NCBI RefSeq assembly: GCF_006345805.1 | Contig: NC_043023.1 | Coordinates: 21,204,001 to 21,268,000 of the forward strand | Source of the DNA: Octopus sinensis | Taxonomy: Eukaryota | Reading direction: 5' to 3' | DNA length: 64,000 nucleotides | In this document: positions 1 through 64,000 of the stretch, one piece after another | Position numbering within the stretch: position 1 is the first letter of the stretch | How the letters are laid out: every line of letters starts with the position of its first letter | The notes under the pieces: model-generated | Seen by the model: the letters and a program-made list of their open reading frames with translations, nothing else | What the model was told of the DNA's origin: nothing | Databases searched by the model: none | Translations under genes and position numbers: made by a program

Positions 1-689
1 CGTGCATAACCGGGTGGTGGACTAGCGTTGCTTGGAATGTGAATGGAATAGTGTAGTAGTGAGGTAGGCATAGAGAATGGGATTGGGTTACTGCAAGTTG
101 TTTGTTAGAGCTGCTAAGCTGAGTTAAAGCTCATAAATGTATTTAATGATTTTTGTGGGTGTGTAAGTATTGTTGTATATGTCGAGTTTAGTGAGTATGT
201 ATATGCGTATATGTGAGGGAGTATATGTATCTGTTGTGTGTGCGTGTTTTGCGTGTGTGTGTGTGTTTGTGTGTGAATGTGTATATGGGTTTGTTATTTA
301 GGTTTTGGGATGTATGTGTTAATTTGTCTGTGTGGGGAGGGAGTGGGTTTTGGTGTATATTGAGGTTTATAAGTTAGTATAGGTATGTGTATAAGTCGTG
401 GGTCTGTGGTTTACGTGTGTGTATTTGTGTGTGAATGTTTAGGTTAGGGGGATTACTATATAGGTTTGTTTTAGAATTTAGCAAAGGGAGATTTTATCGT
501 TATATGTTTTTAAGAGTTTTGTTTTATCATGGTTTTTTTTAGGGAATTCGTGGTAATTTGTCTATATTTTCGATATGGATTATATATAGGTTATATATGG
601 ATTATATACTTATATTTTTTCATTTATACTTTAATTATTTAAAATTATTATTTTTATATTTTAAAATTTTGATTTTTTAGATTGGAAGT

Positions 690-732
690 CCACCTGAAGA
701 TTGTCGATCAAGACAAGAAACGATTGTAGTGG
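690..732 (+). ncRNA. Minimal type-I hammerhead ribozyme (Penelope-like-element type)
   Basis: ccac-CTGAAGA-ttgtc(gatcaa)gacaa-GAAAC-gatt-GTA^gtgg: stem I ccac/gtgg, core CUGANGA and GAAA, stem II ttgtc/gacaa, very short stem III with near-palindromic ACGATTGT, NUH = GUA. Confidence 0.7.
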
Positions 733-825
733 CGGTTTTTTTGACTATTTATTAAAATTTTATGTATTGATTAAGTCTTTCCTTGTTTGCTTTGCAAAAT
801 AGTGGTTTTGTCTCTAATAATATTT

Positions 826-857
<32 letters not shown>

Positions 858-1088
858 TATAATTAATCAATATAGGGTGGCAAAAAAAATTTTGTAGAAT
901 TCCTTTTGCCACCAGCGGCCTAGTGGGAAAAAATTAAATAGTCACAGACCATTTTTAAGTTCAACATCAACAATCAAGGAACGGCCATAATAGGCCATTC
1001 ACCCACTAGAAATAACAGCCAAAGCTTCAACCGCAAATAAAGATTAATTCCGTAAACAGGAGAAAATTTAAAAAACATTTACCCTGTA

Positions 1089-1195
1089 ATTTCTTGTACG
1101 ATGTACCGTTTCATCTGCTGTTTAATGGTAAACTAACCTGATTAAATTAAATCAAGCCAATCTTCCATAGGCCCTCAGATTCTTCAGCAAGAAAT
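1089..1195 (-). ncRNA. Type-I hammerhead ribozyme, copy 1
   Basis: Minus strand: atttcttg-CTGAAGA-atctg...(long hairpin)...cagat-GAAAC-ggtacatc-GTA^caagaaat. 8-bp stem I, extended stem II, stem III ACG/CGT; predicted cleavage between 1097 and 1096. Confidence 0.88.
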
Positions 1196-1579
1196 AGCCA
1201 AGTCGGAACAGATATTTTCACGAGGCATTTCCGACCCTGCCAAGGCAATATCTGACCTAAAATTTTCAAATCGTCGCACTCGCGCCAAATTTATCGGCAG
1301 CAAATAAATATAAGCCGCCGATTCCATTACGGAATTAACCAGAAAATCCATAATTAATCAATATAGGGTGGCAAAAAAAATTTTGTAGAATTCCTTTTGC
1401 CACCAGCGGCCTAGTGGGAAAAAATTAAATAGTCACAGACCATTTTTAAGTTCAACATCAACAATCAAGGAACGGCCATAATAGGCCATTCACCCACTAG
1501 AAATAACAGCCAAAGCTTCAACCGCAAATAAAGATTAATTCCGTAAACAGGAGAAAATTTAAAAAACATTTACCCTGTA

Positions 1580-1686
1580 ATTTCTTGTACGATGTACCGT
1601 TTCATCTGCTGTTTAATGGTAAACTAACCTGATTAAATTAAATCAAGCCAATCTTCCATAGGCCCTCAGATTCTTCAGCAAGAAAT
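1580..1686 (-). ncRNA. Type-I hammerhead ribozyme, copy 2
   Basis: Same sequence as copy 1, 491 bp away; predicted cleavage between 1588 and 1587. Confidence 0.88.
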
Positions 1687-2123
1687 AGCCAAGTCGGAAC
1701 AGATATTTTCACGAGGCATTTCCGACCCTGCCAAGGCAATATCTGACCTAAAATTTTCAAATCGTCGCACTCGCGCCAAATTTATCGGCAGCAAATAAAT
1801 ATAAGCCGCCGATTCCATTACGGAATTAACAGAAAATCCATAATTAATCAATATAGGGTGGCAAAAAAAATTTTGTAGAATTCCTTTTGCCACCAGCGAC
1901 CTAGTGGGAAAAAATTAAATAGTCACAGACCATTTTTAAGTTCAACATCAACAATCAAGGAACGGCCATAATAGGCCATTCACCCACTAGAAATAACAGC
2001 CAAAGCTTCAACCGCAAATAAAGATTAATTCCGTAAACAGTGCGACGATTTGAAAATTTTAGGTCAGATATTGCCTTGGCAGGGTCGGAAATGCCTCGTG
2101 AAAATATCTGTTCCGACTTGGCT

Positions 2124-2230
2124 ATTTCTTGCTGAAGAATCTGAGGGCCTATGGAAGATTGGCTTGATTTAATTTAATCAGGTTAGTTTACCATTAAACA
2201 GCAGATGAAACGGTACATCGTACAAGAAAT
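2124..2230 (+). ncRNA. Type-I hammerhead ribozyme, copy 3 (inverted arm)
   Basis: atttcttg 2124-2131, CTGAAGA 2132-2138, atctg/cagat stem II, GAAAC 2207-2211, GTA 2220-2222, caagaaat 2223-2230. Confidence 0.88.
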
Positions 2231-2350
2231 TACAGGGTAAATGTTTTTTAAAATTTTCTCCTGTTTACGGAATTAATCTTTATTTGCGGTTGAAGCTTTG
2301 GCTGTTATTTCTAGTGGGTGAATGGCCTATTATGGTCGTTCCTTGATTGT

Positions 2351-2383
<33 letters not shown>

Positions 2384-2390
<7 letters not shown>

Positions 2391-3018
2391 AATGCTGGAC
2401 ATAACAAGCATCGGATGTGGCAGGCAAGAAAGATGTTTGCGCTGGTATAGTCATGTTCTCCGGATGGATGAGAAGAGATGTGCGAAAAAGTGCCACTCCC
2501 AAACAGTTGAAGGAATCCGGGGTAGAGGTAGACCCAGGAAGACATGGAATGAGGTGATTAAGCATGACCTTCGAGCGTTGGGCCTCACAGAGGCAATGAC
2601 GAAAGACCGAGACATCTGGAGATATGCTGTAACTGCGATGACCCGACAAATAACGTGAGGCTGTTTCCTGCAGCAGCTTCACATAACAGCCCCAACCCAT
2701 CGGAAATACCTTGGATCGCAGGACGGCCTGCTGTGGTTACCTTGGATCGTGGGGTGACCTGCTGTGCTTGAGGAGACCTATTGAGTCAAGTACATCAACA
2801 TCAAATGGAAATTGTAGTTCTGATACCCGCGCCAATGGCACTTTCAAAACACCATCTCAACGTGACTGATGCCACCGCCGTCTTGACTGGCTTCCGTGCT
2901 GGGGGCACATAAAAAACACCATTCGATCGTGGCCGTTGCCAGCCTCCTGGCTTCCCAGACCCCGGTCGAACCGTCCAACCCATGCTAGCATGGAAAACGG
3001 ACGTTAAACGATGATGAT
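2384..3018 (+). mobile_element. RTE-clade LINE 3' fragment
   Basis: Peptide LRWYSHVLRMDEKR...GRGRPRKTWNEVIKHDL...DRDIWR (RTE RT C-terminus), followed by a 3' UTR ending ACGTTAAACGATGATGAT, like the long copy at 41186-44590. Confidence 0.9.
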
Positions 3019-3330
3019 ATATATATTTATATACATATATATATATATATATATACACACATACATTTCTGTGTGTATGTATGTGGTATGTATGTACGTA
3101 CGTACGTATGTATGTATTATGTATGTATGTATGTACGTGTATGTGTGTATGTATGTACGTACGTAAATATGTACGTATGTATGTATGTATATATGTGTGT
3201 ATGTATATATGTATTATGCATGTATTACGTATGTATGTATGTATGTATGTATGTACGTATGTACGTCTGTATATACGTATGTATGTACGTATGTATGTAT
3301 GTATGTGTGTGTGTGTGCGTGCGTGTATAG
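3019..3330. repeat. (TA)n/(TATG)n/(TG)n microsatellite complex
   Basis: Direct inspection; source of the spurious YVCM/HTYI ORFs. Confidence 0.95.
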
Positions 3331-3759
3331 TGGCTTTGTGTGTATGTCTGTCGTTTACGTTTATCTCCATGTGACTTAGCGGTTCGCTATAAGAGGCCAA
3401 TAAAATCTACCAGACAGAAGTAAGAAATAACTTGTGTCAATTTCTTAGATTACAATTCTTCAATGCGGTGCCCCAGCGTGGCCGCAGTCTAGTAACTGAA
3501 AAATGTGAAAAAAACTACAAAATTCCTCAGTAACACCTTAAGCTAAGGGACGTAACTCTTGTACCTCCCACTGTGGCTTCAACTGCTAGAAATAGCAGCC
3601 AAAATGGTTTTAAGCCAGATCCCAATGCTGGATCGTCAAGAACCAAATGTAGAGCAGAGTTTCAATCCTGGGATCATCCTGATTCCAAAAAGGTAGAATA
3701 TGTCTATGTAGACTGAGGGACAGGGGTCACAGGCACATGGGAATTTCGCTTTTATTAAT

Positions 3760-4410
3760 GTGGCGAGCTGGCAGAAACGTTAGCACGCCGGGCGAAATGC
3801 TTAGCAGTATTTCGTCTGCCGTTACGTTCTGGGTTCAAATTCCGCCGAGGTCGACTTTGCCTTTCATCCTTTCGGGGCCCATTAAATAAGTACCAGTTAC
3901 GCACTGGGCTCGATATAATCGACTTAATATGTTTGTCTGTCCTTGCTTGTTCCCTCTGTGTTTAGCCCCTTGTGGGTACTAAAGAAATAGGTATTTCGTC
4001 TGCCGTTACGTTCTGAGTTCAAATTCCTTTCATCCTTTCAGGGTCGATAAATTAAGTACCAGTTACGCACTGGGCTCGATATAATCGACTTAATCCGCTT
4101 TTCTGTCCTTGTTTGTCCCGTCTGTGTTTAGCCTCTTGTGGGCAGTAAAGAAATAGGTATTTCGTCTGCCGTTACATTCTGGTTTCAAATTCCACCGATG
4201 TCGACTTTGCCTTTCATCCTTCCGAGGTCCATAAAATATGTACCAGTTATGCACTGGGGTCGATATAAACGACTTAATCCGTTTGTCTGTCCTTGTTTGT
4301 CTCCTCTGTGTTTAGCCCCTTGTGGGTAGTAAAGAAATAGGTATTTCGTCTGCCGTTACGTTCTGAGTTCAAATTCCGCCGAGGTCGACTTTGCCTTTCA
4401 TCCTTTCGGA
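3760..4410 (+). mobile_element. tRNA-derived SINE cluster with tandemly repeated body (Meta-domain-like core)
   Basis: Head GGCGAGCTGGCAGAAACGTTAGC...GGTTCAAATTCC and core GCCTTTCATCCTTTCGGGGTCGATAAA-AAGTACCAG repeated about four times. Confidence 0.8.
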
Positions 4411-4435
4411 TGTTATAATATAACACATTCACCGG

Positions 4436-4524
<89 letters not shown>

Positions 4525-4739
4525 AAGACGCAACGAAAATTTTAGGACAATAAAAATAAGAAAAAAGTGGGAATTTTACCGGTGAGTGTTTTACATAATA
4601 AGGCACAAAACGAAAAGGATTCTCTCCAGAAACAACAGAATTATTGAACTTAAGTATTACAACAACCAAAAAATAGAAATACATTTTCTTATGCGAATAT
4701 AGTGTTGCGTTGACAATTTCAATTCAAAGTTTTTATTCA

Positions 4740-5272
4740 TTCTGCAAATCTTGTTCGTTGATCCCATGCTAAAAACGTCCTAACAGACATTGGTTTGAGT
4801 TTTACCTGTAGGGGTGAAAATGATAAAATTGTCTTTGCTCCCCACTCTGGAACCCCAGCATATGTCTTTGTAAAAAAACAACCCTTCTCTAATTGCAAAG
4901 CAGTAACTTTGAAAGTCTGATCTTGGTACTTATCAATGGACATCGCAAGAGACTGACGTATTGGAAATTGAAGTCGTTTGAATTCGATGCGAATATTTGA
5001 AGGTATTAAAATTAAGTGAGGCATAAATATATCTTCACCTTTTCCAAAGACAAAAATTATTGTGGCTTCTATGATATTTCTCGTTAATTTCTTCACAACA
5101 ATTCTTGTACCACTGCACAGCTTCGGTTGGGAAAAAGGTCTGCAGAGGCATGATTGGAGCGCTCATTTTCAATGGAAGGCAACGAGGGGGAGCTCGTTGT
5201 GGATCCAGTGAGTTTAAGAACTCAACCAGATAATGGGCAAATCCCATGTCTTCAACAACAGAGTTTACAGAT
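4740..5272 (-). pseudogene. Helitron Rep/Hel PIF1-like helicase C-terminal fragment, disrupted
   Basis: Frameshifted peptides VEFLNSLDP..PP..LPLK..APIM and KKLTRNIIEATII..GKGEDIF..IPS..EFKRLQFPIRQSLAMSIDKYQDQT, typical of Helitron helicase motifs IV-V. Confidence 0.85.
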
Positions 5273-5525
5273 TTGTGGCGAACTGGCAGAATCGTTAGCA
5301 CGCCGGGCGAAATGCTTTGCCGTATTTCTTTTGTCGTTACGTTGTGAGTTCGGGGACGTAAACATACCAGCATCGGTTGTCAAGCGATGTTGGGGGGACA
5401 AACACAGGCACACACATATACAAATACGACAGGCTTCTTTCAGTTTCCGTCTGGTCTGGGGATCGAAACCGCGAGTCCGCTGCCCTAACCACTGGGCCAT
5501 TGCGTCTCCACACACACACACATAT

Positions 5526-5680
<155 letters not shown>

Positions 5681-6199
5681 CACATATCGTACGCTTCTTT
5701 CACTGACCATCTCTGAAACCCACAAACAGGTATTTGGTTATGGCAAAAAAAAACGGAAAAAAATCGCTCTAGGTGTCACGCAGTGGAACTGAACCTGAAA
5801 TCTCTATCACACAGTCACACCTATATCTATAAAGCTTGTCTATGTGTGTGTATAGACAGATAATTCGACTGAATGTTAAGGTGTCGGACGATGTCAGGCA
5901 GAGAGATTATGACGTCATAAGGAAAAATTGATTTAAAATGAGTGTTAGTCATTTTCACCTCTTTTCTTCTTCTCTCTCTCTCTCTCTCTCTCTCACCCCA
6001 AACCTTTCTTCGCTCAGTCTTTCTTTTCCGTAACCCTCCCCTTCTCACTCTATCTCGCTCTCGCTCACTTTCTCTCTTTCTTTCCCCCTCTCTCTCTTTC
6101 TCTTCGTTTATGTCTGTGCTTATGTAGGCTTGTGTTGTTGCCTGCTACTTATGTAGGACCTCAGAAATGTAGGAATATACACATTTCTCGTCTTTATGC

Positions 6200-6317
<118 letters not shown>

Positions 6318-6685
6318 GTCTATCTATCTATCTATCTATTTGTATATATACATATATGTGAGCGAGTAGAGAGAGAGAGAGAGAGAGAGGGAGAGAGTGA
6401 AAGAGAGAGAGAGAGAGAAATATAACTCTAGATACAGGTACATATAAATGCTGTCATCAGCATGGCCGTAGCTCTGGGCTGAAACTTTAACATATATATA
6501 TATATATAATATATATATATATAAAGATAATAATAATAATAATAATAATAATGATAATAATAATATAATAATAATGATGATGATGATAATAATAAAATAA
6601 TAATAATAATAATAATAATGATAATAATAACAACAACATTGAAAAATACCTTAGGAATGTGAACTCAGGTTTCAAATTCCCCCAA

Positions 6686-6731
6686 GACACCTGAAGAAGG
6701 CTGGAGGGTATATCAGCCGAAATGTTGTGTT
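6686..6731 (+). ncRNA. Minimal hammerhead ribozyme, one core substitution
   Basis: gacac-CTGAAGA-a-ggctg(loop)cagcc-GAAAt-GTT^gtgtt. GAAAC>GAAAT at a CpG; the ancestral AACGTT palindrome would allow a dimeric fold. Confidence 0.55.
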
Positions 6732-6814
6732 AACAACAAACCAGATGAGGACAAATATCCGTCAAATGTAAATGATGTAAATAATGGAGAGTACGTAGTT
6801 GATTCTAAGAAAAG

Positions 6815-7465
6815 TGAGCCAAGCTTGTTTAATCAAGAAGATTTGAATGATTTAGTAAAAGACCTACCATTGTCAAAGGAGAAGGCAGAAGTTTTGGGAT
6901 CCAGACTACAGCAACGGAATCTCCAACAGTAAGGTGCGAAAATTTCTATTTTCCATTCTCGCCATGAAGGCTTATCTGTCTTTTTCAAGCAAGAAAATAA
7001 TGCTTGTTTCTGCACTAACGTTAATGCACTTATGCAAAAACTACGACAAGTGTATGTGACTAACGAATGGAGAATGTTTAAAGACTCGAGTAAGGTTAGC
7101 CTCGAAGCTGTGCTGTTACATAATGGTAATGAAAAACCTTCCATTCCTGTGGGTCATGCTATCGGTATGGAAGAAACTTATGAATCGATGGAACTCATTC
7201 TGAAAGGAGTTAATTACTCAGTTCATAAGTGAAATATTTCTGGTGATTTAAAGATGATTTTCCTCCTCCTAGGACTGCAGCTGGAATACATAAAAAATAT
7301 GCACTTCTTGTATTTTTGGAACAGTCGTGATGACAGCAACCATTGCACTGTAAAAGACTGCTCTAAAAGAGATGAGCGCATAATTGGTCCCTACAATGTG
7401 CAGCATGTGCCGCTGGTAAACCCAGAAAAAAATCTTCCTTCCATACCTTCACATCAAACAACGCC
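6815..7465 (+). pseudogene. DNA transposase fragment (Chapaev3/CMC-like), disrupted
   Basis: FNQEDLNDLVKDLPLSKEKAEVLGSRL, EWRMFKDSSKVSLEAVLLHNGNEKPSIPVGHA..ETYESM, GDLKMIFLLLGLQ..FLYFWNSRD with in-frame stops. Superfamily assignment is from recall of similar transposases. Confidence 0.7.
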
Positions 7466-7992
7466 ACACGATGCAACTTAGCGGTTCAGCAAAAGACACC
7501 GATAGAATGAGTACTAGGCTTACAAAGAATAAGTCCTGGGGTAGATTTGCTCGACTAAAGGTGGTGCACCAGCATGGCCGCAGTCAAACGACTGAAAAAA
7601 GTGAGAGATTAAAAGAGCAAATAGTGCCAAAAGTGTATATTCTTTAATTAAGGGAGATAACTAAAAAATAACATCTTAGTCATATAAAACCGACGTGACA
7701 GTTTCGAATTGAAACGGGCTCGTTTTTCGCTTGCGAAGGGGACACGAGCATTGGCGCACCAACAGACACACATACGCATGCAAGCTTCCTGCTGATACCT
7801 TTAACAAATAAACATTGACTAGCTTATATTTTACATTTAATTACACGCCACAACTATATAAAGTAATAACAATATCTAGTACAAACCTTTGGACTTGATC
7901 AGGTGATTATTTTGTTTTAGATAGTATATATGCGTGTGTGGGTATATACACCTATATATGTATGTATTTATGTATGTATGTATGTACGTATG

Positions 7993-8048
<56 letters not shown>

Positions 8049-8051
<3 letters not shown>

Positions 8052-9635
8052 AATTGTATCTTTGTGGTACCAGTGACGGTGGCACACAAGAAAACCACCC
8101 GAACGTGGCCGTAGCCAGTACCGCATCGACTGGCCTCCGTGCTGTGGGCACAACAAACACCATCCGATCGTGGCCGTTCGCCAGCCTCATCTTGCACCTG
8201 TGTCGGTGGCACATAAAAACACCATCCGAAGACCCGGCGACGTAGTCAGTCCACCTGTGCATACCTTCCTTCTTATGACACTTGTGAAGACCTGTTGAGG
8301 CAAGTGTGTGACACTTGTGAAGACCTGTTGAGGCAGAGGCAAGTGTGTGACACTTGTGAAGACCTGTTGAGGCAGAGGCAAGTGTGTGACACTTGTGAAG
8401 ACCTGTTGAGGCAAGTGAAAATCAAACCAAATCAAAATAGATGAACATCAATGGAATTTGTATCTTTGTGGTACCAGTATCGGTGGCACACAAGAAAACC
8501 ATCCGAACGTGGCTGTAGCCAGTACCGCATCGACTGGCCTCCGTGCTGTGGGCACATAACAAACGCCATCCGATCGTGGCCGTTCGCCAGCCTCATCTGG
8601 CACCTGTCCGAAGACCCGGCAAGACTAGTCAGGCCATAGCCCGTGGCCCCTTCCTGGGATGTAGTCAGTCCACCTGTGCATACCTTCCATCTTATGACAC
8701 TTGTGAAGTCCTGTTGAGGCAAGTGCTAATCTAATCAAATCAAATGACACTTGTGAAGACCTGTTGAGGCAAGTGATAATCATAATCATAATCAAATCAA
8801 ATCAAAACAAATCAAAATAGATGAACATCAATGGAATTTGTATCTTTGTGGTACCAATGCCGGTGGCACACAAGAAAACCATCCGAACGTGGTGGTAGCC
8901 AGTACCACATCGACTGGCCTCCGTGCTGTGGGCACGTAACAAACACCATCCGATCGTGGCCGTTCGCCAGCCTCATCTGGCACCTGTGTTGGTGGCACAT
9001 AAAAACACCATCCAAAGACCCGGCAAGACTAGTCAGGCCATAACCCGTGGCCCCTACCTGGGACGTAGTCAGTCCACCTGTGCATACCTTCCTTCTTATG
9101 ACACTTGTGAAGACCTGTTGAGGCAAGTGAAAATCAAACCAAATCAAAATAGATGAACATCAATGGAATTTGTATCTTTATGGTACCAGTGCCGGTGGCA
9201 CACAAGAAAACCATCCGAACGTGGCCGTAGCCAGTACCGCATCGACTGGCCTCCGTGCTGTGGGCACGTAACAAACACCATCCGATCGTGGCCGTTCGCC
9301 AGCCTCATCTGGCACTTGTGTCGGTGGCACATAAAAACACCATCCGAGCGTGGCCGTCTGCCAGCCTCGTCTGGCACCTGTGTCGGTGGCACATAAAAAC
9401 ACCATTTGAGCGTGGCCGTTCGCCAGCCTCGTCTGGCACCTGTGTCGGTGGCACATAAAATCACCCACTACACTCTCGGAGTGGTTGGCGTTAGGAAGGG
9501 CATCCAGCTGTAGAAACACTGCCAGATATGACTGGCCTGGTGCAGCCTTCGGGCTCCCCAGACTCCAGTTGAACCGTCCAACCCATGCTAGCATGGAAAG
9601 CGGACGTTAAATGATGATGATGATGATGATGATGA
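8049..9635 (+). repeat. Tandem array of RTE-LINE 3'-UTR-derived units ending in (GAT)n
   Basis: Units of ~330-400 bp restarting at ATGGAATTTGTATCTTTGTGGTACC (8048, 8451, 8831, 9163) with internal 37-bp and ~60-bp subrepeats. The terminal part resembles the RTE 3' end (GTCCAACCCATGCTAGCATGGAAA..CGTTAAATGATGAT). Confidence 0.8.
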
Positions 9636-10033
9636 TATATATATATATATATATATAAAGATAGATAGATATAGATATATATAATGATAGATATAGACAT
9701 ATATAAAGGTATATATATATATATAGATATATATATATATATAAAGATATATATACATATATATATATATAAAGATATATATACATATATATATATATAA
9801 AGATATATATACATATATATATATATAAAGATATATATACATATATATACATATATATATATATATATAATATATATATACATATATATATATATATAAT
9901 ATAAAGATATATATACATATATATATATATATAAGATATATATACATATACATATATATATATAAAGATATATATACATATACATATATATAAAGATATA
10001 TATACATATACATATATATAAAGATATATATAC

Positions 10034-10095
<62 letters not shown>

Positions 10096-10196
10096 CATAC
10101 ATATATATATACATACATACATATATATATACATACATATATATATACATACATACATATATATACATATATATATATATATATACATATATATAT

Positions 10197-10231
<35 letters not shown>

Positions 10232-10331
10232 TACATATATATATATATATATAAAGATATATATATACATATACATATATATATATAAGATATATATACA
10301 TATATATATATATTAAAGATATATATATATA

Positions 10332-10370
<39 letters not shown>

Positions 10371-10430
10371 CATATAATATATATATATATCATATATATA
10401 TATATACATACATAATATATACATACATAC

Positions 10431-10461
<31 letters not shown>

Positions 10462-10494
10462 CATACATATATATATATATTATATATATACATA

Positions 10495-10543
<49 letters not shown>

Positions 10544-10550
10544 CATATAT
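9635..10550. repeat. ~900-bp (TA)n-rich microsatellite
   Basis: Direct inspection. Confidence 0.95.
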
Positions 10551-10729
10551 GGTTGTATGCTGGGGCACCGACTTTTGTCGAGTAAATCGACCAGAGGACC
10601 TATTCTTTCTAAACCTAGTACTTATTCTATCGGTCTCCTTTGCCGAACCGCTAAGTTACAGGGACGTAAACACACCAGCATTGGTTGTGGAACTATGCTG
10701 GGCGGACAAACACAGACACAGAAACATAC

Positions 10730-10778
<49 letters not shown>

Positions 10779-10940
10779 TATATACGACGGGCTTCCTTCT
10801 GTTTCCGTGTACAAAATCCACTGACAAAGCTTTGGTCGGTCCGAGGCTATGGTAGAAAACATTTGCCCATGGTGCCATGTAGTGGGATTGAACCTGGAAT
10901 CATGTGGTTGGTAAGCGAGCTACTTCCCCTACAGACACTC
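10550..10940 (-). mobile_element. tRNA-derived SINE (same family as 30931, 50847, 62798)
   Basis: Reverse complement matches GGAGTG..GGTAAGTAGCTTGCTTACCAACCACATG..GGTTCAGTCCCACT..GCACCTTGGGCAAG..GGATTTGGTAGACGGAAAC, with internal microsatellite. Confidence 0.85.
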
Positions 10941-13251
10941 CTGTTTGTTAACCTGACAACAAGTTGAAGGTGAGCTCTGACTGGTTGTATGCAAATGAGT
11001 TCATTAATGGGATCCGGAACACTCGTGGCTGGGTCACATGAGACGATGCGACCACCTTGGGTATGGGTGGACTGTGCTCAAACACCCACCCGTCCTATCA
11101 CCCACACATATAGATACATGCAAAGACGCACACTCGTAGCTATTTATGCTTTAAAAATGTTGACCATAAAACTGTGACATTCTGAAGAAAGTGTATGAGT
11201 GTGTGTGTGTGTGCTTTCATTTCTGCTTCGCTGAATTTGTGAAAGAGCGACGGGGAACTTGTTGACATCGATGAGAATTTTCGTATATTGCCTCTTTTTT
11301 TTTTCCTTTTGTCAGTCATTGAATTGTGGCCATGCTGGGTTACCGCCTTGCAGGATTTTTAGTCGAACCAATTGACCTCATTAAAGTACATTTTTTCAGC
11401 CTGGTAAGTATCCGCTCAGTTTATATATATATATACATACACAGTCCTTAAATCGTAGTCTTCGTTTCTGCTGGGGGCTCTCTCCATACAGAAGTTTAGC
11501 ATATAGCATCTGTTTAAGGATCCTCTGATCATTAACCTAAAGAAAATGTCCAGTCCATCATTATTCTCTGTGCTTTTATAATTTGACAAATTCAACCTCT
11601 CTTCTCTGGGCAACATATTTTCCTTTTGATGCTTTTAAAATATGAAAATTACTTTGACAGTCATTGACCAAAACAAGACGAATATCTCCGTCAGTAAAGG
11701 AATTTGTCTGGGGTCACCAAAGTTTGAAGTTACTCTTTTTAGTTTTATAAAGTCACTAAAAGTCTTACGTTTTCTCAATTTATAGAAAACTAACACTTAT
11801 ATAAATGAGTTTATTGCTACGCATTAAATGTTAAACTAAATTTGCTCCAGCTGGTCTATATAAACAGTAACCTATAGCTTTGGACAGCTTTATTTTTTTG
11901 TTGTGTATTTACATTGCATATAATGTGTGAAAAGCATTTCTCCCCAAGTTATCCAAGAAAAAAATCAGAAACTTATGTTATCAATTTATTTGGAATAATT
12001 TTGTACAAAGTTTGATACAAAATAATTTTGTTGTGTCTGGGGAGAGTCATTCTCTTTTAGTGCCTTATTATTTAACACACTCACCGGTAAAATTTCGGTT
12101 TGCTTTAAAAGTAATTATCAATTTCTGAATAAAGTTTATTTTTATCTAATTTAAATATCTTGATTATTTAATTTAAAAACAATCAGGTTTGTTCACTTCT
12201 ATCACAAAAGAATCCAATAAAAAGTGGAGAATACTTATGAGTCTTCCTTTCCAATTCCACAAAAGTCTGCTCGGTAGAGCTTCCTGTCACATCTTATAAT
12301 GTACATAAAGGTCTCATGTATTTTACTTATTTAATCTTGGTCTCTGCTGTAAGAACTTGAAATCTAATTTCAAATTAAAATAACATGTAATAACAGTGGA
12401 GTAATATGAAGGTAAATATTGTAGGGAAGAATTGTACTCTTCCTTTATCTGAAGTTACTTAAAAAGAGGGAGACACTGTGGCTTTTCCACAATCACATGC
12501 AATTAAAACAACAAATGTTGTGTCATTATTTTATTATCTCACAATTTTTCAGCACAGCTATTGTTTAATTTTAATTTGTTTGATTTATTTTCATATGTAT
12601 AATAGTGAAGTTTATTTTTACTGACGAAAATTGCAGTCATTAGTAAATAACGAAGGTCATAAAGTAAGAATATAAAATTAAAATATTGTATATTGCACTC
12701 AAAACCCCTGAATTTTTATTCAACCACCGCCACTTTGGAGAGGCCTGTCTTAAACCACAACAGGACAAAGTGAGATATATCCTTAGATACATCATGTATT
12801 ATATAGAAATACTATCTCTATAGGATATATAAAGGGAAAAGACATCAATATATATATACCAGGCATTCTACTCTCAGCTAAAAATGAAGGTAGATAACTA
12901 TCAATATAGGAGAAGATATTAAAGCTGTCTATATAACAATATAGGGATGGGATTAGATATACAACAACAGCAACAACAATAAATGAACATTTCAAACTTT
13001 GTCTTTATTTTAAAAGTGAATTTTTAACAAAGGAGCAAAACCAGTGATGGGATCACAATGTGGTTGATATACCTGCTAGAATTAGTAGCTAAATTCACAC
13101 GATATCACTGTACAGAAGGGCATATTGGACGAGATGGTTGTGGGTTCTCTTTGGAAATAGGCATGATGGTCCTGGCTGGAATGCGTTTGATCAAAAGACT
13201 CTGTTTGGTCAAGGTTAATCTGAAGCTAAACAACAACAGTTACATGGAAAT

Positions 13252-13451
13252 TCACTTTGCGTCTAATGACAGACATTCCATCGCAGTGAAACATTCAGCT
13301 TCTTCAAGAGCTGCACTTAATGTTGCGTGTGTCCGTGTTTCTGGGTCGCAATTTTTGAACCATTCACGAAGCATCAGGTAACCTTGTTTTACAGTGTCAA
13401 TAGACTCATCATCAATTTTCAGTTCAGTTGTATCAACTCCTAAAAAAATAG
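13252..13451 (-). CDS. Terminal exon: Death domain helices 2-6
   Basis: Acceptor tttgcAG at 13453-13452. Encodes (A)IFLGVDTTELKIDDESIDTVKQGYLMLREWFKNCDPETRTHATLSAALEEAECFTAMECLSLDAK-stop, matching the Death-fold pattern LG...ML..W.....T...L..AL. Candidate AATAAA at 13009-13004. Confidence 0.88.
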
Positions 13452-16400
13452 CTGCAAAAGACACAACAATAAGAAATAATTGCAACAACATTGACAATAA
13501 CATAAAACGCTGTGTACTGTAGGTTGTTAGGAATATAACAAACAAACTTTATCATTAGAGAAATCAAAAAAGAAATAGCTAAGAAACAGGAAAAATATAA
13601 GACATTGTTTTCTATTGACAAAAATAACAAAGAGTTTGAATTAAACGAGATTTTTAAAGAAAATTAATTGAAAATTATACTTGAGAAAATATATGGTAAA
13701 CGAGGGCAGGAAAACTTTTGTGAAGGCAAAAGTATATCAGAACCTCAAGAATTAACATTGACCTCCAACAGTGAAAGCATATGATCCATCCATTTCCTCT
13801 GCTCAATATTCTTGAAAGGGCTGTGGGGAAAGAGTCCTCAGGCACCTCCTCCATAGGGTCCTATCAGAAGCATCCATCATTAGACATTCTGCTTGTATTC
13901 TATGATGTGAAGAACTAAGACTATGGATATCATCCAACCATTTCTTTCTTGGCCTCCCCCTCGGTATCCTGTTCCATTGGTTTGACTTTGAGAACATGTC
14001 CTGTAATTCATTCCTGCAACACCCTGATCACATGTCCGAGGTACCACAGATGTGGAGGAGACGTGGCTCAACCTGGAGAGACTCCCAGATCTCTGAACTA
14101 TAAATCCTATTGAGTAACATTACTCCAAAGACCCTTTAGAGGAATCCCATATATCTGTCTTATTCTGGTAGATTTCAGACCTGGTATTCAAAGGGTCATG
14201 AAAGTACTGTCCCTCTGTGCCATCTACTACCTTGCAAAGTTCCCAAGAGGACACTAAAAATCGAATGATCAGTGATTGTCCAACAGTCGATAATTCTAAG
14301 TCAAATTCAACCCATTTCAAACTTCTCCAATGAACTCCAGGTTCAATCAATTCTACAGAGCCTATTCAGTTATTATTATGTCAGTCTCAATGAGAGATGC
14401 CACCTCCAGTTCATTTTCTGGTAAATTCCCTTAAAGGAATTCTCTGTTTTCGCCTGAGGAGAATGATAGGATTTCGCTGTGTCACCTTTATTAAATCTCT
14501 TTTTATTGAAGCATTTACAGACATATGTCATGTGGTAAAGTCATTGCAAAATGGCAATCTAAATTGGAATTATCAGCTTCCAACACAATAACCCAATAAA
14601 TAATGGCTGCAAGAAGAACCAAACTCAAAGTCTTCTGTTTGAAGAAAGATGCTTTGTTTTAGATGTTAACTTTGGTACTTGTCCTTCATTACAATAACCT
14701 AACAGTGAACCTAAAGAAAATGTAAAACAAATTCACTCACCTGTTTACCCTTAAACAATATATTTTAGTTCCCTCTTCCAAAAGATAATATTAAACGCCA
14801 TTTCTATTTTCTAGTTTATCCATTATTACCAACCATGCTAACCTCAGTGGATATTTTATGAAATATCAGGAATATCGTAAATAAAATTGTCATACAGATA
14901 ACCTATCAATGGGAAATGAGGAATGTAACTTGTTCTCATTCATTCTGACAAATAAAATAGATGAGGTGAAAGTAAAATATATAGAAATCAAATATACTCA
15001 CCCACTTGCCACCAATCACTTCCTAACCTCTTAGCCACTCTCATCAGATTCCTCTCCTTCAGAACTGGACTCTCTGAAATAAATATTTCCAAGTTTTACA
15101 ATTATTGTAAAACTTATTTATCTCTATAAATATTCTGTAGTTTATTGTTGTGGGACATTGTTATCATCAGTGGTTGGCTGGTGACCACTAGGGTTTTGCT
15201 CAGTATTTTTATACTTTCCATTGTGGGACCAGGTAATAGCTCAATATTTAGGCCCGCAACAAAATAGACTAACTTTCCGAAACTTTGTTTCTCTTTAACA
15301 GAGACATCCTACATAATCTAACAATGTTGCAATTATTTCATTTAATTATCATTTCATGAGACTGTTTCTTCTCATAGTTCTATCTCTCCTTTCATATATC
15401 TGAACCAAATCTATGACATGCGACTGTCCTCTAAACTCTAGACTTCACTAACCACCATTCTCCTCATCTTCTGCTAAAGTGCAATATCATCCAATGTGGT
15501 CTCCAAAGATCTCGTCACAAATGCATGACACACCACTTCAAGTAAAATAAACGTAATACCAGTTCTCTTTGCTGTTGGAAAATCTTGAATTTTATCATCC
15601 TACATCCCAGATCACCTGGTCATTATCAGATGCAGGGAATATTTTAAGACTCCTTAATAAAGGTGAGCAATGATCAGTTCTCCACAGATGAAACAAAAAG
15701 TGATATCAGGTGTCCTAAAACACTGCACACTTGTACAAAACCCCATTAACTACATACAACTGGACATCTACACATTAATGCAGTGAAGACATCTGAAATG
15801 GTACAAAAGGACTGATACTCAAAAATATATAAGAAACACGGGAATACAAAGTGCGAGCTCCAAATCTTTTATTTTCCAGAATGTTTGGCATATTTATTTC
15901 TTTTAACCCATCTTCGTTCTGTGACATGATCTCAATGCCTTTACTATTATTGCAAAATTAGGTAGTTTACCATCGTCGTAATAGTTTTTCAAGTTTCCCT
16001 TTAAACTTCATCAGGGTTTCTCCTGCTATTTTGACCTTCACTTGTTTCTGCTGACCTTTCACAAATGACGGGCTTCATTACCCATTTGCATTGAAGCACA
16101 TTCTTCACCAAGTTCCTCAGTCTACCCAGTTAATCCAGAACTATTTGCATATCCTTTTATTTGTTGTTACTATTGTTATGTAATCCATTAATGTCTTCTC
16201 GAGTGTTTTCCTTTGAGCCATTTCTTATCAATCTGCTGATTTAAGTAACATCTCCATAACAATCACAAACCAAATGACTGATTTTGTAGAAACTACAGCA
16301 ATTCCCGTTTCAAAATGATACCAGTCTATCGAGAAAGTTTTCCTCATGAACTGCATATTGAAATTGTTATAGCAGCTCCTCATCAGATCCTTAATCTTTT

Positions 16401-19400
16401 CTCATATATAAAACAGGTCCACTGCTTCCATCAACAATTTGTTTGCTAGAGAACCATAAACCAGATGAAATCACACAACATTCAATCCCTTTTATTCTTC
16501 TTTCCGTCTTGTATCACATCCTAGATTTAAGACACATGTTCCACACAGCCTGGAATGCCAGAGGATTCCAGTCTTCAAGATACTTTTAGTCCCATATTCA
16601 TTATTCTGTAGATTTACAGTTGATCTCTTTGTGAGTACAACCTTGTAAATCTTGCCATTTATATTCAAGGTTGAAATTAGTCTGAACTAATCAATTGGTA
16701 TTTGATTGCTGGTTTCAATGGACATTTCAAACTGTCTATGAATGGGAATCACTGCTTTTGCTTTGGATCTCCAGCATATATCCATCCAGTTCATCTTTAT
16801 TGTATTTTAGCTTTCTGTTTTCAGTATCTGCAAACAGAATTTCCGTGTAGAAGTTAAAGAGGAGCGTTTAATTTTGTTGACGACAATTTTTCTAGTGCTT
16901 TTGGAGCAAAATTGTGCCCAAGGCCCTTTTAAAGTGGTTGATGTTAGGAAAGGCACATCACCATAGAAAAGCCGGAATGTGTTCCTCATCCAATCGAGGC
17001 GGACAGTATTTGTTAATAAGAACTGACATGGATAGGAATCATCCATCCAATCGATAGGAGCATAGACAATCAGATGATAAATGATGAGGGTCATCAGTGT
17101 CTATCTTGGAGAGAGAGAGAGAGAGGACGGTTGTCTCAACATCAAACCTAATACTTTTACATGGATAAAGACTATGTTTAGGGTATGCAATGATAAATTT
17201 ATTATCAGTCAAAAAAAAAAGGCAGGGTGTTCACACAAGGAACACATTTCATTGTAAATCTGTCACATTATGAGAGATATTTGCCTAAATAGCAACAACA
17301 GCAATAACCTATCAGTAAACTTAGTAACTACATATTTTAGTCTTCCGTTTTAAGATACAGTATTAATTCTATTGTCTTCTAAATTATCCATTTTCCGAAC
17401 CATGCCAACCCCGTTGGATATTTTGTGAAATTCCATTGATATCAAAATGTCTAATAGAATTATTATACAGCTAATATTTCAGATGTAAATTAGGAATGGA
17501 TCTTGTCCTCAGTCATTCTGATAAACTACAAATACTCAGGTGAAGGTTAAATTTATAGAAATCCATGAGGTACTGTTATTTGCTACTCACTAACTGGCTG
17601 TGATGTTGTTAAGGCATCCTTCACAGAAGTTGGAGTCTTTGAAATGAATATTTTCAAGCTTTACGTTTTATAGTATAATTTCATTATAGTTATTGATAAT
17701 CAACACTTTATTATTGTGGGAAGGGCATACAGCTGTAAAACTAGTTCGTAGGGATGTGGTTGTGTACCCATGTAAAAGTTATGTTTACTTTGAGGGTAAT
17801 AAGGTGTAAAATATTAGATGAGGGTACAAGATAATGCTATGAAACTTTCAGACAGACAAGTTTAAGAGAGTTAATGGATGATAGCTGATTAATTATCATG
17901 TTAATGCAGCGTATAAACACTAACTATCAATATAGATTGTATAAAATCTGTGTGAAGAACATGTGACATTTGTTACAATTAATATGGTTGTGTCTCAGCA
18001 CAGTTGATATTATGGTAGTTCCATGAGAAACCATAGAAAAATGTAACCATTTCCAGTACTGAATACTAATGATGAATTCTTTTCTTGGTCAAATAACAAT
18101 GACCAGGTTCCATGATCTAATTTCAACAGAACAATCAAGTCGGAAGTAAAACCAAAATGTGGAAGACTGAAAACAGTGACTCTCTTACAATTGAAACCAT
18201 CTCAAAGCCAACAATTTTCAGTATAACGATGTCTATATATGGACAGTAAACGTTATACAAACATCGTAACAAGCGATAATTATATATATATAGTTAGAAA
18301 AGTGTTGTAAGTTCAAGTCACACTGGAATCTCATACGTTCATTCCTTTCCATGTATTGCATATGCTAGCATCAATGTTTTGTTCAAATGTGAACATATGT
18401 TCTCTGTTCAATATGAATGTTATCAAAATCACTGAACCGGTTTTCACAATCAATATTATTATACTGAGCTAATATGTTATACCAGACAGGAAACTACTGT
18501 AACAATCTAAGACAAAGAATTATGATGAGTTACTGGAAGACAGCATCATCATCCTCATCATCAATATTCAAAATTTGTTTTCCAAGCTGGAATGGGTTGG
18601 AAATCTTGACAGGATCTGACAAGCCAGACAACTGCACCAGGCCCCAGATGGTTTCTTTTGCATGGTTTTCTACTGTAGGATGCTCTTACTGATGCCAACC
18701 ACCTCACAAAGTGTACGTGGCCCCTTTTTATAAAGCACAAGTACTGGCATATTTAGCCAAAAGACATGTAAGACAAAGACCCCACAGCCAGGAGAGGGGG
18801 TATTGCAAATTTCTCTCCCCGCATCCTGATACTTTTGTCATCACATTCCCTTCTCACCTCCTGAAAATGTCATCAGCTTCAGTGAACCAAAACATCATAG
18901 AATAGTGAGGACCGTCTAATTATATAGAATGTAACACAACTTGATTACTACTTGTGCTATAATTAAATGCTCCCAGAACACACTAGGAAGTGGTTGGTGG
19001 AAACTAGGAAAGATGACACCACAAGTTTGAAAGGAACGTTTGATATTGTTGGGGAATTGATGATCATTTCTAATGCTTGTGCAACAATAAAATATACCCA
19101 GGACCCTTTATAAAGTGGTTGGGGTTAGAAAGGGTCTACCACCTTAGAAAAGCTGCAATGTTTAAGTGAGATGTTTTCCTCAACAAATGACGGTTGGCAG
19201 TAATTTCAGATACAACTGACTTGGACAGTGATGACCCACCTAGTGTATGGGAGCATGGAGAGCAGATGAGAAAAGATGAAGATGATATCATTTATTGTAT
19301 TGAAACTTTTAACCAGCATCTTTCTTGAAAAGACGGAGAGAAAGAGCATGAGTGAGAGAGAGAGAATGAATGAGTACAATGAGATGACAAACAGGGCGAA

Positions 19401-22400
19401 TATTCTCCTTAACGGGAGAGAACCGTTTCAGGGTTTATATTTAATGTTTGTATCTTTCTTTCTGCGAGTGAATGAGTAACAGATGTTTGCATAAAGTACA
19501 TTTATTGGATATTCATGTTGTTGTAGAAGAACAGAATTTCTTTATAGCTAAGCATTCAAATAAAATGTAGCAGTGGTATCTGTTCTCGGTCATTCTATTG
19601 ACCAAAATAGCTCAGTAAAAGCTAAACTTTATAGAAATCAATTATGTAATGTCATTCTATACTCAGCACGTGGCTCTTCTACTGTCTGGACCTCTTTGTC
19701 TTCAAATATTGGCCTTGCTGAAATAAATATTTCCAAGATTATACTTGATTATACTTGTGACCAAATGACAAAATTTACTCTATTGTGTCTTCTAATTTGA
19801 ACATTATTACCAACAGTGCTAACCTCAATGGGTATTTCATAAACTCACAGTAAATCGATATCTTTAATTCAATTATTATACAGATAATCGTTCAATTAGA
19901 AAATAGGAATGGAAGCTGTTTTCAGTTATTCTTTCAAGCACAATATACTCGGGGAAGAAAACCTTACAGAAATCAATTGGGAACTATTATTTTATACTCA
20001 CCTATTACCTGAGATGCAGCCCCTAATTCCTGACATGTAGCCTCTGTTTTTACACGCCTGTCCTCAAACTTTGGAGCCTCTGAAATAAATATTTCCAAGT
20101 TTTACATTTAAAAATAAACTTTCTTTATCTTTATTTTTATTAAACTCTATCTTGTTATTGTGAGACATTCAATTTCTGTCGTTACTGGTCAAATGTTGAC
20201 CATTATGGTTTTGGTCAATATTTCTGTACTTTCTACAGTGGTCCCATGTAATAGCCCAATATGTCCACAATAAAACAGACTAGCATTCCTGAATCCACCC
20301 TCCCCTCCTCTCTCTCTCTCTCTCTAAAAACACATTAAATATTCTAACAATGTTGCAATTATCTCATTTAATTAACACTTGATAACAGTTTTCTCTTAGC
20401 TTTGTCTTTCTTTTCTTATAACTACCAAATCCATGGCATGGCACAGTCCTCTCATCTCTAGAGTTCACTAATCAACTCTCTAATTAAGTAAAACTGAGCC
20501 CATAAAGACATGTCCTTTATGTGCATACCCTCCACTCCGCACACAATCTGTCCCCTAAAAACATCTCCACAAGTCAAATTGCACACATCCTTCCCCAACA
20601 TGATCCCTAACAAAATATAAAATGTAAGGTGAGGGTACATGATGTTCCTATGACAAAATAAGTTTACATTTCAGACATACAACTGTAAGAGAGTTAATGA
20701 ATTATAGCTTATTAATTATCATGATAATTGGGTATATATGTGATACAATGGCACTGTGCTTGACGGTGCAATACTAGATATCAATATAGATTGTATATAA
20801 TCTGAGTAAAGAACATATAGCCTTCATTACAATCAATATGATTGTGTCTCAGCACAGCTAATATTATGGTAGTTCCATGAGCAAACGAAGAAAGATATAA
20901 CCAAGTCCACTGCCAAATACTAATGATTAATTCATTTCCTGGTCAAATAACAATGACCATATTCTATTAAATAATTTGAACCCAACGATGTCAGTGTGCA
21001 CACAATGCAGAGTGAAGAGGCCTGAGAGAAGTGTTAGACATAATAAGTATCAGATGTGGTGTACAAGAGAGACAACTGCACTGGTATGGTCATGTGTATG
21101 GATGAGGAGAGCTGTGGGAGAAGTGTACCACCCCTCACAGTGGAAGGAATCCGTGGAAAGGGGTGACCCAGGAAGACAGGGGATGACGTGGTGAAACGAC
21201 CTTCGAACGTTGGGCCTCACAGAGGTAATGGCAAGAGACAGAGACCTCTGTAAATATGATGTGATTGAGAAGACCCGGCAAGTGAAGTGAGATCAAAGCT
21301 GTAGCCTATACCAGTGTCGCATAACCAGCCCCTTTTAAAAGTACCCTTGAATCACAGAGTGATAAGTTGCGCTTGAGAAGAATTTCTGAATCAAGTAAAA
21401 CCAAAAACCAGAAATCACAAATCAAAATCAAATGAAGATCGAAATCAAAATGCAAATTGTAATTATGGCCGATGCCAGTGCCGCCTGGCTGGCACCCGTG
21501 CCGGTGGCACGTAATAAGTAACATTCAAACGTGTTTTGTGGCCAGTGCCCGCCTGACTGGTTCCCTGTGCTGTTGGCACGTAAAACAGCACCCACTCACA
21601 CTCTCGAAGTGGTTGGCGTTAGGAATGGCATACATATGTGGAAACCTTGCCAGATCACATTGGAGCCTGGCGCAGCCTACTGCCTTGCCAGTGAATTCGT
21701 CCGACTCATGCTACTATGAAGACGGACCGAAAAATGATGATGATGATGCGTTCCGTCACCAAATGACAATATTAACTCTATTGTGTCTTCTAATTTGAAC
21801 ATTATTACCAACAGCATTAACCTCAATGGGAATTTCATAAACCCTCAGTAAATCGATATCTTTAATTCAATTACTATACGGATAATCGTTCAATTGGAAA
21901 ATAGGAATGGAAGCTGTTTTCAGTTATTCTTTCAAGCACAATATACTCGGGGGAAGAAAACCTTACAGAAATCATTGGGAACTATTATTTTATACTCACC
22001 TATTGCTTGAGATGCAGCCCCTAATTCCTGACATGTAGCCTCCGTTTGTACACACCTGTCCTCAAACTCTGGAGCCCCTGAAATAAATATTTCCAAGTTT
22101 TACATTTAAAAATAAACTTTCTTTATCTTTATTTTTATTAAACTCTACCTTGTTATTGTGAGTCATTCAATTCCTGTCGTTACTGGTCAAATGTTGACCA
22201 TTATGGTTTTGGTCAATATTTCTGTACTTTTTACAGTGGTCTCATGTAATAGCCCAATATGTCCACAATAAAACAGACTAACATTTCTAAATCCACCCTC
22301 CCTCTCTCTCGTTCTCTCTCTCTCTCTAAGAATACATTAAATATTCTAACAATGTACCAATTATCTCATTTAATTAACACTTGATAACAGTTTTCCCTTG

Positions 22401-25400
22401 GCTTTGTCTTTCTTTTCTTATAACTGTGCCAAATCTATGGCATGGCACTGTCCTCTCATCTCTAGAATTCCTCTCTAATTAAGTGAAACTGAGCCCATAA
22501 AGACATGTCCTTTATGTGCATACTCTCCACCCCGCACACAATCTGTCCCCTAAAAAACATCTCCACAAGCCAAATTCCATATACCCTTCCCCAACATGAT
22601 CCCTAACAAGGTGAAAAATGTTAAGTGAGGGTACACGATGATGCTATGTCAAAATACGTTTACATTTCATACATACAAATGTAAGGGAGTTAATGAATTA
22701 TAGCTTATTAATTATCATGATAATTGGGTATATATGTGATATAACGGCACTGTGCTTGACAGTGCAATACTAGATATCAATATAGATTGTATATAATCTG
22801 AGTAAAGAACGTATAACCTTCATTACAATGAATATGATTGTGTCTCAGCACAGCTAATATTATGGTAGTTCCATGAGCAAATGAAGAAAGATATAACCAA
22901 GTCCACTGCCAAATACTAATGCTTAATTCATTTCCTGGTCAAATAACAATGACCATATTCTATTAAATAATTTGAACCCAATGATGTCAGTGTGCACACA
23001 ATGCAGAGTGAAGAGGCCTGAGAGAAGTGTTAGACATAAGAAGCATCAGATGTGGTGTACAAGAGAGACAACTGCACTGGTATGGTCATGTGTATGGATG
23101 AGGAGAGCTGTGGGAAGAAGTGTTACACCCTCACAGTGGAAGGAACCCGTGGAAGTGAGGTGACCCAGGAAGACAGGGGATGACGTGGTGAAGCGACCTT
23201 CGAACGTTGGGCCTCACAGAGGTAATGGCAAGAGACAGAGACCTCTGTAAATATGATGTGATTGAGAAGACCCGGCAAGTGAAGTGAGATCAAAGCTGTA
23301 GCCTATACCAGTGTCGCATAACCAGCCCCTTTTAAAAGTACCCTTGAATCACAGAGTGATAAGTTGCACTTGAGAAGAATTTCTGAGTCAAGTAAAACCA
23401 AAAACCAGAAATCACAAATCAAAATCAAATCAAGATCGAAATCAAAATGCAAATTGTAATTATGGCCGATGCCAGTGCCGCCTCGCTGACAACCGTGCCG
23501 ATGGCATGTAATAAGTAACATTCAAACGTTGTTTGTGGCCAGTGCCGCCTGACTGGTTCCCTGTGCCATTGGCACGTAAAAAGCACCATCCGAACGTGGT
23601 CAATACCAGCCCCCACTTCAACTGGCTCCTGTGTGGGTGGCACGTAAAAAGCACCCACCACACTCTCGGAGTGGTTGGCGTTAGGAATGGCATACATATG
23701 TGGAAACCTTGCCAGATCACATTGGAGCCTGGCGCAGCCTACTGCCTTGCCAGTGAATTCGTCCGACCCATGCTACTATGAAGACGGACGTTAAACGATG
23801 ATGATGATTATGATGATGATGATGCGTTCCGTCACCAAATGACAATATTAACTCTATTGTGTCTTCTAATTTGAACATTATTACCAACAGCATTAACCTC
23901 AATGGGAATTTCATAAACTCTCAGTAAATCGATATCTTTAATTCAATTACTATACGGATAATCGTTCAATTGGAAAATAGGAATGGAAGCTTTTTTCAGT
24001 TATTCTTTCAAGCACAATATACTCGGGGGAAGAAAATCTTACAGAAATCAATTGGGAACTATTATTTTATACTCACCTATTGCTTGAGATGCAGCCCCTA
24101 ATTCCTGACATGTAGCCTCCGTTTGTACACACCTGTCCTCAAACTCTGGAGCCCCTGAAATAAATATTTCCAAGTTTTACATTTAAAAATAAACTTTCTT
24201 TATCTTTATTTTTATTAAGCACTACCTTGTTATTGTGAGACATTCAATTCCTGTCGTTACTGGTCAAATGTTGACCATTATGGTTTTGGTCAATATTTCT
24301 GTACTTTCTACAGTGGTCTCATGTAATAGCACAATATGTCCACAATAAAACAGACTAACATTTCTAAATCCACCCGCTCTCTCTCTCTCTCTATCTATCT
24401 CTCTAAGAACACATTGAATATTCTAACAATGTACCAATTATCTCATTTAATTAACACTTGATAAGAGTTTTCTCTTGACTTTGTCTTTCTTTTCTTATAA
24501 CTACCAAATCCATGGCATGGCACTGTCCTCTCATCTCTAGAATTCACTAATCAACATTCCTCTCTAATTAAGTGAAACTGAGCCCATAAAACATGTCCTC
24601 TATGTGCATACTCTCCACCCCGCACACAATCTGTCCCCTACAAGACATCTCCACAAGCCAAATTCCATATACCCTTCCCCCACATGATCCCTAACAAGGT
24701 GAAAAATGTTAAGTGAGGGTACAGGATGATGCTATGACAAAATAAGTTTACATTTCAGACATACAATTGTAAGAGAGTTAATGAATTATAGCTTATTAAT
24801 TATCATGATAATTAGGTATATATGTAATACAATGGCACTGTGCTTGACGGTGCAATACTAGATATTAATATAGATTGTATATAATATGAGTAAAGAACGT
24901 ATAACCTTCATTACAATGAATATGATTGTGTCTCAGCACAGCTAATATTATGGTAGTTCCATGAGCAAACGAAGAAAGATATAACCAAGTCCACTGTCAA
25001 ATACTAATGCTTAATTCATTTCCTGGTCAAATAACAATGACCATATTCTATTAAATAATTTGAACCCAATGATGTCAGTGTGCACACAATGCAGAGTGAA
25101 GAGGCCTGAGAGAAGTGTTAGACATAATAAGTATCAGATGTGGTGTACAAGAGAGACAACTGCACTGGTATGGTCATGTGTATGGATGAGGAGAGCTGTG
25201 GGAAGAAGTGTTACACCCTCACAGTGGAAGGAATCCGTGGAAAGGGCTGACCCAGGAAGACAGGGGATGACGTGGTGAAACGACCTTCGAACGTTGGGCC
25301 TCACAGAGGTAATGGCAAGAGACAGAGACCTCTGTAAATATGATGTGATTGAGAAGACCCGGCAAGTGAAGTGAGATCAAAGCTGTAGCCTATACCAGTG

Positions 25401-28400
25401 TCGCATAACCAGCCCCTTTTAAAAGTGCCCTTGAATCACAGAGTGATAAGTTGCGCTTGAGAAGAATTTCTGAATCAAGTAAAACCAAAAACCAGAAATC
25501 ACGAATCAAAATCAAATCAAGATCGAAATCAAAATGCAAATTGTAATTATGGCCGATGCCAGTGCCGCCTCACTGGCAACCGTGCCGGTGGCACGTATTA
25601 CGTAACATTCAAGCGTTGTTTGTGCCCAGTGCCGCCTGACTGGTTCCCTGTGCCGTTGGCATGTAAAAAGTACCATCCGAACGTGGTCAATACCAGCTCC
25701 CACTTCAACTGGCTCCTGTGTCGGTGGCACGTAAAAAGCACCCACCACACTCTCGAAGTGGTTAGGAATGGCATACATATGTGGAAACCTTGCCAGATCA
25801 CATTGGAGCCTGGCGCAGCCTACTGCCTTGCCAGTGAAATCGTCCAACCCATGCTACAATGAAAACGGACGTTAAACGATGATGATGATTATGATGATGA
25901 TGATGCGTTCCGTCACCAAATGACAATATTAACTCTATTGTGTCTTCTAATTTGAACATTATTACCAACAGCATTAACCTCAATGAGTATTTCATAAACT
26001 CTCAGCAAATCGATATCTTTAATTCAATTATTATACGGATAATCGTTCAATTGGAAAAGGGGAATGGAAGCTGTTTTCAGTTATTTTTTCAAGCACAATA
26101 TACTCGGGGGAAGAAAACCTTACAGAAATCAATTAGGAACTATTATTTTATACTCACCTATTGCTTGAGATGCAGCCCCTAATTCCTGACATGTAGCCTC
26201 CGTTTGTACACATCTGTCCTCAAACTCTGGAGCCCCTGAAATAAATATTTCCAAGTTTTACACTTAAAAATAAACTTCCTTTATCTTTATTTTTATTAAA
26301 CACTACCTTGTTATTGTGAGACATTCAATTCCTGTCGTTACTGGTCAACTGTTGACCATTATGGTTTTGGTCAATATTTCTGTACTTTCTACAGTGGTCC
26401 CATGTAATAGCCCAATATGTCCACAATAAAACAGACTAACATTCCTAAATCCACCCTCTCTCTCTCTCTCTCTAAAAACACATTAAATATTCTAACAATG
26501 TACCAATTATCTCATTTAATTAAAACTTGATAACAGTTTTCTCTTAGCTTTGTCTTTCTTTTCTTATAACTGTGCCAAATCTATGGCATGGCACTCTCCT
26601 CCCATCTCTAGAATTCACTAATCAACATTCCTCTCTAATTAAGTAAAACTGAGGCCATTAAGACAGGTTATTTATGTGCATACCCTCCACCCCGCACACA
26701 ATCTGTCCCCTAAAAATCATCTCCTCAAGCCAAATTCCATACACCCTTTCCCACCAAGATCCCTAAGAAGATATAACATGTAATGTGAGGGTACACGATG
26801 TTCCTATGACAAAATAAGTTTACATTTCATACATACAAATATAAGAGAGTTAATGAGTTATAGCTTATTAATTATCATGATAATTGGGTATATATGTGAT
26901 ACAATGGCACTGTGCTTGACGGTGCAATACTAGATATCAATATAGATTGTATATAATCTGAGTAAAGAACATATAACCTTCATTACTATGAATATGATTG
27001 TGTCTTAGCACAGCTAATATTATGGTAGTTCCATGAGCAAACGAAGAAAGATATAACCAAGTCCACTGCCAAATACTAATGATTAATTCATTTCCTGGTC
27101 AAATAACAATGACTATCTTTCATTAAATAATTTGAACGCAACAATCAAGACCAAGGGTGAAACACTCAGAAAACTGTGCCTCTTTTAGCATTAATATCAT
27201 CTAAAATCTAACAAGAGTGAGAAAAAGAATGACTATATGGATGGTAAATGTTGTTCAAACAATGTAATAAGTGTATATTATATATAGTTACAAACAAGGA
27301 TTTGTGCATTCAAGTTATATTCAATTTCCGTTTGTATATTTTGTATAAACACCAATAATTTGTTTAAATGCAAACAGATGTTCACGGTTCAATACCAAAT
27401 TTAACATTTAATAAAATTAAGTTCATGATGAATATTCTTATACAGAGTTAATATTTAATTAGAATTTTCTAATTTGCAACAACAAAATGTATTCTTACCA
27501 CAGACATTCAGGGTACACAGCCCCAGAAAATACAACATATTACGACAGACATCTGGCTACATAACAACATCAAGAATAACCTATCAGAAAACTTACGAAA
27601 GATCTTAGTAGAAAAACAAACAACTATCTTAACTCACGAGTTTACACCTAAAAATAATAATAAATTATAGTTCCCTCTTCCAGAAGACAATATTAACTCT
27701 ATTGTGGCTTTTAATTTATCCATTTTACCAAACATGTTAACCCCGACTTTATGAAATTTCGGTAATATTTTTAATACAATTACTTTAGAGCTAACCTTTC
27801 AAATGGAAATTAGAAATGGGATTTGTTCTCCACCATTCTAATAAGCAAAATAGCTGAGGTGAATATAAAATCTATAGAAATTAATTAAGTTCTCTAATTT
27901 TAAACTCATCAACTGTCTCTGCCACAGTCTGCACTCCCTTCTCTTCAAACTTTGGACTCTCTGAAATATGTGTTTCCAAGTTTTATATTTATTTATAGCA
28001 CAATCCCTTTATATTTATTAATAATCTATATTTTATTATTGAGAGACATTCATATCATCAATGGCCAACAAGCGATCATAATGCTTTTGGTCAATATTTT
28101 TATACTTTCAACAGTGGACCCATGTTATAGCCAATATTTAGCTCCGAAACGAACTCTAGTTGATCTTTGTAAATTTCCTCTCTCTGTTAAGATATCCTAC
28201 ATAATCTAACAATGCTGTAATTATATCACTTAATTATCACTTAATAACAGTTTATCTGTAGGTTTTGGTTTCCTTGCTTATATCTATGCCAAATCTATTG
28301 CATTTTCAAAACCCTGATCTTCACTAACAACCTGTTTAATTCCAGTGTCAACAAATTTATTTATCAAAGATATAACAACAAACACATGTCACAACCACTT

Positions 28401-30220
28401 CAAGAAGGAGAAACATACACCTAATCTCTTTGTTAAACATTGTTGCTGATAATTCCTAATTTTAACTTCACAGTTCACCAGAATGTCATCTCATTCAGGA
28501 TATATTTGAAGGTTTCATGATCTGGTTGCTTGACAAACAAAACTGTCTCTATTAGCCTTAATATCCTCCAATTACAAACATAACAACATGGAATTGTGTG
28601 TTAAAGTCTCTCAAACTAGTGACATCTAATTTTACTCCTTTAAAATATTCTACTGAATTTAATACTTTACCAAAGATGACACTGATGTCCTTGTAAGTAC
28701 TGTTGTATTTACTTATCTTCTAACAACTCATAATTAATTATAGTGTTGATGGAGATTTATTGATACTTCAGTTACTCACTAATTATCTTGCAGAATCCTC
28801 CATTATCTTTATGTTGCAGACTACAACCCTCTTGAAGTGTGACATGTTTCCTACTTGGATAAGGTCAATGTTTAGTGTATGTAGTGTGAGAGATATACTA
28901 TTACAGAGAACAGACACTAGGAACACCTTTTATCATAAATCTGCCAGATTATGGCAGACCTCTGCCTACATAACAACATGAAGTATATTATTCTACACAA
29001 TAAGGGCAGTGGGACAATGAGGACAAACAGACAGATCAGCAAAGAATATTCTTACCAACTCGACCTCTGCCTGTTATTACAGGTTTTAAACACTTCAGAC
29101 ATTGTTGAAGTGGAATGTTTGAACATTCTTCACATGTCAGAAGGTGTTCACAGGGATGAACTTTTGTTGTGGCCGCTTTATTTCTGCACAGCAAACATCT
29201 GTGGACAAAACAGAAACATCCAATCAATAACATTCATTTATAACAAATATTACATTATTTACATGTTCGGAATAGAGAATATTATAAGATACATCAGTAA
29301 CTACCAAGAGTAGAGCAGAAATTCTTCTTTAAACAATTACATACATACAGATATTTGTGTAGTTAAATGGCATGCTCACACACACACACACATACATACA
29401 TACACACACATGCATACATACATTGATAAATGTTTGTCTTGACCCTGATACATCATAGAAATTGGTTGACACACAGTGAACTACATATATTCCAGAAATA
29501 TATTTCACTTCTAACATCGAACTCATTTCTTCTGAACAAATATATCTACACAGGTTTCTTTATATACACATACTTTATTATATACATTTCGTCACCACAG
29601 ATTAGCAGAAGAAGGTTCCAGTACTGTAGAGTGGCAGGAATAGCCCGAAACCAGACCTGGTCTGCTGGTCCTGTTGCTATAAGATGGTAGGGGTTTGATC
29701 CCCTGCTCGCAATTAATCGGATGCACCTTTGCATCGTTAATTAGCTAGAGGAGGTGTTCTCTTGGGGTTAAACATTCACAGTAGAGTCCATTCGAACAGA
29801 TATTCATGTTGGCGTGCCTACGAATATTACTTATATATATTTTTGTCCAACCCGTGCTAGCACGGAAAACGGATGTTAAACGATGATGATGATGAGGATG
29901 ATATATCTATCATATATATATATATATGCGGAGGCGCAATGGCCCAGTGGTTAGGGCAGCAGACTCGCGGTTGTAGGATCGCGGTTTTGATTCCCAGACT
30001 GGGCATTGTGAGTGTTTATTGAGCGAAAACATCTAAAAGCTCCACGAGGCTCCAGCAGGGGGTGGTGATCCCTGCTGTACTCTTTCACCACTCTTTCTTC
30101 TGTTGGCCTGCTCGCTTAGCCAGCGGGGTGGCGTCATTCGAAGGCTAAAACAATGTGAATGCATTGTGACCAGTGATGTGTAACTACATCTGATGGACTG
30201 GTCGGTCACGTGATCACTTG

Positions 30221-30276
<56 letters not shown>

Positions 30277-33200
30277 GTGTATGCATGATAGGTTTCGGCC
30301 AGTATTAGCGCAGGTCATGTTTAACGTAATCCCACTACCGGGCGAATCAGGATGCGGACAACATAACCCACTCGAGGAGAGAGTTGCTGTTTACGGGGAC
30401 ATATCCTGGTGTTGGTGTTTTATCCGGGATTTCTTGAAGGATATTTCAAAATACTTCTTGAACTTTATGGGGGTCTTTTTCTGCTTTAATGTATTTTGGT
30501 GTAATGCTAAATGGAGTGGGTCCACTTGAGGGGAAATAATTTTGCCGTATTGTTGTTAAGTGATGCGAGTTTGATTTATGCTGTGGGCAGATAATACGGG
30601 GCCCAGGCCTTGGGTATATCTTAAAGCTGATGCCAACATCATTTGGGCAATGCTGATGAGATATTTTCCACCATGATTTTGGGAGGCTTTATTATATGTA
30701 TCGTGCATGTAGTTCTAGTTTTCTGTCCCTTATTTTGCCCCTTTCCAATAATATCAGCTGCGCTCTGTAGACTTCTTCTTCTTCTTCTTCTTATTATTAT
30801 TATTATTATTATAATAACAACATTCACATAAACGATTATTTGTAAAAGCAAATAAAATCTTCTGAAGCTTGTCAATTGAAGAAAACAGATCAATATTTAT
30901 ACAATCCAAAAATCAATATCTATGAACAATAGGCGCAGGAGTAGATGTGTGGTAAGTAGCTTGCTTACCAACCACATGGTTCTGGGTTCAGTCCCACTGA
31001 GTGGCATTTTGGGCACGTGACTTCTACTATAGCTTCGGACTGACCAAAGCTTTTTGAGTGGATTTGGTAGAGGGAAACTGAAAGAAGCCCGTCGCATATA
31101 TATATATATATATGTGTGTGTGTGTTTGTGTGTGTATTTGTCTGTCTGTGTTTGTCCCTCCACCATCGCTTCACAACCGATGTTGGTGTGTTTATATTCC
31201 CGTAATCTAGCGTTTCGGCAAATAAGTACTAGGCTTACAAATAATAAGTTCTGGGGCCGTTTTTTTCGACTAAAGGCAGTGCTCCAGCATGGCCGCAGTC
31301 AAATGACTGAAACAAGTAAAAAGTAATATTTGAATTTCAACAGACAAAGAAAGCTTTGTATATTCACTAAGGGGGAAATGTGTCTGCTTCTTAAGTAGCA
31401 AATACAGAGAGATGTATGGCAAAGAAATTGCCAAATCTTATAAAATACGGGAGTGAAAGGCGACTAAAACACCTAGTAATGGTATATGTGTTACTTGAAT
31501 TATTTACGTTTCCAGGCAGTTTTTTTTCTTCTATGAAGATATGTGGCAATATTCCATCAGTATTTGCAGAAATATAATATATACACTGTTGGTGTGTGTT
31601 TGTAGGTTATTTTTCTATGAAATCATTTGAAATATTGACTGATTCGGACTTAGAAGAGTGAGAAAAAGTTGTTGGTAGACAGATAAATTCCACTTAATTC
31701 TAAGTAACAGTTTCAAAATGGAATTCATTCACTTCATTATTTAGATCTATATTTTCCTATTGATCACAAATCTTTAAAATAGGGAACGAAGAGGAGTAGG
31801 TGGGGGTGGACAGTGAAGTATAAATGTCAACACTACGAATCATGTGAATGTAATCAAAATCGTGTTCTTTCTTTGATCTCCTAACAACTGCATATTGTTT
31901 ATTGTGTGGCCTTTGACAAAGACACTAGCGACAGTATAATGTATATCGTAGAATTGAAACGAAATAAACATATAAATATGATTATATACAAAATAGGAAA
32001 TGTACTGGTTTATCCGTTCCATAGCCAGGAAATACTTACTGTGGTTGTAAAAATGTTTCTAAGTTTTTTCTCAAATTTGGGTCCTTAATGAGGTCCAATG
32101 GTCTGTTATTTTTGTTGTTTTTATGGTGAAAGTCAGCTCCCTGGCTGGCGAGATATCTCGCAACCACTATACCAGAGAGACTTCTTTTCTTTTTTAGGTT
32201 GGTGGCAGTGCAGCACTACAAATAATGAAATATAAAATGATGACAATATTACACAAAGATTCATAACAAATGCCCCTAATTACACAAAAGTTCATCTAAA
32301 TTTACTCATAGGTTGTTTATCCACTAATTAAAGCAATTACAAAGTATTGAGTTCCTACATAATCTTTAATTGAGTCCATTTCCCATTTTTATGCTTTTAC
32401 TTTATTTTCAACACTGAGACACCCTCTAAATATATTGTCATTACATTGAGCAGGACAAACCGTATTGATTAACATCAAGCTCATTGATAATTAATGAGTA
32501 AATATTTACTTGTCAATCACAAATATCACAATATATTCAATAGAAAAGTCAAATATAGGAAGAACAAACCAACAAGAACCTATCTATATAATTGGCTTGA
32601 TAAAGGCGACCGTGTGGCCATAAGAAAGAGTATTGTATATATAAATATAACACAACATGAGAAGATAGAACATAAGTTATATCAGAAACAAAAACACCTA
32701 TAACATAACAAAGTCAATACCACACAGACATGACCAAACATATCAATAATGTTTCCATAATTAAGCAAGAAGCATCTTTGAATGATGACGGTGAAGTAAA
32801 GGAAGCAGGAATTAGTGTCAAGTCAGAAAAGTAATGGAGGAGTATTTTTAATCACGGACAAGTGAATTTTGGAAGAGGCGACTCGCAAGTCTACCAGATA
32901 GATGGAAGAGCATTGTAGAAAATGAAGGAGAACATGTTTTAGATTAACAGAAAAAAGTACTTTGTTTATCTTAATTTTGAAAAATATAAGAATTATAAAA
33001 AACTGCTTCATTTTTGAGATGACAGCAAAAAGTCCAGTAGAATTGAAGTCCATACTGTTGCTGACATCAGATAGCCGAATACAGTGAACGGGCTTTAAAC
33101 AGCATTTTACAAGATATATACTCAAACTCAAAATCATTACTTGTGTGTGTATGTGTACATGAGTGTGTGTGTGCCTAAGTACAGAACTTAAATACATGAA

Positions 33201-33741
33201 ATCTCACTAAGGACCATGCTTTATTGTATTCATTCTCTAGTGTCCTAACATTGAACATTCTTATGACATGTCCACAAGAAGTCAGTGGATTCATGTCGTG
33301 TGCAAGAAGTAGGATAGAGAGCAGTTTCACTCAGAATACTTCATAGAATGGACTGGCTGTATTTACCATGGCACCAGCACTATAAAGCTCAGACATCTCT
33401 TCTATCCTGCATCATTGTTAATTGAGAATAATATCTCCTCTATTAAATAGTCCACTTCTCCGTCTCATTGTGATGGCTGTGTTTATATGTCCAACAACTG
33501 AGAAGGGTCACCTCTCGACCGTGGTGAGACGACATCTTTGAGAGGGAAAGGAGATGGAATACTTTTCGTTACATAATATCACTCGGGTCATAAGGGGAGA
33601 CTGGATCACGGAATGGTAATGGAGGATGGGGTTGATAGGGGAGAATTGATACGTGACACACAAAGCTTGTCTGTCTGTCTGTCTGTCTCTCTCACACACT
33701 CCCACAAAGACTCACAAATACACAAATTCACACACACATAT

Positions 33742-33797
<56 letters not shown>

Positions 33798-34527
33798 CAT
33801 CATCATCATCATCATCGGACGTTAAATGATGATGATGATGATGATGATGATATAAATATACACACACAAACAATTTAAAAACTTACTTCGTTTAGTAAAT
33901 CCATGGGTGCACCCTCGGAATTAAACACTTCTGTTTCCATGGCAAGGTGCAAACAGCTGTTACCTTCACCATCAACAGCATTTATGCTTGCACCCAGGGC
34001 TATTAGCTTGTGTGTCATTCCGAGGTGACCCCGGGAAACGGCTTCAAGCAATGGTGTCATTTTATTTTTGTTCCGAATATCCAACTGAAGTGAACCCTTT
34101 GTGGAAGTAAAAATAGAAAATGAAAATTTACATGAAAATCAGGATGGATATCAATGTGTCATTATTGTCTTCTACTGTATACTTGATCAAACTGATCATG
34201 TACATTTGATGTTTGCCCGTAAAATCAACCTTCGTAAGATCCTCTAGATGTTGCTTTGAGAATGTGTTCTAGACAGGATAAAGATGTCCTAAATAGATTG
34301 TTTCAGCTTAATCTACCTTTATTCCTAACTATAGTAAGTTTTAGGGGAGCTGAACACGAGTGAACACATGATTAACAGATCAAGACTAGTAAAGAAGAAT
34401 TAAAATTTCTAAAGTATACTTTTGATGTTGTTATAATTAATAAGAAGTTCATAAAACTGTTGAGGTGGTTAGTGTCCACCCCCATGAAATTAATGCGTGT
34501 GCACACACACATACACAGAAACACACT

Positions 34528-34562
<35 letters not shown>

Positions 34563-37092
34563 AGAGAGAGAGAGATTTATATACATTACTGTTGGATATA
34601 TAAATATATATGTTGAATGAGGAATATGTAAAATGAAGTTCACGAGAAAATTTATTCATCACAACAATTGGTTTGACCCATCTTGCATCGATTCCTTGTG
34701 GGTGGGAGAGTTCTCGGTATCGCTTGGTATGCTGTTGTTGTCAGTAGGTTCTTGGATTATAGCATTATAGCCAACAACCTCCTGGCAACAACATGCCAAG
34801 CGAAACCGAGAATATTTAGTGAGGTTTCTTCTGTAAAACAAGACACCAGATGCAATGAATCTGTACCGGAGGATGCAACACATCCAAACCACAAGGGTCC
34901 GATGCAAAATGGGTCAATACTCCATTTCCCAATCCCCCATTTGTAATAAAACTCAAAAAACCCTGAAATTCCTGAGGTAGACTAAGTGACAATTATATCA
35001 CAACGTGTGTGTGTGTGTGTGTGCAGACATACATACATACATATATAGAGAAACTGTTCACAGTTGTGGGAATTAGCTGTCCAGCGGATGTTGACATAAA
35101 GTGAAAAATAGAATATCTGGAAATAAACTGAATAATGACATACCTACGTATATATTTGTTTTGTTTGCAGAAAAGATAAATCCGGAGAAGAAGCACACTC
35201 TAAGATGTAGAGCAGTGTATATTTTAAAACCGGGGAAGGCCAGTTTCCGGGATTACCCTTGGTCTCCGGTCCAAAAAGGATTTAGCTTCATGGCGTATCA
35301 TTAGACCCCAAAACCTGTTGGCCTAAGACCTCTTCTAAATATGGAGGGTAGAAAAGCCCTTCGCCTCATACGCCTAATCACGTCCAATAGCTTTTCCAGC
35401 TGCATACGGGTGTATAGTTCGTTGGATGACGTGGGGATGTTATTGCTAGAGTAGCCGAGGCAAATTCTTTCATATTTATGGGAGACCCGTGGTTTCAGTG
35501 AATATGTAGAAACGCTTTTCTCTTTTCTTTTCCTCTCTCTCTCACATTTTCCTTTCTATCTTTCTCTCTCTCTATGTCTCTTAGTATTTGTTCTCTCTTT
35601 CTCTTTCTTTCCTTCCTCTCTTTTTATCTCTCTTTTCTTTTATCACTTTCTCTCCTGCTTTACTTTTCTCTCTTCTTTATCTCTCTCCTTTTTTCCCCCT
35701 CTTTCTCTCTTTGTCTCTCTCTTCCTCTTTCTCTCTGTTATCTCTTTTCTCTGGCAATTTTTCTCTTCTCTTTTTCTCTCTTCCTCCCTCTCCCTCTCTT
35801 TCTCTGTCTCTTTGTCATTTCCTTTTTCTTTTCTTTCCCTCTTTTCCTTTTCTCCCTTTAAGGGACTTACTTTTTTCTTTCTCTCCTCTCTTGCCTTCTC
35901 ACTTTCTTTTCTCTCTTCTCCCTCTTTCTTTTCTCTCCTCTCTTGCCTTCTCACTTTCTTTTCTCTCTTTCTCCCTTTCTTTTCTCTCCTCTCTTGCCTT
36001 CTCACTTTCTTTTCTCTCTTTCTCCCTCTTTCTTTTCTCTCCTCTCCTGCCTTCTCCCTTTCTTTTCTCTCTTTCTCCCTCTTTCTTTTCTCTCATTCTC
36101 TTTATCCCTTTTTCGTCTCGTTATCCATCTCTTTCTCATTTCTCTCTCTTTCACTGTTTGTTTTTCCTCTTTCTTCCTCTCTCTCTCTCTCTCCCTTTTT
36201 CTCTCTTTATTTCTCTCAGTCCCTTTTTCTTCTCTTACCTTCCATCTTTCTCTCTTCCTCTTTTTCTATTCTCGCTCTCTCCCTCTCTGCTTCTTTTCTC
36301 TCTCTTTTTATTTTCTGCTTTTCCTTCTCCCTATCTCTCTCTATCTTTTTCTTTTCACTCTTTCGCTCGTTTTCTTTGTCTATTCTCTCTTTCTCTCTCA
36401 TTTCCTCATTGTCTTTTCTCTCTCTCTTTCTTTTCTCTCTTTTTTTCTCTCTCTCTCTCTTTCTTTTCTCTCTTTCTTTTCTCTCTTTCTTTTCTCTCTT
36501 TCTCCCCCCCCCTTCTTCATCTCTTTCTTCCTCTTGTTTCTTTTTCTCTCTCTCTTTCTTTTCTCTCTTTCTTTTCTCGCTTTTCTCTCCTTCTTTCTCC
36601 CTCTCGTTTTATTTTTATCCTTCTTCCTCTCTCCCACTCATTCATTTCTCTCTTTCTTTTCTCTCTCGTTTTCTTTTTCCAATCTCATTCTCTTTATCTT
36701 TTCTCTCTTTTTTTCTCTCTCTCTTTCTCTGTTTCTTTTCTCTTTTCGTCTTCTCTATAGTTCTCTCTATATTTTCTTTTCTTTCTTCTATTTTTCTCTT
36801 CCTCTCTTCTTTTTTCTCTTTCTTTTTCTTTCTCTCTTCTGCTTGTTTCAGTCATGAGACTGTGGCCATGCTGGGGCTCCTCCTTGATTTTGTCTTTTAT
36901 GTGTGGTACCTTTTCTGTCTGATGAGCAGCAACCTCTAGCCCTCTTTTGCTTAAGTGCTAAGTAACAGGGATGCAAATACACCAACACCGGTTATCAATT
37001 AGCAGTTGGGGACACACACTAACATAGATACACATGCATACACACAAACCCCACTCAATAATACACACACATCTGCTTGGCAGTATACACAC

Positions 37093-37123
<31 letters not shown>

Positions 37124-38655
37124 AGAGTTAATAACACCCATAAGGATGTGCTTTATCTATTCACCAAAGTGAATGGTTGCCTTGTCCAGGAGAAACCAAT
37201 GTTGTCAGATGTTATCCCTCGTTCATCGGATGTTTCGACTCTGAAACGTAACACCCTACCATTGGTGGGTCAACAGAGGTGGCCAATTCACTGCTCCTCA
37301 ACTCCTCAAGCCTTCCAGCGTTAATCTTCTCTCTTACACCAAAGCCAGCAAAAGGCTCTTTCAGTTGCCTCTCCCATCCGTGCACACCCACTCTTCCCTC
37401 CTTACCTCTCATTACAGTTGCTGTAAAAATCCTCCATGCCGACTGGACAAAGAATTCCCTACAGCCAACCTCCACTAGGAAAATCCATACCTGCCATACC
37501 TTCTCCCTGCAATTCTGCAGAATGTTCTTATATCTGTCACACTTCCGTTCATGGGCCTCGTTACAACCCGCTCCCCACGTGACTGTTCGTTCAATTATGA
37601 TAATTTTCTCAGCCTTTTCAGACCACAGGACCACATCAGGCCTCAGGGTTGTATGGACAACCTGGGGAAACTGCAATCTCTTCCCTAAGTCTACCTTCAT
37701 ATCCCATGGTTGAGACCCTTGCAGCAAGCTATGTTTTGCTTTTGCTGGCTTTACTGGTTTTTCTCCCTCTTTCACGAACTTAATTGTGGCAGATATCTTC
37801 CCTTGGTGATGATGTTTCTTACACCTTTACTGCTCCAGGTTGTGAGCAAGTATTTGTATCTGCCTTGAGAAAGTGTTATTCTTCACCCTGCCAAGATGTG
37901 TGCCAGAGTGCCCCTTTCCCACAAAGTCTACGCAGCTGGTCTTCCCTCAAACCTTATCTGTGCAGGTTTGATGGTGTCGGGAGTGTGTCATACACCGCTC
38001 GATGCAGGAAGGAGATGTGCAAAGGTTCCAGCCTCCACAGGTCAGTCCATGTGAGCTTCCTCTCAGGGAGATCCCATTTAGTCCATACACCCAGAGATAC
38101 CAACTCCACAGCTCTTGATTTCCTTTTAGCTTCCTCCTGGTTCCACATTGCTTTCTGAGTCATAGCCCGCCTCTCCCTGGTGTCTGCTTTCTTCTATTGT
38201 TGGAAATAGGAAGACCCAAGTCCCTTGCGACCCCAACATGTAGCTCCAATTATGGCGCGTAGCTCCAGCATGCCTTCAGCCTGAGCGACAGCGGTGGTAG
38301 TTGCCCACACTTTGTGGTAATACCTGCATGTCTGACAAGCTCGTCCTTAGAGTCTCTGTACATCATTACATTACATTTCGCTACTTTAAATTCCTCCACT
38401 ACAGATGACAGGGAAAAATGTCGATGATGAGGATTAGAGAAAAGAGTGAAGAAAGAAATGAAATATCATGGAACAATATATGTGGCTACTTTTCATATTG
38501 TGTATAAAACATTTCATATTGTGTATAAAATAATAAACAATCAAATTTGAGAAGGCAATAAACAGAACAACTTACTATTGTTGGATCCTTTCTTATTAAT
38601 TTTTTAAACCCTTCAATGTCATCCTCCGAAATTTTCTGTCTGATATTCGCTATGT
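13252..38655 (-). CDS. Spliced gene: ankyrin repeats - RING-HC - tandem VQT mini-exon repeats - Death domain (Mind-bomb/MIB2-derived putative E3 ligase); 5' end incomplete
   Basis: Exons 38576-38655, 33887-34084, 32040-32215, 29056-29198, 26158-26235, 24077-24154, 22000-22077, 20002-20079, 15002-15073, 13252-13451. All have AG acceptors, all but the last have GTRAG donors, and phases join (1-0, 0-0, 0-2, 2-1, 1-1 x5, 1-stop) into one open frame of 1181 nt (~393 codons). Confidence 0.85.
13760..14090 (-). mobile_element. Degenerate RTE-type LINE 3' fragment
   Basis: Peptide PRGRPRKKWLDDI...ASDRTLWRR. Confidence 0.65.
15002..15073 (-). CDS. Exon: Death domain helices 1-2
   Basis: tttcAG / GTGAGT, 72 nt, phase 1-1, (E)SPVLKERNLMRVAKRLGSDWWQV. 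Joins the terminal exon to give L..VA..LG.DW..VA.FLG. Confidence 0.88.
17591..17638 (-). pseudogene. Degenerate mini-exon copy (acceptor AA instead of AG)
   Basis: Flanks homologous to the other modules; donor GTGAGT intact, acceptor tttcAA; 48 nt phase 1-1, TPTSVKDALTTSQPV. Confidence 0.6.
19667..19717 (-). pseudogene. Mini-exon copy with CT donor (possible in-frame cryptic GT 3 nt upstream)
   Basis: tttcAG acceptor, RPIFEDKEVQTVEEPR, then CTGAGT at the homologous donor position; GTGCTG after 19670 would keep phase 1. Confidence 0.6.
20002..20079 (-). CDS. Repeat mini-exon 4 (EAPKFEDRRVKTEATCQELGAASQVI)
   Basis: tttcAG / GTGAGT, 78 nt, phase 1-1, open. Confidence 0.8.
22000..22077 (-). CDS. 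Repeat mini-exon 3 (GAPEFEDRCVQTEATCQELGAASQAI)
   Basis: tttcAG / GTGAGT, 78 nt, phase 1-1, open. Confidence 0.82.
24077..24154 (-). CDS. Repeat mini-exon 2 (GAPEFEDRCVQTEATCQELGAASQAI)
   Basis: tttcAG / GTGAGT, 78 nt, phase 1-1, open. Confidence 0.82.
26158..26235 (-). CDS. Repeat mini-exon 1 (GAPEFEDRCVQTEATCQELGAASQAI)
   Basis: tttcAG / GTGAGT, 78 nt, phase 1-1. Differs from copies 2 and 3 by a synonymous AGA/AGG change. Confidence 0.82.
27910..27960 (-). pseudogene. Mini-exon copy with AT donor (ESPKFEEKGVQTVAETV)
   Basis: tttcAG acceptor intact, 51 nt phase 1-1, open; donor reads ATGAGT instead of GTGAGT. Confidence 0.62.
29056..29198 (-). CDS. Exon: RING-HC finger (Mind-bomb type)
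   Basis: ccacAG / GTAAGA, 143 nt, phase 2-1. CLLCRNKAATTKVHPCEHLLTCEECSNIPLQQCLKCLKPV gives C-x2-C...PC-x-H-x3-C-x2-C...C-x2-C. Confidence 0.9.
29928..30217 (+). mobile_element. tRNA-derived SINE (third family)
   Basis: Head GGAGGCGCAATGGCCCAGTGGTTAGGGCAGC..GACTCGCGG..GGTT.GATTCCCAG with A/B-box-like motifs; partial reverse copy at ~5450-5510. Confidence 0.75.
30290..30640 (-). mobile_element. Degenerate CR1/L2-group LINE 3' fragment
   Basis: Minus-strand peptide GPTPFSITPKYIK...ILQEIPDKTPTPGYVPVNSNSLLEW resembles Crack/Daphne RT C-termini (from recall). Confidence 0.5.
30931..31323 (+). mobile_element. tRNA-derived SINE
   Basis: Full family consensus from GGCGCAGGAGT to CAGTCAAATGACTGAAACAAGTAAA. 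Confidence 0.88.
32040..32215 (-). CDS. Exon: last ankyrin repeat / linker (MIB-like)
   Basis: tttgtAG / GTAAGT, 176 nt, phase 0-2. CCTATNLKKKRSLSGIVVARYLASQGADFHHKNNKNNRPLDLIKDPNLRKNLETFLQP resembles the Mind-bomb 'A.FLA..GADL..KN.KG.TPLDL..DPNL' segment. Missed by the ORF track. Confidence 0.88.
33887..34084 (-). CDS. Exon: two ankyrin repeats
   Basis: cttcAG / GTAAGT, 198 nt, phase 0-0. LDIRNKNKMTPLLEAVSRGHLGMTHKLIALGASINAVDGEGNSCLHLAM. Confidence 0.92.
35515..36845. repeat. ~1.3-kb polypyrimidine/polypurine (CT-rich) low-complexity tract
   Basis: Almost exclusively C/T on the + strand; source of the spurious FSL-rich ORFs. Confidence 0.95.
37140..38410 (-). mobile_element. HERO-like (R2-group, REL endonuclease) non-LTR retrotransposon 3' fragment, disrupted
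   Basis: GVWTKWD..RKLTWTDLWRLEPLHISFL.RAVYDTLPTPSNLHR, then WDMKVDLGKRLQFP..TTLRPDVVLWS...E.TV.W...EAHERK..RY...VEVGCR.F (PD-(D/E)xK REL domain). Confidence 0.85.
38576..38655 (-). CDS. Most 5' coding exon found (N-terminal ankyrin cap)
   Basis: ttcaaaAG / GTAAGT, 80 nt, phase 1-0. IANIRQKISEDDIEGFKKLIRKDPTI reads into LDIRNKNKMTPL like an ankyrin helix-loop. Confidence 0.65.
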
Positions 38656-40114
38656 CTTTTGAATAAAATCAGTCGAAAAAGAAAGAAAACAAAACAGTTT
38701 TAAAAAAACTTATAAAATAAGTTAAACAACAATAAACAGAAGTTGATGGTTCTAAAATCTTGCATAAGATAACATTGATATTGTAAACTTCAGTTTATCT
38801 AAAGTATTATTCATAGCTGAATGTTCTTCTTGACACTAATAAGCCTAACAACAGTCATTGAGTTGTGTCTTTAGGTTAGCTACATTCCTCTGCTTACATC
38901 TTGAGCTATAAATCTGTGGATCATACTCCAGCTAGGGTGGGGGACACTTTATATAAAAAAACAAATTGATTCTCTAAAGAAAAGCAAATTTATGAAAACT
39001 AGTAAAAGAATCAATGAAACGGAGTTTGTTCAATAAAACGTCCTGTATTGATCTTTGATTTGATCTCATCTACTTTGCTAATATTTCGACAGACACTATC
39101 AACAAGCGCTTACTTAATAAACTTTTGCAAATATCTTTATGACTACTTCATAATTATTTAATAAATTTCCATTATGTGTATACGTATATATATATATACT
39201 AACATCATCATCATCATCATAACCGCATACCGTCCACCTTCCATGCCTTCATGAGTAAGATGGACGACAGGAGCCATACAGGTAGAAAAAACTACCCTGG
39301 GCTACTGTCTATTTTATCAGGTATTTTACTGCTGGATGACCTTCCAAACGCCAACCAAAAGTTTTGACCCACTGTATGACACCTTGGGCAAGTACCTTCT
39401 TCTAAATCCCATGACTAATCAAGACTTCTGAGTGGATTAAATAGAGATAATCTGTGAGAAGCACATCGTACACTGCTGGACAAAATCTGAGGACCAGTGA
39501 AATAAACTGCCAAAATGAAGTGCTTGTGTGTGTGTGTGTGTACGTGTGCATACATATATGTGTGTGTGTATGTGTGCATACATATATATGTGTGTGTTTG
39601 TGTGTATGTGTGTGTGTTTGTATGTTTCCATTTGCTTTTACTGAAAATTGCTCAGCTATGAACGATTAGATTATCATTTTCCCTGTTAATAGACAAACCA
39701 TTGGAATAAGGGATCCCTTGAACAACAGGTAAGGGTTAATAAAATGAAGGGGATCCATATGCAAAAAGAATGGATTGATAATATACTCATACAACCCATG
39801 GTAGTATGGAGAAAAGGTGTAAAATGATTGCTTTATATGCATAAACGTACATATATAAGTCTATGTATGTGTATACTCATGTGCATGTGTGAGTAGCTGT
39901 ATGGCATAGTGATTCGGGTGTTACCCTCACAATAGCTAGATCGTGGGTTTGATTCTTGCAATGCCCTTCCTTTCCCAAGACATCCGAATGTTCGCCTCCT
40001 TTCCTAACCAGTGGAGTGGCATCATTCAAAACGTAAAACGATGCAAAGCACATTGTGACAAGTGATGTGTAACATCTGACAGTGTATTTGATCATTTGAC
40101 TACATGATTATATA

Positions 40115-41157
40115 GACCTGTTGAGGCAAGTGAAAATCAAATCAAATCAAATCAAATCAAATCAAACCAAATCAAAATAGATGAACATCAATGGAATTTG
40201 TATCTTTGTGGTACCAGTACCGTTGGCACACAAGAAAACCATCCGAATGTGGCCGTAGCCAGTACCGCATCGACTGGCCTCTGTGACGTGGGCACATAAC
40301 AAACACCATCCGATCGTGGCCGTTCGCCAGCCTCATCTGGCACCTGTGTCGGTGGCACATAAAAACACCAACCGAAGACCCGGCAAGACTAGTCAGGCCA
40401 TAACCCGTGGCCCCTACTTGGGACGTAGTCAGTCCACCTGTGCATACCTTCCTTCCTTCCTGTGACACTTGTGAAGACCTGTTGAGGCAAGTGAAAATCA
40501 AATCAAATCAAATCAAATCAAATCAAAATAGATGAACATCAATGGAATTTGTATCTTTGTGGTACCAGTCCACCTGTGCATACCTTCCTTCCTTCCTGTG
40601 ACACTTGTGAAGACCTGTTGAGGCAAGTGAAAATCAAATCAAATCAAATCAAATCAAATCAAATCAAATCAAAATAGATGAACATCAATGGAATTTGTAT
40701 CTTTGTGGTACCAGTGCCGGTGGCACACAAGAAAATCATCCGAACGTGGCTGTAGCCAGTACCGCATAGACTGGCCTCCGTGCTTTGGGGACGTAACAAA
40801 CACCATCCGATCGTGGCCGTCCGCCAGCCTCATCTGGCACCTGTGTCAGTGGCACATAAAAACACCATCCGAGCGTGGCCGTCTGCCAGCCTCGTCTGGC
40901 ACCTGTGTCGGTGGCACATAAAAACACCATCCGAGCGTGGCCGTTCGCCAGCCTCGTCTGGCACCTGTGTCGGTGGCACATAAAATCACCCACTACACTC
41001 TCGGAGTGGTTGGCGTTAGGAAGGGCATCCAGCTGTAGAAACACTGCCAGATCTGACTGGCCTGGTGCAGCCATCGGGCTCCCCAGACCCCAGTTGAACC
41101 GTCCAACCCATGCTAGCATGGAAAACGGACGCTAAATGATGATGATGATGATGATGA
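40115..41157 (+). repeat. Second tandem array of RTE 3'-UTR-derived units
   Basis: Same units as 8049-9635, separated by (AAATC)n and ending in (GAT)n. Confidence 0.8.
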
Positions 41158-41185
41158 TATATATATATATGTGTGTGTGTGTGTG

Positions 41186-44100
41186 ATCATCATCATCATC
41201 ATCGTTTAACGTCCGTTCTCCATGCTAGCATGTGTTGGACAGTTCGACCGGGGATCTGGGAAGCCAGAAGGCTGCACCAGACTCCAGTGTTATCTGGCAA
41301 TGTTTCTACAGCTGGAGGCCCTTCCTAACACCAACCACTCCATGAGTGTAGTGGGTGCTTTTTACGTGCCACCTGCACAGGTGCCAGGCGAGGCTGGCAA
41401 CGGCCACGGTCGGATTGGTGTATTTTACGTGCCACCGGCACGGAGGCCAGTCGAGGCGGCGCTGGCATCGGCCACGAGTCGGATAGTGCTTTTTACGTAC
41501 CACCAGACCAGGGATCCTGGCTGGTTCAATTCGATTTCTATTTCGATTTCGCTTGCCCCAACATGTCTTCGCAAGCAAAGGGGGTTGGCATGGGTGTCTG
41601 TCATCGGATGAGGTTCTATATCGACTTCGCTTGCCTCAACAGGTCTTTGTGTCCAAGGGAGGAAAGGCATGCATAAGTGGGCTGGGCTCACTTGACCTGC
41701 CTGGTCTTCTCACGTACAGAATATTTCCAAAGGTCTCGGTCGCTGGTCATTTCCTCAGTGAGGCCTAAAGTTCGAAGGTCGTGCTTCACCACCTCGTCCC
41801 AGGTTTTCCTGGGTCTACCTCTTCCACGGGTTCCCTCAACTGCTAGGGATTGGCACTTTCTCACACACCTATCTTCATCCATTCTCGCCACATGACCATA
41901 CCAGAGCAATCATCTCTCTTGCACACCACAACTGATGCTTCTTAGGTACAACTAATGCTTCTCAAGGTACTAACGCTCTGTCGAGTATGTACACTGACAT
42001 TACACATCCATCGGAGCATACTGGCTTCATTCCTCACAAGCTTACGCATGTCCTCAGCAGTCACGGCCCATTTTTCACTGCCATGTAGCATGGCTGTTCG
42101 TACACCTGCATCATACAGTCTGCCTTTTACTCTGAGCGAGAGGCCTTTAGTCACCAGCAGAGGTAAGAGCTCCCTAAACTTTGCCCAGGCTATTCTTATT
42201 CTAGCAGTTACACTTTCAGCGCACCCACCCCCACAACTGACTTGGTCACCTAGATAACGGAAGCTATCAACAACTTATAGTTTTTTTCCCCTGGAAAGTG
42301 ACGGAAGTTGTTTTCTGCAGATTTTCGGAGGTTAATGCTCCCGAGCATCTGCCACATACAAAAACTATCTTCCCAGTTAGCCTACCTTTGACATTGCTGC
42401 ACCTCTTATGTGTCCATAGCTTACACTGGGTACATCTTATAGAGTTTCTACCCACACCTTTTCTACAGATTGAACAGGGCCATCTTCCTGAAGACATTTG
42501 TGGATTGTCTACCTTCCAACTTATTACGACTTTGGTTTTAGCTAGATTGACTCTAAGGCCCCTCGATTCTAGGCCCTCCTTCCACACCTGGAACTTCTCC
42601 TCCAGTTCTGATAGTGACTCAGCAATTAGAGCAAGGTCGTCAGCATAGAGGAGCTCCCAGGGGCAACCTGTCTTGAATTCCTCCGTAATTGCCTGGAGGA
42701 CTATGATAAATAGGAGGGGGTTGAGCACTGAACCCTGGTGGACCCCAACCTCTACTTTGAATTCTTCTGTGTACATGTTGCCAACCCTAACCTTACTTAC
42801 GGCATCTCTGTACATGGCTTGCACAGCCCTCACCAGCCATTCATCTATCCCTAGTTTCCTCATTGACCACCAGATAAGGGATCGGGGGACCCTATCAAAG
42901 GCTTTCTCCATGTCAACGAAAGCCAGGTACAGGGGCTTATCTTTGGCTAAGTATTTCTCCTGCAGCTGCCTTACCAGGAATATAGCATCAGAGGTACTTT
43001 TCCCTGGCACGAACCCAAACTGCATCTCATCTAAACTAACTCTCTCTCTAATTAGTTGGGCTATGACCCTCTCCGTAACCTTCATCACCTGATCCAACAG
43101 CTTGATACCTCTGTAATTATTTGTATCTAGGGCATCACCTTTACCTTTGTAGCAGTTGACTAGTATGCTGCCACACCAGTCATTCGGTATGACTCCTTCG
43201 TGTATCACCTGGTTGACTATACGGGTGACTAGGTTATAGCCGACACTGCCAGATATTTTGAGCATCTCTGCAGTAATTCCTGATGGGCCTGGGGCTTTCC
43301 CTGTCTTCATGCTTCTAATTGCTTTAACTACCAAAGAATTTTCAACTCGGATGGCTGGTCCCTCTGTTGGGTTGACATTCGGCAGACTCTCTTTATCCCA
43401 TTCATTTTCTTTATTCAGCAACCTTTCATAGTGGCATCTCCAAACCTCTCTCTTTGCATCCTCATTTAGCGCAAGTGAACCATCATCCGTGCGAACACAC
43501 TTCTCTCCTACCACATCACGATTCTCTCTCACACACTGTCTTGCAACATGAAATACCTCAAGTCTTTTATCCTCACGGCTCAGAACATTGGCAAATTTTT
43601 TCTTATCCGCTTCCCCTCTGGCTAAATAAACCTGTCTCCTAGCTTCCCTTCTGGCTGTCTGATACAATTCCCTGCTACCACCGTTCTTCCAGTCCTTCCA
43701 AGCCTGTCTCTTTTGTCTAATAGCCCTGTCAACCACAGTGTTCCACCACCATGTTACTCTGGGTCGAGCTGGTACTTTGCTCCATCCACAGATCTGGTCA
43801 GTGGCTGTCAGCAGATTGTCCCGTAGAAATCTCCAGTTGTCTTCCACATTAAATGAAGCTATATCCCCTTCTATTTTGTCAAAGGCTTCGAGTAATATGT
43901 CTCTAAATCTCTGTCCATTTGCAGGATCTTTAAGCTTCCAGACCCTTCTCCTCCAAGCTGGTCTTCTTCTGGGCAACCATTTAGCTCTGATCCTGAAGTC
44001 GCTAACTACTAATCTATGTTGAGGAGTACATTCTTCGCCTGGAAAGGTTTTGGCATTTGTAAGCAGCCCTCTTTCCCTTTTTCTGGCAAGGATGTAGTTA

Positions 44101-44590
44101 ATCTGGCTAGTGTGTCTGCCAGAACGGTAGGTGACTAGGTGAGAGGTGGGTTTCCTGAAGTTGGTATTGCAGACCATAAGGTCATTTGCATCGCAGAACT
44201 CCAGCAGCCTGGTTCCCTCCTCATTACGAGAGCCAAAACCGTAGCCTCCATGAACGCCATGGAAGCCCCCGACATACCGACCAACATGTCCATTAAAATC
44301 CCCTGCCACGAAGAGAAGGTCACTGTCATATGTCAACGAGGTAGTCCGCAATAGGGTGTCATAGAATTGGTCTTTTTGTCCTTCCGGTAGCCCTGGTTGA
44401 GGGGCATATGCCGAGATGATGGTAGCTGAACTATGGTGAATGACTAATCTAATTTTAATTACTCTGTCACTTACTCTGACTACCTCGATTACCTTATCTA
44501 CCCATTTCTCCGCAAGAAGTATACCCACGCCCCCGACCCCGTCAGTGTTCCCTGCCCAAAAATCTTGTACCTGTGTTCCTTGCCTGTGAG
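41186..44590 (-). mobile_element. RTE-clade LINE, 5'-truncated, young but disabled
   Basis: APE endonuclease (SAYAPQ, GDFNGHVG), RT (YRGIKLL, QFGF, GVHQGS, YADDL), C-terminal LWYGHVARM..GRGRPRKTW, 3' UTR with (GAT)n tail; frameshift plus stop at ~42275-42290. Confidence 0.95.
42267..44528 (-). CDS. RTE ORF remnant: APE endonuclease + reverse transcriptase + PHD-like zinc finger
   Basis: 753-aa open frame; no true N-terminus (truncated within APE); continues out of frame in 41688-42260. Confidence 0.9.
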   Translation of the reverse strand: MGILLAEKWVDKVIEVVRVSDRVIKIRLVIHHSSATIISAYAPQPGLPEGQKDQFYDTLLRTTSLTYDSDLLFVAGDFNGHVGRYVGGFHGVHGGYGFGSRNEEGTRLLEFCDANDLMVCNTNFRKPTSHLVTYRSGRHTSQINYILARKRERGLLTNAKTFPGEECTPQHRLVVSDFRIRAKWLPRRRPAWRRRVWKLKDPANGQRFRDILLEAFDKIEGDIASFNVEDNWRFLRDNLLTATDQICGWSKVPARPRVTWWWNTVVDRAIRQKRQAWKDWKNGGSRELYQTARREARRQVYLARGEADKKKFANVLSREDKRLEVFHVARQCVRENRDVVGEKCVRTDDGSLALNEDAKREVWRCHYERLLNKENEWDKESLPNVNPTEGPAIRVENSLVVKAIRSMKTGKAPGPSGITAEMLKISGSVGYNLVTRIVNQVIHEGVIPNDWCGSILVNCYKGKGDALDTNNYRGIKLLDQVMKVTERVIAQLIRERVSLDEMQFGFVPGKSTSDAIFLVRQLQEKYLAKDKPLYLAFVDMEKAFDRVPRSLIWWSMRKLGIDEWLVRAVQAMYRDAVSKVRVGNMYTEEFKVEVGVHQGSVLNPLLFIIVLQAITEEFKTGCPWELLYADDLALIAESLSELEEKFQVWKEGLESRGLRVNLAKTKVVISWKVDNPQMSSGRWPCSICRKGVGRNSIRCTQCKLWTHKRCSNVKGRLTGKIVFVCGRCSGALTSENLQKTTSVTFQGKKTISC

Positions 44591-44629
44591 TGTGTTCCTT
44601 GTATATGTATATATAAATATACCTTCAGC

Positions 44630-45150
44630 ACATCCTTCAGTGAGGTGAAAGCTCTCCATCCTGCTCTTAACCTTCGCAACATCTCATTCTCCATCTTTCA
44701 CCTCTAGTCACTTCTTGACCGAGATAGACATAGCTGTCCACCTCTTCTATTTCGTCGCTTCCGACTGCTAGATGACCGATTGATACGCCTTCAGACCCTA
44801 TGTACTTGGTTTTCATACAGTTGATCTTCAAGCCGAGTGCCGAACCTCTCGAATCCAGTTCGTCCAGCAATGGTCTACAGGTGATCGGTGATCTCCACTG
44901 TCAGCGTTATGTTGTAACGCTGATGTTGGGAATCTGGCTAAGAGATCACACATGGAATGAGGAAATCTGGAATAGATCTGAAGTGAAGGACATCATCGCC
45001 GAAAACCACTAAGTAAATCTACAATGGGCTGGTCATGTCGCAAGGTTCACAGACCATCGGTGGACCTGTGCAGTTGTATGGTGGTACCCGTGCAAACGGA
45101 AGTGACCACTCAGGAAGACCTCCAGTCAGATGTGAAGATGATTTAATAAA
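44630..45150. mobile_element. Older RTE LINE fragment with internal inversion
   Basis: Minus-strand GLKINCMKTKY..EIEEVDSYVYLGQEV (44667-44870) next to plus-strand MLGI.LRD...NEEI..RS.VKDII..LQWAGHVAR..D.RW (44920-45150). Confidence 0.75.
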
Positions 45151-45817
45151 AATGTTTAGAACAGAAAAAATAGGAGAGCAGGAGAGGAAGGGAGCAAATT
45201 TTATGGGTAGCGGAGCCAAATCGGTACCAGACAGCCTGGCCGATATATATATATATACACTCACGAGTAACATCACCACCACACCACTAACAGAACACCC
45301 CTGCACACTGTTCAGCTCACTGCCCAAACCACACACCATCATGCACACAACAGCTCCTACACACATGCACTGACGTATATACATGTGCACACACCATTCA
45401 AACAAACACACATTAACTGCTACACACAACCGTTTGCATACACACACACAAGCACATGCTATATGCAGCTTCACACACATACAAATACACGAAACACCAT
45501 TCTACACAATGCCCACATTAGGATACTTCTACATATACACACACATGCGCTCCCTTACGTACACGCAGACCCACATAATTTTAAGCTCCCCTACACATAC
45601 ATTCACACGCACTCGTCCCCTTTTACACATGCACACCCACACATCCTTCTTAAATGCACAGTCGCCCTTACGCAACCTAGTTCAGCAGGGGCAGCATTAT
45701 TTGCCCCCTTTATCTCAAACTCGTTCTTCCAGGAATTTCATCATGTTCAACCGTTAATTCCTACACATTTTCTCTCTCTCCTTTATTTTCGTTCCCTCTC
45801 CATTTCCCCCCTCAATC

Positions 45818-45853
45818 CTTTCTGTCGAAGAGCGTAGGTTCTAAACATCAAAG
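45818..45853 (+). ncRNA. Degenerate minimal hammerhead relic
   Basis: cttt-CTGTCGA-a-gagc(gtag)gttc-TAAAC-ATC-aaag: stems I and II present, core mutated; probably inactive. Confidence 0.35.
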
Positions 45854-45860
45854 ACTTCCC

Positions 45861-47632
45861 GGTTAATATAGGGCGTAACAAATATCAGAAAATCAAAAAA
45901 AAAATGTGTGTAATAGGTGTAAAACAACTTCCTATGAACGAATATGAAAAAAAAAATTCGCGCACGCGAAAGGGGGGTGGGGGAGAGGCCTCGGAAAATT
46001 CACATCGGGAAGTTCCGAAAGCGTCTGAGGAGCTGACCCGGGCACAAAAACAGAAACAAAAACAGCGTAATAGGTGTAAAACAACTTGCTCTAAACGACT
46101 ATCATGAAAAAAATGCGCGCTCGCGAAAGGGGGGTGGGGGAGAGGCTTCGGAAATTTCACATCTTCAGTCCACGGCCTTTAAACTAAGAAAAAATAGTGT
46201 AATTGGTGTAAAACTACTGTTCTAAACGAGTATCAAGAACACACACTCACACATGAATCATAAACTCCGTATTTCGCAAAAAAAAAAAAATAAAGAGAAG
46301 AAATTCTGGAAAAAGTGAAGAAATGTTGGATCTCATTCCTTGGTTAAAGCTATTTTAACATTAAATTTATGCTTTTCTTTGAAATAGTTCAGATATATGC
46401 AATTCTTTTCACTTATTAAGATGCATTTATCAGAAAAAAAGAGACAGAAAAAATTATTATTTTGTGTCAATCCTTCCCTAATATCCTTTATTAATTAGTT
46501 TTGGCGTGTATTTTTTTCCCAATTTATTCTTTCACCTTTACAACACTGTTTAGTAAAGCAATTAATTATCTTTATAATTTGCATATTTGACTTATTAATC
46601 AAAATTCTCTAGATGTAATATATACTAAGTAATGCATCCTTCATTTATGTGTTCCGTTCTGTATTATGCATGCGTGACTGTTTATATGTAAGTGTGTTTA
46701 ACTGTGCACATGAATGTGAATATTAAGAACATATTTATTTACTATGATTGTTATTTTCAGAACAAATAAATCTTTTGGCTGTTATGTTATTGATGTTATT
46801 ATTATTGCTAGTTAAAGGGTGGTGACTTGGCTGAATATTTTGAGTCTTGTAGTATGTAGTTGTGTTAGTCAATATTCTGAGTTCAAATCCAACTCATTTC
46901 TTTATCATCATTATCGATGGACCACTCAAAGAGGTATGTATACATTATCATTTTCGTAACATAATTTCTGTAGTATTTCAAGATGTTTCTGACACGTATT
47001 TTGATTCACATGGCGGAGATCCAACATTTCTTCACTTTTTCCAGAATTTCTTCTCTTTATTTTTTTTTTGCGAAATACGGAGTTATGATTCATGTGTGAG
47101 TGTGTGTTCTTGATACTCGTTTAGAACAAGTAGTTTTACACCAATTACACTATTTTTTCTTAGTTTAAAGGCCGTGGACTGAAGATGTGAAATTTCCGAA
47201 GCCTCTCCCCCACCCCCCTTTCGCGAGCGCGCATTTTTTTCATGATAGTCGTTTAGAGCAAGTTGTTTTACACCTATTACGCTGTTTTGTTTTTGTTTTT
47301 GTGCCCGGTTCAGACGCTTTCGGAAATTCCCGATATAAATATTCCGAGGCCTCTCCCCCACCCCTCTTTCGCGAGAGCGCATTTTTTTTTTTCATATTCG
47401 TTTAGAGCAAGTTGTTTTACACATATTACACTATTTTTTTTTTGTTTTGGTGCCCGGGTCAGCTCCTCAGACGCTTTCGGAACTTCCCGATGTGAATTTT
47501 CCGAGGCCTCTCCCCACTCCCCTTTCGCGTGCGCGAATTTTTTTTTTCATATTCGTTCATAGGAAGTTGTTTTACACCTATTACACACATTTTTTTTTGA
47601 TTTTCTGATATTTGTTACGCCCTATATTAACC
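45861..47632. mobile_element. Non-autonomous DNA transposon with ~470-bp TIRs and 8-bp TSD (Merlin-like)
   Basis: Termini GGTTAATATAGGGCGTAACAAATATCAG / CTGATATTTGTTACGCCCTATATTAACC. TSD GACTTCCC at 45853-45860 and 47633-47640. TIRs contain internal subrepeats; AT-rich non-coding core. Confidence 0.88.
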
Positions 47633-48187
47633 GACTTCCCAATTTTTCCCGAGCGTCAAGGGAATACACCTTCTTGTTGTGCCCTCACCTGTCTTCGTCT
47701 TTTGTTTACTGTAAATTTATGTGTGTGTGTGTCTGTGCGTGTGTTTACTTAAGGTTGGAATGTAGAACTTTTACTTGTGAAGAGTATCTACTAGTAATCT
47801 TTAACTAAGATCTTAATACATAAGCATTACGAAAGATGTTTTATGAATACATTTGTGTACACTACACGCCGAGACAAAGGCCGGGTGGCTGCTAGTATAT
47901 ATTATACACACACATACATGCATACATACGCATAGCAGACTTAATAACATAGGCTAAAAGAAAAATAACAGAGGGAGGAAGCGGAGGCATTGAAATAAAC
48001 ACTGGGTTTACAATTTGAAGTTCGGAAGTGTGGAAGTTGTAAAGATAATTTATGGACAGGTCAGAAAGAAAGCTAAAACAGCAAAAGGAGTGGGAGGGAG
48101 TTACTGTTACAGATAATATATACATGAAACTTTTACACACACACACACAAATTCACTTTTAATTTATAGACACACATTAATTTATAG

Positions 48188-48393
48188 AGTACTACCTAAG
48201 AAGAGTGGTCCCGGTGCGCGCAATCGCGTACTAGCGCATCCGAGCTAGCTAGTCGATCTTTACTTTGTGTTTTTGCGTTTCATTTACTTTGCTAGGTAGT
48301 CGTTGTAGGATCGACTAGTCACGACTAGCTAGCGCGGATGCGCGAGTACGCGAGTGCGCGCACCAGGACCACTCTTCTTAATTAAATGGTACC
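48188..48393. mobile_element. MITE-like foldback element
   Basis: Inverted termini AAGAAGAGTGGTCCCGGTGCGCGCA / TGCGCGCACCAGGACCACTCTTCTT; related partial copy at 53350-53548. Confidence 0.75.
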
Positions 48394-48683
48394 CAGTTTC
48401 CACAGCGCAGAAATCCACCCTTGTTAAAACATATACACAAAACCCTACCATTTCAGGCTGACTTAATAGAGACCCTACTCTGTGTTACCTCCACCTCTGT
48501 CCCCCAACAAAGCGGCCACGCCCTTGTAAGTTTCGTAACGAAAAACAAAATCATTAATTTCCTAATTGGATCACGCACATTTACGATAATTAATATCGTA
48601 TCATTAATTTATAGACACACAGACAGATGAAAGGATGTTCATTGAAGCGTTAAATGGCCCCAAATGAAATTAAAATGCCTTAC

Positions 48684-48760
48684 CTCAGTTTAGTTTTGAA
48701 CCGGTAGCAACGTACCCGGGGTCCCAATTAATTTCAAATTTTCTGTTGCCGGAAGTAGAT
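48684..48760 (-). promoter_or_regulatory. Candidate non-coding first exon / promoter of the ANK-RING-DD gene
   Basis: Strong minus-strand donor GAG/GTAAGG at 48684/48683 in apparently unique sequence, and an ETS-type CCGGAAGT at 48749-48756. No ATG; linkage to the gene is unproven. Confidence 0.3.
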
Positions 48761-49275
48761 TAAAGGTCGGATAGGAGATGGCAAGTAAGTGGAGATAACT
48801 CTCCAAATTTTATTTTGATCTAAAATACTTTTCTTTCATTTCAAAGTTTCTAATATTTACATTCTTTGTTTAGAAAGCATCTTTCCCAATGTAATTCCTC
48901 CCCCCTCTCTCTCTCCTTCTCTCTCTTCCCTCTTTCTCTGAGGACTTCACACTCTATAAGGATTCTCTCATATACATACATACACACACGCATACACATA
49001 TATCTCCCACATAAATATGTGTATAATTCTATGTCACCTTCTCTCTCTCTCTCTCTCTCTCTCTCGCTCGCTATTCTATCTCTCTCTCCTTTATATATAT
49101 ATATATATATCCTGGCGCAGCGTAACCACCACAGGAGCCTAGACAGCTGAGGAGAGACGGATTCAGTCAGCAGAACAGAAACGCCAGGTGCGGAAAGCCA
49201 GAGCACCTGCACCAAGCCAGAGCACATTCCTAACCACTTTAGTCTATTTTATACGAATATAAACTCACACATATA

Positions 49276-49318
49276 TGTCTAAAGCATTAAAGATATTTAG
49301 ACATAATATAGTTTTATA

Positions 49319-49372
<54 letters not shown>

Positions 49373-49752
49373 ACCCAGCGAACTTCCACCATGGGTCATC
49401 ACAATTGCTTAAGGTTAAAATGAATTCCTCGCTCTTTCGGAAACATCAAATTCTGTATGACCGCTTTCCACCACTTTGATCTGTTTTTTGTATTGAATAC
49501 GTATCGCCACCGTGGGCCACTGCATCGAACACTTTGAACATATACTTCAAACTATATATCAACTATACATGAACTCTAAGATGTCTGACTCCGTTGTGTA
49601 TTATAAATGAATTTCTTGTGTTTGACGGTATGAGCTGTCTCTTTTTATATATAACTTTTTTTGATAAGGTTCATTTCAGGAACTGAAACATGTTATAATG
49701 TATATTAACATTAAAAATTGTATAATACAGCAGCATTTTCGACTTCATTTTT

Positions 49753-49789
<37 letters not shown>

Positions 49790-49900
49790 GGTGTGGGTGT
49801 GTGTGTGTGTGTGGTGTGTGTGTGTGTATGTATGTGTGCGTGTGGTGGTGTGTGTGTATGAGTGTGTGTGTGTATGTGTGTGTGGTGTGTGTATGTGTGT

Positions 49901-49936
<36 letters not shown>

Positions 49937-49965
49937 TGTGTGTATGGTGTGTGTGTGTGTATGTA

Positions 49966-49996
<31 letters not shown>

Positions 49997-50504
49997 TTAA
50001 TAATATAAGGGTAAATATTAATTAATTTTAAAAAACCAACAATTATTCCCGGGTAGATTTCGGTATGTAAATATAACTATTATCGGTAGGACCTTTTAAA
50101 AAATTTATATATATATATAAAAGAGCAAGCAACAGGTTGCTTAGCCACATACCGTAAAAAATAGAAATAGCAGTCAAAGACCGTTTATTCTATCTTATAC
50201 AAATATAACTCCACTAGAAATAGCAGTCAAAGACCGTTATTTCTATTTTATACAAATATAACTCCACATACATGTATATGGAGTTATATGTGGAGTTATA
50301 TTTGTATAAAATAGAAATAAACGGTCTTGACTGCTATTTCTATTTTTTTCGGTATGTGGCTAAGCAACCTGTTACTTGCTCTTTTATATATATATATAAT
50401 TTTTTAAAAAAAGTTCCTACCGATAATAGTTATATTTACATACCGAATCTACCGGAATAAATGTTGTTTTTTTAAAATTAACAATTATTACCTTATATTA
50501 TTAA

Positions 50505-50535
<31 letters not shown>

Positions 50536-50558
50536 TACACACACACACACACACACAC

Positions 50559-50591
<33 letters not shown>

Positions 50592-50677
50592 CATATATTA
50601 TATATATATATTATATATAATATATATCCATATATATAAAAATATATTATGTCTAAACATCTTTAATGCTTTAGACA
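49276..50677. repeat. Large imperfect palindrome centred near 50273
   Basis: 49985-50270 is the reverse complement of 50280-50520, flanked by (GT)n/(AC)n and (TA)n. Outer inverted pair TGTCTAAAGCATTAAAGAT.TTTAGACATAATAT at ~49276-49310 and ~50643-50677. Confidence 0.85.
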
Positions 50678-50795
50678 TTTCCCTACCAAGAGCATTTATT
50701 TGAAATATTGTATCTCATTGAATATATTCATTAACCATACACACACTCTCTCTCTCTCTCTCTCACACCACACAACATACGTATATATATTATAT

Positions 50796-50846
<51 letters not shown>

Positions 50847-51013
50847 AGCGCAGGAGTGGCTGTGTGGTAAGTAGCTTGCTAACCAACCACTGGTTCAGTC
50901 CCACTGCGTGGCACCTTGGGCAAGTGTCTTCTGCTATAGCCCTGGGCCGACCAATGCCTTGTGAGTGGATTTGGTAGACGGAAACTGAAAGAAGCCTGTC
51001 GTATATATATATG

Positions 51014-51044
<31 letters not shown>

Positions 51045-51235
51045 ATGTGTGTGTTTGTGTGTCTGTGTTTGTTCCCCTAGCATTGCTTGACAACCGTTGC
51101 TGGTGTGTTTACGTCCCCGTCACTTAGCGGTTCGGCAAAAGGGACCGATAGAATAAGTACTGGGCTTACAAAGAATAAGTCCCGGGGTCGATTTGCTCGA
51201 CTAAAGGCGGTGTAAAGAGAGTAAAAGAGAAAGAG
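50847..51235 (+). mobile_element. tRNA-derived SINE
   Basis: Family consensus as at 30931. Confidence 0.88.
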
Positions 51236-51259
51236 AGTATATACATATACATATATATT

Positions 51260-51440
51260 TCTTATTGCCCACAAAGGGCCAAACATAGAGGGGACAGACA
51301 CCAGTGCGTAACTGGTACTTTATTTACCGACCCCAAAAGGCTGAAAGGCAAAGTCGACCTCGGCGGAATTTGAACTCACAACGTAACGACAGACGAAATA
51401 CGGCTACGCATTTCGCCCAGACTGCTAACGTTTCTGCCAT
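51260..51440 (-). mobile_element. Meta-core SINE fragment
   Basis: Reverse complement of the 3760-4410 family. Confidence 0.75.
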
Positions 51441-51449
51441 GCGTGTATA

Positions 51450-51485
<36 letters not shown>

Positions 51486-51531
51486 ATCTATATATACATA
51501 ATACACAAGTATGTCTGTGTGTGAATTGTGT

Positions 51532-51567
<36 letters not shown>

Positions 51568-52259
51568 ATCATGTTACTACAATGCATAGACGTAGGCCAA
51601 TAAAACCGCAACGCGCCTTTAACAACAAAATGTGTTCGGCTTTTATTGCTCACGAAATCCAAAACGATTTCAATGGGTTAATAATATACAATCAACATGC
51701 GTAGGTGTTGCCCACCCTTTCTCTCTTCCTATCTCTCTCTCTCTCTCTCTCTCTGTCACACCCATACATATACACATAGCTCTTTGGACAATTAAGGTAA
51801 AACTAGGTCACAGCTGTAATTTCAGAAATTCCTCTGAGTGAAGGAGTGACAGAATATTGAGAGATAAGAATGAAAGGCAACCAACAAAGAGAAAATACAA
51901 TGAGTCGCTTTATTGGCTGCCCTGAATGACCTCCTGCTTAACATTAAATATATTCTTAAGAACTGAATACAATTTATTCATCCGCGCGACCCAGAGCCAG
52001 AATGAAATGGCTTTTGGGAGTCCTACACCTGGAAATATTCTGTCTTTCTGCAAGGTACAGATTTTTCTTGTCTTATATCTTGTCATAAGATAGAGTTTAC
52101 GTATCTGTGTATGGATAGGTGGATAGATGCATGTTTATATATTATTGTTATGTTACAATACAACATAGAGATTCGTTACCCAGACATAAACAGACAAATT
52201 GATGAAATCACGAACGTAGATTCAGTTGTATATACACTGACATCCATGCTTTTAAATGT

Positions 52260-52800
52260 CTCTCTGCCTGCCTCTCTGCCTACCTATCTATATCTGTCTC
52301 TATCTATTCATATATCTGCTCTCTCTCTGCTCTCTCTCTCTCTATTTACATACTATTTCTCTCTCTATCGTTCTCTCTATCTTTCTCTCTCTCTCTCTAT
52401 CTACCTCGTTATCTTTCTATCTGTCTTTCTCTTTCTCTATCTATCTCCCTCTCTATCTATCTATCTCCCTATCTCTCTCTATCTATTTATCTCCTCTCTC
52501 TCTATCTATCTATCTATCTCCTCTCTCTCTAGCTATCTATCTCCCTCTCTCTCTCTCTATCTATTTATCTCCTCTCTCTCTATCTATTATCTCTCTCTCT
52601 CCATCTATCTATCTCCTCTCTCTCTCTCTAGCTATCTATCTCCCCCTCTCTCTCTCTATCTATTTATCTCCCTCTCTCTCTAGCTAGCTATCTCCTCTCT
52701 CTCTAGCTATCTATCTCTCTCTCTCTCTATCCATTTCCCCCTCTCTCTATCTATCTCCCTCTCTCTCTTTCTATCTCCCTCTCTGTCTATCTATCTCCCT
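52260..52800. repeat. (CT)n/(CTAT)n low-complexity tract
   Basis: Direct inspection. Confidence 0.9.
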
Positions 52801-52815
52801 CGCTACGGAAAATGG

Positions 52816-53345
52816 GATTTTTTGTAGCGGTGTCAAATGAAATTGTCACCCATGGTTATGACCCTAGTATCGATCTATTGCATTTCAATCTATTTTAGGG
52901 TTAGGTTTAGAGTTATGGTTAGGGTTAGGGTTGGAGGAAGGAGAAGGGTATCTTTTTTTCTTCACAAATGTAAATAAACCCAATCTGTTTCTTAAACGAG
53001 GGACATATTCATACAGCACGGAATGTTAAAATTGCTGAAATGCTCGAAATTAAAGTCGAAATATCTTACAACATATAGAATTTTCTCAATAGTAGAAGAC
53101 ACTTGCCCAAGGTGCCACGCAGTGGGACTGAACCCGGAACCATGTGGTAAGTAAGCAAGCTACTTACCACACAGCCACTCCTGCGCCTATTTATTTACAT
53201 TTCTGAACAAAAAAGTTATCCTTCCACCCACCCTTAACCCTAAAACAGATTGAAATGCAATAGATTGATACTAGGGTCATAATTATGGGTGACAATTTCA
53301 TATGACACCGCTACAAAAAACTGCCGTTCAAACCGAAAAGATCCA
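52816..53345. mobile_element. MITE with ~85-bp TIRs and internal TTAGGG-like repeats, containing a SINE fragment
   Basis: TTTTTGTAGCGGTGTCA..GACCCTAGTATC..TTTTAGGGTTA and its reverse complement at 53234-53320; SINE head inverted at 53090-53190; related fragment at 59250-59315. Confidence 0.78.
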
Positions 53346-56300
53346 AAAACTTATTTATTTTGTGTTTTATTTACTTTGCTAGGAAGTCGTTGTAGGATCG
53401 ACTAGTCACGACTAGATAGCACGGACACAAAATAAATAATTTTTTAAAGCAAAGTAAATAAAACTCAAAAACGCAAAGAAAAGATCGACTAGTCATGACT
53501 AGCTAATGCGAGTGCGCGCACCGGGACCACTGTTCTCAAGTAGTACCCCATGGTTTTTATGAAATGAACTATTTTGACTTTCTTCTTTTTTTGTTTGAGT
53601 GGAATAAAAAAATCTTTTTAGTCAATTGATATTTTTTAGGTTTTTAGTCGCACGACACACTTTAGAATTCTTAGCCAATTATATAAACCTTCTTGATAAG
53701 CCATTCTGTATATCTGTATTTTTATTTGCATGTATATTTTTTACCTTCTGTATTTTTTTTTATATATGTATTCTTTTTATGTTTAAAGGCCAGGGTAGTA
53801 TTTAGATCTGATCAAATGTTTGATAAGAGACGGTGTTATGTATAAAGTTGTTGACTCGAATTTCATGTTTCTTCTCTGATCGATGTTTCTTTATCTCTCT
53901 CTGTCTCAATTACACATGAGCACTTCCTTTTTGCAGCCTTATAAACCCTCTTTATCTCTATAAAAAGCGGCAAAAATTATATATGTGTGTGTGTATATAA
54001 TCAGAGGTGAAAGGTTCAAATCTAGTCCCCAGATTCAAGAGGTCGTAACGTAATCCCTTTAGTCAGCTGATAGAAACGATTTATCTAAATTAAGAGAGGA
54101 CATTGCCAATTTGTTATCTCTCTGGCAGTCATACAAAATGTACCAGTCAAATACTGGGGTAAAAATCAATCCATTAACACCAGTCCAATATAATCAGCAT
54201 ATTACGTTCATTTCTCCAAGTTTGTATGTGTCAGACGACTTCTCCAACAGTCGTTGTGGTTGTTTGTCAGGTTTAATCGCTTGTTTTCTTCCACTTGAAT
54301 TCCAGGCACTTCTTTATCCAAATTTCTTTTACCATATCCCTTCTAAATCTATACTATATTGTGCACTATCACAGATTCTTCTGAGACCCAGTTTTCCCTA
54401 ACCCCAGGTTTTCAACACATTAACATTACATTCTAGTGAAATATGCTCACCTCATTTCTTACCAGTTTTCATGCATCCTCTACATTAAATGCATCATTGC
54501 ACTTTACAAATAACATCATGCAATCTCTCCTTCGTTGGAGACAGAATCCCTTAGTTGTCAGTAGACATAACAGTTCCCTGTACATTTTCCATCTCATTTT
54601 TCCTCTAAGCACTGCACTTTGAGAATAGACCTCCACCCACCCACTTCTAATTATGTCTCCTAGGTTAGAGAAACTATAGGTCTTTCATACTTGTTCTTAC
54701 TACAAACTAATCCCGTGTATCTGCTACTTAAAAAGTCCTTCCCCAACCCTAACCCGTCCTCCCTGTAAACTTGCCTGTGATACCACTGCACCTATTGTGT
54801 TGTTTAGATAAACCATATAGAATTCCTATTAACCCCTTTTCTCTCCCCTGCATATAAATTGTGATAACTTTCCAGATGATGTAGATGTTTGAGGATGCAG
54901 GGATTCTTTCAGGACCCAAGTGTTGTAGGTGTACGGTGTAGATGTTCTGTTATTGCTTACAAACTAAAACTTTTCTCATTGCTTTGTTTACTCTTGGGCC
55001 TCTCCTGTAGGAGATTCTTTTGAAATTGTGGCCTTCAGCCAGTGAAGTAATTCCTTTTTAGGAATCAGTATTTCAAAAACTAACTTTTGAGCTGGTATCT
55101 TCTATAATATGTAATATACCTAACAGTGTTATATTTTTACTTTGTGCCGTTGAAGTCATTCCCCACTTTCGAGATATTTCTGAATTTTGATAAACTTTAA
55201 TTATTTACTAATGATAGGAGGGACCACATCACAGATGACTATTTCACTCTTTGAATATGGGATGTTATCAAAACGACTGAAATTGAGTTTCTCTGAAGAG
55301 TCTCTGGAGTAACGCATCCAGCTTCGGAATTTGGGTGTGTCTCCAGGCCAAACGACTGCTTCTCTGCATTGAGAGGTCACAGCTGCTTCAATACTACCGG
55401 CATGTGATTAAAATGTCCCAGAAAAGAATCAAAAGAGGGATTCATCGAGCTGAGACAACTGACAAGAGACCTAGGGTTAAACCAAGAAAAATGTTTTGCA
55501 TAAAACCCATTGTTTCAATCGGTTGTGCTTGGAAATCCTCTCAGAATGTCTAATCAAGGTTACTTTAGATAGGATCGTATGAAGGAGGTGCCTGAGGACT
55601 CTACCCCTATAACCTTCCTATGAAGAGAAGGCAAAGCATTTGAATGGATAGATGAAATGGTGTAACTATTGGTTGTCTTTGTTGATTCTTGAGCTTTTCG
55701 TATACTGCTGCCCACACAAACACTTCTCCTGCCAGTTGTTTACCAGAAGATTTCTCATGTGTTACTTTCAATTTTATTCGATTTTAAAATGTTTTCTCCA
55801 ATTCCAGCTTTTATTTCAACTTGTTTGTTATTTTTCTCAAAATCTTTAGAAACAGATAACAATGTCTTCTAATTTCCGTGTTTCTTCAGTATTTCTTTCG
55901 TCTATTCACGTAATTTCTTTTCAAATCTATAATTTACATTTCACAGGTTTTATATTATCGTTAATGCTTTTTCAATTATTTCTTGTTGCATCTTTTGCAG
56001 GAAGGGAATTAGAAATTACACAAGATGACCTGGAAATCATCAAGATTGACCATTTTGGAACAAGGCTCTCAGATGCTGCTCAAATGGTTTCAAAGTTGCG
56101 ATCCAGCGAAACGTACACCTCAAACATTAAAAGAAGCTCTTTTAGAAACCGAATGTTTCACGGCGCTTGAATGTTTATTATCAGACTTCAGTTGAATTTC
56201 TTGTAAATATTGCTGTTGTTTAATCCCAAGTCTACCTTCACCACACACATACCTATGATTAAATGCCTTCCATCCAGGACCATCATGTTTTCCTTGTCTA

Positions 56301-56686
56301 ATGTGTCATTCTTTAAGATGATAAGTGATGAATAGAGTAGGATTCGGCTACTAATTCTAGCAGATATATTTACCACATGGAGATCCCTTTATTTGTTTAG
56401 CTCCCTTTTTGTTGGAGATTAACTTTGGAAATAAAGATTGAAATTTCATTTGTTGTTGGCGTTGTTGTTGTAAGCCCCGGCATGTCCCTAAATACGTCCA
56501 TTGTTATATAAACAGTTTAAATATCCTGTGGGATGTTCCCAAAAATGAAGAGTGTAATTCCATTTAGTGAAACATACTTAAAATGCATATTTTGTTTTCA
56601 AGTAGAACCTCCTTGTGGACAGAATTGTCAGTAAATATACAGTTTCTATTTCTGTCAGCCAATAGTTTTACATTAGGCTTCATCCA

Positions 56687-57420
56687 AACTCTAGAAAGTG
56701 AAACTTACAGCTGACCACGGGAGAAGAATTGTGTTGGAAGATATATTCCAATTTGTTTAAATGCCTGTCTCTGTGCCTTGTTGCATGTCAAGGGAAAGAG
56801 TGGTTCCACAGGAAATTGTTTGTATGGTAACTATGAATGGGAACTCCATTCCTTGAGACCCATTTGGAATCCCTGAGATTGATCCTGCAAAAGAACCACA
56901 AGCAACCCCAGCAGCAATAATAAGATCTTGGAAGCAGATGATAACGTAGCCTGTGTCATTGCAATGGTCTTGTTTAGCATCTAAATTCTTCAATAACCTA
57001 ATGCAGCCTCTTGTCTTTTGTGTGAGAATATGTCCATGGAAATCGTGATGGTAGGAGTTTGTTGATGAATTTGATTAGGTACAGAGCTTCAATATCAACT
57101 GTATCTGAGCTTCTGCATATCTTTACTTCGCCAAGGATCCTGGTCAATAATGAATTCATTTACAAACTGTGATATTTCATTTGTTGGAGTAATAATGGGT
57201 CTGTTTGCAAGCCACATGGGCGTGTGAAATTATTTGCAAGACAACATACATAAAACTTGACAGGCCAAAGTTGTAAAGCAGGTGATTTTGGATGCACCTA
57301 GACTTTGTTCGACAGAAATATCACCATTTCCTGCATCAAAATGGTGATTAACAAACTCTTTTTCATCAGAATGACCTTTTGCAAGAAGTCTTAGATTGGT
57401 TCCTATCTTCACTATTTCTA
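56687..57420 (-). pseudogene. Second, older Helitron PIF1-like helicase fragment
   Basis: Minus-strand QFPVEPLFPLTCNKAQRQAFKQIGIYLPTQFFSRGQL*VSLSRV is a decayed helicase motif V-VI (FAMTINKAQGQT..VGIYL....FSHGQLYVALSRV). Confidence 0.78.
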
Positions 57421-57444
57421 CTCAATCCTCAAGAAATTATTTCT

Positions 57445-58220
57445 TTACTGCCCACAAAGGGCTAGACATAGAGGGGACAAACAAGGACAGGTCAATGGAT
57501 TAAGTCGATTACATCGACCCCAGTGCGTAACTGGTACTTAATTTATCGACCCCGAAAGGATGAAAGGCAAAGGTGACATCGGCGGTATTTGAACTCAGAA
57601 CGTAACGTCAGACGACATACCGCTAAGTGTTTGGCCTGGCGTGCTAACGATTCTGCCAGCTCGCCGCCCTTGAGTGATAATATTATTAACAGAATTATCA
57701 TTATAATGCTTTCAATCTTTTGCACAGGGCCAGAAAGTTCGTGGGAGGGGGTAAGACGATTACCTCCGCCCCAGTACACACTGGTACCTACTTTATTGAC
57801 CTGAAAGAATCAAAGACTAAGTTGACTTCGGCATTATTTGAATTCAATCACTACACTACTGATAATCTTTTCTAGTCTAGGTGCAAGTCCCGAAATTTTG
57901 GGGGAGTGGGGCCAATCGATTAGATCGACTTCAGTACGCAACAGGTACTTAATTTATCAACCCCGGAAGGATGAAAGGCAAAGTTGACCTCGGTGGAGTT
58001 TAAACTCAGAAAGTAGCAGCAGACGAAATACCTATTTCTTTACTACCCACAAGAGGCTATACACAGAGGGGACAAACAAGGACAGACAAACGGATGAAGT
58101 CGATTACATCGACACCAGTGCAAACTGGTACTTAATTTATTGACCCCTCGGCGGAATTTGAACTCAGAACGTATAGACGGACAAAGTGCCGCTAAGCGTT
58201 TAGTCTGACGTTCTAACCCT
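57445..58220 (-). mobile_element. Cluster of Meta-core SINE copies
   Basis: Repeated CTGGTACTTAATTTATCGACCCC..AGGATGAAAGGCAAAG.TGAC.TCGGCGG..TTTGAACTCAGAAC. Confidence 0.8.
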
Positions 58221-59697
58221 TCTGACAGATCGCCACCTCGTAGATACTACAATACTAATATCCGAATAATAAGCAATCTACAATACTAATAATTACTACA
58301 ATACTAATAATAATTTATTTAACTATTTTCATCTTCCCTTCTGCCACTGAGGATAACAAATGTGTCCATTCCTTATTTTTAGAGACAATATCATCCTCAA
58401 ATCCAAAGTAATTTTCCAAGAAATTCTTTCTCAAATTCTTATATTTTCTGCAGCAAGATTAAATTACGATTCTGATTTTTCTTTTAATTTCAGTTTTCCC
58501 CTGCTCCCTTCCTAACAGAATTAAGCAATATAACACATTAACACACTTTCATTGTTGTGTCATCAACAGCATTCCCAAACATTTTAACCTGCTAGAAATA
58601 ACAGCCACATCTCCAGGGCTTATTTGAGTCAACGAGAGGAGGCAAAGGAGAGGACTTTCGACCTGACCCAAGACTTACACAATTCTATAGACAGGCCAGA
58701 GAAGATCTTTCGATAGGCTACACAAAGAGACTAAATTAAAATATTGGAATAAGAAATGCTTAACATTCTCAAGTTTGACAGAAAAAACACAATCATGCCA
58801 GCAAGTTACGTTTGTTGAAAAGAAATGTTTCACCCTTTAAAAGAAAATCACTCAGCCAAAATGCACAAATGATAATACTTGTGTTAACAACACAGCAAGC
58901 TTTTTCCATGAGGAAACTGTGAAAGGCAAGAAAGAAGACCAAGACAACACAACAATAACAGTAACAAACTGCCAGCATTACATGGACATGTGGCAACCAC
59001 TTATGATTTCACAAACAAAAATGTGAGGAAACTCAGATTCTAAAATCACAGCTTGCATCGAAGTTTCAGCAGAACTTCACATTTTACATACGTAAAGCAA
59101 AGCATGAAAGAACAAACCCAACAAGGGTTGAGGAAAAAGACTACTGACAACATGTGGCATTCTTTCGATATGAGTCCCATTTATATCACGTGTAATTGTT
59201 TACATTTGAAGAAGACCGTCACATTCCGTAAAATTTTTATTTTTTTATATATGTGGGGTTAGGGTTAGGGGTGGGGGAAGGGTATCCTTTTTCTTCAGAA
59301 ATGTAAATAAACCCAAGTGACAGTTATGTTACTAGTACCGAATGATCGCCCAACATGTTATCTGCGATCAACGAAATGCTGAGAGAACCACTAGGATACA
59401 TACGTTACATTAAATACATATGTACATTAATACATACGTGCACATAGATACACGCACATATACCTATATATACATCCATACACACAAGCAAATTGATACA
59501 TACACAGGTATACAAATATACATAAACATATATACATATGTACATACGTAGTGGCCGTATGGTAAGTAGCCTGCTTACCAACCACATGGTTCCGGGTTCA
59601 GTCCCACTGCGTGGCACCTTGGGTAAGAGTCTTCTACTAAAGCCTCGGACCAACCAAAGCCTTGAGAGTGGAATTGTATATATATATGTATATATAT

Positions 59698-59729
<32 letters not shown>

Positions 59730-59771
59730 CCCTAACCTTTATTACCCTTAAGGACCACAAAGCTGAATTTA

Positions 59772-59802
<31 letters not shown>

Positions 59803-60431
59803 CCATATATGTATGGACATGTATATATGTGTTTATATGTATATATACGTATACGCACAAAGACAGTCGTACATCTCCCACAAGCACATGCGCACACACA
59901 CTCCTAAAGTATTATATACACGCATGCACAGTCACACATAGCGGCACATAGAAATTGAAACAGTGTGCACCGGCGCCACCGACAGCAATAACAACATGAA
60001 GCCTTTTGACCTAATTCACACTAACTTTGTCAACAAAATACGAACCCCAAATTAATGGGAATTTAATGACATAATTTCAAACTAATTAACGACAGAAAAT
60101 ATTTATGAAAGATTAATGTATAGCAAGTTAATAGCGACAGACAGACAGACAAATACGTGTGTGTTGGGGGGTTATGCAGAGCCTTAGAATGTTCGATATG
60201 TTACTTTGTGCTAATCCTTCCAATTCTCTGATTTCTCAGTTCAAATCCCATCAACATCTTCTTCCTTCGTTTCAGGGTTTCAAGATCCAGTTCTGGGGTT
60301 GATGCTTCCTTTTCTCCAACTTTATCTTTCCGTTGGCCCCTTTCTCTCATTCAGGAAGAAATGAGATGATGCCTGACATGGAAGAGGATGTGTGTATATA
60401 TATATATATATATAATATATATATATATATA

Positions 60432-60483
<52 letters not shown>

Positions 60484-60751
60484 GTATTATATACATTATA
60501 TATATATATACAAACATATTAGAGGGATGACCTGTAAGCGGACATCCATTATGCTAGAAGTAGATCCGCTATGGTCTTACCACTAAGAAAGAAATGTTCT
60601 CAAGAAAAATTACCAAACACCAGAACGTAGCGAGCAAGACAAATGAAAAGATACGATATATATTTATATGTATATACATATTATATATATATATATATAT
60701 ATAATATATATATATATAAATATGTATATACATATAAATATATGACCCCGC

Positions 60752-60832
<81 letters not shown>

Positions 60833-61613
60833 ATATTATGGTGAATGAAGAAATGGGGGGTTTCCTTGACAAGGCAGGCTTAGATGAACACACACACACA
60901 TATAAAACATAATATAATATTTTTTTCTGCCACCCAACGGTTCTCACTGCAGTAGCCACTGACAGCCGAACGATCAAACGCACACACGTACACAAAAAAT
61001 GTTTTCTACCCCTACGCCAGCACACACATATATAGAACAGTAGACACACACACGTCTCTAAGTAGATTTTTTCTCGCCCCTTATAAAACATCCATATTCC
61101 TTAAATAGTCAGAACTTTATTCTCGGTCACAAAGAACATCTACACACCCTCACCCACATGATTGACCGATGCCTGACCTGTTAAATTCTTCAGCCACCGG
61201 TTCTCAACATACTCTGATAAACAGTTTCGCCATGGGCTCTTAGGAGCCTAGTTCGATTTGTTGCTCGCAGCCTCTGTTCTGTTTTGTTTTTTCCAACGGA
61301 TTTCCTATTTTCTTCCTGAAGAGAAAGACACAATATGGTCCCATTATTCAATCGGATTTTGGTAAATTGTGCCTTTCGAAACACGTGTAGAATGAATTAA
61401 AACGATTTCTGTTCAATCTGCGTTCAGCTCCATTTCTTCAATTCACCAATAATATTTTAATATTTTAATTTCAATTATCCGCACCAACGCACGGTTGCAA
61501 CACCATATGGTTGTACCTCCAATCGTGCTGTTTACTGCTGTGATTTTTGCTACCAAGGTATCGGTTAAACTTTTGATTAATCTACTACAAGATTATTCAT
61601 CTTTCTATTTCAC

Positions 61614-61656
<43 letters not shown>

Positions 61657-61933
61657 ACAATTGGGGGTAAAATTAATTAATTAATCAATTTCACCAAGTG
61701 TTCAGTATGTAAAAGGACCATTTAAGGCGAATTCAAAATATTACATTATATAATTAGGGCTTAGTAAAATAAATTACTTTGCCACATACTGAACTAAGTA
61801 GAAATAGCAGCCAAAAAAATTTTCTTAGCATTTCTACTACTTAAAGAAAAATTTCTCTCAGATAATGTTTACTCTAGACAGCTCACGAAGGTTTGGGGGT
61901 AAATACAGAAAAATATCACAAGTACATAGATCG

Positions 61934-61996
61934 TTTGAGTACGTCAACGTTTCAAGATTAGCCAAATAAAATCAGCATTTCTATCGTCAGCTCAAA
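61934..61996 (-). ncRNA. Type-I hammerhead ribozyme
   Basis: Minus strand tttgag-CTGACGA-(stem II aga..gctga/ttggc..tct)-GAAAC-gttgac-GTA^ctcaaa. Confidence 0.82.
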
Positions 61997-62458
61997 ATTT
62001 CTTAATTTGGATTTGGAAACACTAAAAAGAAGGAACTTTACCTATCAGCGAACTACTCGCTTCAGATGAACCACTCCAACTAACAGTGTCAACAAATTCA
62101 AAATGCGCAGGCGTAAAATTCTGCACTCCCCATTCCACGCACGTGGTCTATCTAGCAAACATTATATTTTAACCGCGAGAACCGAGGTAGTATGACCGAG
62201 AGAAATGAATTATAATATCAACAATTGAGGGTAAAATTAATTAATTAATCAATTTCACCAAGTGTTAAGTATGTTCTCGCGGTTAAAATATAATGTTTGC
62301 TAGATAGACCACGTGGGTGGAATGGGGAGTGCAGAATTTTACGCCTGCGCATTTTGAATTTGTTGACACTGTTAGTTGGAGTGGTTCATCTGAAGCGAGT
62401 AGTTCGCTGATAGGTAAAGTTCCTTCTTTTTAGTGTTTCCAAATCCAAATTAAGAAAT

Positions 62459-62521
62459 TTTGAGCTGACGATAGAAATGCTGATTTTATTTGGCTAATCT
62501 TGAAACGTTGACGTACTCAAA
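62459..62521 (+). ncRNA. Type-I hammerhead ribozyme (inverted arm)
   Basis: tttgag 62459-62464, CTGACGA 62465-62471, GAAAC 62502-62506, GTA 62513-62515, ctcaaa 62516-62521. Confidence 0.82.
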
Positions 62522-62756
62522 CGATCTATGTACTTGTGATATTTTTCTGTATTTACCCCCAAACCTTCGTGAGCTGTCTAGAGTAAACATTATCTGAGAG
62601 AAATTTTTCTTTAAGTAGTAGAAATGCTAACAAAATTTTTTTTGGCTGCTATTTCTACTTAGTTCAGTATGTGGCAAAGTAATTTATTTTACTAAGCCCT
62701 AATTATATATATATATATACATACATATATATTATATATATATATATAATATATAT

Positions 62757-62797
<41 letters not shown>

Positions 62798-62800
<3 letters not shown>

Positions 62801-63195
62801 AGTGGCTGTTTGGTAAGTAGCCTGCTAACCAACCACTGGTCCCGGGTTCAGTCCCACTGCGTGGCATCTTTGGCAATTGTCTACTGCTATAGCCCCGGGC
62901 CGACCAATGCCTTGTGAGTGGATTTGGTAGACAGAAACTGAAAGAAGCCTGTCGTATATATGTATTATATATATGTGTGCGTATGTGTTTGTGTGTCTGT
63001 GTTTGTCCCCCTAGCATTGCTTGACAACAGATGCTGGTGTTTACGTCCCCGTCACTTAGCGGTTCGGCAAAAGAGACCGATAGAATAAGTACTGGGCTTA
63101 CAAAGAATAAGTCCCGGGGTCGATTTGCTCGACTAAAGGCGGTGCTCCAGCATGGCCGCAGTCAAATGACTGAAACAAGTAAAAGAGTAAAAGAG
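62798..63195 (+). mobile_element. tRNA-derived SINE
   Basis: Family consensus as at 30931 and 50847. Confidence 0.88.
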
Positions 63196-63305
63196 TATAT
63201 ATGTGTGTGTGTGCGTATGTGTGTGTACACATATACATAAGAAGCCCGTCATATATATATATATTATATTTATATGTATATACATATAAATATATGAGCC
63301 CTGGT

Positions 63306-63341
<36 letters not shown>

Positions 63342-63352
63342 CACACACACAG

Positions 63353-63398
<46 letters not shown>

Positions 63399-63675
63399 TA
63401 TATATATATATTATATATATATATATATATAATGTTACTACATTGGCGTTGGCCATTAAAACAGACAAACACATTTAACAAAAACGGTGATGTGAATGCT
63501 TTTATTACTCAGAAGATACAAAGAGATTCAATGGGTTTAATCGACATACGTGGGCCTCTCTCTTTCTCTCTCATAGTTTTTCAAACAACTATGAAAAATT
63601 TAGGTCACACCAAATGAACTGAATTAGACTTTGAGCGGGTAAATAGTACAAACACCATTCAGCTTAAAATCGATA

Positions 63676-63775
63676 NNNNNNNNNNNNNNNNNNNNNNNNN
63701 NNNNNNNNNNNNNNNNNNNNNNNNNNNNNNNNNNNNNNNNNNNNNNNNNNNNNNNNNNNNNNNNNNNNNNNNNNN
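63676..63775. other. Assembly gap (100 N)
   Basis: Run of N. Confidence 1.
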
Positions 63776-64000
63776 GGCGTATCAATCGGTCATCTAGCAG
63801 TCGGAAGCGATGAAATAGAAGAGGTGGACAGCTATGTCTATCTCGGTCAAGAAGTGACTAGAGGTGAAAGATGGAGAATGAGATGTTGCGAAGGTTAAGA
63901 GCAGGATGGAGAGCTTTCACCTCACTGAAGGATTTGCTGAAGGTATATTTATATATACATATACAAGTAACACACTCACAGGCAAGGAACACAGGTACAA
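63776..64000 (+). repeat. Inverted near-identical copy of 44565-44789
   Basis: Reverse complement of 44565-44789 with about 3 substitutions, including the junction between the old and young RTE pieces. Confidence 0.92.

Follow-up and report, generated by a model that had tools for sequence, protein, structure and literature searches.

On the reading that we somewhat favor, the locus described here is one copy, truncated at its 5' end, of a gene family expanded in Octopus that unites the ankyrin and RING1 exons of Mind bomb 2 (Mib2) with a two-exon Death domain, and whose full-length members are likely varied intracellular sensors signaling through Death domain assembly. It lies in a 64,000-nucleotide stretch of Octopus sinensis DNA (the window). 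The main signal, missed in the earlier note on this DNA, is the hypervariable ankyrin face of the full-length members. Codon comparisons among full-length paralogues show an excess of amino acid change at concave-face positions, which is a new finding.

The locus and its transcripts

The ten minus-strand exons first proposed, all phase-compatible and ending in AG and GT, splice into 396 open codons plus a stop with zero internal stops (about 393 codons had been counted earlier), and the product includes RefSeq isoform X2 letter for letter (Table 1). The gene had been called hidden, but RefSeq already annotates the locus (XP_036369820-823, XP_029652185, XP_029652188). Its five isoforms bear the misleading name 'MIB1/MIB2-like' and no Death domain call. 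The exons and domains behind the proposed Ankyrin-RING-(VQT)n-Death architecture are real, but the interval holds three further cassette-type exons, each with one mutated splice site, and the first exon is probably untranslated.

Table 1. Features of the locus and its surroundings, in window coordinates
Feature	Position	Strand	Remarks
Exon I, Death domain exon 2 and stop	13252..13451	-	125 matches in assembly
Exon H, Death domain exon 1, 72 nt, phase 1-1	15002..15073	-	Source of cassette exons
Cassette exon G, acceptor mutated to AA	17591..17638	-	Likely silent
Cassette exon J (DKEVQT), donor CT here	19667..19717	-	Used by RefSeq X1, X3, X5
Cassette exon F4 (VKT; anchor Gln lost)	20002..20079	-	
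Cassette exon F3	22000..22077	-	
Cassette exon F2, within ~2.07-kb tandem exon-plus-intron unit	24077..24154	-	
Cassette exon F1 (DRCVQT, LC8-like motif), phase 1-1	26158..26235	-	In 3 of 4 runs, contigs join it to exon H
Cassette exon E (KGVQT), donor mutated to AT	27910..27960	-	In none of five RefSeq isoforms; likely silent
Exon D, RING-HC, Mib2 RING1 homologue	29056..29198	-	PF13920; best non-family match is Mib2 locus
Exon C, Mib2-type ankyrin insert and C-cap	32040..32215	-	Phase 0 and phase 2 ends common to Mib2; 130 matches in assembly
Exon B, last two ankyrin repeats	33887..34096	-	Pfam Ank; both ends match octopus Mib2 in codon and phase
Deletion junction, edge of CT-rich repeat	35500..35530	-	Alignment to paralogues C9052 and C12424
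Exon A, homologue of family's first coding exon (ankyrin N-cap)	38576..38655	-	3' phase-0 boundary same as Mib2 exon
Orphan frameshifted Death exon 2, other paralogue type	56001..56192	+	
Start of inverted copy of whole gene, 98.7-99.4% identical	63776..64000	+	Directly after 100-N gap

Splice joints D-F, F-H, F-J, J-H and H-I occur in contigs of four runs, which are only presumed to be RNA and were matched at 93% likeness, a level that admits reads from paralogues. The assembly also contains an intronless processed family copy. Together these bear out, at the level of the family, the earlier expectation that transcripts join the RING exon to the Death exons through the linker. The donor of exon J reads CT in 11 of 12 copies and GT in one, and its joint in the run contigs may come from a paralogue.

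At the start codon site of exon A, all 13 close paralogues (L119-L131) read ATG and four identical copies, including this locus, read ATA; exon A is therefore probably untranslated here. It also carries an 8-codon out-of-frame upstream open reading frame, and the first in-frame ATG of exon B (34060) is the RefSeq start. Against paralogues C9052 and C12424, the alignment skips 12.2 and 10.1 kb, respectively, at the deletion junction, which recurs in contig C6414. As read from these alignments, a 10-12 kb deletion has taken out the hypervariable N-terminal ankyrin exons, at least three in number. The 'much shortened ankyrin stack' noted earlier is indeed short in this copy, but it reflects a copy-specific deletion and not the design of the family. 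The predicted product would be a RING-linker-Death protein of 297-375 residues, and the locus is likely to be a decoy or adaptor devoid of a sensor, or else a duplicate in decay. Elsewhere in the window, the inverted copy has two F cassettes versus four in the gene described here, and a scan of positions 45001-57000 found no cassette or H exon near the orphan Death exon 2.

Origin from Mib2 and the question of ligase activity

Five family exon ends agree in phase with those of octopus Mib2, and four of them also in codon. Because intron positions are shared, the ankyrin repeats and first RING derive from Mib2, which makes specific the resemblance to Mind bomb proteins first noted. Single exons pass Pfam for ankyrin (PF00023, E 1e-7) and RING-HC (PF13920, E 1e-6), and 17 long matches to the ankyrin-end/RING region include six with 92-98% cover and a RING, all of Mib2 type. 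The single family RING matches Mib2 RING1. An IAP origin of the RING is ruled out by its best non-family match, Mib2, with shared introns, and a TANC/rolling-pebbles origin by 25-30% identity over mostly 69% cover.

With MIB2 the family has in common the ankyrin array, the ankyrin insert and cap, the first RING-HC and the intron positions. It lacks the MIB-HERC2/ZZ/REP substrate module (PF06701/PF00569/PF18346), absent from the family proteins scanned with Pfam, which begin at the exon A homologue. The terminal coiled coil and catalytic last RING of Mind bomb are likewise missing and replaced by the cassette linker and the Death domain, and the family further differs in its dozens of copies and diversifying ankyrin face.

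The earlier designation as an E3 ligase does not follow by inheritance. In human MIB1, the ankyrin repeats and first RINGs are without ubiquitin-transfer activity, ANK-RING1-2 being inactive and mostly monomeric (bioRxiv 10.1101/2024.03.01.582834), and mutation of RING1 leaves ubiquitylation by MIB2 unaffected (PMC7815719). In exon D the RING ends in CLKCL (the C7-C8 loop), lacking the three residues (Pro, a hydrophobic one and Arg) through which MIB1 RING3 touches the E2 (P993, I994 and R996 of MIB1). Since the Mib parts kept by the family have no catalytic role in mammals and the contact residues for E2 are missing from this RING, ligase activity is doubtful, and this copy is probably not an active E3.

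A broader alternative, which we consider rather improbable, is that the family consists of true E3 ligases with diversified substrate-binding ankyrins, in which RING1 has become able to bind E2 again, death or immune complexes are reached through the Death domain, and clustering by LC8 or Death domains replaces the lost coiled-coil dimer. Besides the inactivity of the mammalian fragments, it has to contend with the 22 of 32 family RINGs, this copy among them, that are without the full contact loop. The remaining 10 carry an active-looking CP(I/M)CR loop, as in MIB1 RING3 and missing from Mib2 RING1, and some such members may be E3s. Also in its favor, all eight zinc ligands are intact in C3HC4 spacing in exon D, the RING exon is under purifying selection (dN/dS 0.44-0.67), and mammalian MIB2 acts on RIPK1 and cFLIP (PMC5912950, PMC7815719).

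An expanded family with a variable ankyrin face

The assembly contains at least 50 colinear family loci, haplotigs included, four exons giving 125, 130, 117 and 96 matches. Of 40 fetched stretches, 32 contain both the RING and Death exon 2, and RING and Death types form a mosaic among paralogues, indicative of exon swapping. In the searches made, the family is found only in Octopus: no squid or cuttlefish member appeared among the 20 named of 150 representative matches, word searches being insensitive. The lineage-specific exon shuffling put forward at the outset is supported.

With face positions set from the DARPin pattern after variation had been noticed in the proteins, the ankyrin exons that this copy has lost prove to diversify at the face in full-length paralogues: face codons in exon 4 have a dN/dS of 2.67 relative to exon-wide dS, against 0.51 for the framework (10 codons, 14 disjoint pairs, Fisher P 1.4e-6), and those in exon 2 have 5.42 on the same basis, against 0.47 (3 codons, 11 pairs, P 2.6e-8). 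These face tests used the best 30 of 96 matches and the best 23 of 23 matches. A codon model of face codons alone, of a kind that recombination among paralogues disturbs, gave an omega for exon 4 of 1.11 (strict) or 1.61 (with the residue after His) and reached its ceiling of 50 for exon 2. The same tests detected no diversifying selection in exon A, exon C or Death exon 2, nor on the exon B face that this copy keeps (1.24, P 0.31). Other domain exons have dN/dS of 0.40-0.46 between distant copies.

The pattern recalls the variation on the x positions of x-D-x-x-G-x-TPLH-L-A-A-x-x-G across solved DARPins (PMC9611651). The octopus ankyrins differ in being natural and genome-encoded, in also varying the residue after His, and in being tied to a signaling domain. 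A PDB sequence search and a fold search with a full-length model returned ankyrins only.

Most of the expansion could instead be repeat-region duplication under relaxed constraint, with face variation produced by gene conversion and tolerance and with this locus a transcribed pseudogene. Close copies are near-neutral (dN/dS 0.58-1.12), and many of the loci could thus be haplotigs or in decay; processed and broken copies exist, many matches lie on small contigs, and this copy has its lost ATG, its deletion and three dead cassettes. The near-unity omega of exon 4 in one codon model points the same way. Relaxed constraint, however, predicts dN/dS near 1, not the single-base differences seen at the face beside a framework of 0.5 (nonsynonymous to synonymous, 41:5 and 14:0), and open frames are retained in three species; we regard this account as unlikely.

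The Death domain and a sensor-like layout

The Death domain recognized in the earlier note is real. This copy falls below the Pfam cut-off (19.5 versus 22.6 bits), but three divergent members (P0063, P0064, P0076) pass for PF00531 at 34.8-45.1 bits. The best 10 Foldseek rows are all Death domains (best E 0.018, none below 0.001) for a low-confidence query model (mean pLDDT 46.5) used for the Death region only, and Atlas assigns Death at 0.91. The contig that carries Mib2 also holds a RIPK1-like gene whose Death domain is split in the same way, into a 75-nt phase 1-1 exon and the last exon. In a quick tree, which lacks internal resolution and does not single out the donor, the Death domain of this gene groups with that of the family.

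In full-length members, the ankyrin groove would bind diverse ligands, probably pathogen-derived or damage-linked. Ligand binding or clustering would bring Death domains together, and the assembly would recruit an adaptor, for instance the octopus RIPK1-like protein or FADD. NLR-type receptors with Death domains, such as the Patiria NACHT-Death protein, similarly join a variable repeat sensor to a Death effector and show lineage expansion and domain shuffling. By contrast, the octopus sensor is an N-terminal ankyrin array with the Death domain C-terminal, and no NACHT/NB-ARC NTPase was found in any family member scanned with Pfam. The pairing of a diversifying repeat sensor with a death-fold effector is present in full-length members, weaker for exon 4, and absent from this copy.

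Other Death domain proteins offer partial likenesses. ANKDD1A/B (Atlas rows at 0.92) also place a C-terminal Death domain after an ankyrin array but have no RING, whereas intron positions link the octopus ankyrins to Mib2. Bivalve IAPs of BIR-DD-RING type likewise expanded in molluscs and combine a Death domain and a RING-HC, but with BIR in place of ankyrin repeats, a C-terminal RING and an IAP origin; the paper describing them finds IAPs least expanded in Octopus (PMC8917759).

A recognition role of the diversified face outside immunity (in neuronal identity, the germ line, self/non-self discrimination or the restraint of selfish elements), with the Death domain a scaffold as in ankyrins, is less likely still: ankyrin Death domains are among the fold matches and an octopus LRR adhesion GPCR carries the same Death type (PMC6408891), but the closest Death domain gene of the same exon layout is the RIPK1-like adaptor, and strong diversifying selection on a binding face combined with birth-and-death turnover is typical of host-pathogen conflict. 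The LRR-GPCR Death domain had no clear orthologue in this assembly.

The cassette linker

The introns flanking exon H align with those flanking E, F and G; the cassette exons are therefore duplicates of Death exon 1. With TQT/IQT/VQT anchors taken from PMC12017986, a relaxed LC8-like pattern that we set ourselves occurs in 26 of 55 cassettes and strict KxTQT in two; the anchor Gln is replaced by Lys in 13 of the 55, and 19 of 40 genomic stretches lack an intact motif. In a full-length member (overall pLDDT 86) the linker is predicted to be disordered (pLDDT < 50). Multivalent LC8 clients such as ASCIZ and LCA5 also have disordered linkers with repeated K/R-x-V/T-Q-T, and an LCA5 KGVQT peptide binds LC8 at 2.6 uM (PMC12017986, PMC9481538). 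The same five residues occur in octopus cassettes. Here, however, every motif sits in a separate phase 1-1 exon that stems from Death helix 1, the number varies by copy, and binding is predicted only.

A predicted complex places residues 167-177 in the LC8 groove with a score of 0.67 (best control 0.22), possibly through model memory, as similar complexes have been solved; the score passes a mark that 51 of 78 solved pairs and 2 of 108 mismatched ones attain. Motif codons are no better conserved than their neighbors (P 0.99, 0.81 and 0.059), and a shuffle control (11 of 17 versus a mean of 0.31) was set aside because cassettes share descent. LC8 binding would dimerize chains, with cassette number tuning this effect.

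A bolder version of the sensor reading, which we hold only tentatively, is that the family forms an NTPase-free Octopus pattern-recognition repertoire, a 'DARPin library' from Mib2 that was recombined and given a RIPK1-type Death domain, in which LC8 cassettes from Death helix 1 set an oligomerization threshold and sensor-less copies act as decoys. To our knowledge, immune recognition in cephalopods is poorly known, and a large, polymorphic cytosolic family with a diversifying face and a Death domain is a direct candidate for it. The family would also document one route to a new architecture: the joining of two genes from a single chromosome at a phase-1 intron, the conversion of the unused half of an E3 into a binder, and the origin of a short linear motif by duplication of a helix exon. 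In databases, its members are dispersed under the names 'MIB2-like', 'ankyrin-3-like' and 'secG-like'.

An annotated but damaged gene copy

The ten-exon gene that an earlier note placed on the minus strand at 13252-38655 is real: all ten exons have AG/GT ends, and the spliced product of 396 codons plus stop contains RefSeq isoform X2 exactly. It is not hidden but annotated and misnamed: five RefSeq isoforms of O. sinensis (297-375 residues) map to the locus and are called 'E3 ubiquitin-protein ligase MIB1-like/MIB2-like', and the precomputed domain calls of all five lack a Death domain. Pfam recognises the ankyrin and RING-HC domains above its cut-off. In this copy the Death domain stays below it (19.5 against 22.6), but is supported by three divergent relatives above the cut-off, an Atlas assignment at 0.91, and a fold search with a weak structure model whose ten best rows are Death domains. 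RefSeq X1, X3 and X5 use exon J, whose donor is CT in 11 of 12 copies; paralogue reads may underlie these models, or splicing may use a GT that lies four bases upstream.

The "much shortened ankyrin stack" is a deletion in this copy and not how the family is built. In two paralogues the A-B distance is longer by 10.1 and 12.2 kb and holds at least three further ankyrin exons. An ATG lies two bases into exon A in 13 of 13 close paralogues and is ATA here; the first in-frame ATG stands behind an 8-codon uORF and leaves fewer than two ankyrin repeats and the cap. The assembly has four copies of exon A with ATA, all identical, and contig C6414 carries the same deletion, which implies at least one duplication of the short form. 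The inverted copy directly past the N gap is 98.7-99.4% identical, has two F cassettes against four, and may be the other haplotype. The window gene is a damaged, truncated copy, and the finding lies in its family, whose architecture, origins, expansion, mosaicism and face-specific diversification are shown.

Locations of the features discussed (window positions, or contig and position in the O. sinensis assembly)
Feature	Location	Strand	Remark
Exon A	38576-38655	-	
Exon B	33887-34096	-	last ankyrins
Exon C	32040-32215	-	ankyrin insert/cap
Exon D	29056-29198	-	RING-HC
Exon J	19667-19717	-	cassette exon
Exon H	15002-15073	-	Death domain exon 1
Exon I	13252-13451	-	Death domain exon 2
Deletion junction	near 35,510		
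First in-frame ATG	34060	-	
Inverted copy	63776 on		
LINE frame	42270-44624	-	785 codons; endonuclease and reverse transcriptase, judged by eye
LINE fragments	37,200-38,300		more inside 2-kb tandem units
Exon A fragments	C29:12,694,000-12,708,000		tandem array
Octopus Mib2	C26:20.27-20.32 Mb		
RIPK1-like Death adaptor	C26:23,375,000-23,410,000		kinase-less; L219-L221, L229; adjoining duplicate
Second Mib2-like paralogue	C9915:22,155-38,446		L048-L050; both RINGs and Mib2 exon layout kept
Near-identical 3' half	C8584:1-20,000		L046-L047; at least six F cassettes
Intronless family copy	C1:41.738 Mb		stop-ridden
Processed family-mRNA copies	C1:41,735,000-41,763,000; C1:107.08-107.10 Mb		L108 (first); tandem arrays, intronless, stop-ridden

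Origin and splicing

The Mind bomb resemblance of the ankyrin-to-RING segment narrows to Mib2 by coverage and exon ends. Among 17 long matches to the last ankyrins and RING, the six covering 92-98% with the RING are all Mib2-type. Octopus Mib2 and the family share, in codon and phase, the 3' boundary of A and both boundaries of B and of C; a phase-1 intron past the first RING is also common to both. On the same contig, 3 Mb from Mib2, lies the gene for P0140, which has no kinase domain and is named RIPK1-like by NCBI. Its Death domain is divided as in the family, between a phase 1-1 exon (75 nt, against 72 nt in the family) and the last exon. A fusion at the phase-1 intron would have swapped the Mib2 coiled coil and second RING for the Death cassette; the Death domain tree does not single out the donor gene. 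The family is Mib2-derived, yet not a Mind bomb. Ahead of its Death domain the RIPK1-like protein has an Ile/Gly/Asn-rich stretch, by its look a candidate RHIM-type motif. P0100 of O. bimaculoides, an LRR adhesion GPCR, ends in a Death domain 39-46% identical to the family's; a passage in PMC6408891 mentions this Death domain once.

Transcripts joining RING to Death exons are supported for the family and not specifically for this copy. Contigs from four presumed RNA runs, each of a different study, carry joints D-F, F-H, F-J, J-H and H-I at or adjoining the predicted sites; they match at 93% likeness with many differences from the window, and so show splicing of the family. The intronless copy, uninterrupted from ankyrin cap through cassettes to Death domain, reads as a genomic trace of an mRNA of this kind.

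Family size, range and mosaicism

The assembly holds 125 matches to the Death exon (150 scored), 44 of them at ≥83% identity, 130 to exon C and 117 to exon B. At about 55 places exon C is followed by the Death exon on the same strand (match lists read by eye), 24 of these on chromosome-scale contigs; haplotigs may account for the small contigs. An intact RING accompanies Death exon 2 in 32 of 40 fetched stretches. Protein searches returned Octopus alone (38/38 and 4/4). Of 150 representative matches 20 were named: 12 that belong to the family and come from O. sinensis, O. vulgaris or O. bimaculoides, three other Octopus Death proteins, four Death proteins of other animals without the architecture, and one unnamed. 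Restriction to Octopus is weakly tested. Searches of mainly open full-text literature yielded no paper on the family; expanded-family tables of genome papers may list it. The part of an octopus haemocyte transcriptome paper seen (PMC4199593) mentions neither Mib nor ankyrin.

Loci combine RING and Death exon types in different ways: one RING type is found with four Death types, and that of the window copy with three. Between distant copies the domain exons have dN/dS of 0.40-0.46, and between close copies 0.58-1.12. A full-length member is predicted to fold into 11-12 ankyrins, RING, disordered linker and Death domain (pLDDT 86). In a subfamily on C27 and C29 (e.g. C10718, C10179, C10645) the ankyrin array is a single long exon of near-identical repeats, with frames up to 1317 codons, which suggests another route to sensor variation.

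A hypervariable ankyrin face

The exons deleted from the window copy are hypervariable, with change concentrated on the concave ankyrin face. Variation around TPLH was noticed in protein models and then tested on genomic copies. The DARPin pattern defines the face positions, with the register read from solved DARPins; PMC9611651 gives six randomised positions. For ankyrin exon 4, the 30 best of 96 matches include 28 that are unique and open and give 14 disjoint pairs. Here dN/dS at ten strict face codons is 2.67 (P 1.4e-6); it is 5.52 at the residue following His and 0.51 across 38 framework codons. In the first repeat of exon 2 (23 matches, 22 unique, 11 pairs) it is 5.42 at three face codons (P 2.6e-8) and 0.47 in the framework; dS is exon-wide throughout. 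Single-base differences alone give nonsynonymous/synonymous counts of 41/5 (exon 4) and 14/0 (exon 2) on the face, against framework ratios of 0.48 and 0.52. Against this excess, a codon model restricted to the face positions yields 1.11-1.61 in exon 4; for exon 2 it reaches its ceiling of 50, and face tree lengths are 4.6 to 9 times the framework's. The pairwise dN/dS test finds no excess in exon B, which the window copy keeps (1.24, P 0.31), nor in exons A, C or the Death exon.

The cassette linker

A profile of the intron preceding exon H, run over 40 stretches, found 103 cassette exons, 85 with intact splice sites. All are phase 1-1 and in register with H, which makes them duplicates of Death exon 1. 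Codon 9 is Leu in 22 of 23 H exons; in the cassettes it is Val, followed by Gln and Thr. Near-identical copies differ in how many cassettes they carry: 2, 4 and at least 6.

LC8 anchors are TQT, IQT or VQT in disordered chains (excerpt of PMC12017986), and the LCA5 peptide KGVQT binds LC8 at 2.6 uM (excerpt of PMC9481538). Our relaxed LC8 pattern fits 26 of 55 unique cassettes, two with KETQT, and the motif is retained in O. bimaculoides members. Octopus LC8 modelled with residues 160-212 of the family protein P0002 scores 0.67 (best control 0.22), with residues 167-177 in the groove, contact agreement between runs of at least 53% and partner pLDDT of at least 44. The score mark was passed by 51/78 solved against 2/108 mismatched pairs (eukaryotes 39/65 and 2/126) and is uncalibrated for peptides; LC8-peptide complexes being already solved, the model shows likeness only. 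Motif codons had no extra conservation over others (P 0.99, 0.81, 0.059), Lys replaces Gln in 13 of 55 unique cassettes, and 19 of 40 stretches lack an intact motif. The chance that the linker binds LC8 is put at about even. Dynein light chain (PF01221) matches occur at 22 places in the assembly, with at least four intact intronless LC8-like frames.

Possible mechanism and ligase activity

The family would work like an NLR-type receptor, but with no NTPase it is not an NLR. The ankyrin groove would bind ligand, LC8 could aid dimerisation of the chains, and the Death domains might assemble with a RIPK1-like or FADD adaptor; an immune role is putative. Molluscs, a cephalopod among them, are reported to have FADD (PMC11463336, in part).

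The E3 ligase activity proposed earlier is doubtful for this copy. According to parts of one preprint (bioRxiv 10.1101/2024.03.01.582834), human MIB1 ANK-RING1-2 lacks self-ubiquitination and is mostly monomeric, activity sits only in ccRING3, whose MIB2 homologue is the second RING, and RING3 contacts E2 through P993, I994 and R996; the window RING has Leu, Lys and Leu there. Excerpts of PMC7815719 and PMC5912950 report cFLIP ubiquitylation intact after MIB2 RING1 mutation, and cFLIP and RIPK1 bound by the MIB2 N-terminal module. The family has therefore kept parts needed for neither job. Among 32 family RINGs, 10 carry CP(I/M)CR, which the Mib2 RING1s examined lack, so E3 activity may have been gained in some of these members.

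Follow-up and report, generated by a model that had tools for sequence, protein, structure and literature searches.

Sequence comparison indicates that seven mini-exons in an octopus gene of the ubiquitin-ligase type are homologous to the exon that encodes helix 1 of its Death-like domain. The homology extends to the introns on either side, and the mini-exons most likely descend from this exon by tandem duplication. The gene, which encodes an ankyrin repeat, a RING and the Death-like domain, lies on the minus strand of a 64,000-nt stretch of Octopus sinensis DNA (GCF_006345805.1, NC_043023.1, positions 21,204,001–21,268,000, forward strand; hereafter the window). It contains eight homologous exon-plus-intron modules, namely Death exon 1 (M1) and the mini-exons M2–M8 (Table 1). 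The mini-exon unit matches a published LC8/DYNLL-type consensus, and the motif-bearing repeats are likely docked by the dimer-forming LC8.

Table 1 Parts of the gene in the window, listed from 5′ to 3′ along the gene
Feature	Position in window	Strand	Basis
Relic of the family's first coding exon	38575..38653, end approximate	-	tblastn of P0029 residues 1–28
Ankyrin-repeat exon	33887..34096	-	Pfam Ank; P0002–P0004
Exon between ankyrin repeat and RING	32040..32215	-	100% to P0004 59–117; contigs join it to RING exon
RING exon, zf-C3HC4_3, IAP/IDOL-like, phase 1 end	29056..29198	-	
M8, 51-nt mini-exon SPKFEEKGVQTVAETV, donor AT	27910..27960 (module ~27629–28303)	-	
M7, 78-nt mini-exon, DRCVQTE, splice sites intact	26158..26235	-	P0004
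M6, 78-nt mini-exon, DRCVQTE, intact	24077..24154	-	P0004
M5, 78-nt mini-exon, DRCVQTE, intact	22000..22077	-	P0004
M4, 78-nt mini-exon, DRRVKTE, splice sites intact	20002..20079	-	P0004; joints in contigs
M3, 51-nt mini-exon RPIFEDKEVQTVEEPR, donor CT in window copy	19667..19717	-	included in model P0002
M2, 48-nt exon relic TPTSVKDALTTSQPV, acceptor CAA	17591..17638	-	contigs join across M2
M1, Death-domain exon 1, 72 nt (helix 1 and first half of helix 2)	15002..15073 (module ~14732–15460)	-	Pfam Death match begins inside M1; model helices; RIPK1-like counterpart
Death-domain exon 2, contains stop codon	13252..13451	-	contig joints to M1

The database models of the window gene start at a Met at 34060. 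The relic of the first coding exon has ATA at the position where relatives have Met, and the start codon and the middle ankyrin exons seem to be absent from this gene copy. Splice joints were seen in family transcripts, i.e. in contigs (four plus four runs) of related organisms, for which no run is recorded as RNA and paralogs are a possible source. The Death-like domain of the window protein P0004 scored 19.5 bits against PF00531 (E = 0.0011), below the Pfam cut-off of 22.6, and a precomputed PF00531 match exists for the relative P0042. The PIDD Death domain was also hit weakly (E = 0.012–0.017), and a model of P0016 (mean pLDDT 58) has five helices, compared with the six of a Death-domain bundle, the first two of which begin in Death exon 1. 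A fold search with this low-confidence model returned nothing below E = 0.001, and a homolog search with P0042 returned only P0042 itself. A repeat search over the whole window was dominated by microsatellites.

The family is large and fast-changing, and its dozens of paralogs are spread over three Octopus species. Octopus models named “MIB1/MIB2-like” (P0002–P0005 and relatives) are automatic annotations of the gene and its repeat isoforms and share the ankyrin and RING parts. In Mind bomb proteins, Mib-Herc2, ZZ and REP domains precede the ankyrin repeats. None of these N-terminal domains was found in Pfam scans of seven family proteins, including the full-length P0012 and P0029. The name thus reflects ankyrin-RING similarity only; the Death-like domain is an addition to it, and the origin of the repeats had gone unnoted. 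The octopus RIPK1-like proteins P0097 and P0116 resemble the family in that two exons encode their Death domain, the phase-1 intron is shared and the splice-site context is similar, but their exon is one codon longer, and neither an ankyrin-RING part nor mini-exon modules were detected in them. Titles and abstract openings of papers available without subscription yielded nothing on an ankyrin-RING-Death family and no match to this case for domain-to-motif exon duplication or for LC8 with RING and Death; a term search of bioRxiv 2023.09.15.557927 likewise gave no relevant passage.

An earlier note on this DNA had proposed that the mini-exons are duplicated copies of the first Death-domain exon, present in at least eight modules. 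All eight modules were found where it placed them, adjacent and in the same orientation, with homologous exons and flanking introns. Their exons are 48–78 nt long, always a multiple of 3, are in phase 1/1 throughout, and share a common acceptor-side sequence. With splice signals left out, the downstream flank of M1 exceeded the best of 200 shuffles in comparison with all seven mini-modules (68–78% identity). The upstream flank clearly did so for five of the seven (73–77% identity), while M2 was only marginally above the shuffles (44 vs 41) and M3, which has lost most of this flank in the window copy, was not. The exons were compared with an ungapped weight matrix built from 10 Death exons (nt 3–44). 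For six of the seven window mini-exons, the score was reached by at most one of 20,000 base shuffles and one of 20,000 codon shuffles. Neither outcome named beforehand as speaking against the proposal, flank similarity due to a dispersed repeat or a lack of significant exon similarity, was observed. M2 failed this test (1,966 of 20,000 shuffles) and needs a 3-nt gap. The donor lies 26 nt from TGATTTCT both in mini-exons and in the Death exons of more distant paralogs, and this equal spacing indicates that the donors are homologous. What had looked like a compensating frameshift in the M1–M8 comparison disappeared when further Death exons were compared. The number of modules per gene ranges from one to at least eight among the paralogs. 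In the window, M4–M7 are 94–97% identical to each other, and M7 belongs to a tandem unit of ~2.08 kb.

The mini-exons differ in the state of their splice sites. In the 75/78-nt class these were kept in all 33 copies. The M8 donor is AT in 10 of 10 copies, and the M8 peptide occurred in none of 217 collected proteins; the M3 donor is CT in 13 of 17 copies and GT in four; and the M2 acceptor is CAA in 10 of 10, with a peptide resembling M2 annotated in O. bimaculoides P0036. Because of these broken sites, three of the seven window mini-exons (M2, M3 and M8) are probably not spliced in this gene copy. M8 had been singled out earlier as colinear with Death exon 1, and the modules had been read as captured at several stages. 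The homology of M8 was confirmed and stages are indeed captured, but M8 is a probable pseudo-exon in O. sinensis, and the best intermediates are found in paralogs outside the window.

The consensus given in PMC3078936 for LC8 sites is [DS]K-x-[TVI]-Q-[TV]-[DE]. At least four of its six positions were matched by 20 of 35 distinct intact units, always at codon 10, compared to a mean of 1.15 and a maximum of 7 in 2,000 shuffles, although the units are not independent; the other 15 scored below 4/6, and none of 16 Death exons exceeded 2/6. In the window, M5–M7 and M3 scored 5/6 and M8 4/6, while M4 and M2 failed. Most mini-exons carry the form D-K/R-x-V-Q-T, P0041 and P0060 contain KxTQT forms, and the family unit EDKGVQTD is nearly identical to EDKGVQCE, the LC8 site of gephyrin as given in PMC12057147. 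An LC8 gene is present in the genome. In a low-confidence paralog model, pLDDT falls below 50 at residues 53–78, and confidence is lowest in the linker. By register, the helix codons 9–11 (L-x-R/K) correspond to V-Q-T. Each V-Q-T codon is one first- or second-position change away from the family's CTT CTG AGA, and Q is already present in one Death clade. From these features we consider it moderately probable that the intact repeats bind LC8.

Alternatively, the repeats may have the same origin without a motif function, as in-frame debris or a length-variable spacer. Their LC8 likeness would then reflect that the Death helix, E-K-x-L-Q/L-R, is one to three substitutions away from the motif, which was fixed once and copied. 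Shared ancestry alone could account for much of the enrichment, because the module tree does not exclude a single origin, and chance look-alikes of short linear motifs are described as frequent in PMC4654906. The dead splice sites in three of seven window copies and the repeated loss of Q to K, seen in at least three classes including the intact M4, fit this reading as well. So does pN/pS, which was ~0.7 in all three comparisons and indicates weak constraint; the dN/dS check proposed earlier thus provided no evidence for positive selection on the exons. However, Q was kept in 10 of 11 old mini-exon classes vs 4–7 expected under a neutral star tree (a post hoc test that assumes this tree; P = 0.001 to 0.06), and both CAG and CAA are used for it. 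Furthermore, O. bimaculoides units retain K-x-V-Q-T/A, classes arrive at the consensus via different letters (VQT, TQT, SQTE), and the splice sites of the 75/78-nt class are conserved. We assign a repeat array lacking motif function an appreciable but minor chance.

The repeats might also serve another use, as a variable surface for modification or as a decoy. The change from Q to K recurs in the 78-nt class, in the C9539/C27 51-nt class and in C7, the repeats adjoin the RING, and the family changes fast. The SUMO consensus is hydrophobic-K-x-E. Since VKTE and VKKE fit it, Q-to-K changes could exchange one class of motif for another or supply additional lysines for self-ubiquitination. Yet the 51-nt VKTV forms have no acidic residue and most units keep Q, which makes such a use quite improbable.

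With regard to direction, the earlier note had left open whether the motif arose from a piece of the domain or the reverse. Our data support a change from Death exon to mini-exon as most likely, and this direction rests solely on the RIPK1-like outgroup exon because the flank tree lacks resolution. A 75-nt exon in phase 1/1, with the downstream intron positioned as in M1, is present in each of two RIPK1-like genes on C26. Over 14 codons, these exons have a mean of 4.2 and 4.0 residues in common with Death exons vs 1.1 and 2.1 with mini-exons. They have L at codons 4 and 9, followed by LG and W, and comparable helices occur in Death domains of Argonauta and a crinoid. The flanks of the RIPK1-like exons did not align to the module beyond ~20 nt at the splice sites. 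In paralogs, a gap-free 72-nt intermediate, SPKFEDKGVQSDAQLLGATSKQG, retains LG and the penultimate Q, while another 72-nt exon, SLNLEENRSHSTSKKVEVKQQKV, looks like a separate derivative. The flank tree (32 modules, after exclusion of 13 near-duplicate or faulty rows of 45) has a star-like backbone with 14 of 29 inner branches open, did not reject a single Death clade (p-AU = 0.085), and gives neither direction nor number of origins. In a tree of the eight window modules M4–M7 alone were resolved, and the placement of M3 beside M4 was an artefact of their shared intron; the intron phylogeny suggested earlier thus did not recover the order of the old duplications. Exon distances exceeded intron distances (0.51 vs 0.35 for Death-mini pairs). 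Faster exon evolution by positive selection was dropped as an explanation, as synonymous distances and Death-Death pairs also exceed intron distances, and for the same reason the module introns are no neutral yardstick.

In the reverse scenario, the motif exon would be the older one, and the first Death helix would derive from one of its copies or have been replaced by it. The flank tree, which cannot be rooted, does not forbid this order. It is nevertheless very improbable, as RIPK1-like genes outside the family possess a Death-type exon that has the same boundaries and resembles Death domains of other phyla in its residues, as no mini-exon-like unit outside Octopus was present among the 30 hits with names looked up, and as the Death module stands alone in four paralog regions. 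Hardly credible is a dispersed repeat, or gene conversion that homogenized the flanks of unrelated exons: the genome is repeat-rich and the sample is biased towards family loci, since regions were selected via module or RING matches, but all 169 profile hits in the 35 regions had the orientation of the gene and either surrounded an exon or were fragments adjacent to one, with none independent of exon position and strand, the exon-adjacent flanks had no match elsewhere in the window, and the exons themselves are significantly alike.

An origin of the mini-exons from the Death exon is thus highly probable. The Death helix-1 exon with its flanking introns would have been duplicated in tandem, and the copies, released from the fold, likely formed a disordered linker. 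We infer that a full-length 72-nt motif-bearing stage followed, from which the 78-nt (+6) and 51-nt (−21, LG-x-W lost) forms would have arisen, and that recent re-duplication produced M4–M7. The D-K/R-x-V-Q-T repeats are predicted to bind LC8 (DYNLL) and to dimerize the protein just behind the RING, with valency tuned by exon skipping, copy number and loss of Q to K. As a whole, this explanation, a Death-exon origin followed by an LC8-docking linker that dimerizes the protein, appears reasonably probable. More tentative is its extension to an octopus-specific family in which one to three point mutations converted a Death alpha-helix to a beta-strand LC8 motif, perhaps repeatedly, in which dimerization strength is set by copy number, skipping and a one-base Q/K switch, and in which all stages are still preserved.

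Tandem duplication of symmetric exons is known to build disordered regions (PMC3632108), and both cases involve same-phase neighboring exons, internal duplication and a (likely) disordered product. In the account of PMC3632108 the duplicated exons were already disordered, whereas the octopus copies most likely stem from part of a folded domain, in itself incomplete, which is still used next door. Ex nihilo birth of short linear motifs, as described in PMC4654906, resembles our case in that a segment under weak constraint needs only a few substitutions, with rapid gain and loss of motifs; there the raw material is a pre-existing disordered region, here a domain helix that was duplicated and whose introns can still be traced. 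That paper contrasts motif birth with domain duplication, and the octopus case would join both. Among the multivalent LC8 clients, ASCIZ, GKAP, KANK1 and gephyrin are comparable to the octopus repeats in that multiple motifs anchored by Q lie in a linker that is likely disordered. The octopus repeats differ in having one predicted motif per exon, in a varying copy number, between RING and Death domain.

The origins of linear motifs and disordered linkers are usually untraceable because such sequences lose homology fast. In this family, ~500 bases of intron around each exon keep the ancestry and the outgroup exon represents the starting state, so that the DNA may still record how a motif was born from a folded domain. 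Paralogs offer the Death helix and full-length VQ, shortened, lengthened, Q-to-K and dead forms, which could be assayed as peptides. The family likely acts in octopus immune or cell-death signalling, and if LC8 binding is true, it would also supply a mechanism for this large family, whose proteins combine a ubiquitin-ligase RING with a RIPK1-like Death domain.

The eight modules described in the earlier note, each an exon with its flanking introns, were confirmed by self-comparison, flank shuffles and an exon matrix. The module of Death exon 1 (~14732-15460) aligned to the seven other modules with 66-76% identity. When it was compared with each mini-exon module, splice signals excluded, the downstream flank scored above the best of 200 shuffles in all seven pairs, and the upstream flank clearly did so in five of the seven. 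Similarity is not confined to the flanks but is found in the exons themselves: with a weight matrix built from 10 Death exons, the scores of six of the seven window mini-exons were reached by at most one of 20,000 shuffles, and M2 aligned only with a one-codon gap. In the window, 15 nt are deleted from the Death intron just past its donor; since the 26-nt spacing seen in mini-exons is preserved in more distant Death exons, the donors of both exon types are homologous. M4-M7 share 94-97% identity over 1.2 kb. A profile survey of 35 regions (the window and 34 paralog regions picked through module or RING matches) placed all 169 hits on the gene strand; a recognisable acceptor was found in 120, three of which were spurious and dropped. 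Regions contained from one (four regions) to eight modules.

Exons and modules of the ankyrin-RING-Death gene in the window
Feature	Position	Strand	Remark
Ankyrin exon	33887-34096	-	
Exon between ankyrin and RING exons	32040-32215	-	
RING exon	29056-29198	-	
Mini-exon M8	27910-27960	-	51 nt
Mini-exon M7	26158-26235	-	78 nt
Mini-exon M6	24077-24154	-	78 nt
Mini-exon M5	22000-22077	-	78 nt
Mini-exon M4	20002-20079	-	78 nt
Mini-exon M3	19667-19717	-	51 nt
Mini-exon M2	17591-17638	-	48 nt
Death exon 1 (M1)	15002-15073	-	downstream of RING and modules
Death exon 2	13252-13451	-	
Modules aligning to Death module	17.3-17.7, 19.5-19.75, 19.8-20.5, 21.75, 23.8, 25.9, 27.6-28.3 kb		self-comparison

The reading in the earlier note, a short motif born from a duplicated folded-domain piece or the reverse, was supported; the note had left open which exon type gave rise to the other. 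Flank trees do not settle the direction: 14 of 29 inner branches were open, the Death/mini label needs four changes, and a single Death clade was not rejected (p-AU 0.085). It is settled instead by an outgroup exon from two RIPK1-like genes on contig C26 (named after O. bimaculoides proteins P0097 and P0116), and very probably runs from Death exon to mini-exon. This 75-nt exon of phase 1/1 ends at the same W-x-x-V position as the Death exon, and its acceptor and donor context resembles that of the family. The RIPK1-like exons have L4, K7, L9, K/R11, LG and W in common with the family Death exons, and lack F4, V9, Q10 and T11 of the mini-exons. Death domains of Argonauta and of crinoids contain similar helices. 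For the Octopus sinensis protein P0004, the Pfam Death match starts at the leucine corresponding to the V of VQT. A low-confidence model assigns helix 1 and the beginning of helix 2 to Death exon 1. Paralogs contain gap-free 72-nt intermediates. One of these retains LG as well as the penultimate Q, whereas another type looks separately derived; the 78-nt exons retain LG after a 6-nt insertion. We infer that the 72-nt Death exon would have given a motif-bearing 72-nt exon, followed by the 78, 54, 51 and 48-nt forms.

Three O. sinensis proteins named ‘MIB1/MIB2-like’ (P0002-P0004) matched the window exons letter for letter; by its domain content, the gene is not a Mind bomb ortholog. The window is part of contig C27, and the genome comprises 2.72 Gb. 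The ankyrin-RING-Death family is large: among 370 candidate DNA matches to the Death module, the best 40 included 29 with 94-100% identity. Among the 30 hits with names checked (150 listed), all family-type proteins were from O. sinensis, O. vulgaris or O. bimaculoides. The window copy seems to be a 5'-shortened member, since within window 34097-38653 the family start position reads ATA and the middle ankyrin exons had no match. An inverted, near-identical copy (L031, L032; G000:C27:21282500-21296500), either a recent duplicate or a second haplotype, lies ~15 kb past the window and has two 78-nt exons, both of the Q-to-K type, versus four in the window. The window also contains an orphan fragment of another Death exon 2 with adjoining sequence (55542-56472, + strand; 53% amino-acid identity), which faces the main gene, and an open frame of 785 codons (42267-44624, - strand) that is endonuclease- and reverse-transcriptase-like (LINE type, by eye).

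Elsewhere in the genome, the module of another subfamily (L135, L136, L142) has shrunk to ~166 bases and was then repeated, with VQT and VKT alternating. Tandem intronless Death-domain copies with stop codons, ~3.5 kb apart (L109, L113; G000:C1 near 41.75 and 107.1 Mb), are probable amplified processed pseudogenes. The Death module may have moved between genes: O. bimaculoides P0072, named adhesion-GPCR-like, has Ser/Thr/Gln repeats and then the family's Death domain at its end, and the Death module is also present at locus L108. Two RIPK1-like Death genes stand in tandem at L105-L107 (G000:C26:23375000-23404999), and their proteins P0110 and P0116 contain a stretch rich in Asn, Ile and Gly, which we take to resemble a RHIM or amyloid motif, as in IMD-type adaptors.

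Splice sites were intact in the four 78-nt window exons and likewise in 33 of 33 copies of that type. The M8 donor is AT and the M2 acceptor CAA, each in 10 of 10 copies, and neither peptide occurred among 217 stored proteins. O. bimaculoides P0036 carries ETPMCVKEVLTTSQQI at the place of M2; therefore, the M2 module class appears to predate the split from O. bimaculoides, with exon status presumably lost afterwards. The M3-type donor (window 19667-19717; L115-L131) is CT in the window; 13 of 17 genomic copies have CT and four have GT, yet seven database protein models include such exons, which may reflect reads cross-mapped from paralogs, allelic differences or use of an unusual donor. In related organisms that differ by ~1-3%, contigs of presumed RNA runs join RING to 78-nt exons, 78-nt exons to each other, to M3-type exons and to Death exon 1, M3-type exons to Death exon 1, and the two Death exons to each other, and skip M2 and M8 by joining across both; the large DNA-like run X19 contained none of these joints. 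The joints show splicing within the family, not in the exact window copy.

Most of the window mini-exons resemble binding sites of LC8 (DYNLL), whose consensus is [D/S]-K-x-[T/V/I]-Q-[T/V]-[D/E] (PMC3078936). M3 and M5-M7 match five of six positions and M8 four, while M2 and M4 fail. Twenty of 35 distinct intact units reached four of six, and in each of them the Q was at codon 10; shuffles gave a mean of 1.15. The units share ancestry, so that this count overstates their independence; none of 16 Death exons exceeded two of six. The LC8-binding site of gephyrin is EDKGVQCE (PMC12057147), compared with EDKGVQTD, EDKCVQTE and KDKETQTQ in octopus family proteins. The Q was retained in 10 of 11 old classes versus 4-7 under a neutral star tree (P 0.001-0.06, post hoc). 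Recurrence of the Q-to-K change in at least three classes and a pN/pS of ~0.7 everywhere count against the motif. On balance, an LC8 function of the repeats is somewhat probable. LC8 dynein light chains have at least 22 matches in the genome, many intronless, and this family may itself have expanded.

The closest structural relatives of the RING are IAP- and IDOL-type RINGs, which act as dimers. LC8 is dimeric as well, and its binding of two partner chains has strong avidity (PMC3078936). Because of both properties, the predicted LC8 sites, which immediately follow the RING, would make the ligase a dimer and bring its Death domains together, at a strength that may be set by repeat copy number, exon skipping and loss of Q.

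Our search of the open literature found no description of the family or of such a case. Symmetric exons are well known to duplicate in tandem (PMC3632108), and in the standard model motifs are born by few mutations within disordered regions (PMC4654906). The octopus case is unusual in its very probable source, part of a folded domain which remains in use one exon downstream, and in that the kinship is proved by the introns.

Follow-up and report, generated by a model that had tools for sequence, protein, structure and literature searches.

Positions 61655-62709 of the 64-kb window (the whole stretch of Octopus sinensis DNA that was analysed) are occupied by an element built from a 564-bp, AT-rich unit (34% G+C), which we number p1 to p564, and bounded by (TA)n on both sides (Table 1). 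Self-comparison of the window bears out the layout claimed by the sequence-only reading, a 564-bp monomer with a direct restart and an inverted copy of about 430 bp in (TA)n; the inverted arm measures 437 bp. The direct repeat pairs 61651-61710 with 62215-62274 at a spacing of 564 bp (97% match), and the inverted pairing falls into two blocks, 61813-62182 with 62273-62642 (370 nt, 99%) and 61747-61823 with 62633-62709 (77 nt, 99%). The 3' end of the inverted arm runs into (TA)n at the TA-rich p84-95 site of the unit. There is no ORF of 40 aa or longer inside the element, nor an ORF encoding the reverse transcriptase (RT) and GIY-YIG endonuclease of Penelope-like elements (PLEs), and no PLE protein match was obtained across the whole window. 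We refer to the 564-bp unit as fam2, to the 491-bp unit of a further element at 859 as fam1, and to a family of about 576-586 bp, whose helix III is minimal, as the older family.

Table 1. Coordinates of the element and of its hammerhead motifs in the window; p numbers are positions in the 564-bp unit.
Feature	Position	Strand	Basis or remark
Full unit, 564 bp (p1-p564)	61655-62218	hammerhead-sense RNA is minus strand	self-comparison, copy search
Direct restart (p1-56), 5'-truncated second unit of left arm	62219-62274	-	2 mismatches to unit 1
Inverted arm, 437 bp, p528 down to p93	62273-62709	+ (hammerhead sense)	99% to left arm
Head-to-head junction of arms, 2-nt overlap GT	62273-62274		alignment coordinates and sequence
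Left (TA)n flank, 39-nt TA run	~61616-61654		adjoins p1 end of unit (3' end, hammerhead sense)
Right (TA)n flank	~62704-62797		sequence read and TA-run measurement
Type-I hammerhead, left arm	61934-61996	-	motif scan; predicted cut between 61940 and 61939
Type-I hammerhead, right arm	62459-62521	+	motif scan; predicted cut after A62515
Right-arm helix I	62459-62464 with 62516-62521	+	
Right-arm core CUGACGA	62465-62471	+	
Right-arm helix II	62472-62501	+	
Right-arm GAAA	62502-62505	+	
Right-arm helix III, ACG-UUGA-CGU	62505-62514	+	
Minority T at hammerhead position 10.1	62472	+	family majority A; mirror site 61983
Conserved 17-nt box TTTGGCTGCTATTTCTA	62641-62657	+; mirror 61815-61799 on -	common to fam1, fam2 and the older minimal-hammerhead family

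Each arm carries one hammerhead motif, which reads TTTGAG, CTGACGA, 30 nt, GAAA, CGTTGACG and TA, followed after the predicted cut by CTCAAA. The type-I core, CUGANGA ... GAAA ... UH with helix I open, is found on both strands. The claim of a type-I hammerhead on both strands therefore stands as far as the motif goes, but it needs qualifying for this copy, where CUGACGA is followed by T (62472), so that 10.1/11.1, at the base of helix II, is a U.U mismatch. The first 100 rows listed of genome matches to the core pattern include 83 of the family type; AAGA follows the core in 76 of these, with an A-U pair at 10.1/11.1, three carry T at 10.1 and four a small deletion. Assembled contigs of three sequencing runs, their kind unconfirmed, likewise have A rather than T at 10.1. 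The claim would have been at risk had other copies lacked the core. Instead, the pattern matched 460 times in the genome against 7 in the reversed control, and because of this excess and the high copy number of the unit the motif lies beyond chance. Rfam called no hammerhead, either at gathering score over the whole window or at E values up to 10 over 61500-62900. This negative weighs little, because a canonical-looking PLE hammerhead at another locus of the genome (L054) also went uncalled in the same kind of scan. Rfam matches to plant and animal miRNA families at 62098-62357 were rejected as artefacts of the long inverted repeat, and those in the flanks as artefacts of the TA repeats.

Folding predictions separate the monomer from the dimer. 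The monomeric hammerhead fold was no better than shuffled sequence (z = -0.24), and for a 67-nt piece it reached -9.9 kcal/mol against -10.2 for the minimum-energy fold. The predicted dimer cofold is a double hammerhead at -31.4 kcal/mol, compared with twice -10.2 for two monomers. The helix III of fam2, ACGUUGACGU, self-pairs over 10 positions, two G.U pairs included. Folded as a circle, the sense monomer reached -138.6 kcal/mol (z = -3.6), with none of 100 shuffles as low; the antisense monomer gave z = -2.0. At the level of the family the hammerhead is real, as a putative ribozyme. With a single ribozyme in each arm and its U.U mismatch at 10.1/11.1, the window copy is probably a dead end.

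Far from being single-copy, the unit returned 1760 first-look candidates in the genome, 40 of which were scored and showed 91-100% identity (95-100% for full-length units). Identity was 98.5% between loci versus 99.0% within a locus; the family is young, its insertions being about 1.5% diverged. The window element is thus a single member of a young non-coding family present in many copies. Among the 26 separate insertions of a top-scoring sample, 3' ends in hammerhead sense numbered 44; 43 of them fell at p1-3 or p84-95, and a TA run of at least 9 nt lay beside 42. The inner ends of this top-scoring sample were spread over p28-p563, none of them at the cleavage site p285/286, and their junctions showed short overlaps or filler. 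An inverted arm was present in 18 of the 26. Among 19 insertions sampled by hammerhead pattern only, the 3' ends were canonical and lay in (TA)n in 18, and an inverted arm was present in 7. Of the two features proposed as the rule for genomic copies, (TA)n at the 3' ends held up, but the inverted arm proved frequent rather than general. Arms extend up to 3.2 units in fam2, and fam1 forms arrays of at least 7 adjacent units; tandem units each carry their own hammerhead motif. Since four of eight free 5' ends abut unique DNA, not TA, the (TA)n at 3' ends could in part be a tail made during insertion rather than purely target. Assembled contigs of four runs, whose kind ("RNA?") is guessed or unknown, gave fragmentary cover of the element; some span the predicted cut and some contain tandem joints. 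The insertions display 5' truncation, partial tandems, an inverted 5'-truncated copy and a microsatellite target, which define a Penelope-type insertion in the available text of Craig et al. (2021, PMC8557442); the same text agrees with the earlier statement that a partial tandem plus an inverted copy is characteristic of PLEs.

An element with the same direct, restart and inverted layout had been placed at 860 and is present from 859. Its 491-bp unit is repeated 2.4 times and followed by an inverted arm at 2039-2354, and its own hammerhead motif has an 8-bp helix I. The 2-nt microhomology claimed for both inversion junctions was confirmed, as AG at 2039-2040 in fam1 and GT at 62273-62274 in fam2. 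In the older relatives, helix III is 1 bp long with a CGCG tetraloop; the pattern for such minimal-type relatives gave 51 genome matches versus 0 in the reversed control. Reading them in the fam2 register was rejected, as helix I is then unpaired; a helix I of 6 bp is regained once helix III is taken as 1 bp closed by the CGCG loop. Pattern matches at three loci (L100/L101 and L081) are without helix I, are probably not ribozymes and were excluded from the alignments. At 30 nt, the helix II of the unit family is long, and its 3x3 internal loop is conserved. Across 29 sequences, 85% of helix II cells were paired versus 17-54% in slid controls, and 38 cells had changed on both sides versus 0-10. 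In an alignment of 29 minimal relatives, pairing in helices I and II reached 93% versus 19-51% when slid, and 7 pairs showed double-sided changes. Helix III offers too few and too invariant positions for a covariation test.

The three families share the hammerhead helix II layout and a 17-nt box, which lies about 90-125 nt 3' of the predicted cut (about 125 nt in fam2), and otherwise have little sequence in common. The sequence-only reading was right to call fam1 and fam2 distinct families of the same architecture, but they are not unrelated. In all three families the 3' ends are fixed in TA-rich sites adjoining (TA)n and the 5' ends vary; partial tandems occur, and inverted arms joined head to head are frequent. 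This common end behaviour supports the claim that a single Penelope-type, (TA)n-directed template-switch process serves several families.

Candidate helpers are plentiful in the genome. A GIY-YIG search gave 5029 candidates; 147 of the 150 that were scored proved to match. A C-terminal GIY-YIG domain is present in open frames of 538-883 aa, with RVT_1 upstream in 7 of 8 scanned. An intact PLE ORF of 781 aa is present. Of 20 sampled GIY-YIG loci, 19 were matched by PLE protein (RT upstream in 11, the endonuclease region alone in 8), and all 19 show or are compatible with the C-terminal-endonuclease layout. The abundant candidate helpers are of the canonical PLE type, which has its endonuclease at the C-terminus, and are not Naiads. 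The co-occurrence of PLEs that goes with animal non-LTR retrozymes is thus found here in the form of intact RT and GIY-YIG frames. Moreover, all seven copies of the main PLE family end (3') in (TA)n, and the five truncated copies (L055, L056, L059, L060 and L061) also have a TA-rich microsatellite at or within a few bases of their 5' side, pure (TA)n in three.

The Penelope- or Naiad-type helper RT with shared termini that had been anticipated did not emerge from the 12 full PLE and 20 GIY-YIG loci sampled, which are a small part of the PLE diversity of the genome. Neither unit had nucleotide similarity to the 12 full PLE loci by blastn, and a search of all 32 loci for the box gave only a few box-like matches, in unrelated sequence. 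A unit-like stretch turned up in just one PLE-containing locus of the 32 (L046), where it belongs to a fam2 insertion that lies beside the PLE and is distinct from it. Conversely, tblastn with PLE proteins against about 118 retrozyme or hammerhead-pattern loci placed PLE coding pieces in four distinct neighbourhoods, and in the three inspected these were separate insertions or more than 1 kb away. The L054 PLE hammerhead has G-C at 10.1/11.1 and a short helix II, and therefore belongs to a different lineage from that of the unit. Because no sequence is common to the units and the sampled PLEs, it is only the shared architecture and target that point to a PLE helper.

Taken together, these observations make it very probable that the element is an insertion of an animal "non-LTR retrozyme", likely copied into (TA)n by target-primed reverse transcription using PLE enzymes. 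Because the outer ends are fixed at two TA-rich sites abutting (TA)n and the inner ends vary, the insertion scar is, by analogy, the PLE-like one of target-primed reverse transcription with 5' truncation. Mobilization would begin with hammerhead-strand transcription of arrays of at least two units. The ribozymes would then cut after the A of GUAC, probably paired via their quasi-palindromic helix III, and a host ligase would close the monomers into circles. A PLE endonuclease would nick (TA)n, and the TA-ended DNA would anneal to a UA-rich stretch of the RNA, from which the RT could copy a circle or multimer into more than one unit. A second priming event, on the other target strand, would yield the inverted arm, with the two cDNAs joining head to head by microhomology. 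More tentatively, and with some doubt on our part, the template could be specifically a ribozyme-made circle. In this version a (TA)n DNA end, annealed to one or the other of the two internal UA-rich stretches and never at the ribozyme cut, would prime the PLE RT, an enzyme related to telomerase. Multi-unit arms would arise as the RT travelled round the circle, and the inverted arm from a second priming on the other strand. A 17-nt sequence, the box TTTGGCTGYTATTTCTA, common to three otherwise diverged families and just upstream of the ancestral start site, might then serve as the in-trans template signal of the RT.

Three other accounts need weighing against the retrozyme reading. It is conceivable, but unlikely, that PLE-type retrotransposition is real and the hammerhead an inactive relic, multimer transcripts being copied without cleavage or circles. 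Such a relic would fit the weak helix II, the 3-bp helix III and the unfavoured monomer fold; uncleaved multimers would also leave no inner junction at the cleavage site, and Naiad PLEs thrive without hammerheads (PMC8557442, available text). However, the core is kept, compensatory changes preserve helices I and II across families with little other sequence in common, most family-type rows (76 of 83 among the first 100 listed) read AAGA with A-U at 10.1/11.1, and the dimer fold is strongly favoured. We give still less credence to the unit being the terminal repeat (pLTR) of an unsampled autonomous PLE family, with the loci as heavily 5'-truncated PLE insertions. According to the available text of PMC8557442, pLTRs are indeed where PLE hammerheads are located, and most PLE insertions are truncated at the 5' end; Xenopus retrozymes match PLE termini in the accessible part of a recent preprint (bioRxiv 10.64898/2026.07.22.740005), and just 32 of the 5029 GIY-YIG candidate loci entered our sample. 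Against this, arms pass repeatedly through whole units (3.2 here, at least 7 in fam1) and never enter an ORF, the sampled PLEs are without the unit, the L046 stretch being a separate fam2 insertion, and PLE coding near the roughly 118 loci was confined to four neighbourhoods, with the three inspected separate or more than 1 kb off.

Least probable of all, to the point of being hardly credible, is a repeat propagated at the DNA level, whether a satellite or foldback in TA microsatellites or a TA-targeting DNA transposon related to Helitrons, in which the hammerhead would be irrelevant. Palindromic junctions such as p346 to p346, the TA association and the tandem arrays could be read that way, and Helitrons insert at AT dinucleotides. 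In each arm, however, one side is fixed and the other variable, the fixed side always being the hammerhead-strand 3' end; terminal inverted repeats of fixed length are absent from the insertions, the RNA structure co-varies, and the ends of this genome's autonomous PLEs behave in the same way.

The kind of element seen here, the animal non-LTR retrozyme, is already described, and the octopus family is a new example of it; our search of the cephalopod and octopus hammerhead or retrozyme literature found no description of fam1, fam2 or the older family. How PLE tandem and inverted insertions are made is still presented as an open question in the available text of PMC8557442. With hundreds of young insertions and several related ribozyme families, the ends can be read base by base, revealing two alternative UA-rich start sites, arms that exceed one unit and a ribozyme cut site free of junctions. 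These natural data bear on both PLE insertion and animal retrozyme mobilization, and make (TA)n microhomology priming, a circular or multimeric template and twin priming testable. The conserved box is a candidate recognition signal.

The octopus insertions resemble the products of LINE-1 twin priming, in which two arms stand inverted head to head, their 3' ends face outward, and the inner junction varies and shows microhomology; they differ in that priming would fall on internal UA-rich stretches of a multimer or circle, not on poly(A), and in the class of enzyme. For PLE insertions, Craig et al. (PMC8557442, available text) report partial tandems with an inverted 5'-truncated copy and a bias to (TA)n, the latter reported for Naiads, which are without hammerheads, and suggested for Neptune. 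The unit family has the same scars and (TA)n association, and the genome's own PLEs end in (TA)n. Unlike PLEs, however, the unit has no RT or GIY-YIG ORF and no sequence in common with the PLEs sampled; unlike the Naiad case, the (TA)n bias here occurs in hammerhead-bearing repeats, alongside sampled PLEs with a C-terminal endonuclease.

As to the ribozyme, the available text of Cervera and de la Pena (2020, PMC7229834) describes minimal or dimeric hammerheads in PLE pLTRs, newt satellite 2 and axolotl, and the octopus motif resembles these in being type-I with a very short, self-complementary helix III. It departs from them at 10.1/11.1, which is A-U or mismatched, not G-C; axolotl offers precedents both for U.U at this position and for dimeric action. 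The same text treats animal type-I hammerhead repeats as non-autonomous retrozymes with units of 170-400 nt. The octopus unit is like them non-coding, AT-rich and equipped with a type-I hammerhead, occurs in tandem copies in a genome with PLEs, and has an RNA predicted to be highly structured. It differs in its length of 564 nt, in its long 30-nt helix II with a 3x3 loop, and in its cleavage and circles, which are predicted from the DNA sequence alone. Moreover, most octopus loci are not long arrays but short PLE-style (TA)n insertions of about 1-3 units, some with an inverted arm and some lacking it.

The sequence-only reading had described a 564-bp monomer with a direct restart and an inverted copy, set in (TA)n, and the repeats, BLAST and the sequence itself bear this out (see table). 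The unit boundaries follow from a direct repeat (61651-61710 versus 62215-62274, 97% at a spacing of 564), and when the locus it comes from is searched with the unit by BLAST, the matches are +1-564, +1-56 and -93-528. Restart and inverted arm overlap by GT at 62273-62274, and (TA)n flanks the insertion on left and right. The 2-nt microhomology claimed for the inversion junctions is thus seen in both elements, as GT here and as AG in that of the 491-bp family. The hammerhead motif reported on both strands of 61655-62705 is also present, in the form TTTGAG CTGACGA [30 nt] GAAA CGTTGACG TA/CTCAAA. The element is without any ORF of at least 40 aa. Directly right of its (TA)n flank lies a tRNA-like or SINE-like sequence (GGAGTGGCTGTTTGGTAAGTAGCCTGCT...GGTTCAGTCCCACTGCGTGGC), and sequence resembling this stretch also flanks a minimal-family copy at another genomic locus (L128).

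Features of the superfamily and neighboring sequences in the window
Feature	Position (strand)	Basis or detail
564-bp family, unit (p1-p564)	61655-62218	direct repeat at 564 spacing
564-bp family, restart (56 bp)	62219-62274	direct repeat
564-bp family, inverted copy	62273-62709	inverted repeats of 370 nt and 77 nt, collinear, 99% each
564-bp family, hammerhead motifs	62459-62521 (+); 61996-61934 (-)	motif scan, whole window
491-bp family, element	859-2354	unit x 2.4; inverted arm from 2039
491-bp family, hammerhead (HHR) motifs	1195..1089 (-); 1686..1580 (-); 2124..2230 (+)	motif scan
Older family, third superfamily insertion	about 49994-50510	head-to-head 3' fragments, without hammerhead
17-nt box in the third insertion	50178 (-); 50231 (-); 50326 (+)	
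17-nt box elsewhere	3603 (-); 58609 (-)	one exact, one with one mismatch
Main PLE family, 3' end, 5'-truncated	49370-49784	about 415 bp, 92% to L053, ends in (TA)n
tRNA-like or SINE-like sequence	62799-62935	

Both loci recur with their flanks. That of the 564-bp family has a 3.5-kb counterpart of 98.6% identity on an unplaced contig (G000:C6346:24510-28072), and that of the 491-bp family an inverted one of 99.97% identity on the contig from which the window comes, at a distance of about 100 kb (G000:C27:21305610-21309100). The latter also appears on unplaced contigs C11577, C11362, C11170 and C10767, two of which were compared and are 99.3-99.97% identical; the other two have 100%-identical 491-bp units in the same layout. 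These duplicated parts of the window represent either a recent large duplication or assembly redundancy.

Far from being single-copy, the 564-bp unit yielded 1760 first-look candidates in the 2.72-Gb genome (13,516 contigs), and the 40 that were scored gave 120 matches of 91-100% identity, the full-length units among them being 95-100% identical. From the 30 top-scoring loci we obtained 26 distinct insertions: L002 was dropped as the 98.6% duplicate, on an unplaced contig, of the entire 3.5-kb locus of the window, and L014, L025 and L030 because of overlap with other loci. With the unit numbered in this way, the hammerhead is on its minus strand, and ends are given here in hammerhead sense. 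Of the 44 outer 3' ends in these insertions, 43 fall at p1-3 or p84-95, the sole exception being a 53-nt piece in L006, and a TA run of at least 9 nt adjoins 42 of the 44 (exceptions, L005-left and L006-left). Both types of site are TA-rich within the unit itself (...TTATAATAT/CAACAATTG and CATTATATAATTAGGG). The remaining ends are scattered over p28-p563, with none at the predicted cut, p285/286; eight are free 5' ends, four beside TA and four beside unique DNA. An inverted arm is present in 18 of the 26, and 3' ends face outward in inverted cases. Among 17 inversion junctions, 11 have an overlap of 1-16 nt (median about 3) and six a filler or gap of 1-133 nt. A second sample took the hammerhead pattern as its sole criterion: the first 30 places on contig C1, of which four were other families or chance matches and the rest collapsed to 19 insertions. 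Canonical 3' ends in (TA)n were found in 18 of these 19, and inverted arms in 7 of 19 (8 of 18 when two pieces with 206 bp between them are counted as a single event). In both samples (TA)n almost always adjoins the outer 3' ends; an inverted arm is frequent without being the rule. Arms of the 564-bp family can be longer than a single unit and reach 3.2 units. The combination of fixed 3' ends with variable 5' ends and multi-unit arms is a mark of target-primed reverse transcription of multimeric or circular RNA. In the 564-bp, 491-bp and older families alike, it is on the 3' side of the hammerhead strand that the ends are fixed, which ties the ribozyme strand to the transposition intermediate.

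An Rfam search called no hammerhead in the window element, and the same kind of scan also missed a canonical-looking hammerhead of a Penelope-like element (PLE) at locus L054, so other tests were needed. The pattern CTGANGA-N22-40-GAAACG-N4-CGTA has 460 matches in the genome versus seven when read backwards. Among the first 100 in the list, the 564-bp type accounts for 83; the core is followed by AAGA, an A-U pair at 10.1/11.1, in 76 of these 83, by a small deletion in four and by T in three, a variant also found in both arms of the window copy. Given one predicted ribozyme per arm and this U.U variant, the window copy could not release unit-length RNA on its own. Diverged relatives occur among the other listed matches, and a second pattern made for them has 51 genome matches versus none for its control. 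The register of the 564-bp family was rejected for these relatives, as it leaves helix I unpaired; they read as GAAA-CGCG-UY/CGUAAA, with a helix I of 6 bp and a helix III of 1 bp whose loop is the palindrome CGCG; newt and PLE hammerheads of this "minimal" form are known (PMC7229834). In an alignment of 29 distinct sequences from the 564-bp family and its relatives, helix II consists of 3-4 pairs and a further five, separated by a 3x3 internal loop that stays constant; it is 85% paired, versus 17-54% with the partner slid, and 38 cells are changed on both sides, versus 0-10 in the slid controls. For helices I and II of 29 minimal-type sequences the paired share is 93% versus 19-51%, with both-sided changes in seven pairs, the pairing of helix I being tested by its free 5' strand only, since the search pattern fixes the first four bases of the 3' strand. 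Helix I differs by family: TTTGAG with CTCAAA in the 564-bp family, GTTGAG with CTCGAT in a close relative, TTTACG with CGTAAA and GTTRCG with CGTAAC in minimal types, and ATTTCTTG with CAAGAAAT in the 491-bp family. The predicted ribozyme of the 564-bp family is structurally conserved. Three matches at L101 (G000:C3:85209000-85218999; 2521, 5804 and 8778), in a repeat of about 3-kb period with CTGAGGA...GAAACGGTTGCGTA, have no helix I, are probably not ribozymes and were excluded from the alignments.

Folded alone, the 81-nt hammerhead piece does no better than shuffles, and in a 67-nt piece the hammerhead fold (-9.9 kcal/mol) is narrowly beaten by a misfold (-10.2). Two copies are predicted to cofold into a domain-swapped double hammerhead at -31.4 kcal/mol, versus -20.4 for two monomers, with a 10-bp intermolecular helix III formed by ACGUUGACGU with itself, including two G.U pairs. 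This predicted cofold agrees with an earlier remark on a dimeric form and fits the axolotl precedent, in which monomers are weak and dimers active (PMC7229834). The unit between two predicted cuts, folded as a circle, reaches -138.6 kcal/mol (z = -3.6); its antisense has z = -2.0.

The 491-bp family (1155 first-look candidates genome-wide) has the same layout as the 564-bp family, with 3' ends at either p1 or p108, arrays in which at least seven units adjoin, and inverted arrays. Its motif has 8 bp in helix I, five closing pairs in helix II and four pairs in helix III. The older family, with a unit of about 576-586 bp and the minimal-type hammerhead, has two parts in common with the 564-bp family, the hammerhead and a 3' region that runs up to the p84-type end; its 3' end is fixed in ...CTCTTTTATTTATATAC beside (TA)n, its 5' ends vary, and tandem and inverted cases occur. 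The two divergent families are not unrelated: the 491-bp family has no BLAST-level similarity to the other two, but it shares with them a 17-nt box, TTTGGCTGYTATTTCTA, which lies downstream of the cut by about 90-125 nt, and its p108-type end (...CCTTGATTGTTGAT) is similar to the p1 end of the 564-bp family (...CAATTGTTGAT). The three form a superfamily. In the third superfamily insertion of the window, the two fragments have a (TG)n/(TA)n tract on one side and a (TA)n/(CA)n tract on the other. The two isolated boxes in the window (TTTGGCTGCTATTTCTA) are followed by GCAG in surroundings unrelated to the three families. Other box-like matches, two of which have 1-2 mismatches, are followed by GCA in parts of L052 and L055 that are not PLE; the box may be part of further repeat families.

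Intact PLEs with the same target are present in the genome. A search for GIY-YIG gave 5029 candidates, of which 150 were scored and 147 matched. PLE open frames of 538-883 aa have GIY-YIG at the C-terminal end, with RVT_1 upstream in seven of eight scanned. Of the 20 best GIY-YIG loci, 19 are matched by the main PLE protein (35-99% identity) and one is not. A Penelope/Naiad-type helper had been envisaged; these 19 loci show, or are consistent with, the canonical PLE arrangement with a C-terminal endonuclease and not Naiads, as the RT part lies upstream of it in 11 and the endonuclease region alone is matched in eight. Each of the seven copies of the main family has ...CATTTTTTACAAATATATA at its end and (TA)n beyond it. 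In five truncated copies (L055, L056, L059, L060 and L061) a TA-rich microsatellite, pure (TA)n in three, also lies at or within a few bases of the 5' side, which argues that (TA)n is a true target. PLE coding sequence was found nowhere in the window. Where PLE pieces near loci of the hammerhead families were inspected, they proved to be separate insertions; one shares the (TA)n tract and another lies at a distance of over 1 kb. At L133 (G000:C10:49666000-49675000; 3029-5964), a single (TA)n tract contains a 5'-truncated PLE and, 25 bp from it, an older head-to-head pair that resembles the 564-bp family (80-86% identical to its unit); both kinds of insertion gather in TA microsatellites. A second PLE family at L054, with a 775-aa frame, is flanked by canonical minimal hammerheads at 8015-8059 (+) and 8421-8339 (-), which have G10.1-C11.1, a 2-bp helix III and palindromic loops TCGA and ATAT and belong to another lineage than those of the superfamily. 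A helper with common termini, as had been envisaged, did not emerge, since units and sampled PLEs have no sequence, box or hammerhead lineage in common; we infer a PLE helper from common scars and target.

The proposal of a single (TA)n-targeting template-switch process gains qualified support from the same end behavior in all three families. Set beside the observed anatomy, end polarity, copy number, conserved ribozyme structure, lack of an ORF and intact PLEs, such a process might run as follows. Multi-unit arrays would be transcribed, the predicted ribozymes would cleave as pairs, and host ligase would close the units into circles. A PLE endonuclease would nick (TA)n, and the TA-ended DNA would anneal to one of two UA-rich RNA stretches, from which reverse transcription could run round the circle or along a multimer. 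The other strand would prime a second time, and the two cDNAs would be joined through microhomology.

These features have precedents. PLE insertions with a partial tandem and an inverted, 5'-truncated copy are described in PMC8557442, which reports a (TA)n bias in Naiads, says that one had been suggested for Neptune, and places Naiads in cephalopods including Octopus spp. The element of the 564-bp family belongs to the already known animal non-LTR retrozymes, non-autonomous hammerhead repeats whose units are given in PMC7229834 as 170-400 nt with type-I hammerheads, circular RNAs and, in amphibians, dimeric action. A 2026 preprint argues from vertebrates that retrozymes derive from PLE termini (10.64898/2026.07.22.740005). 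In the literature searched we found no published description of the three families. What the present analysis adds to these known systems is many young insertions read at base level, a pair of internal start sites and a common box.
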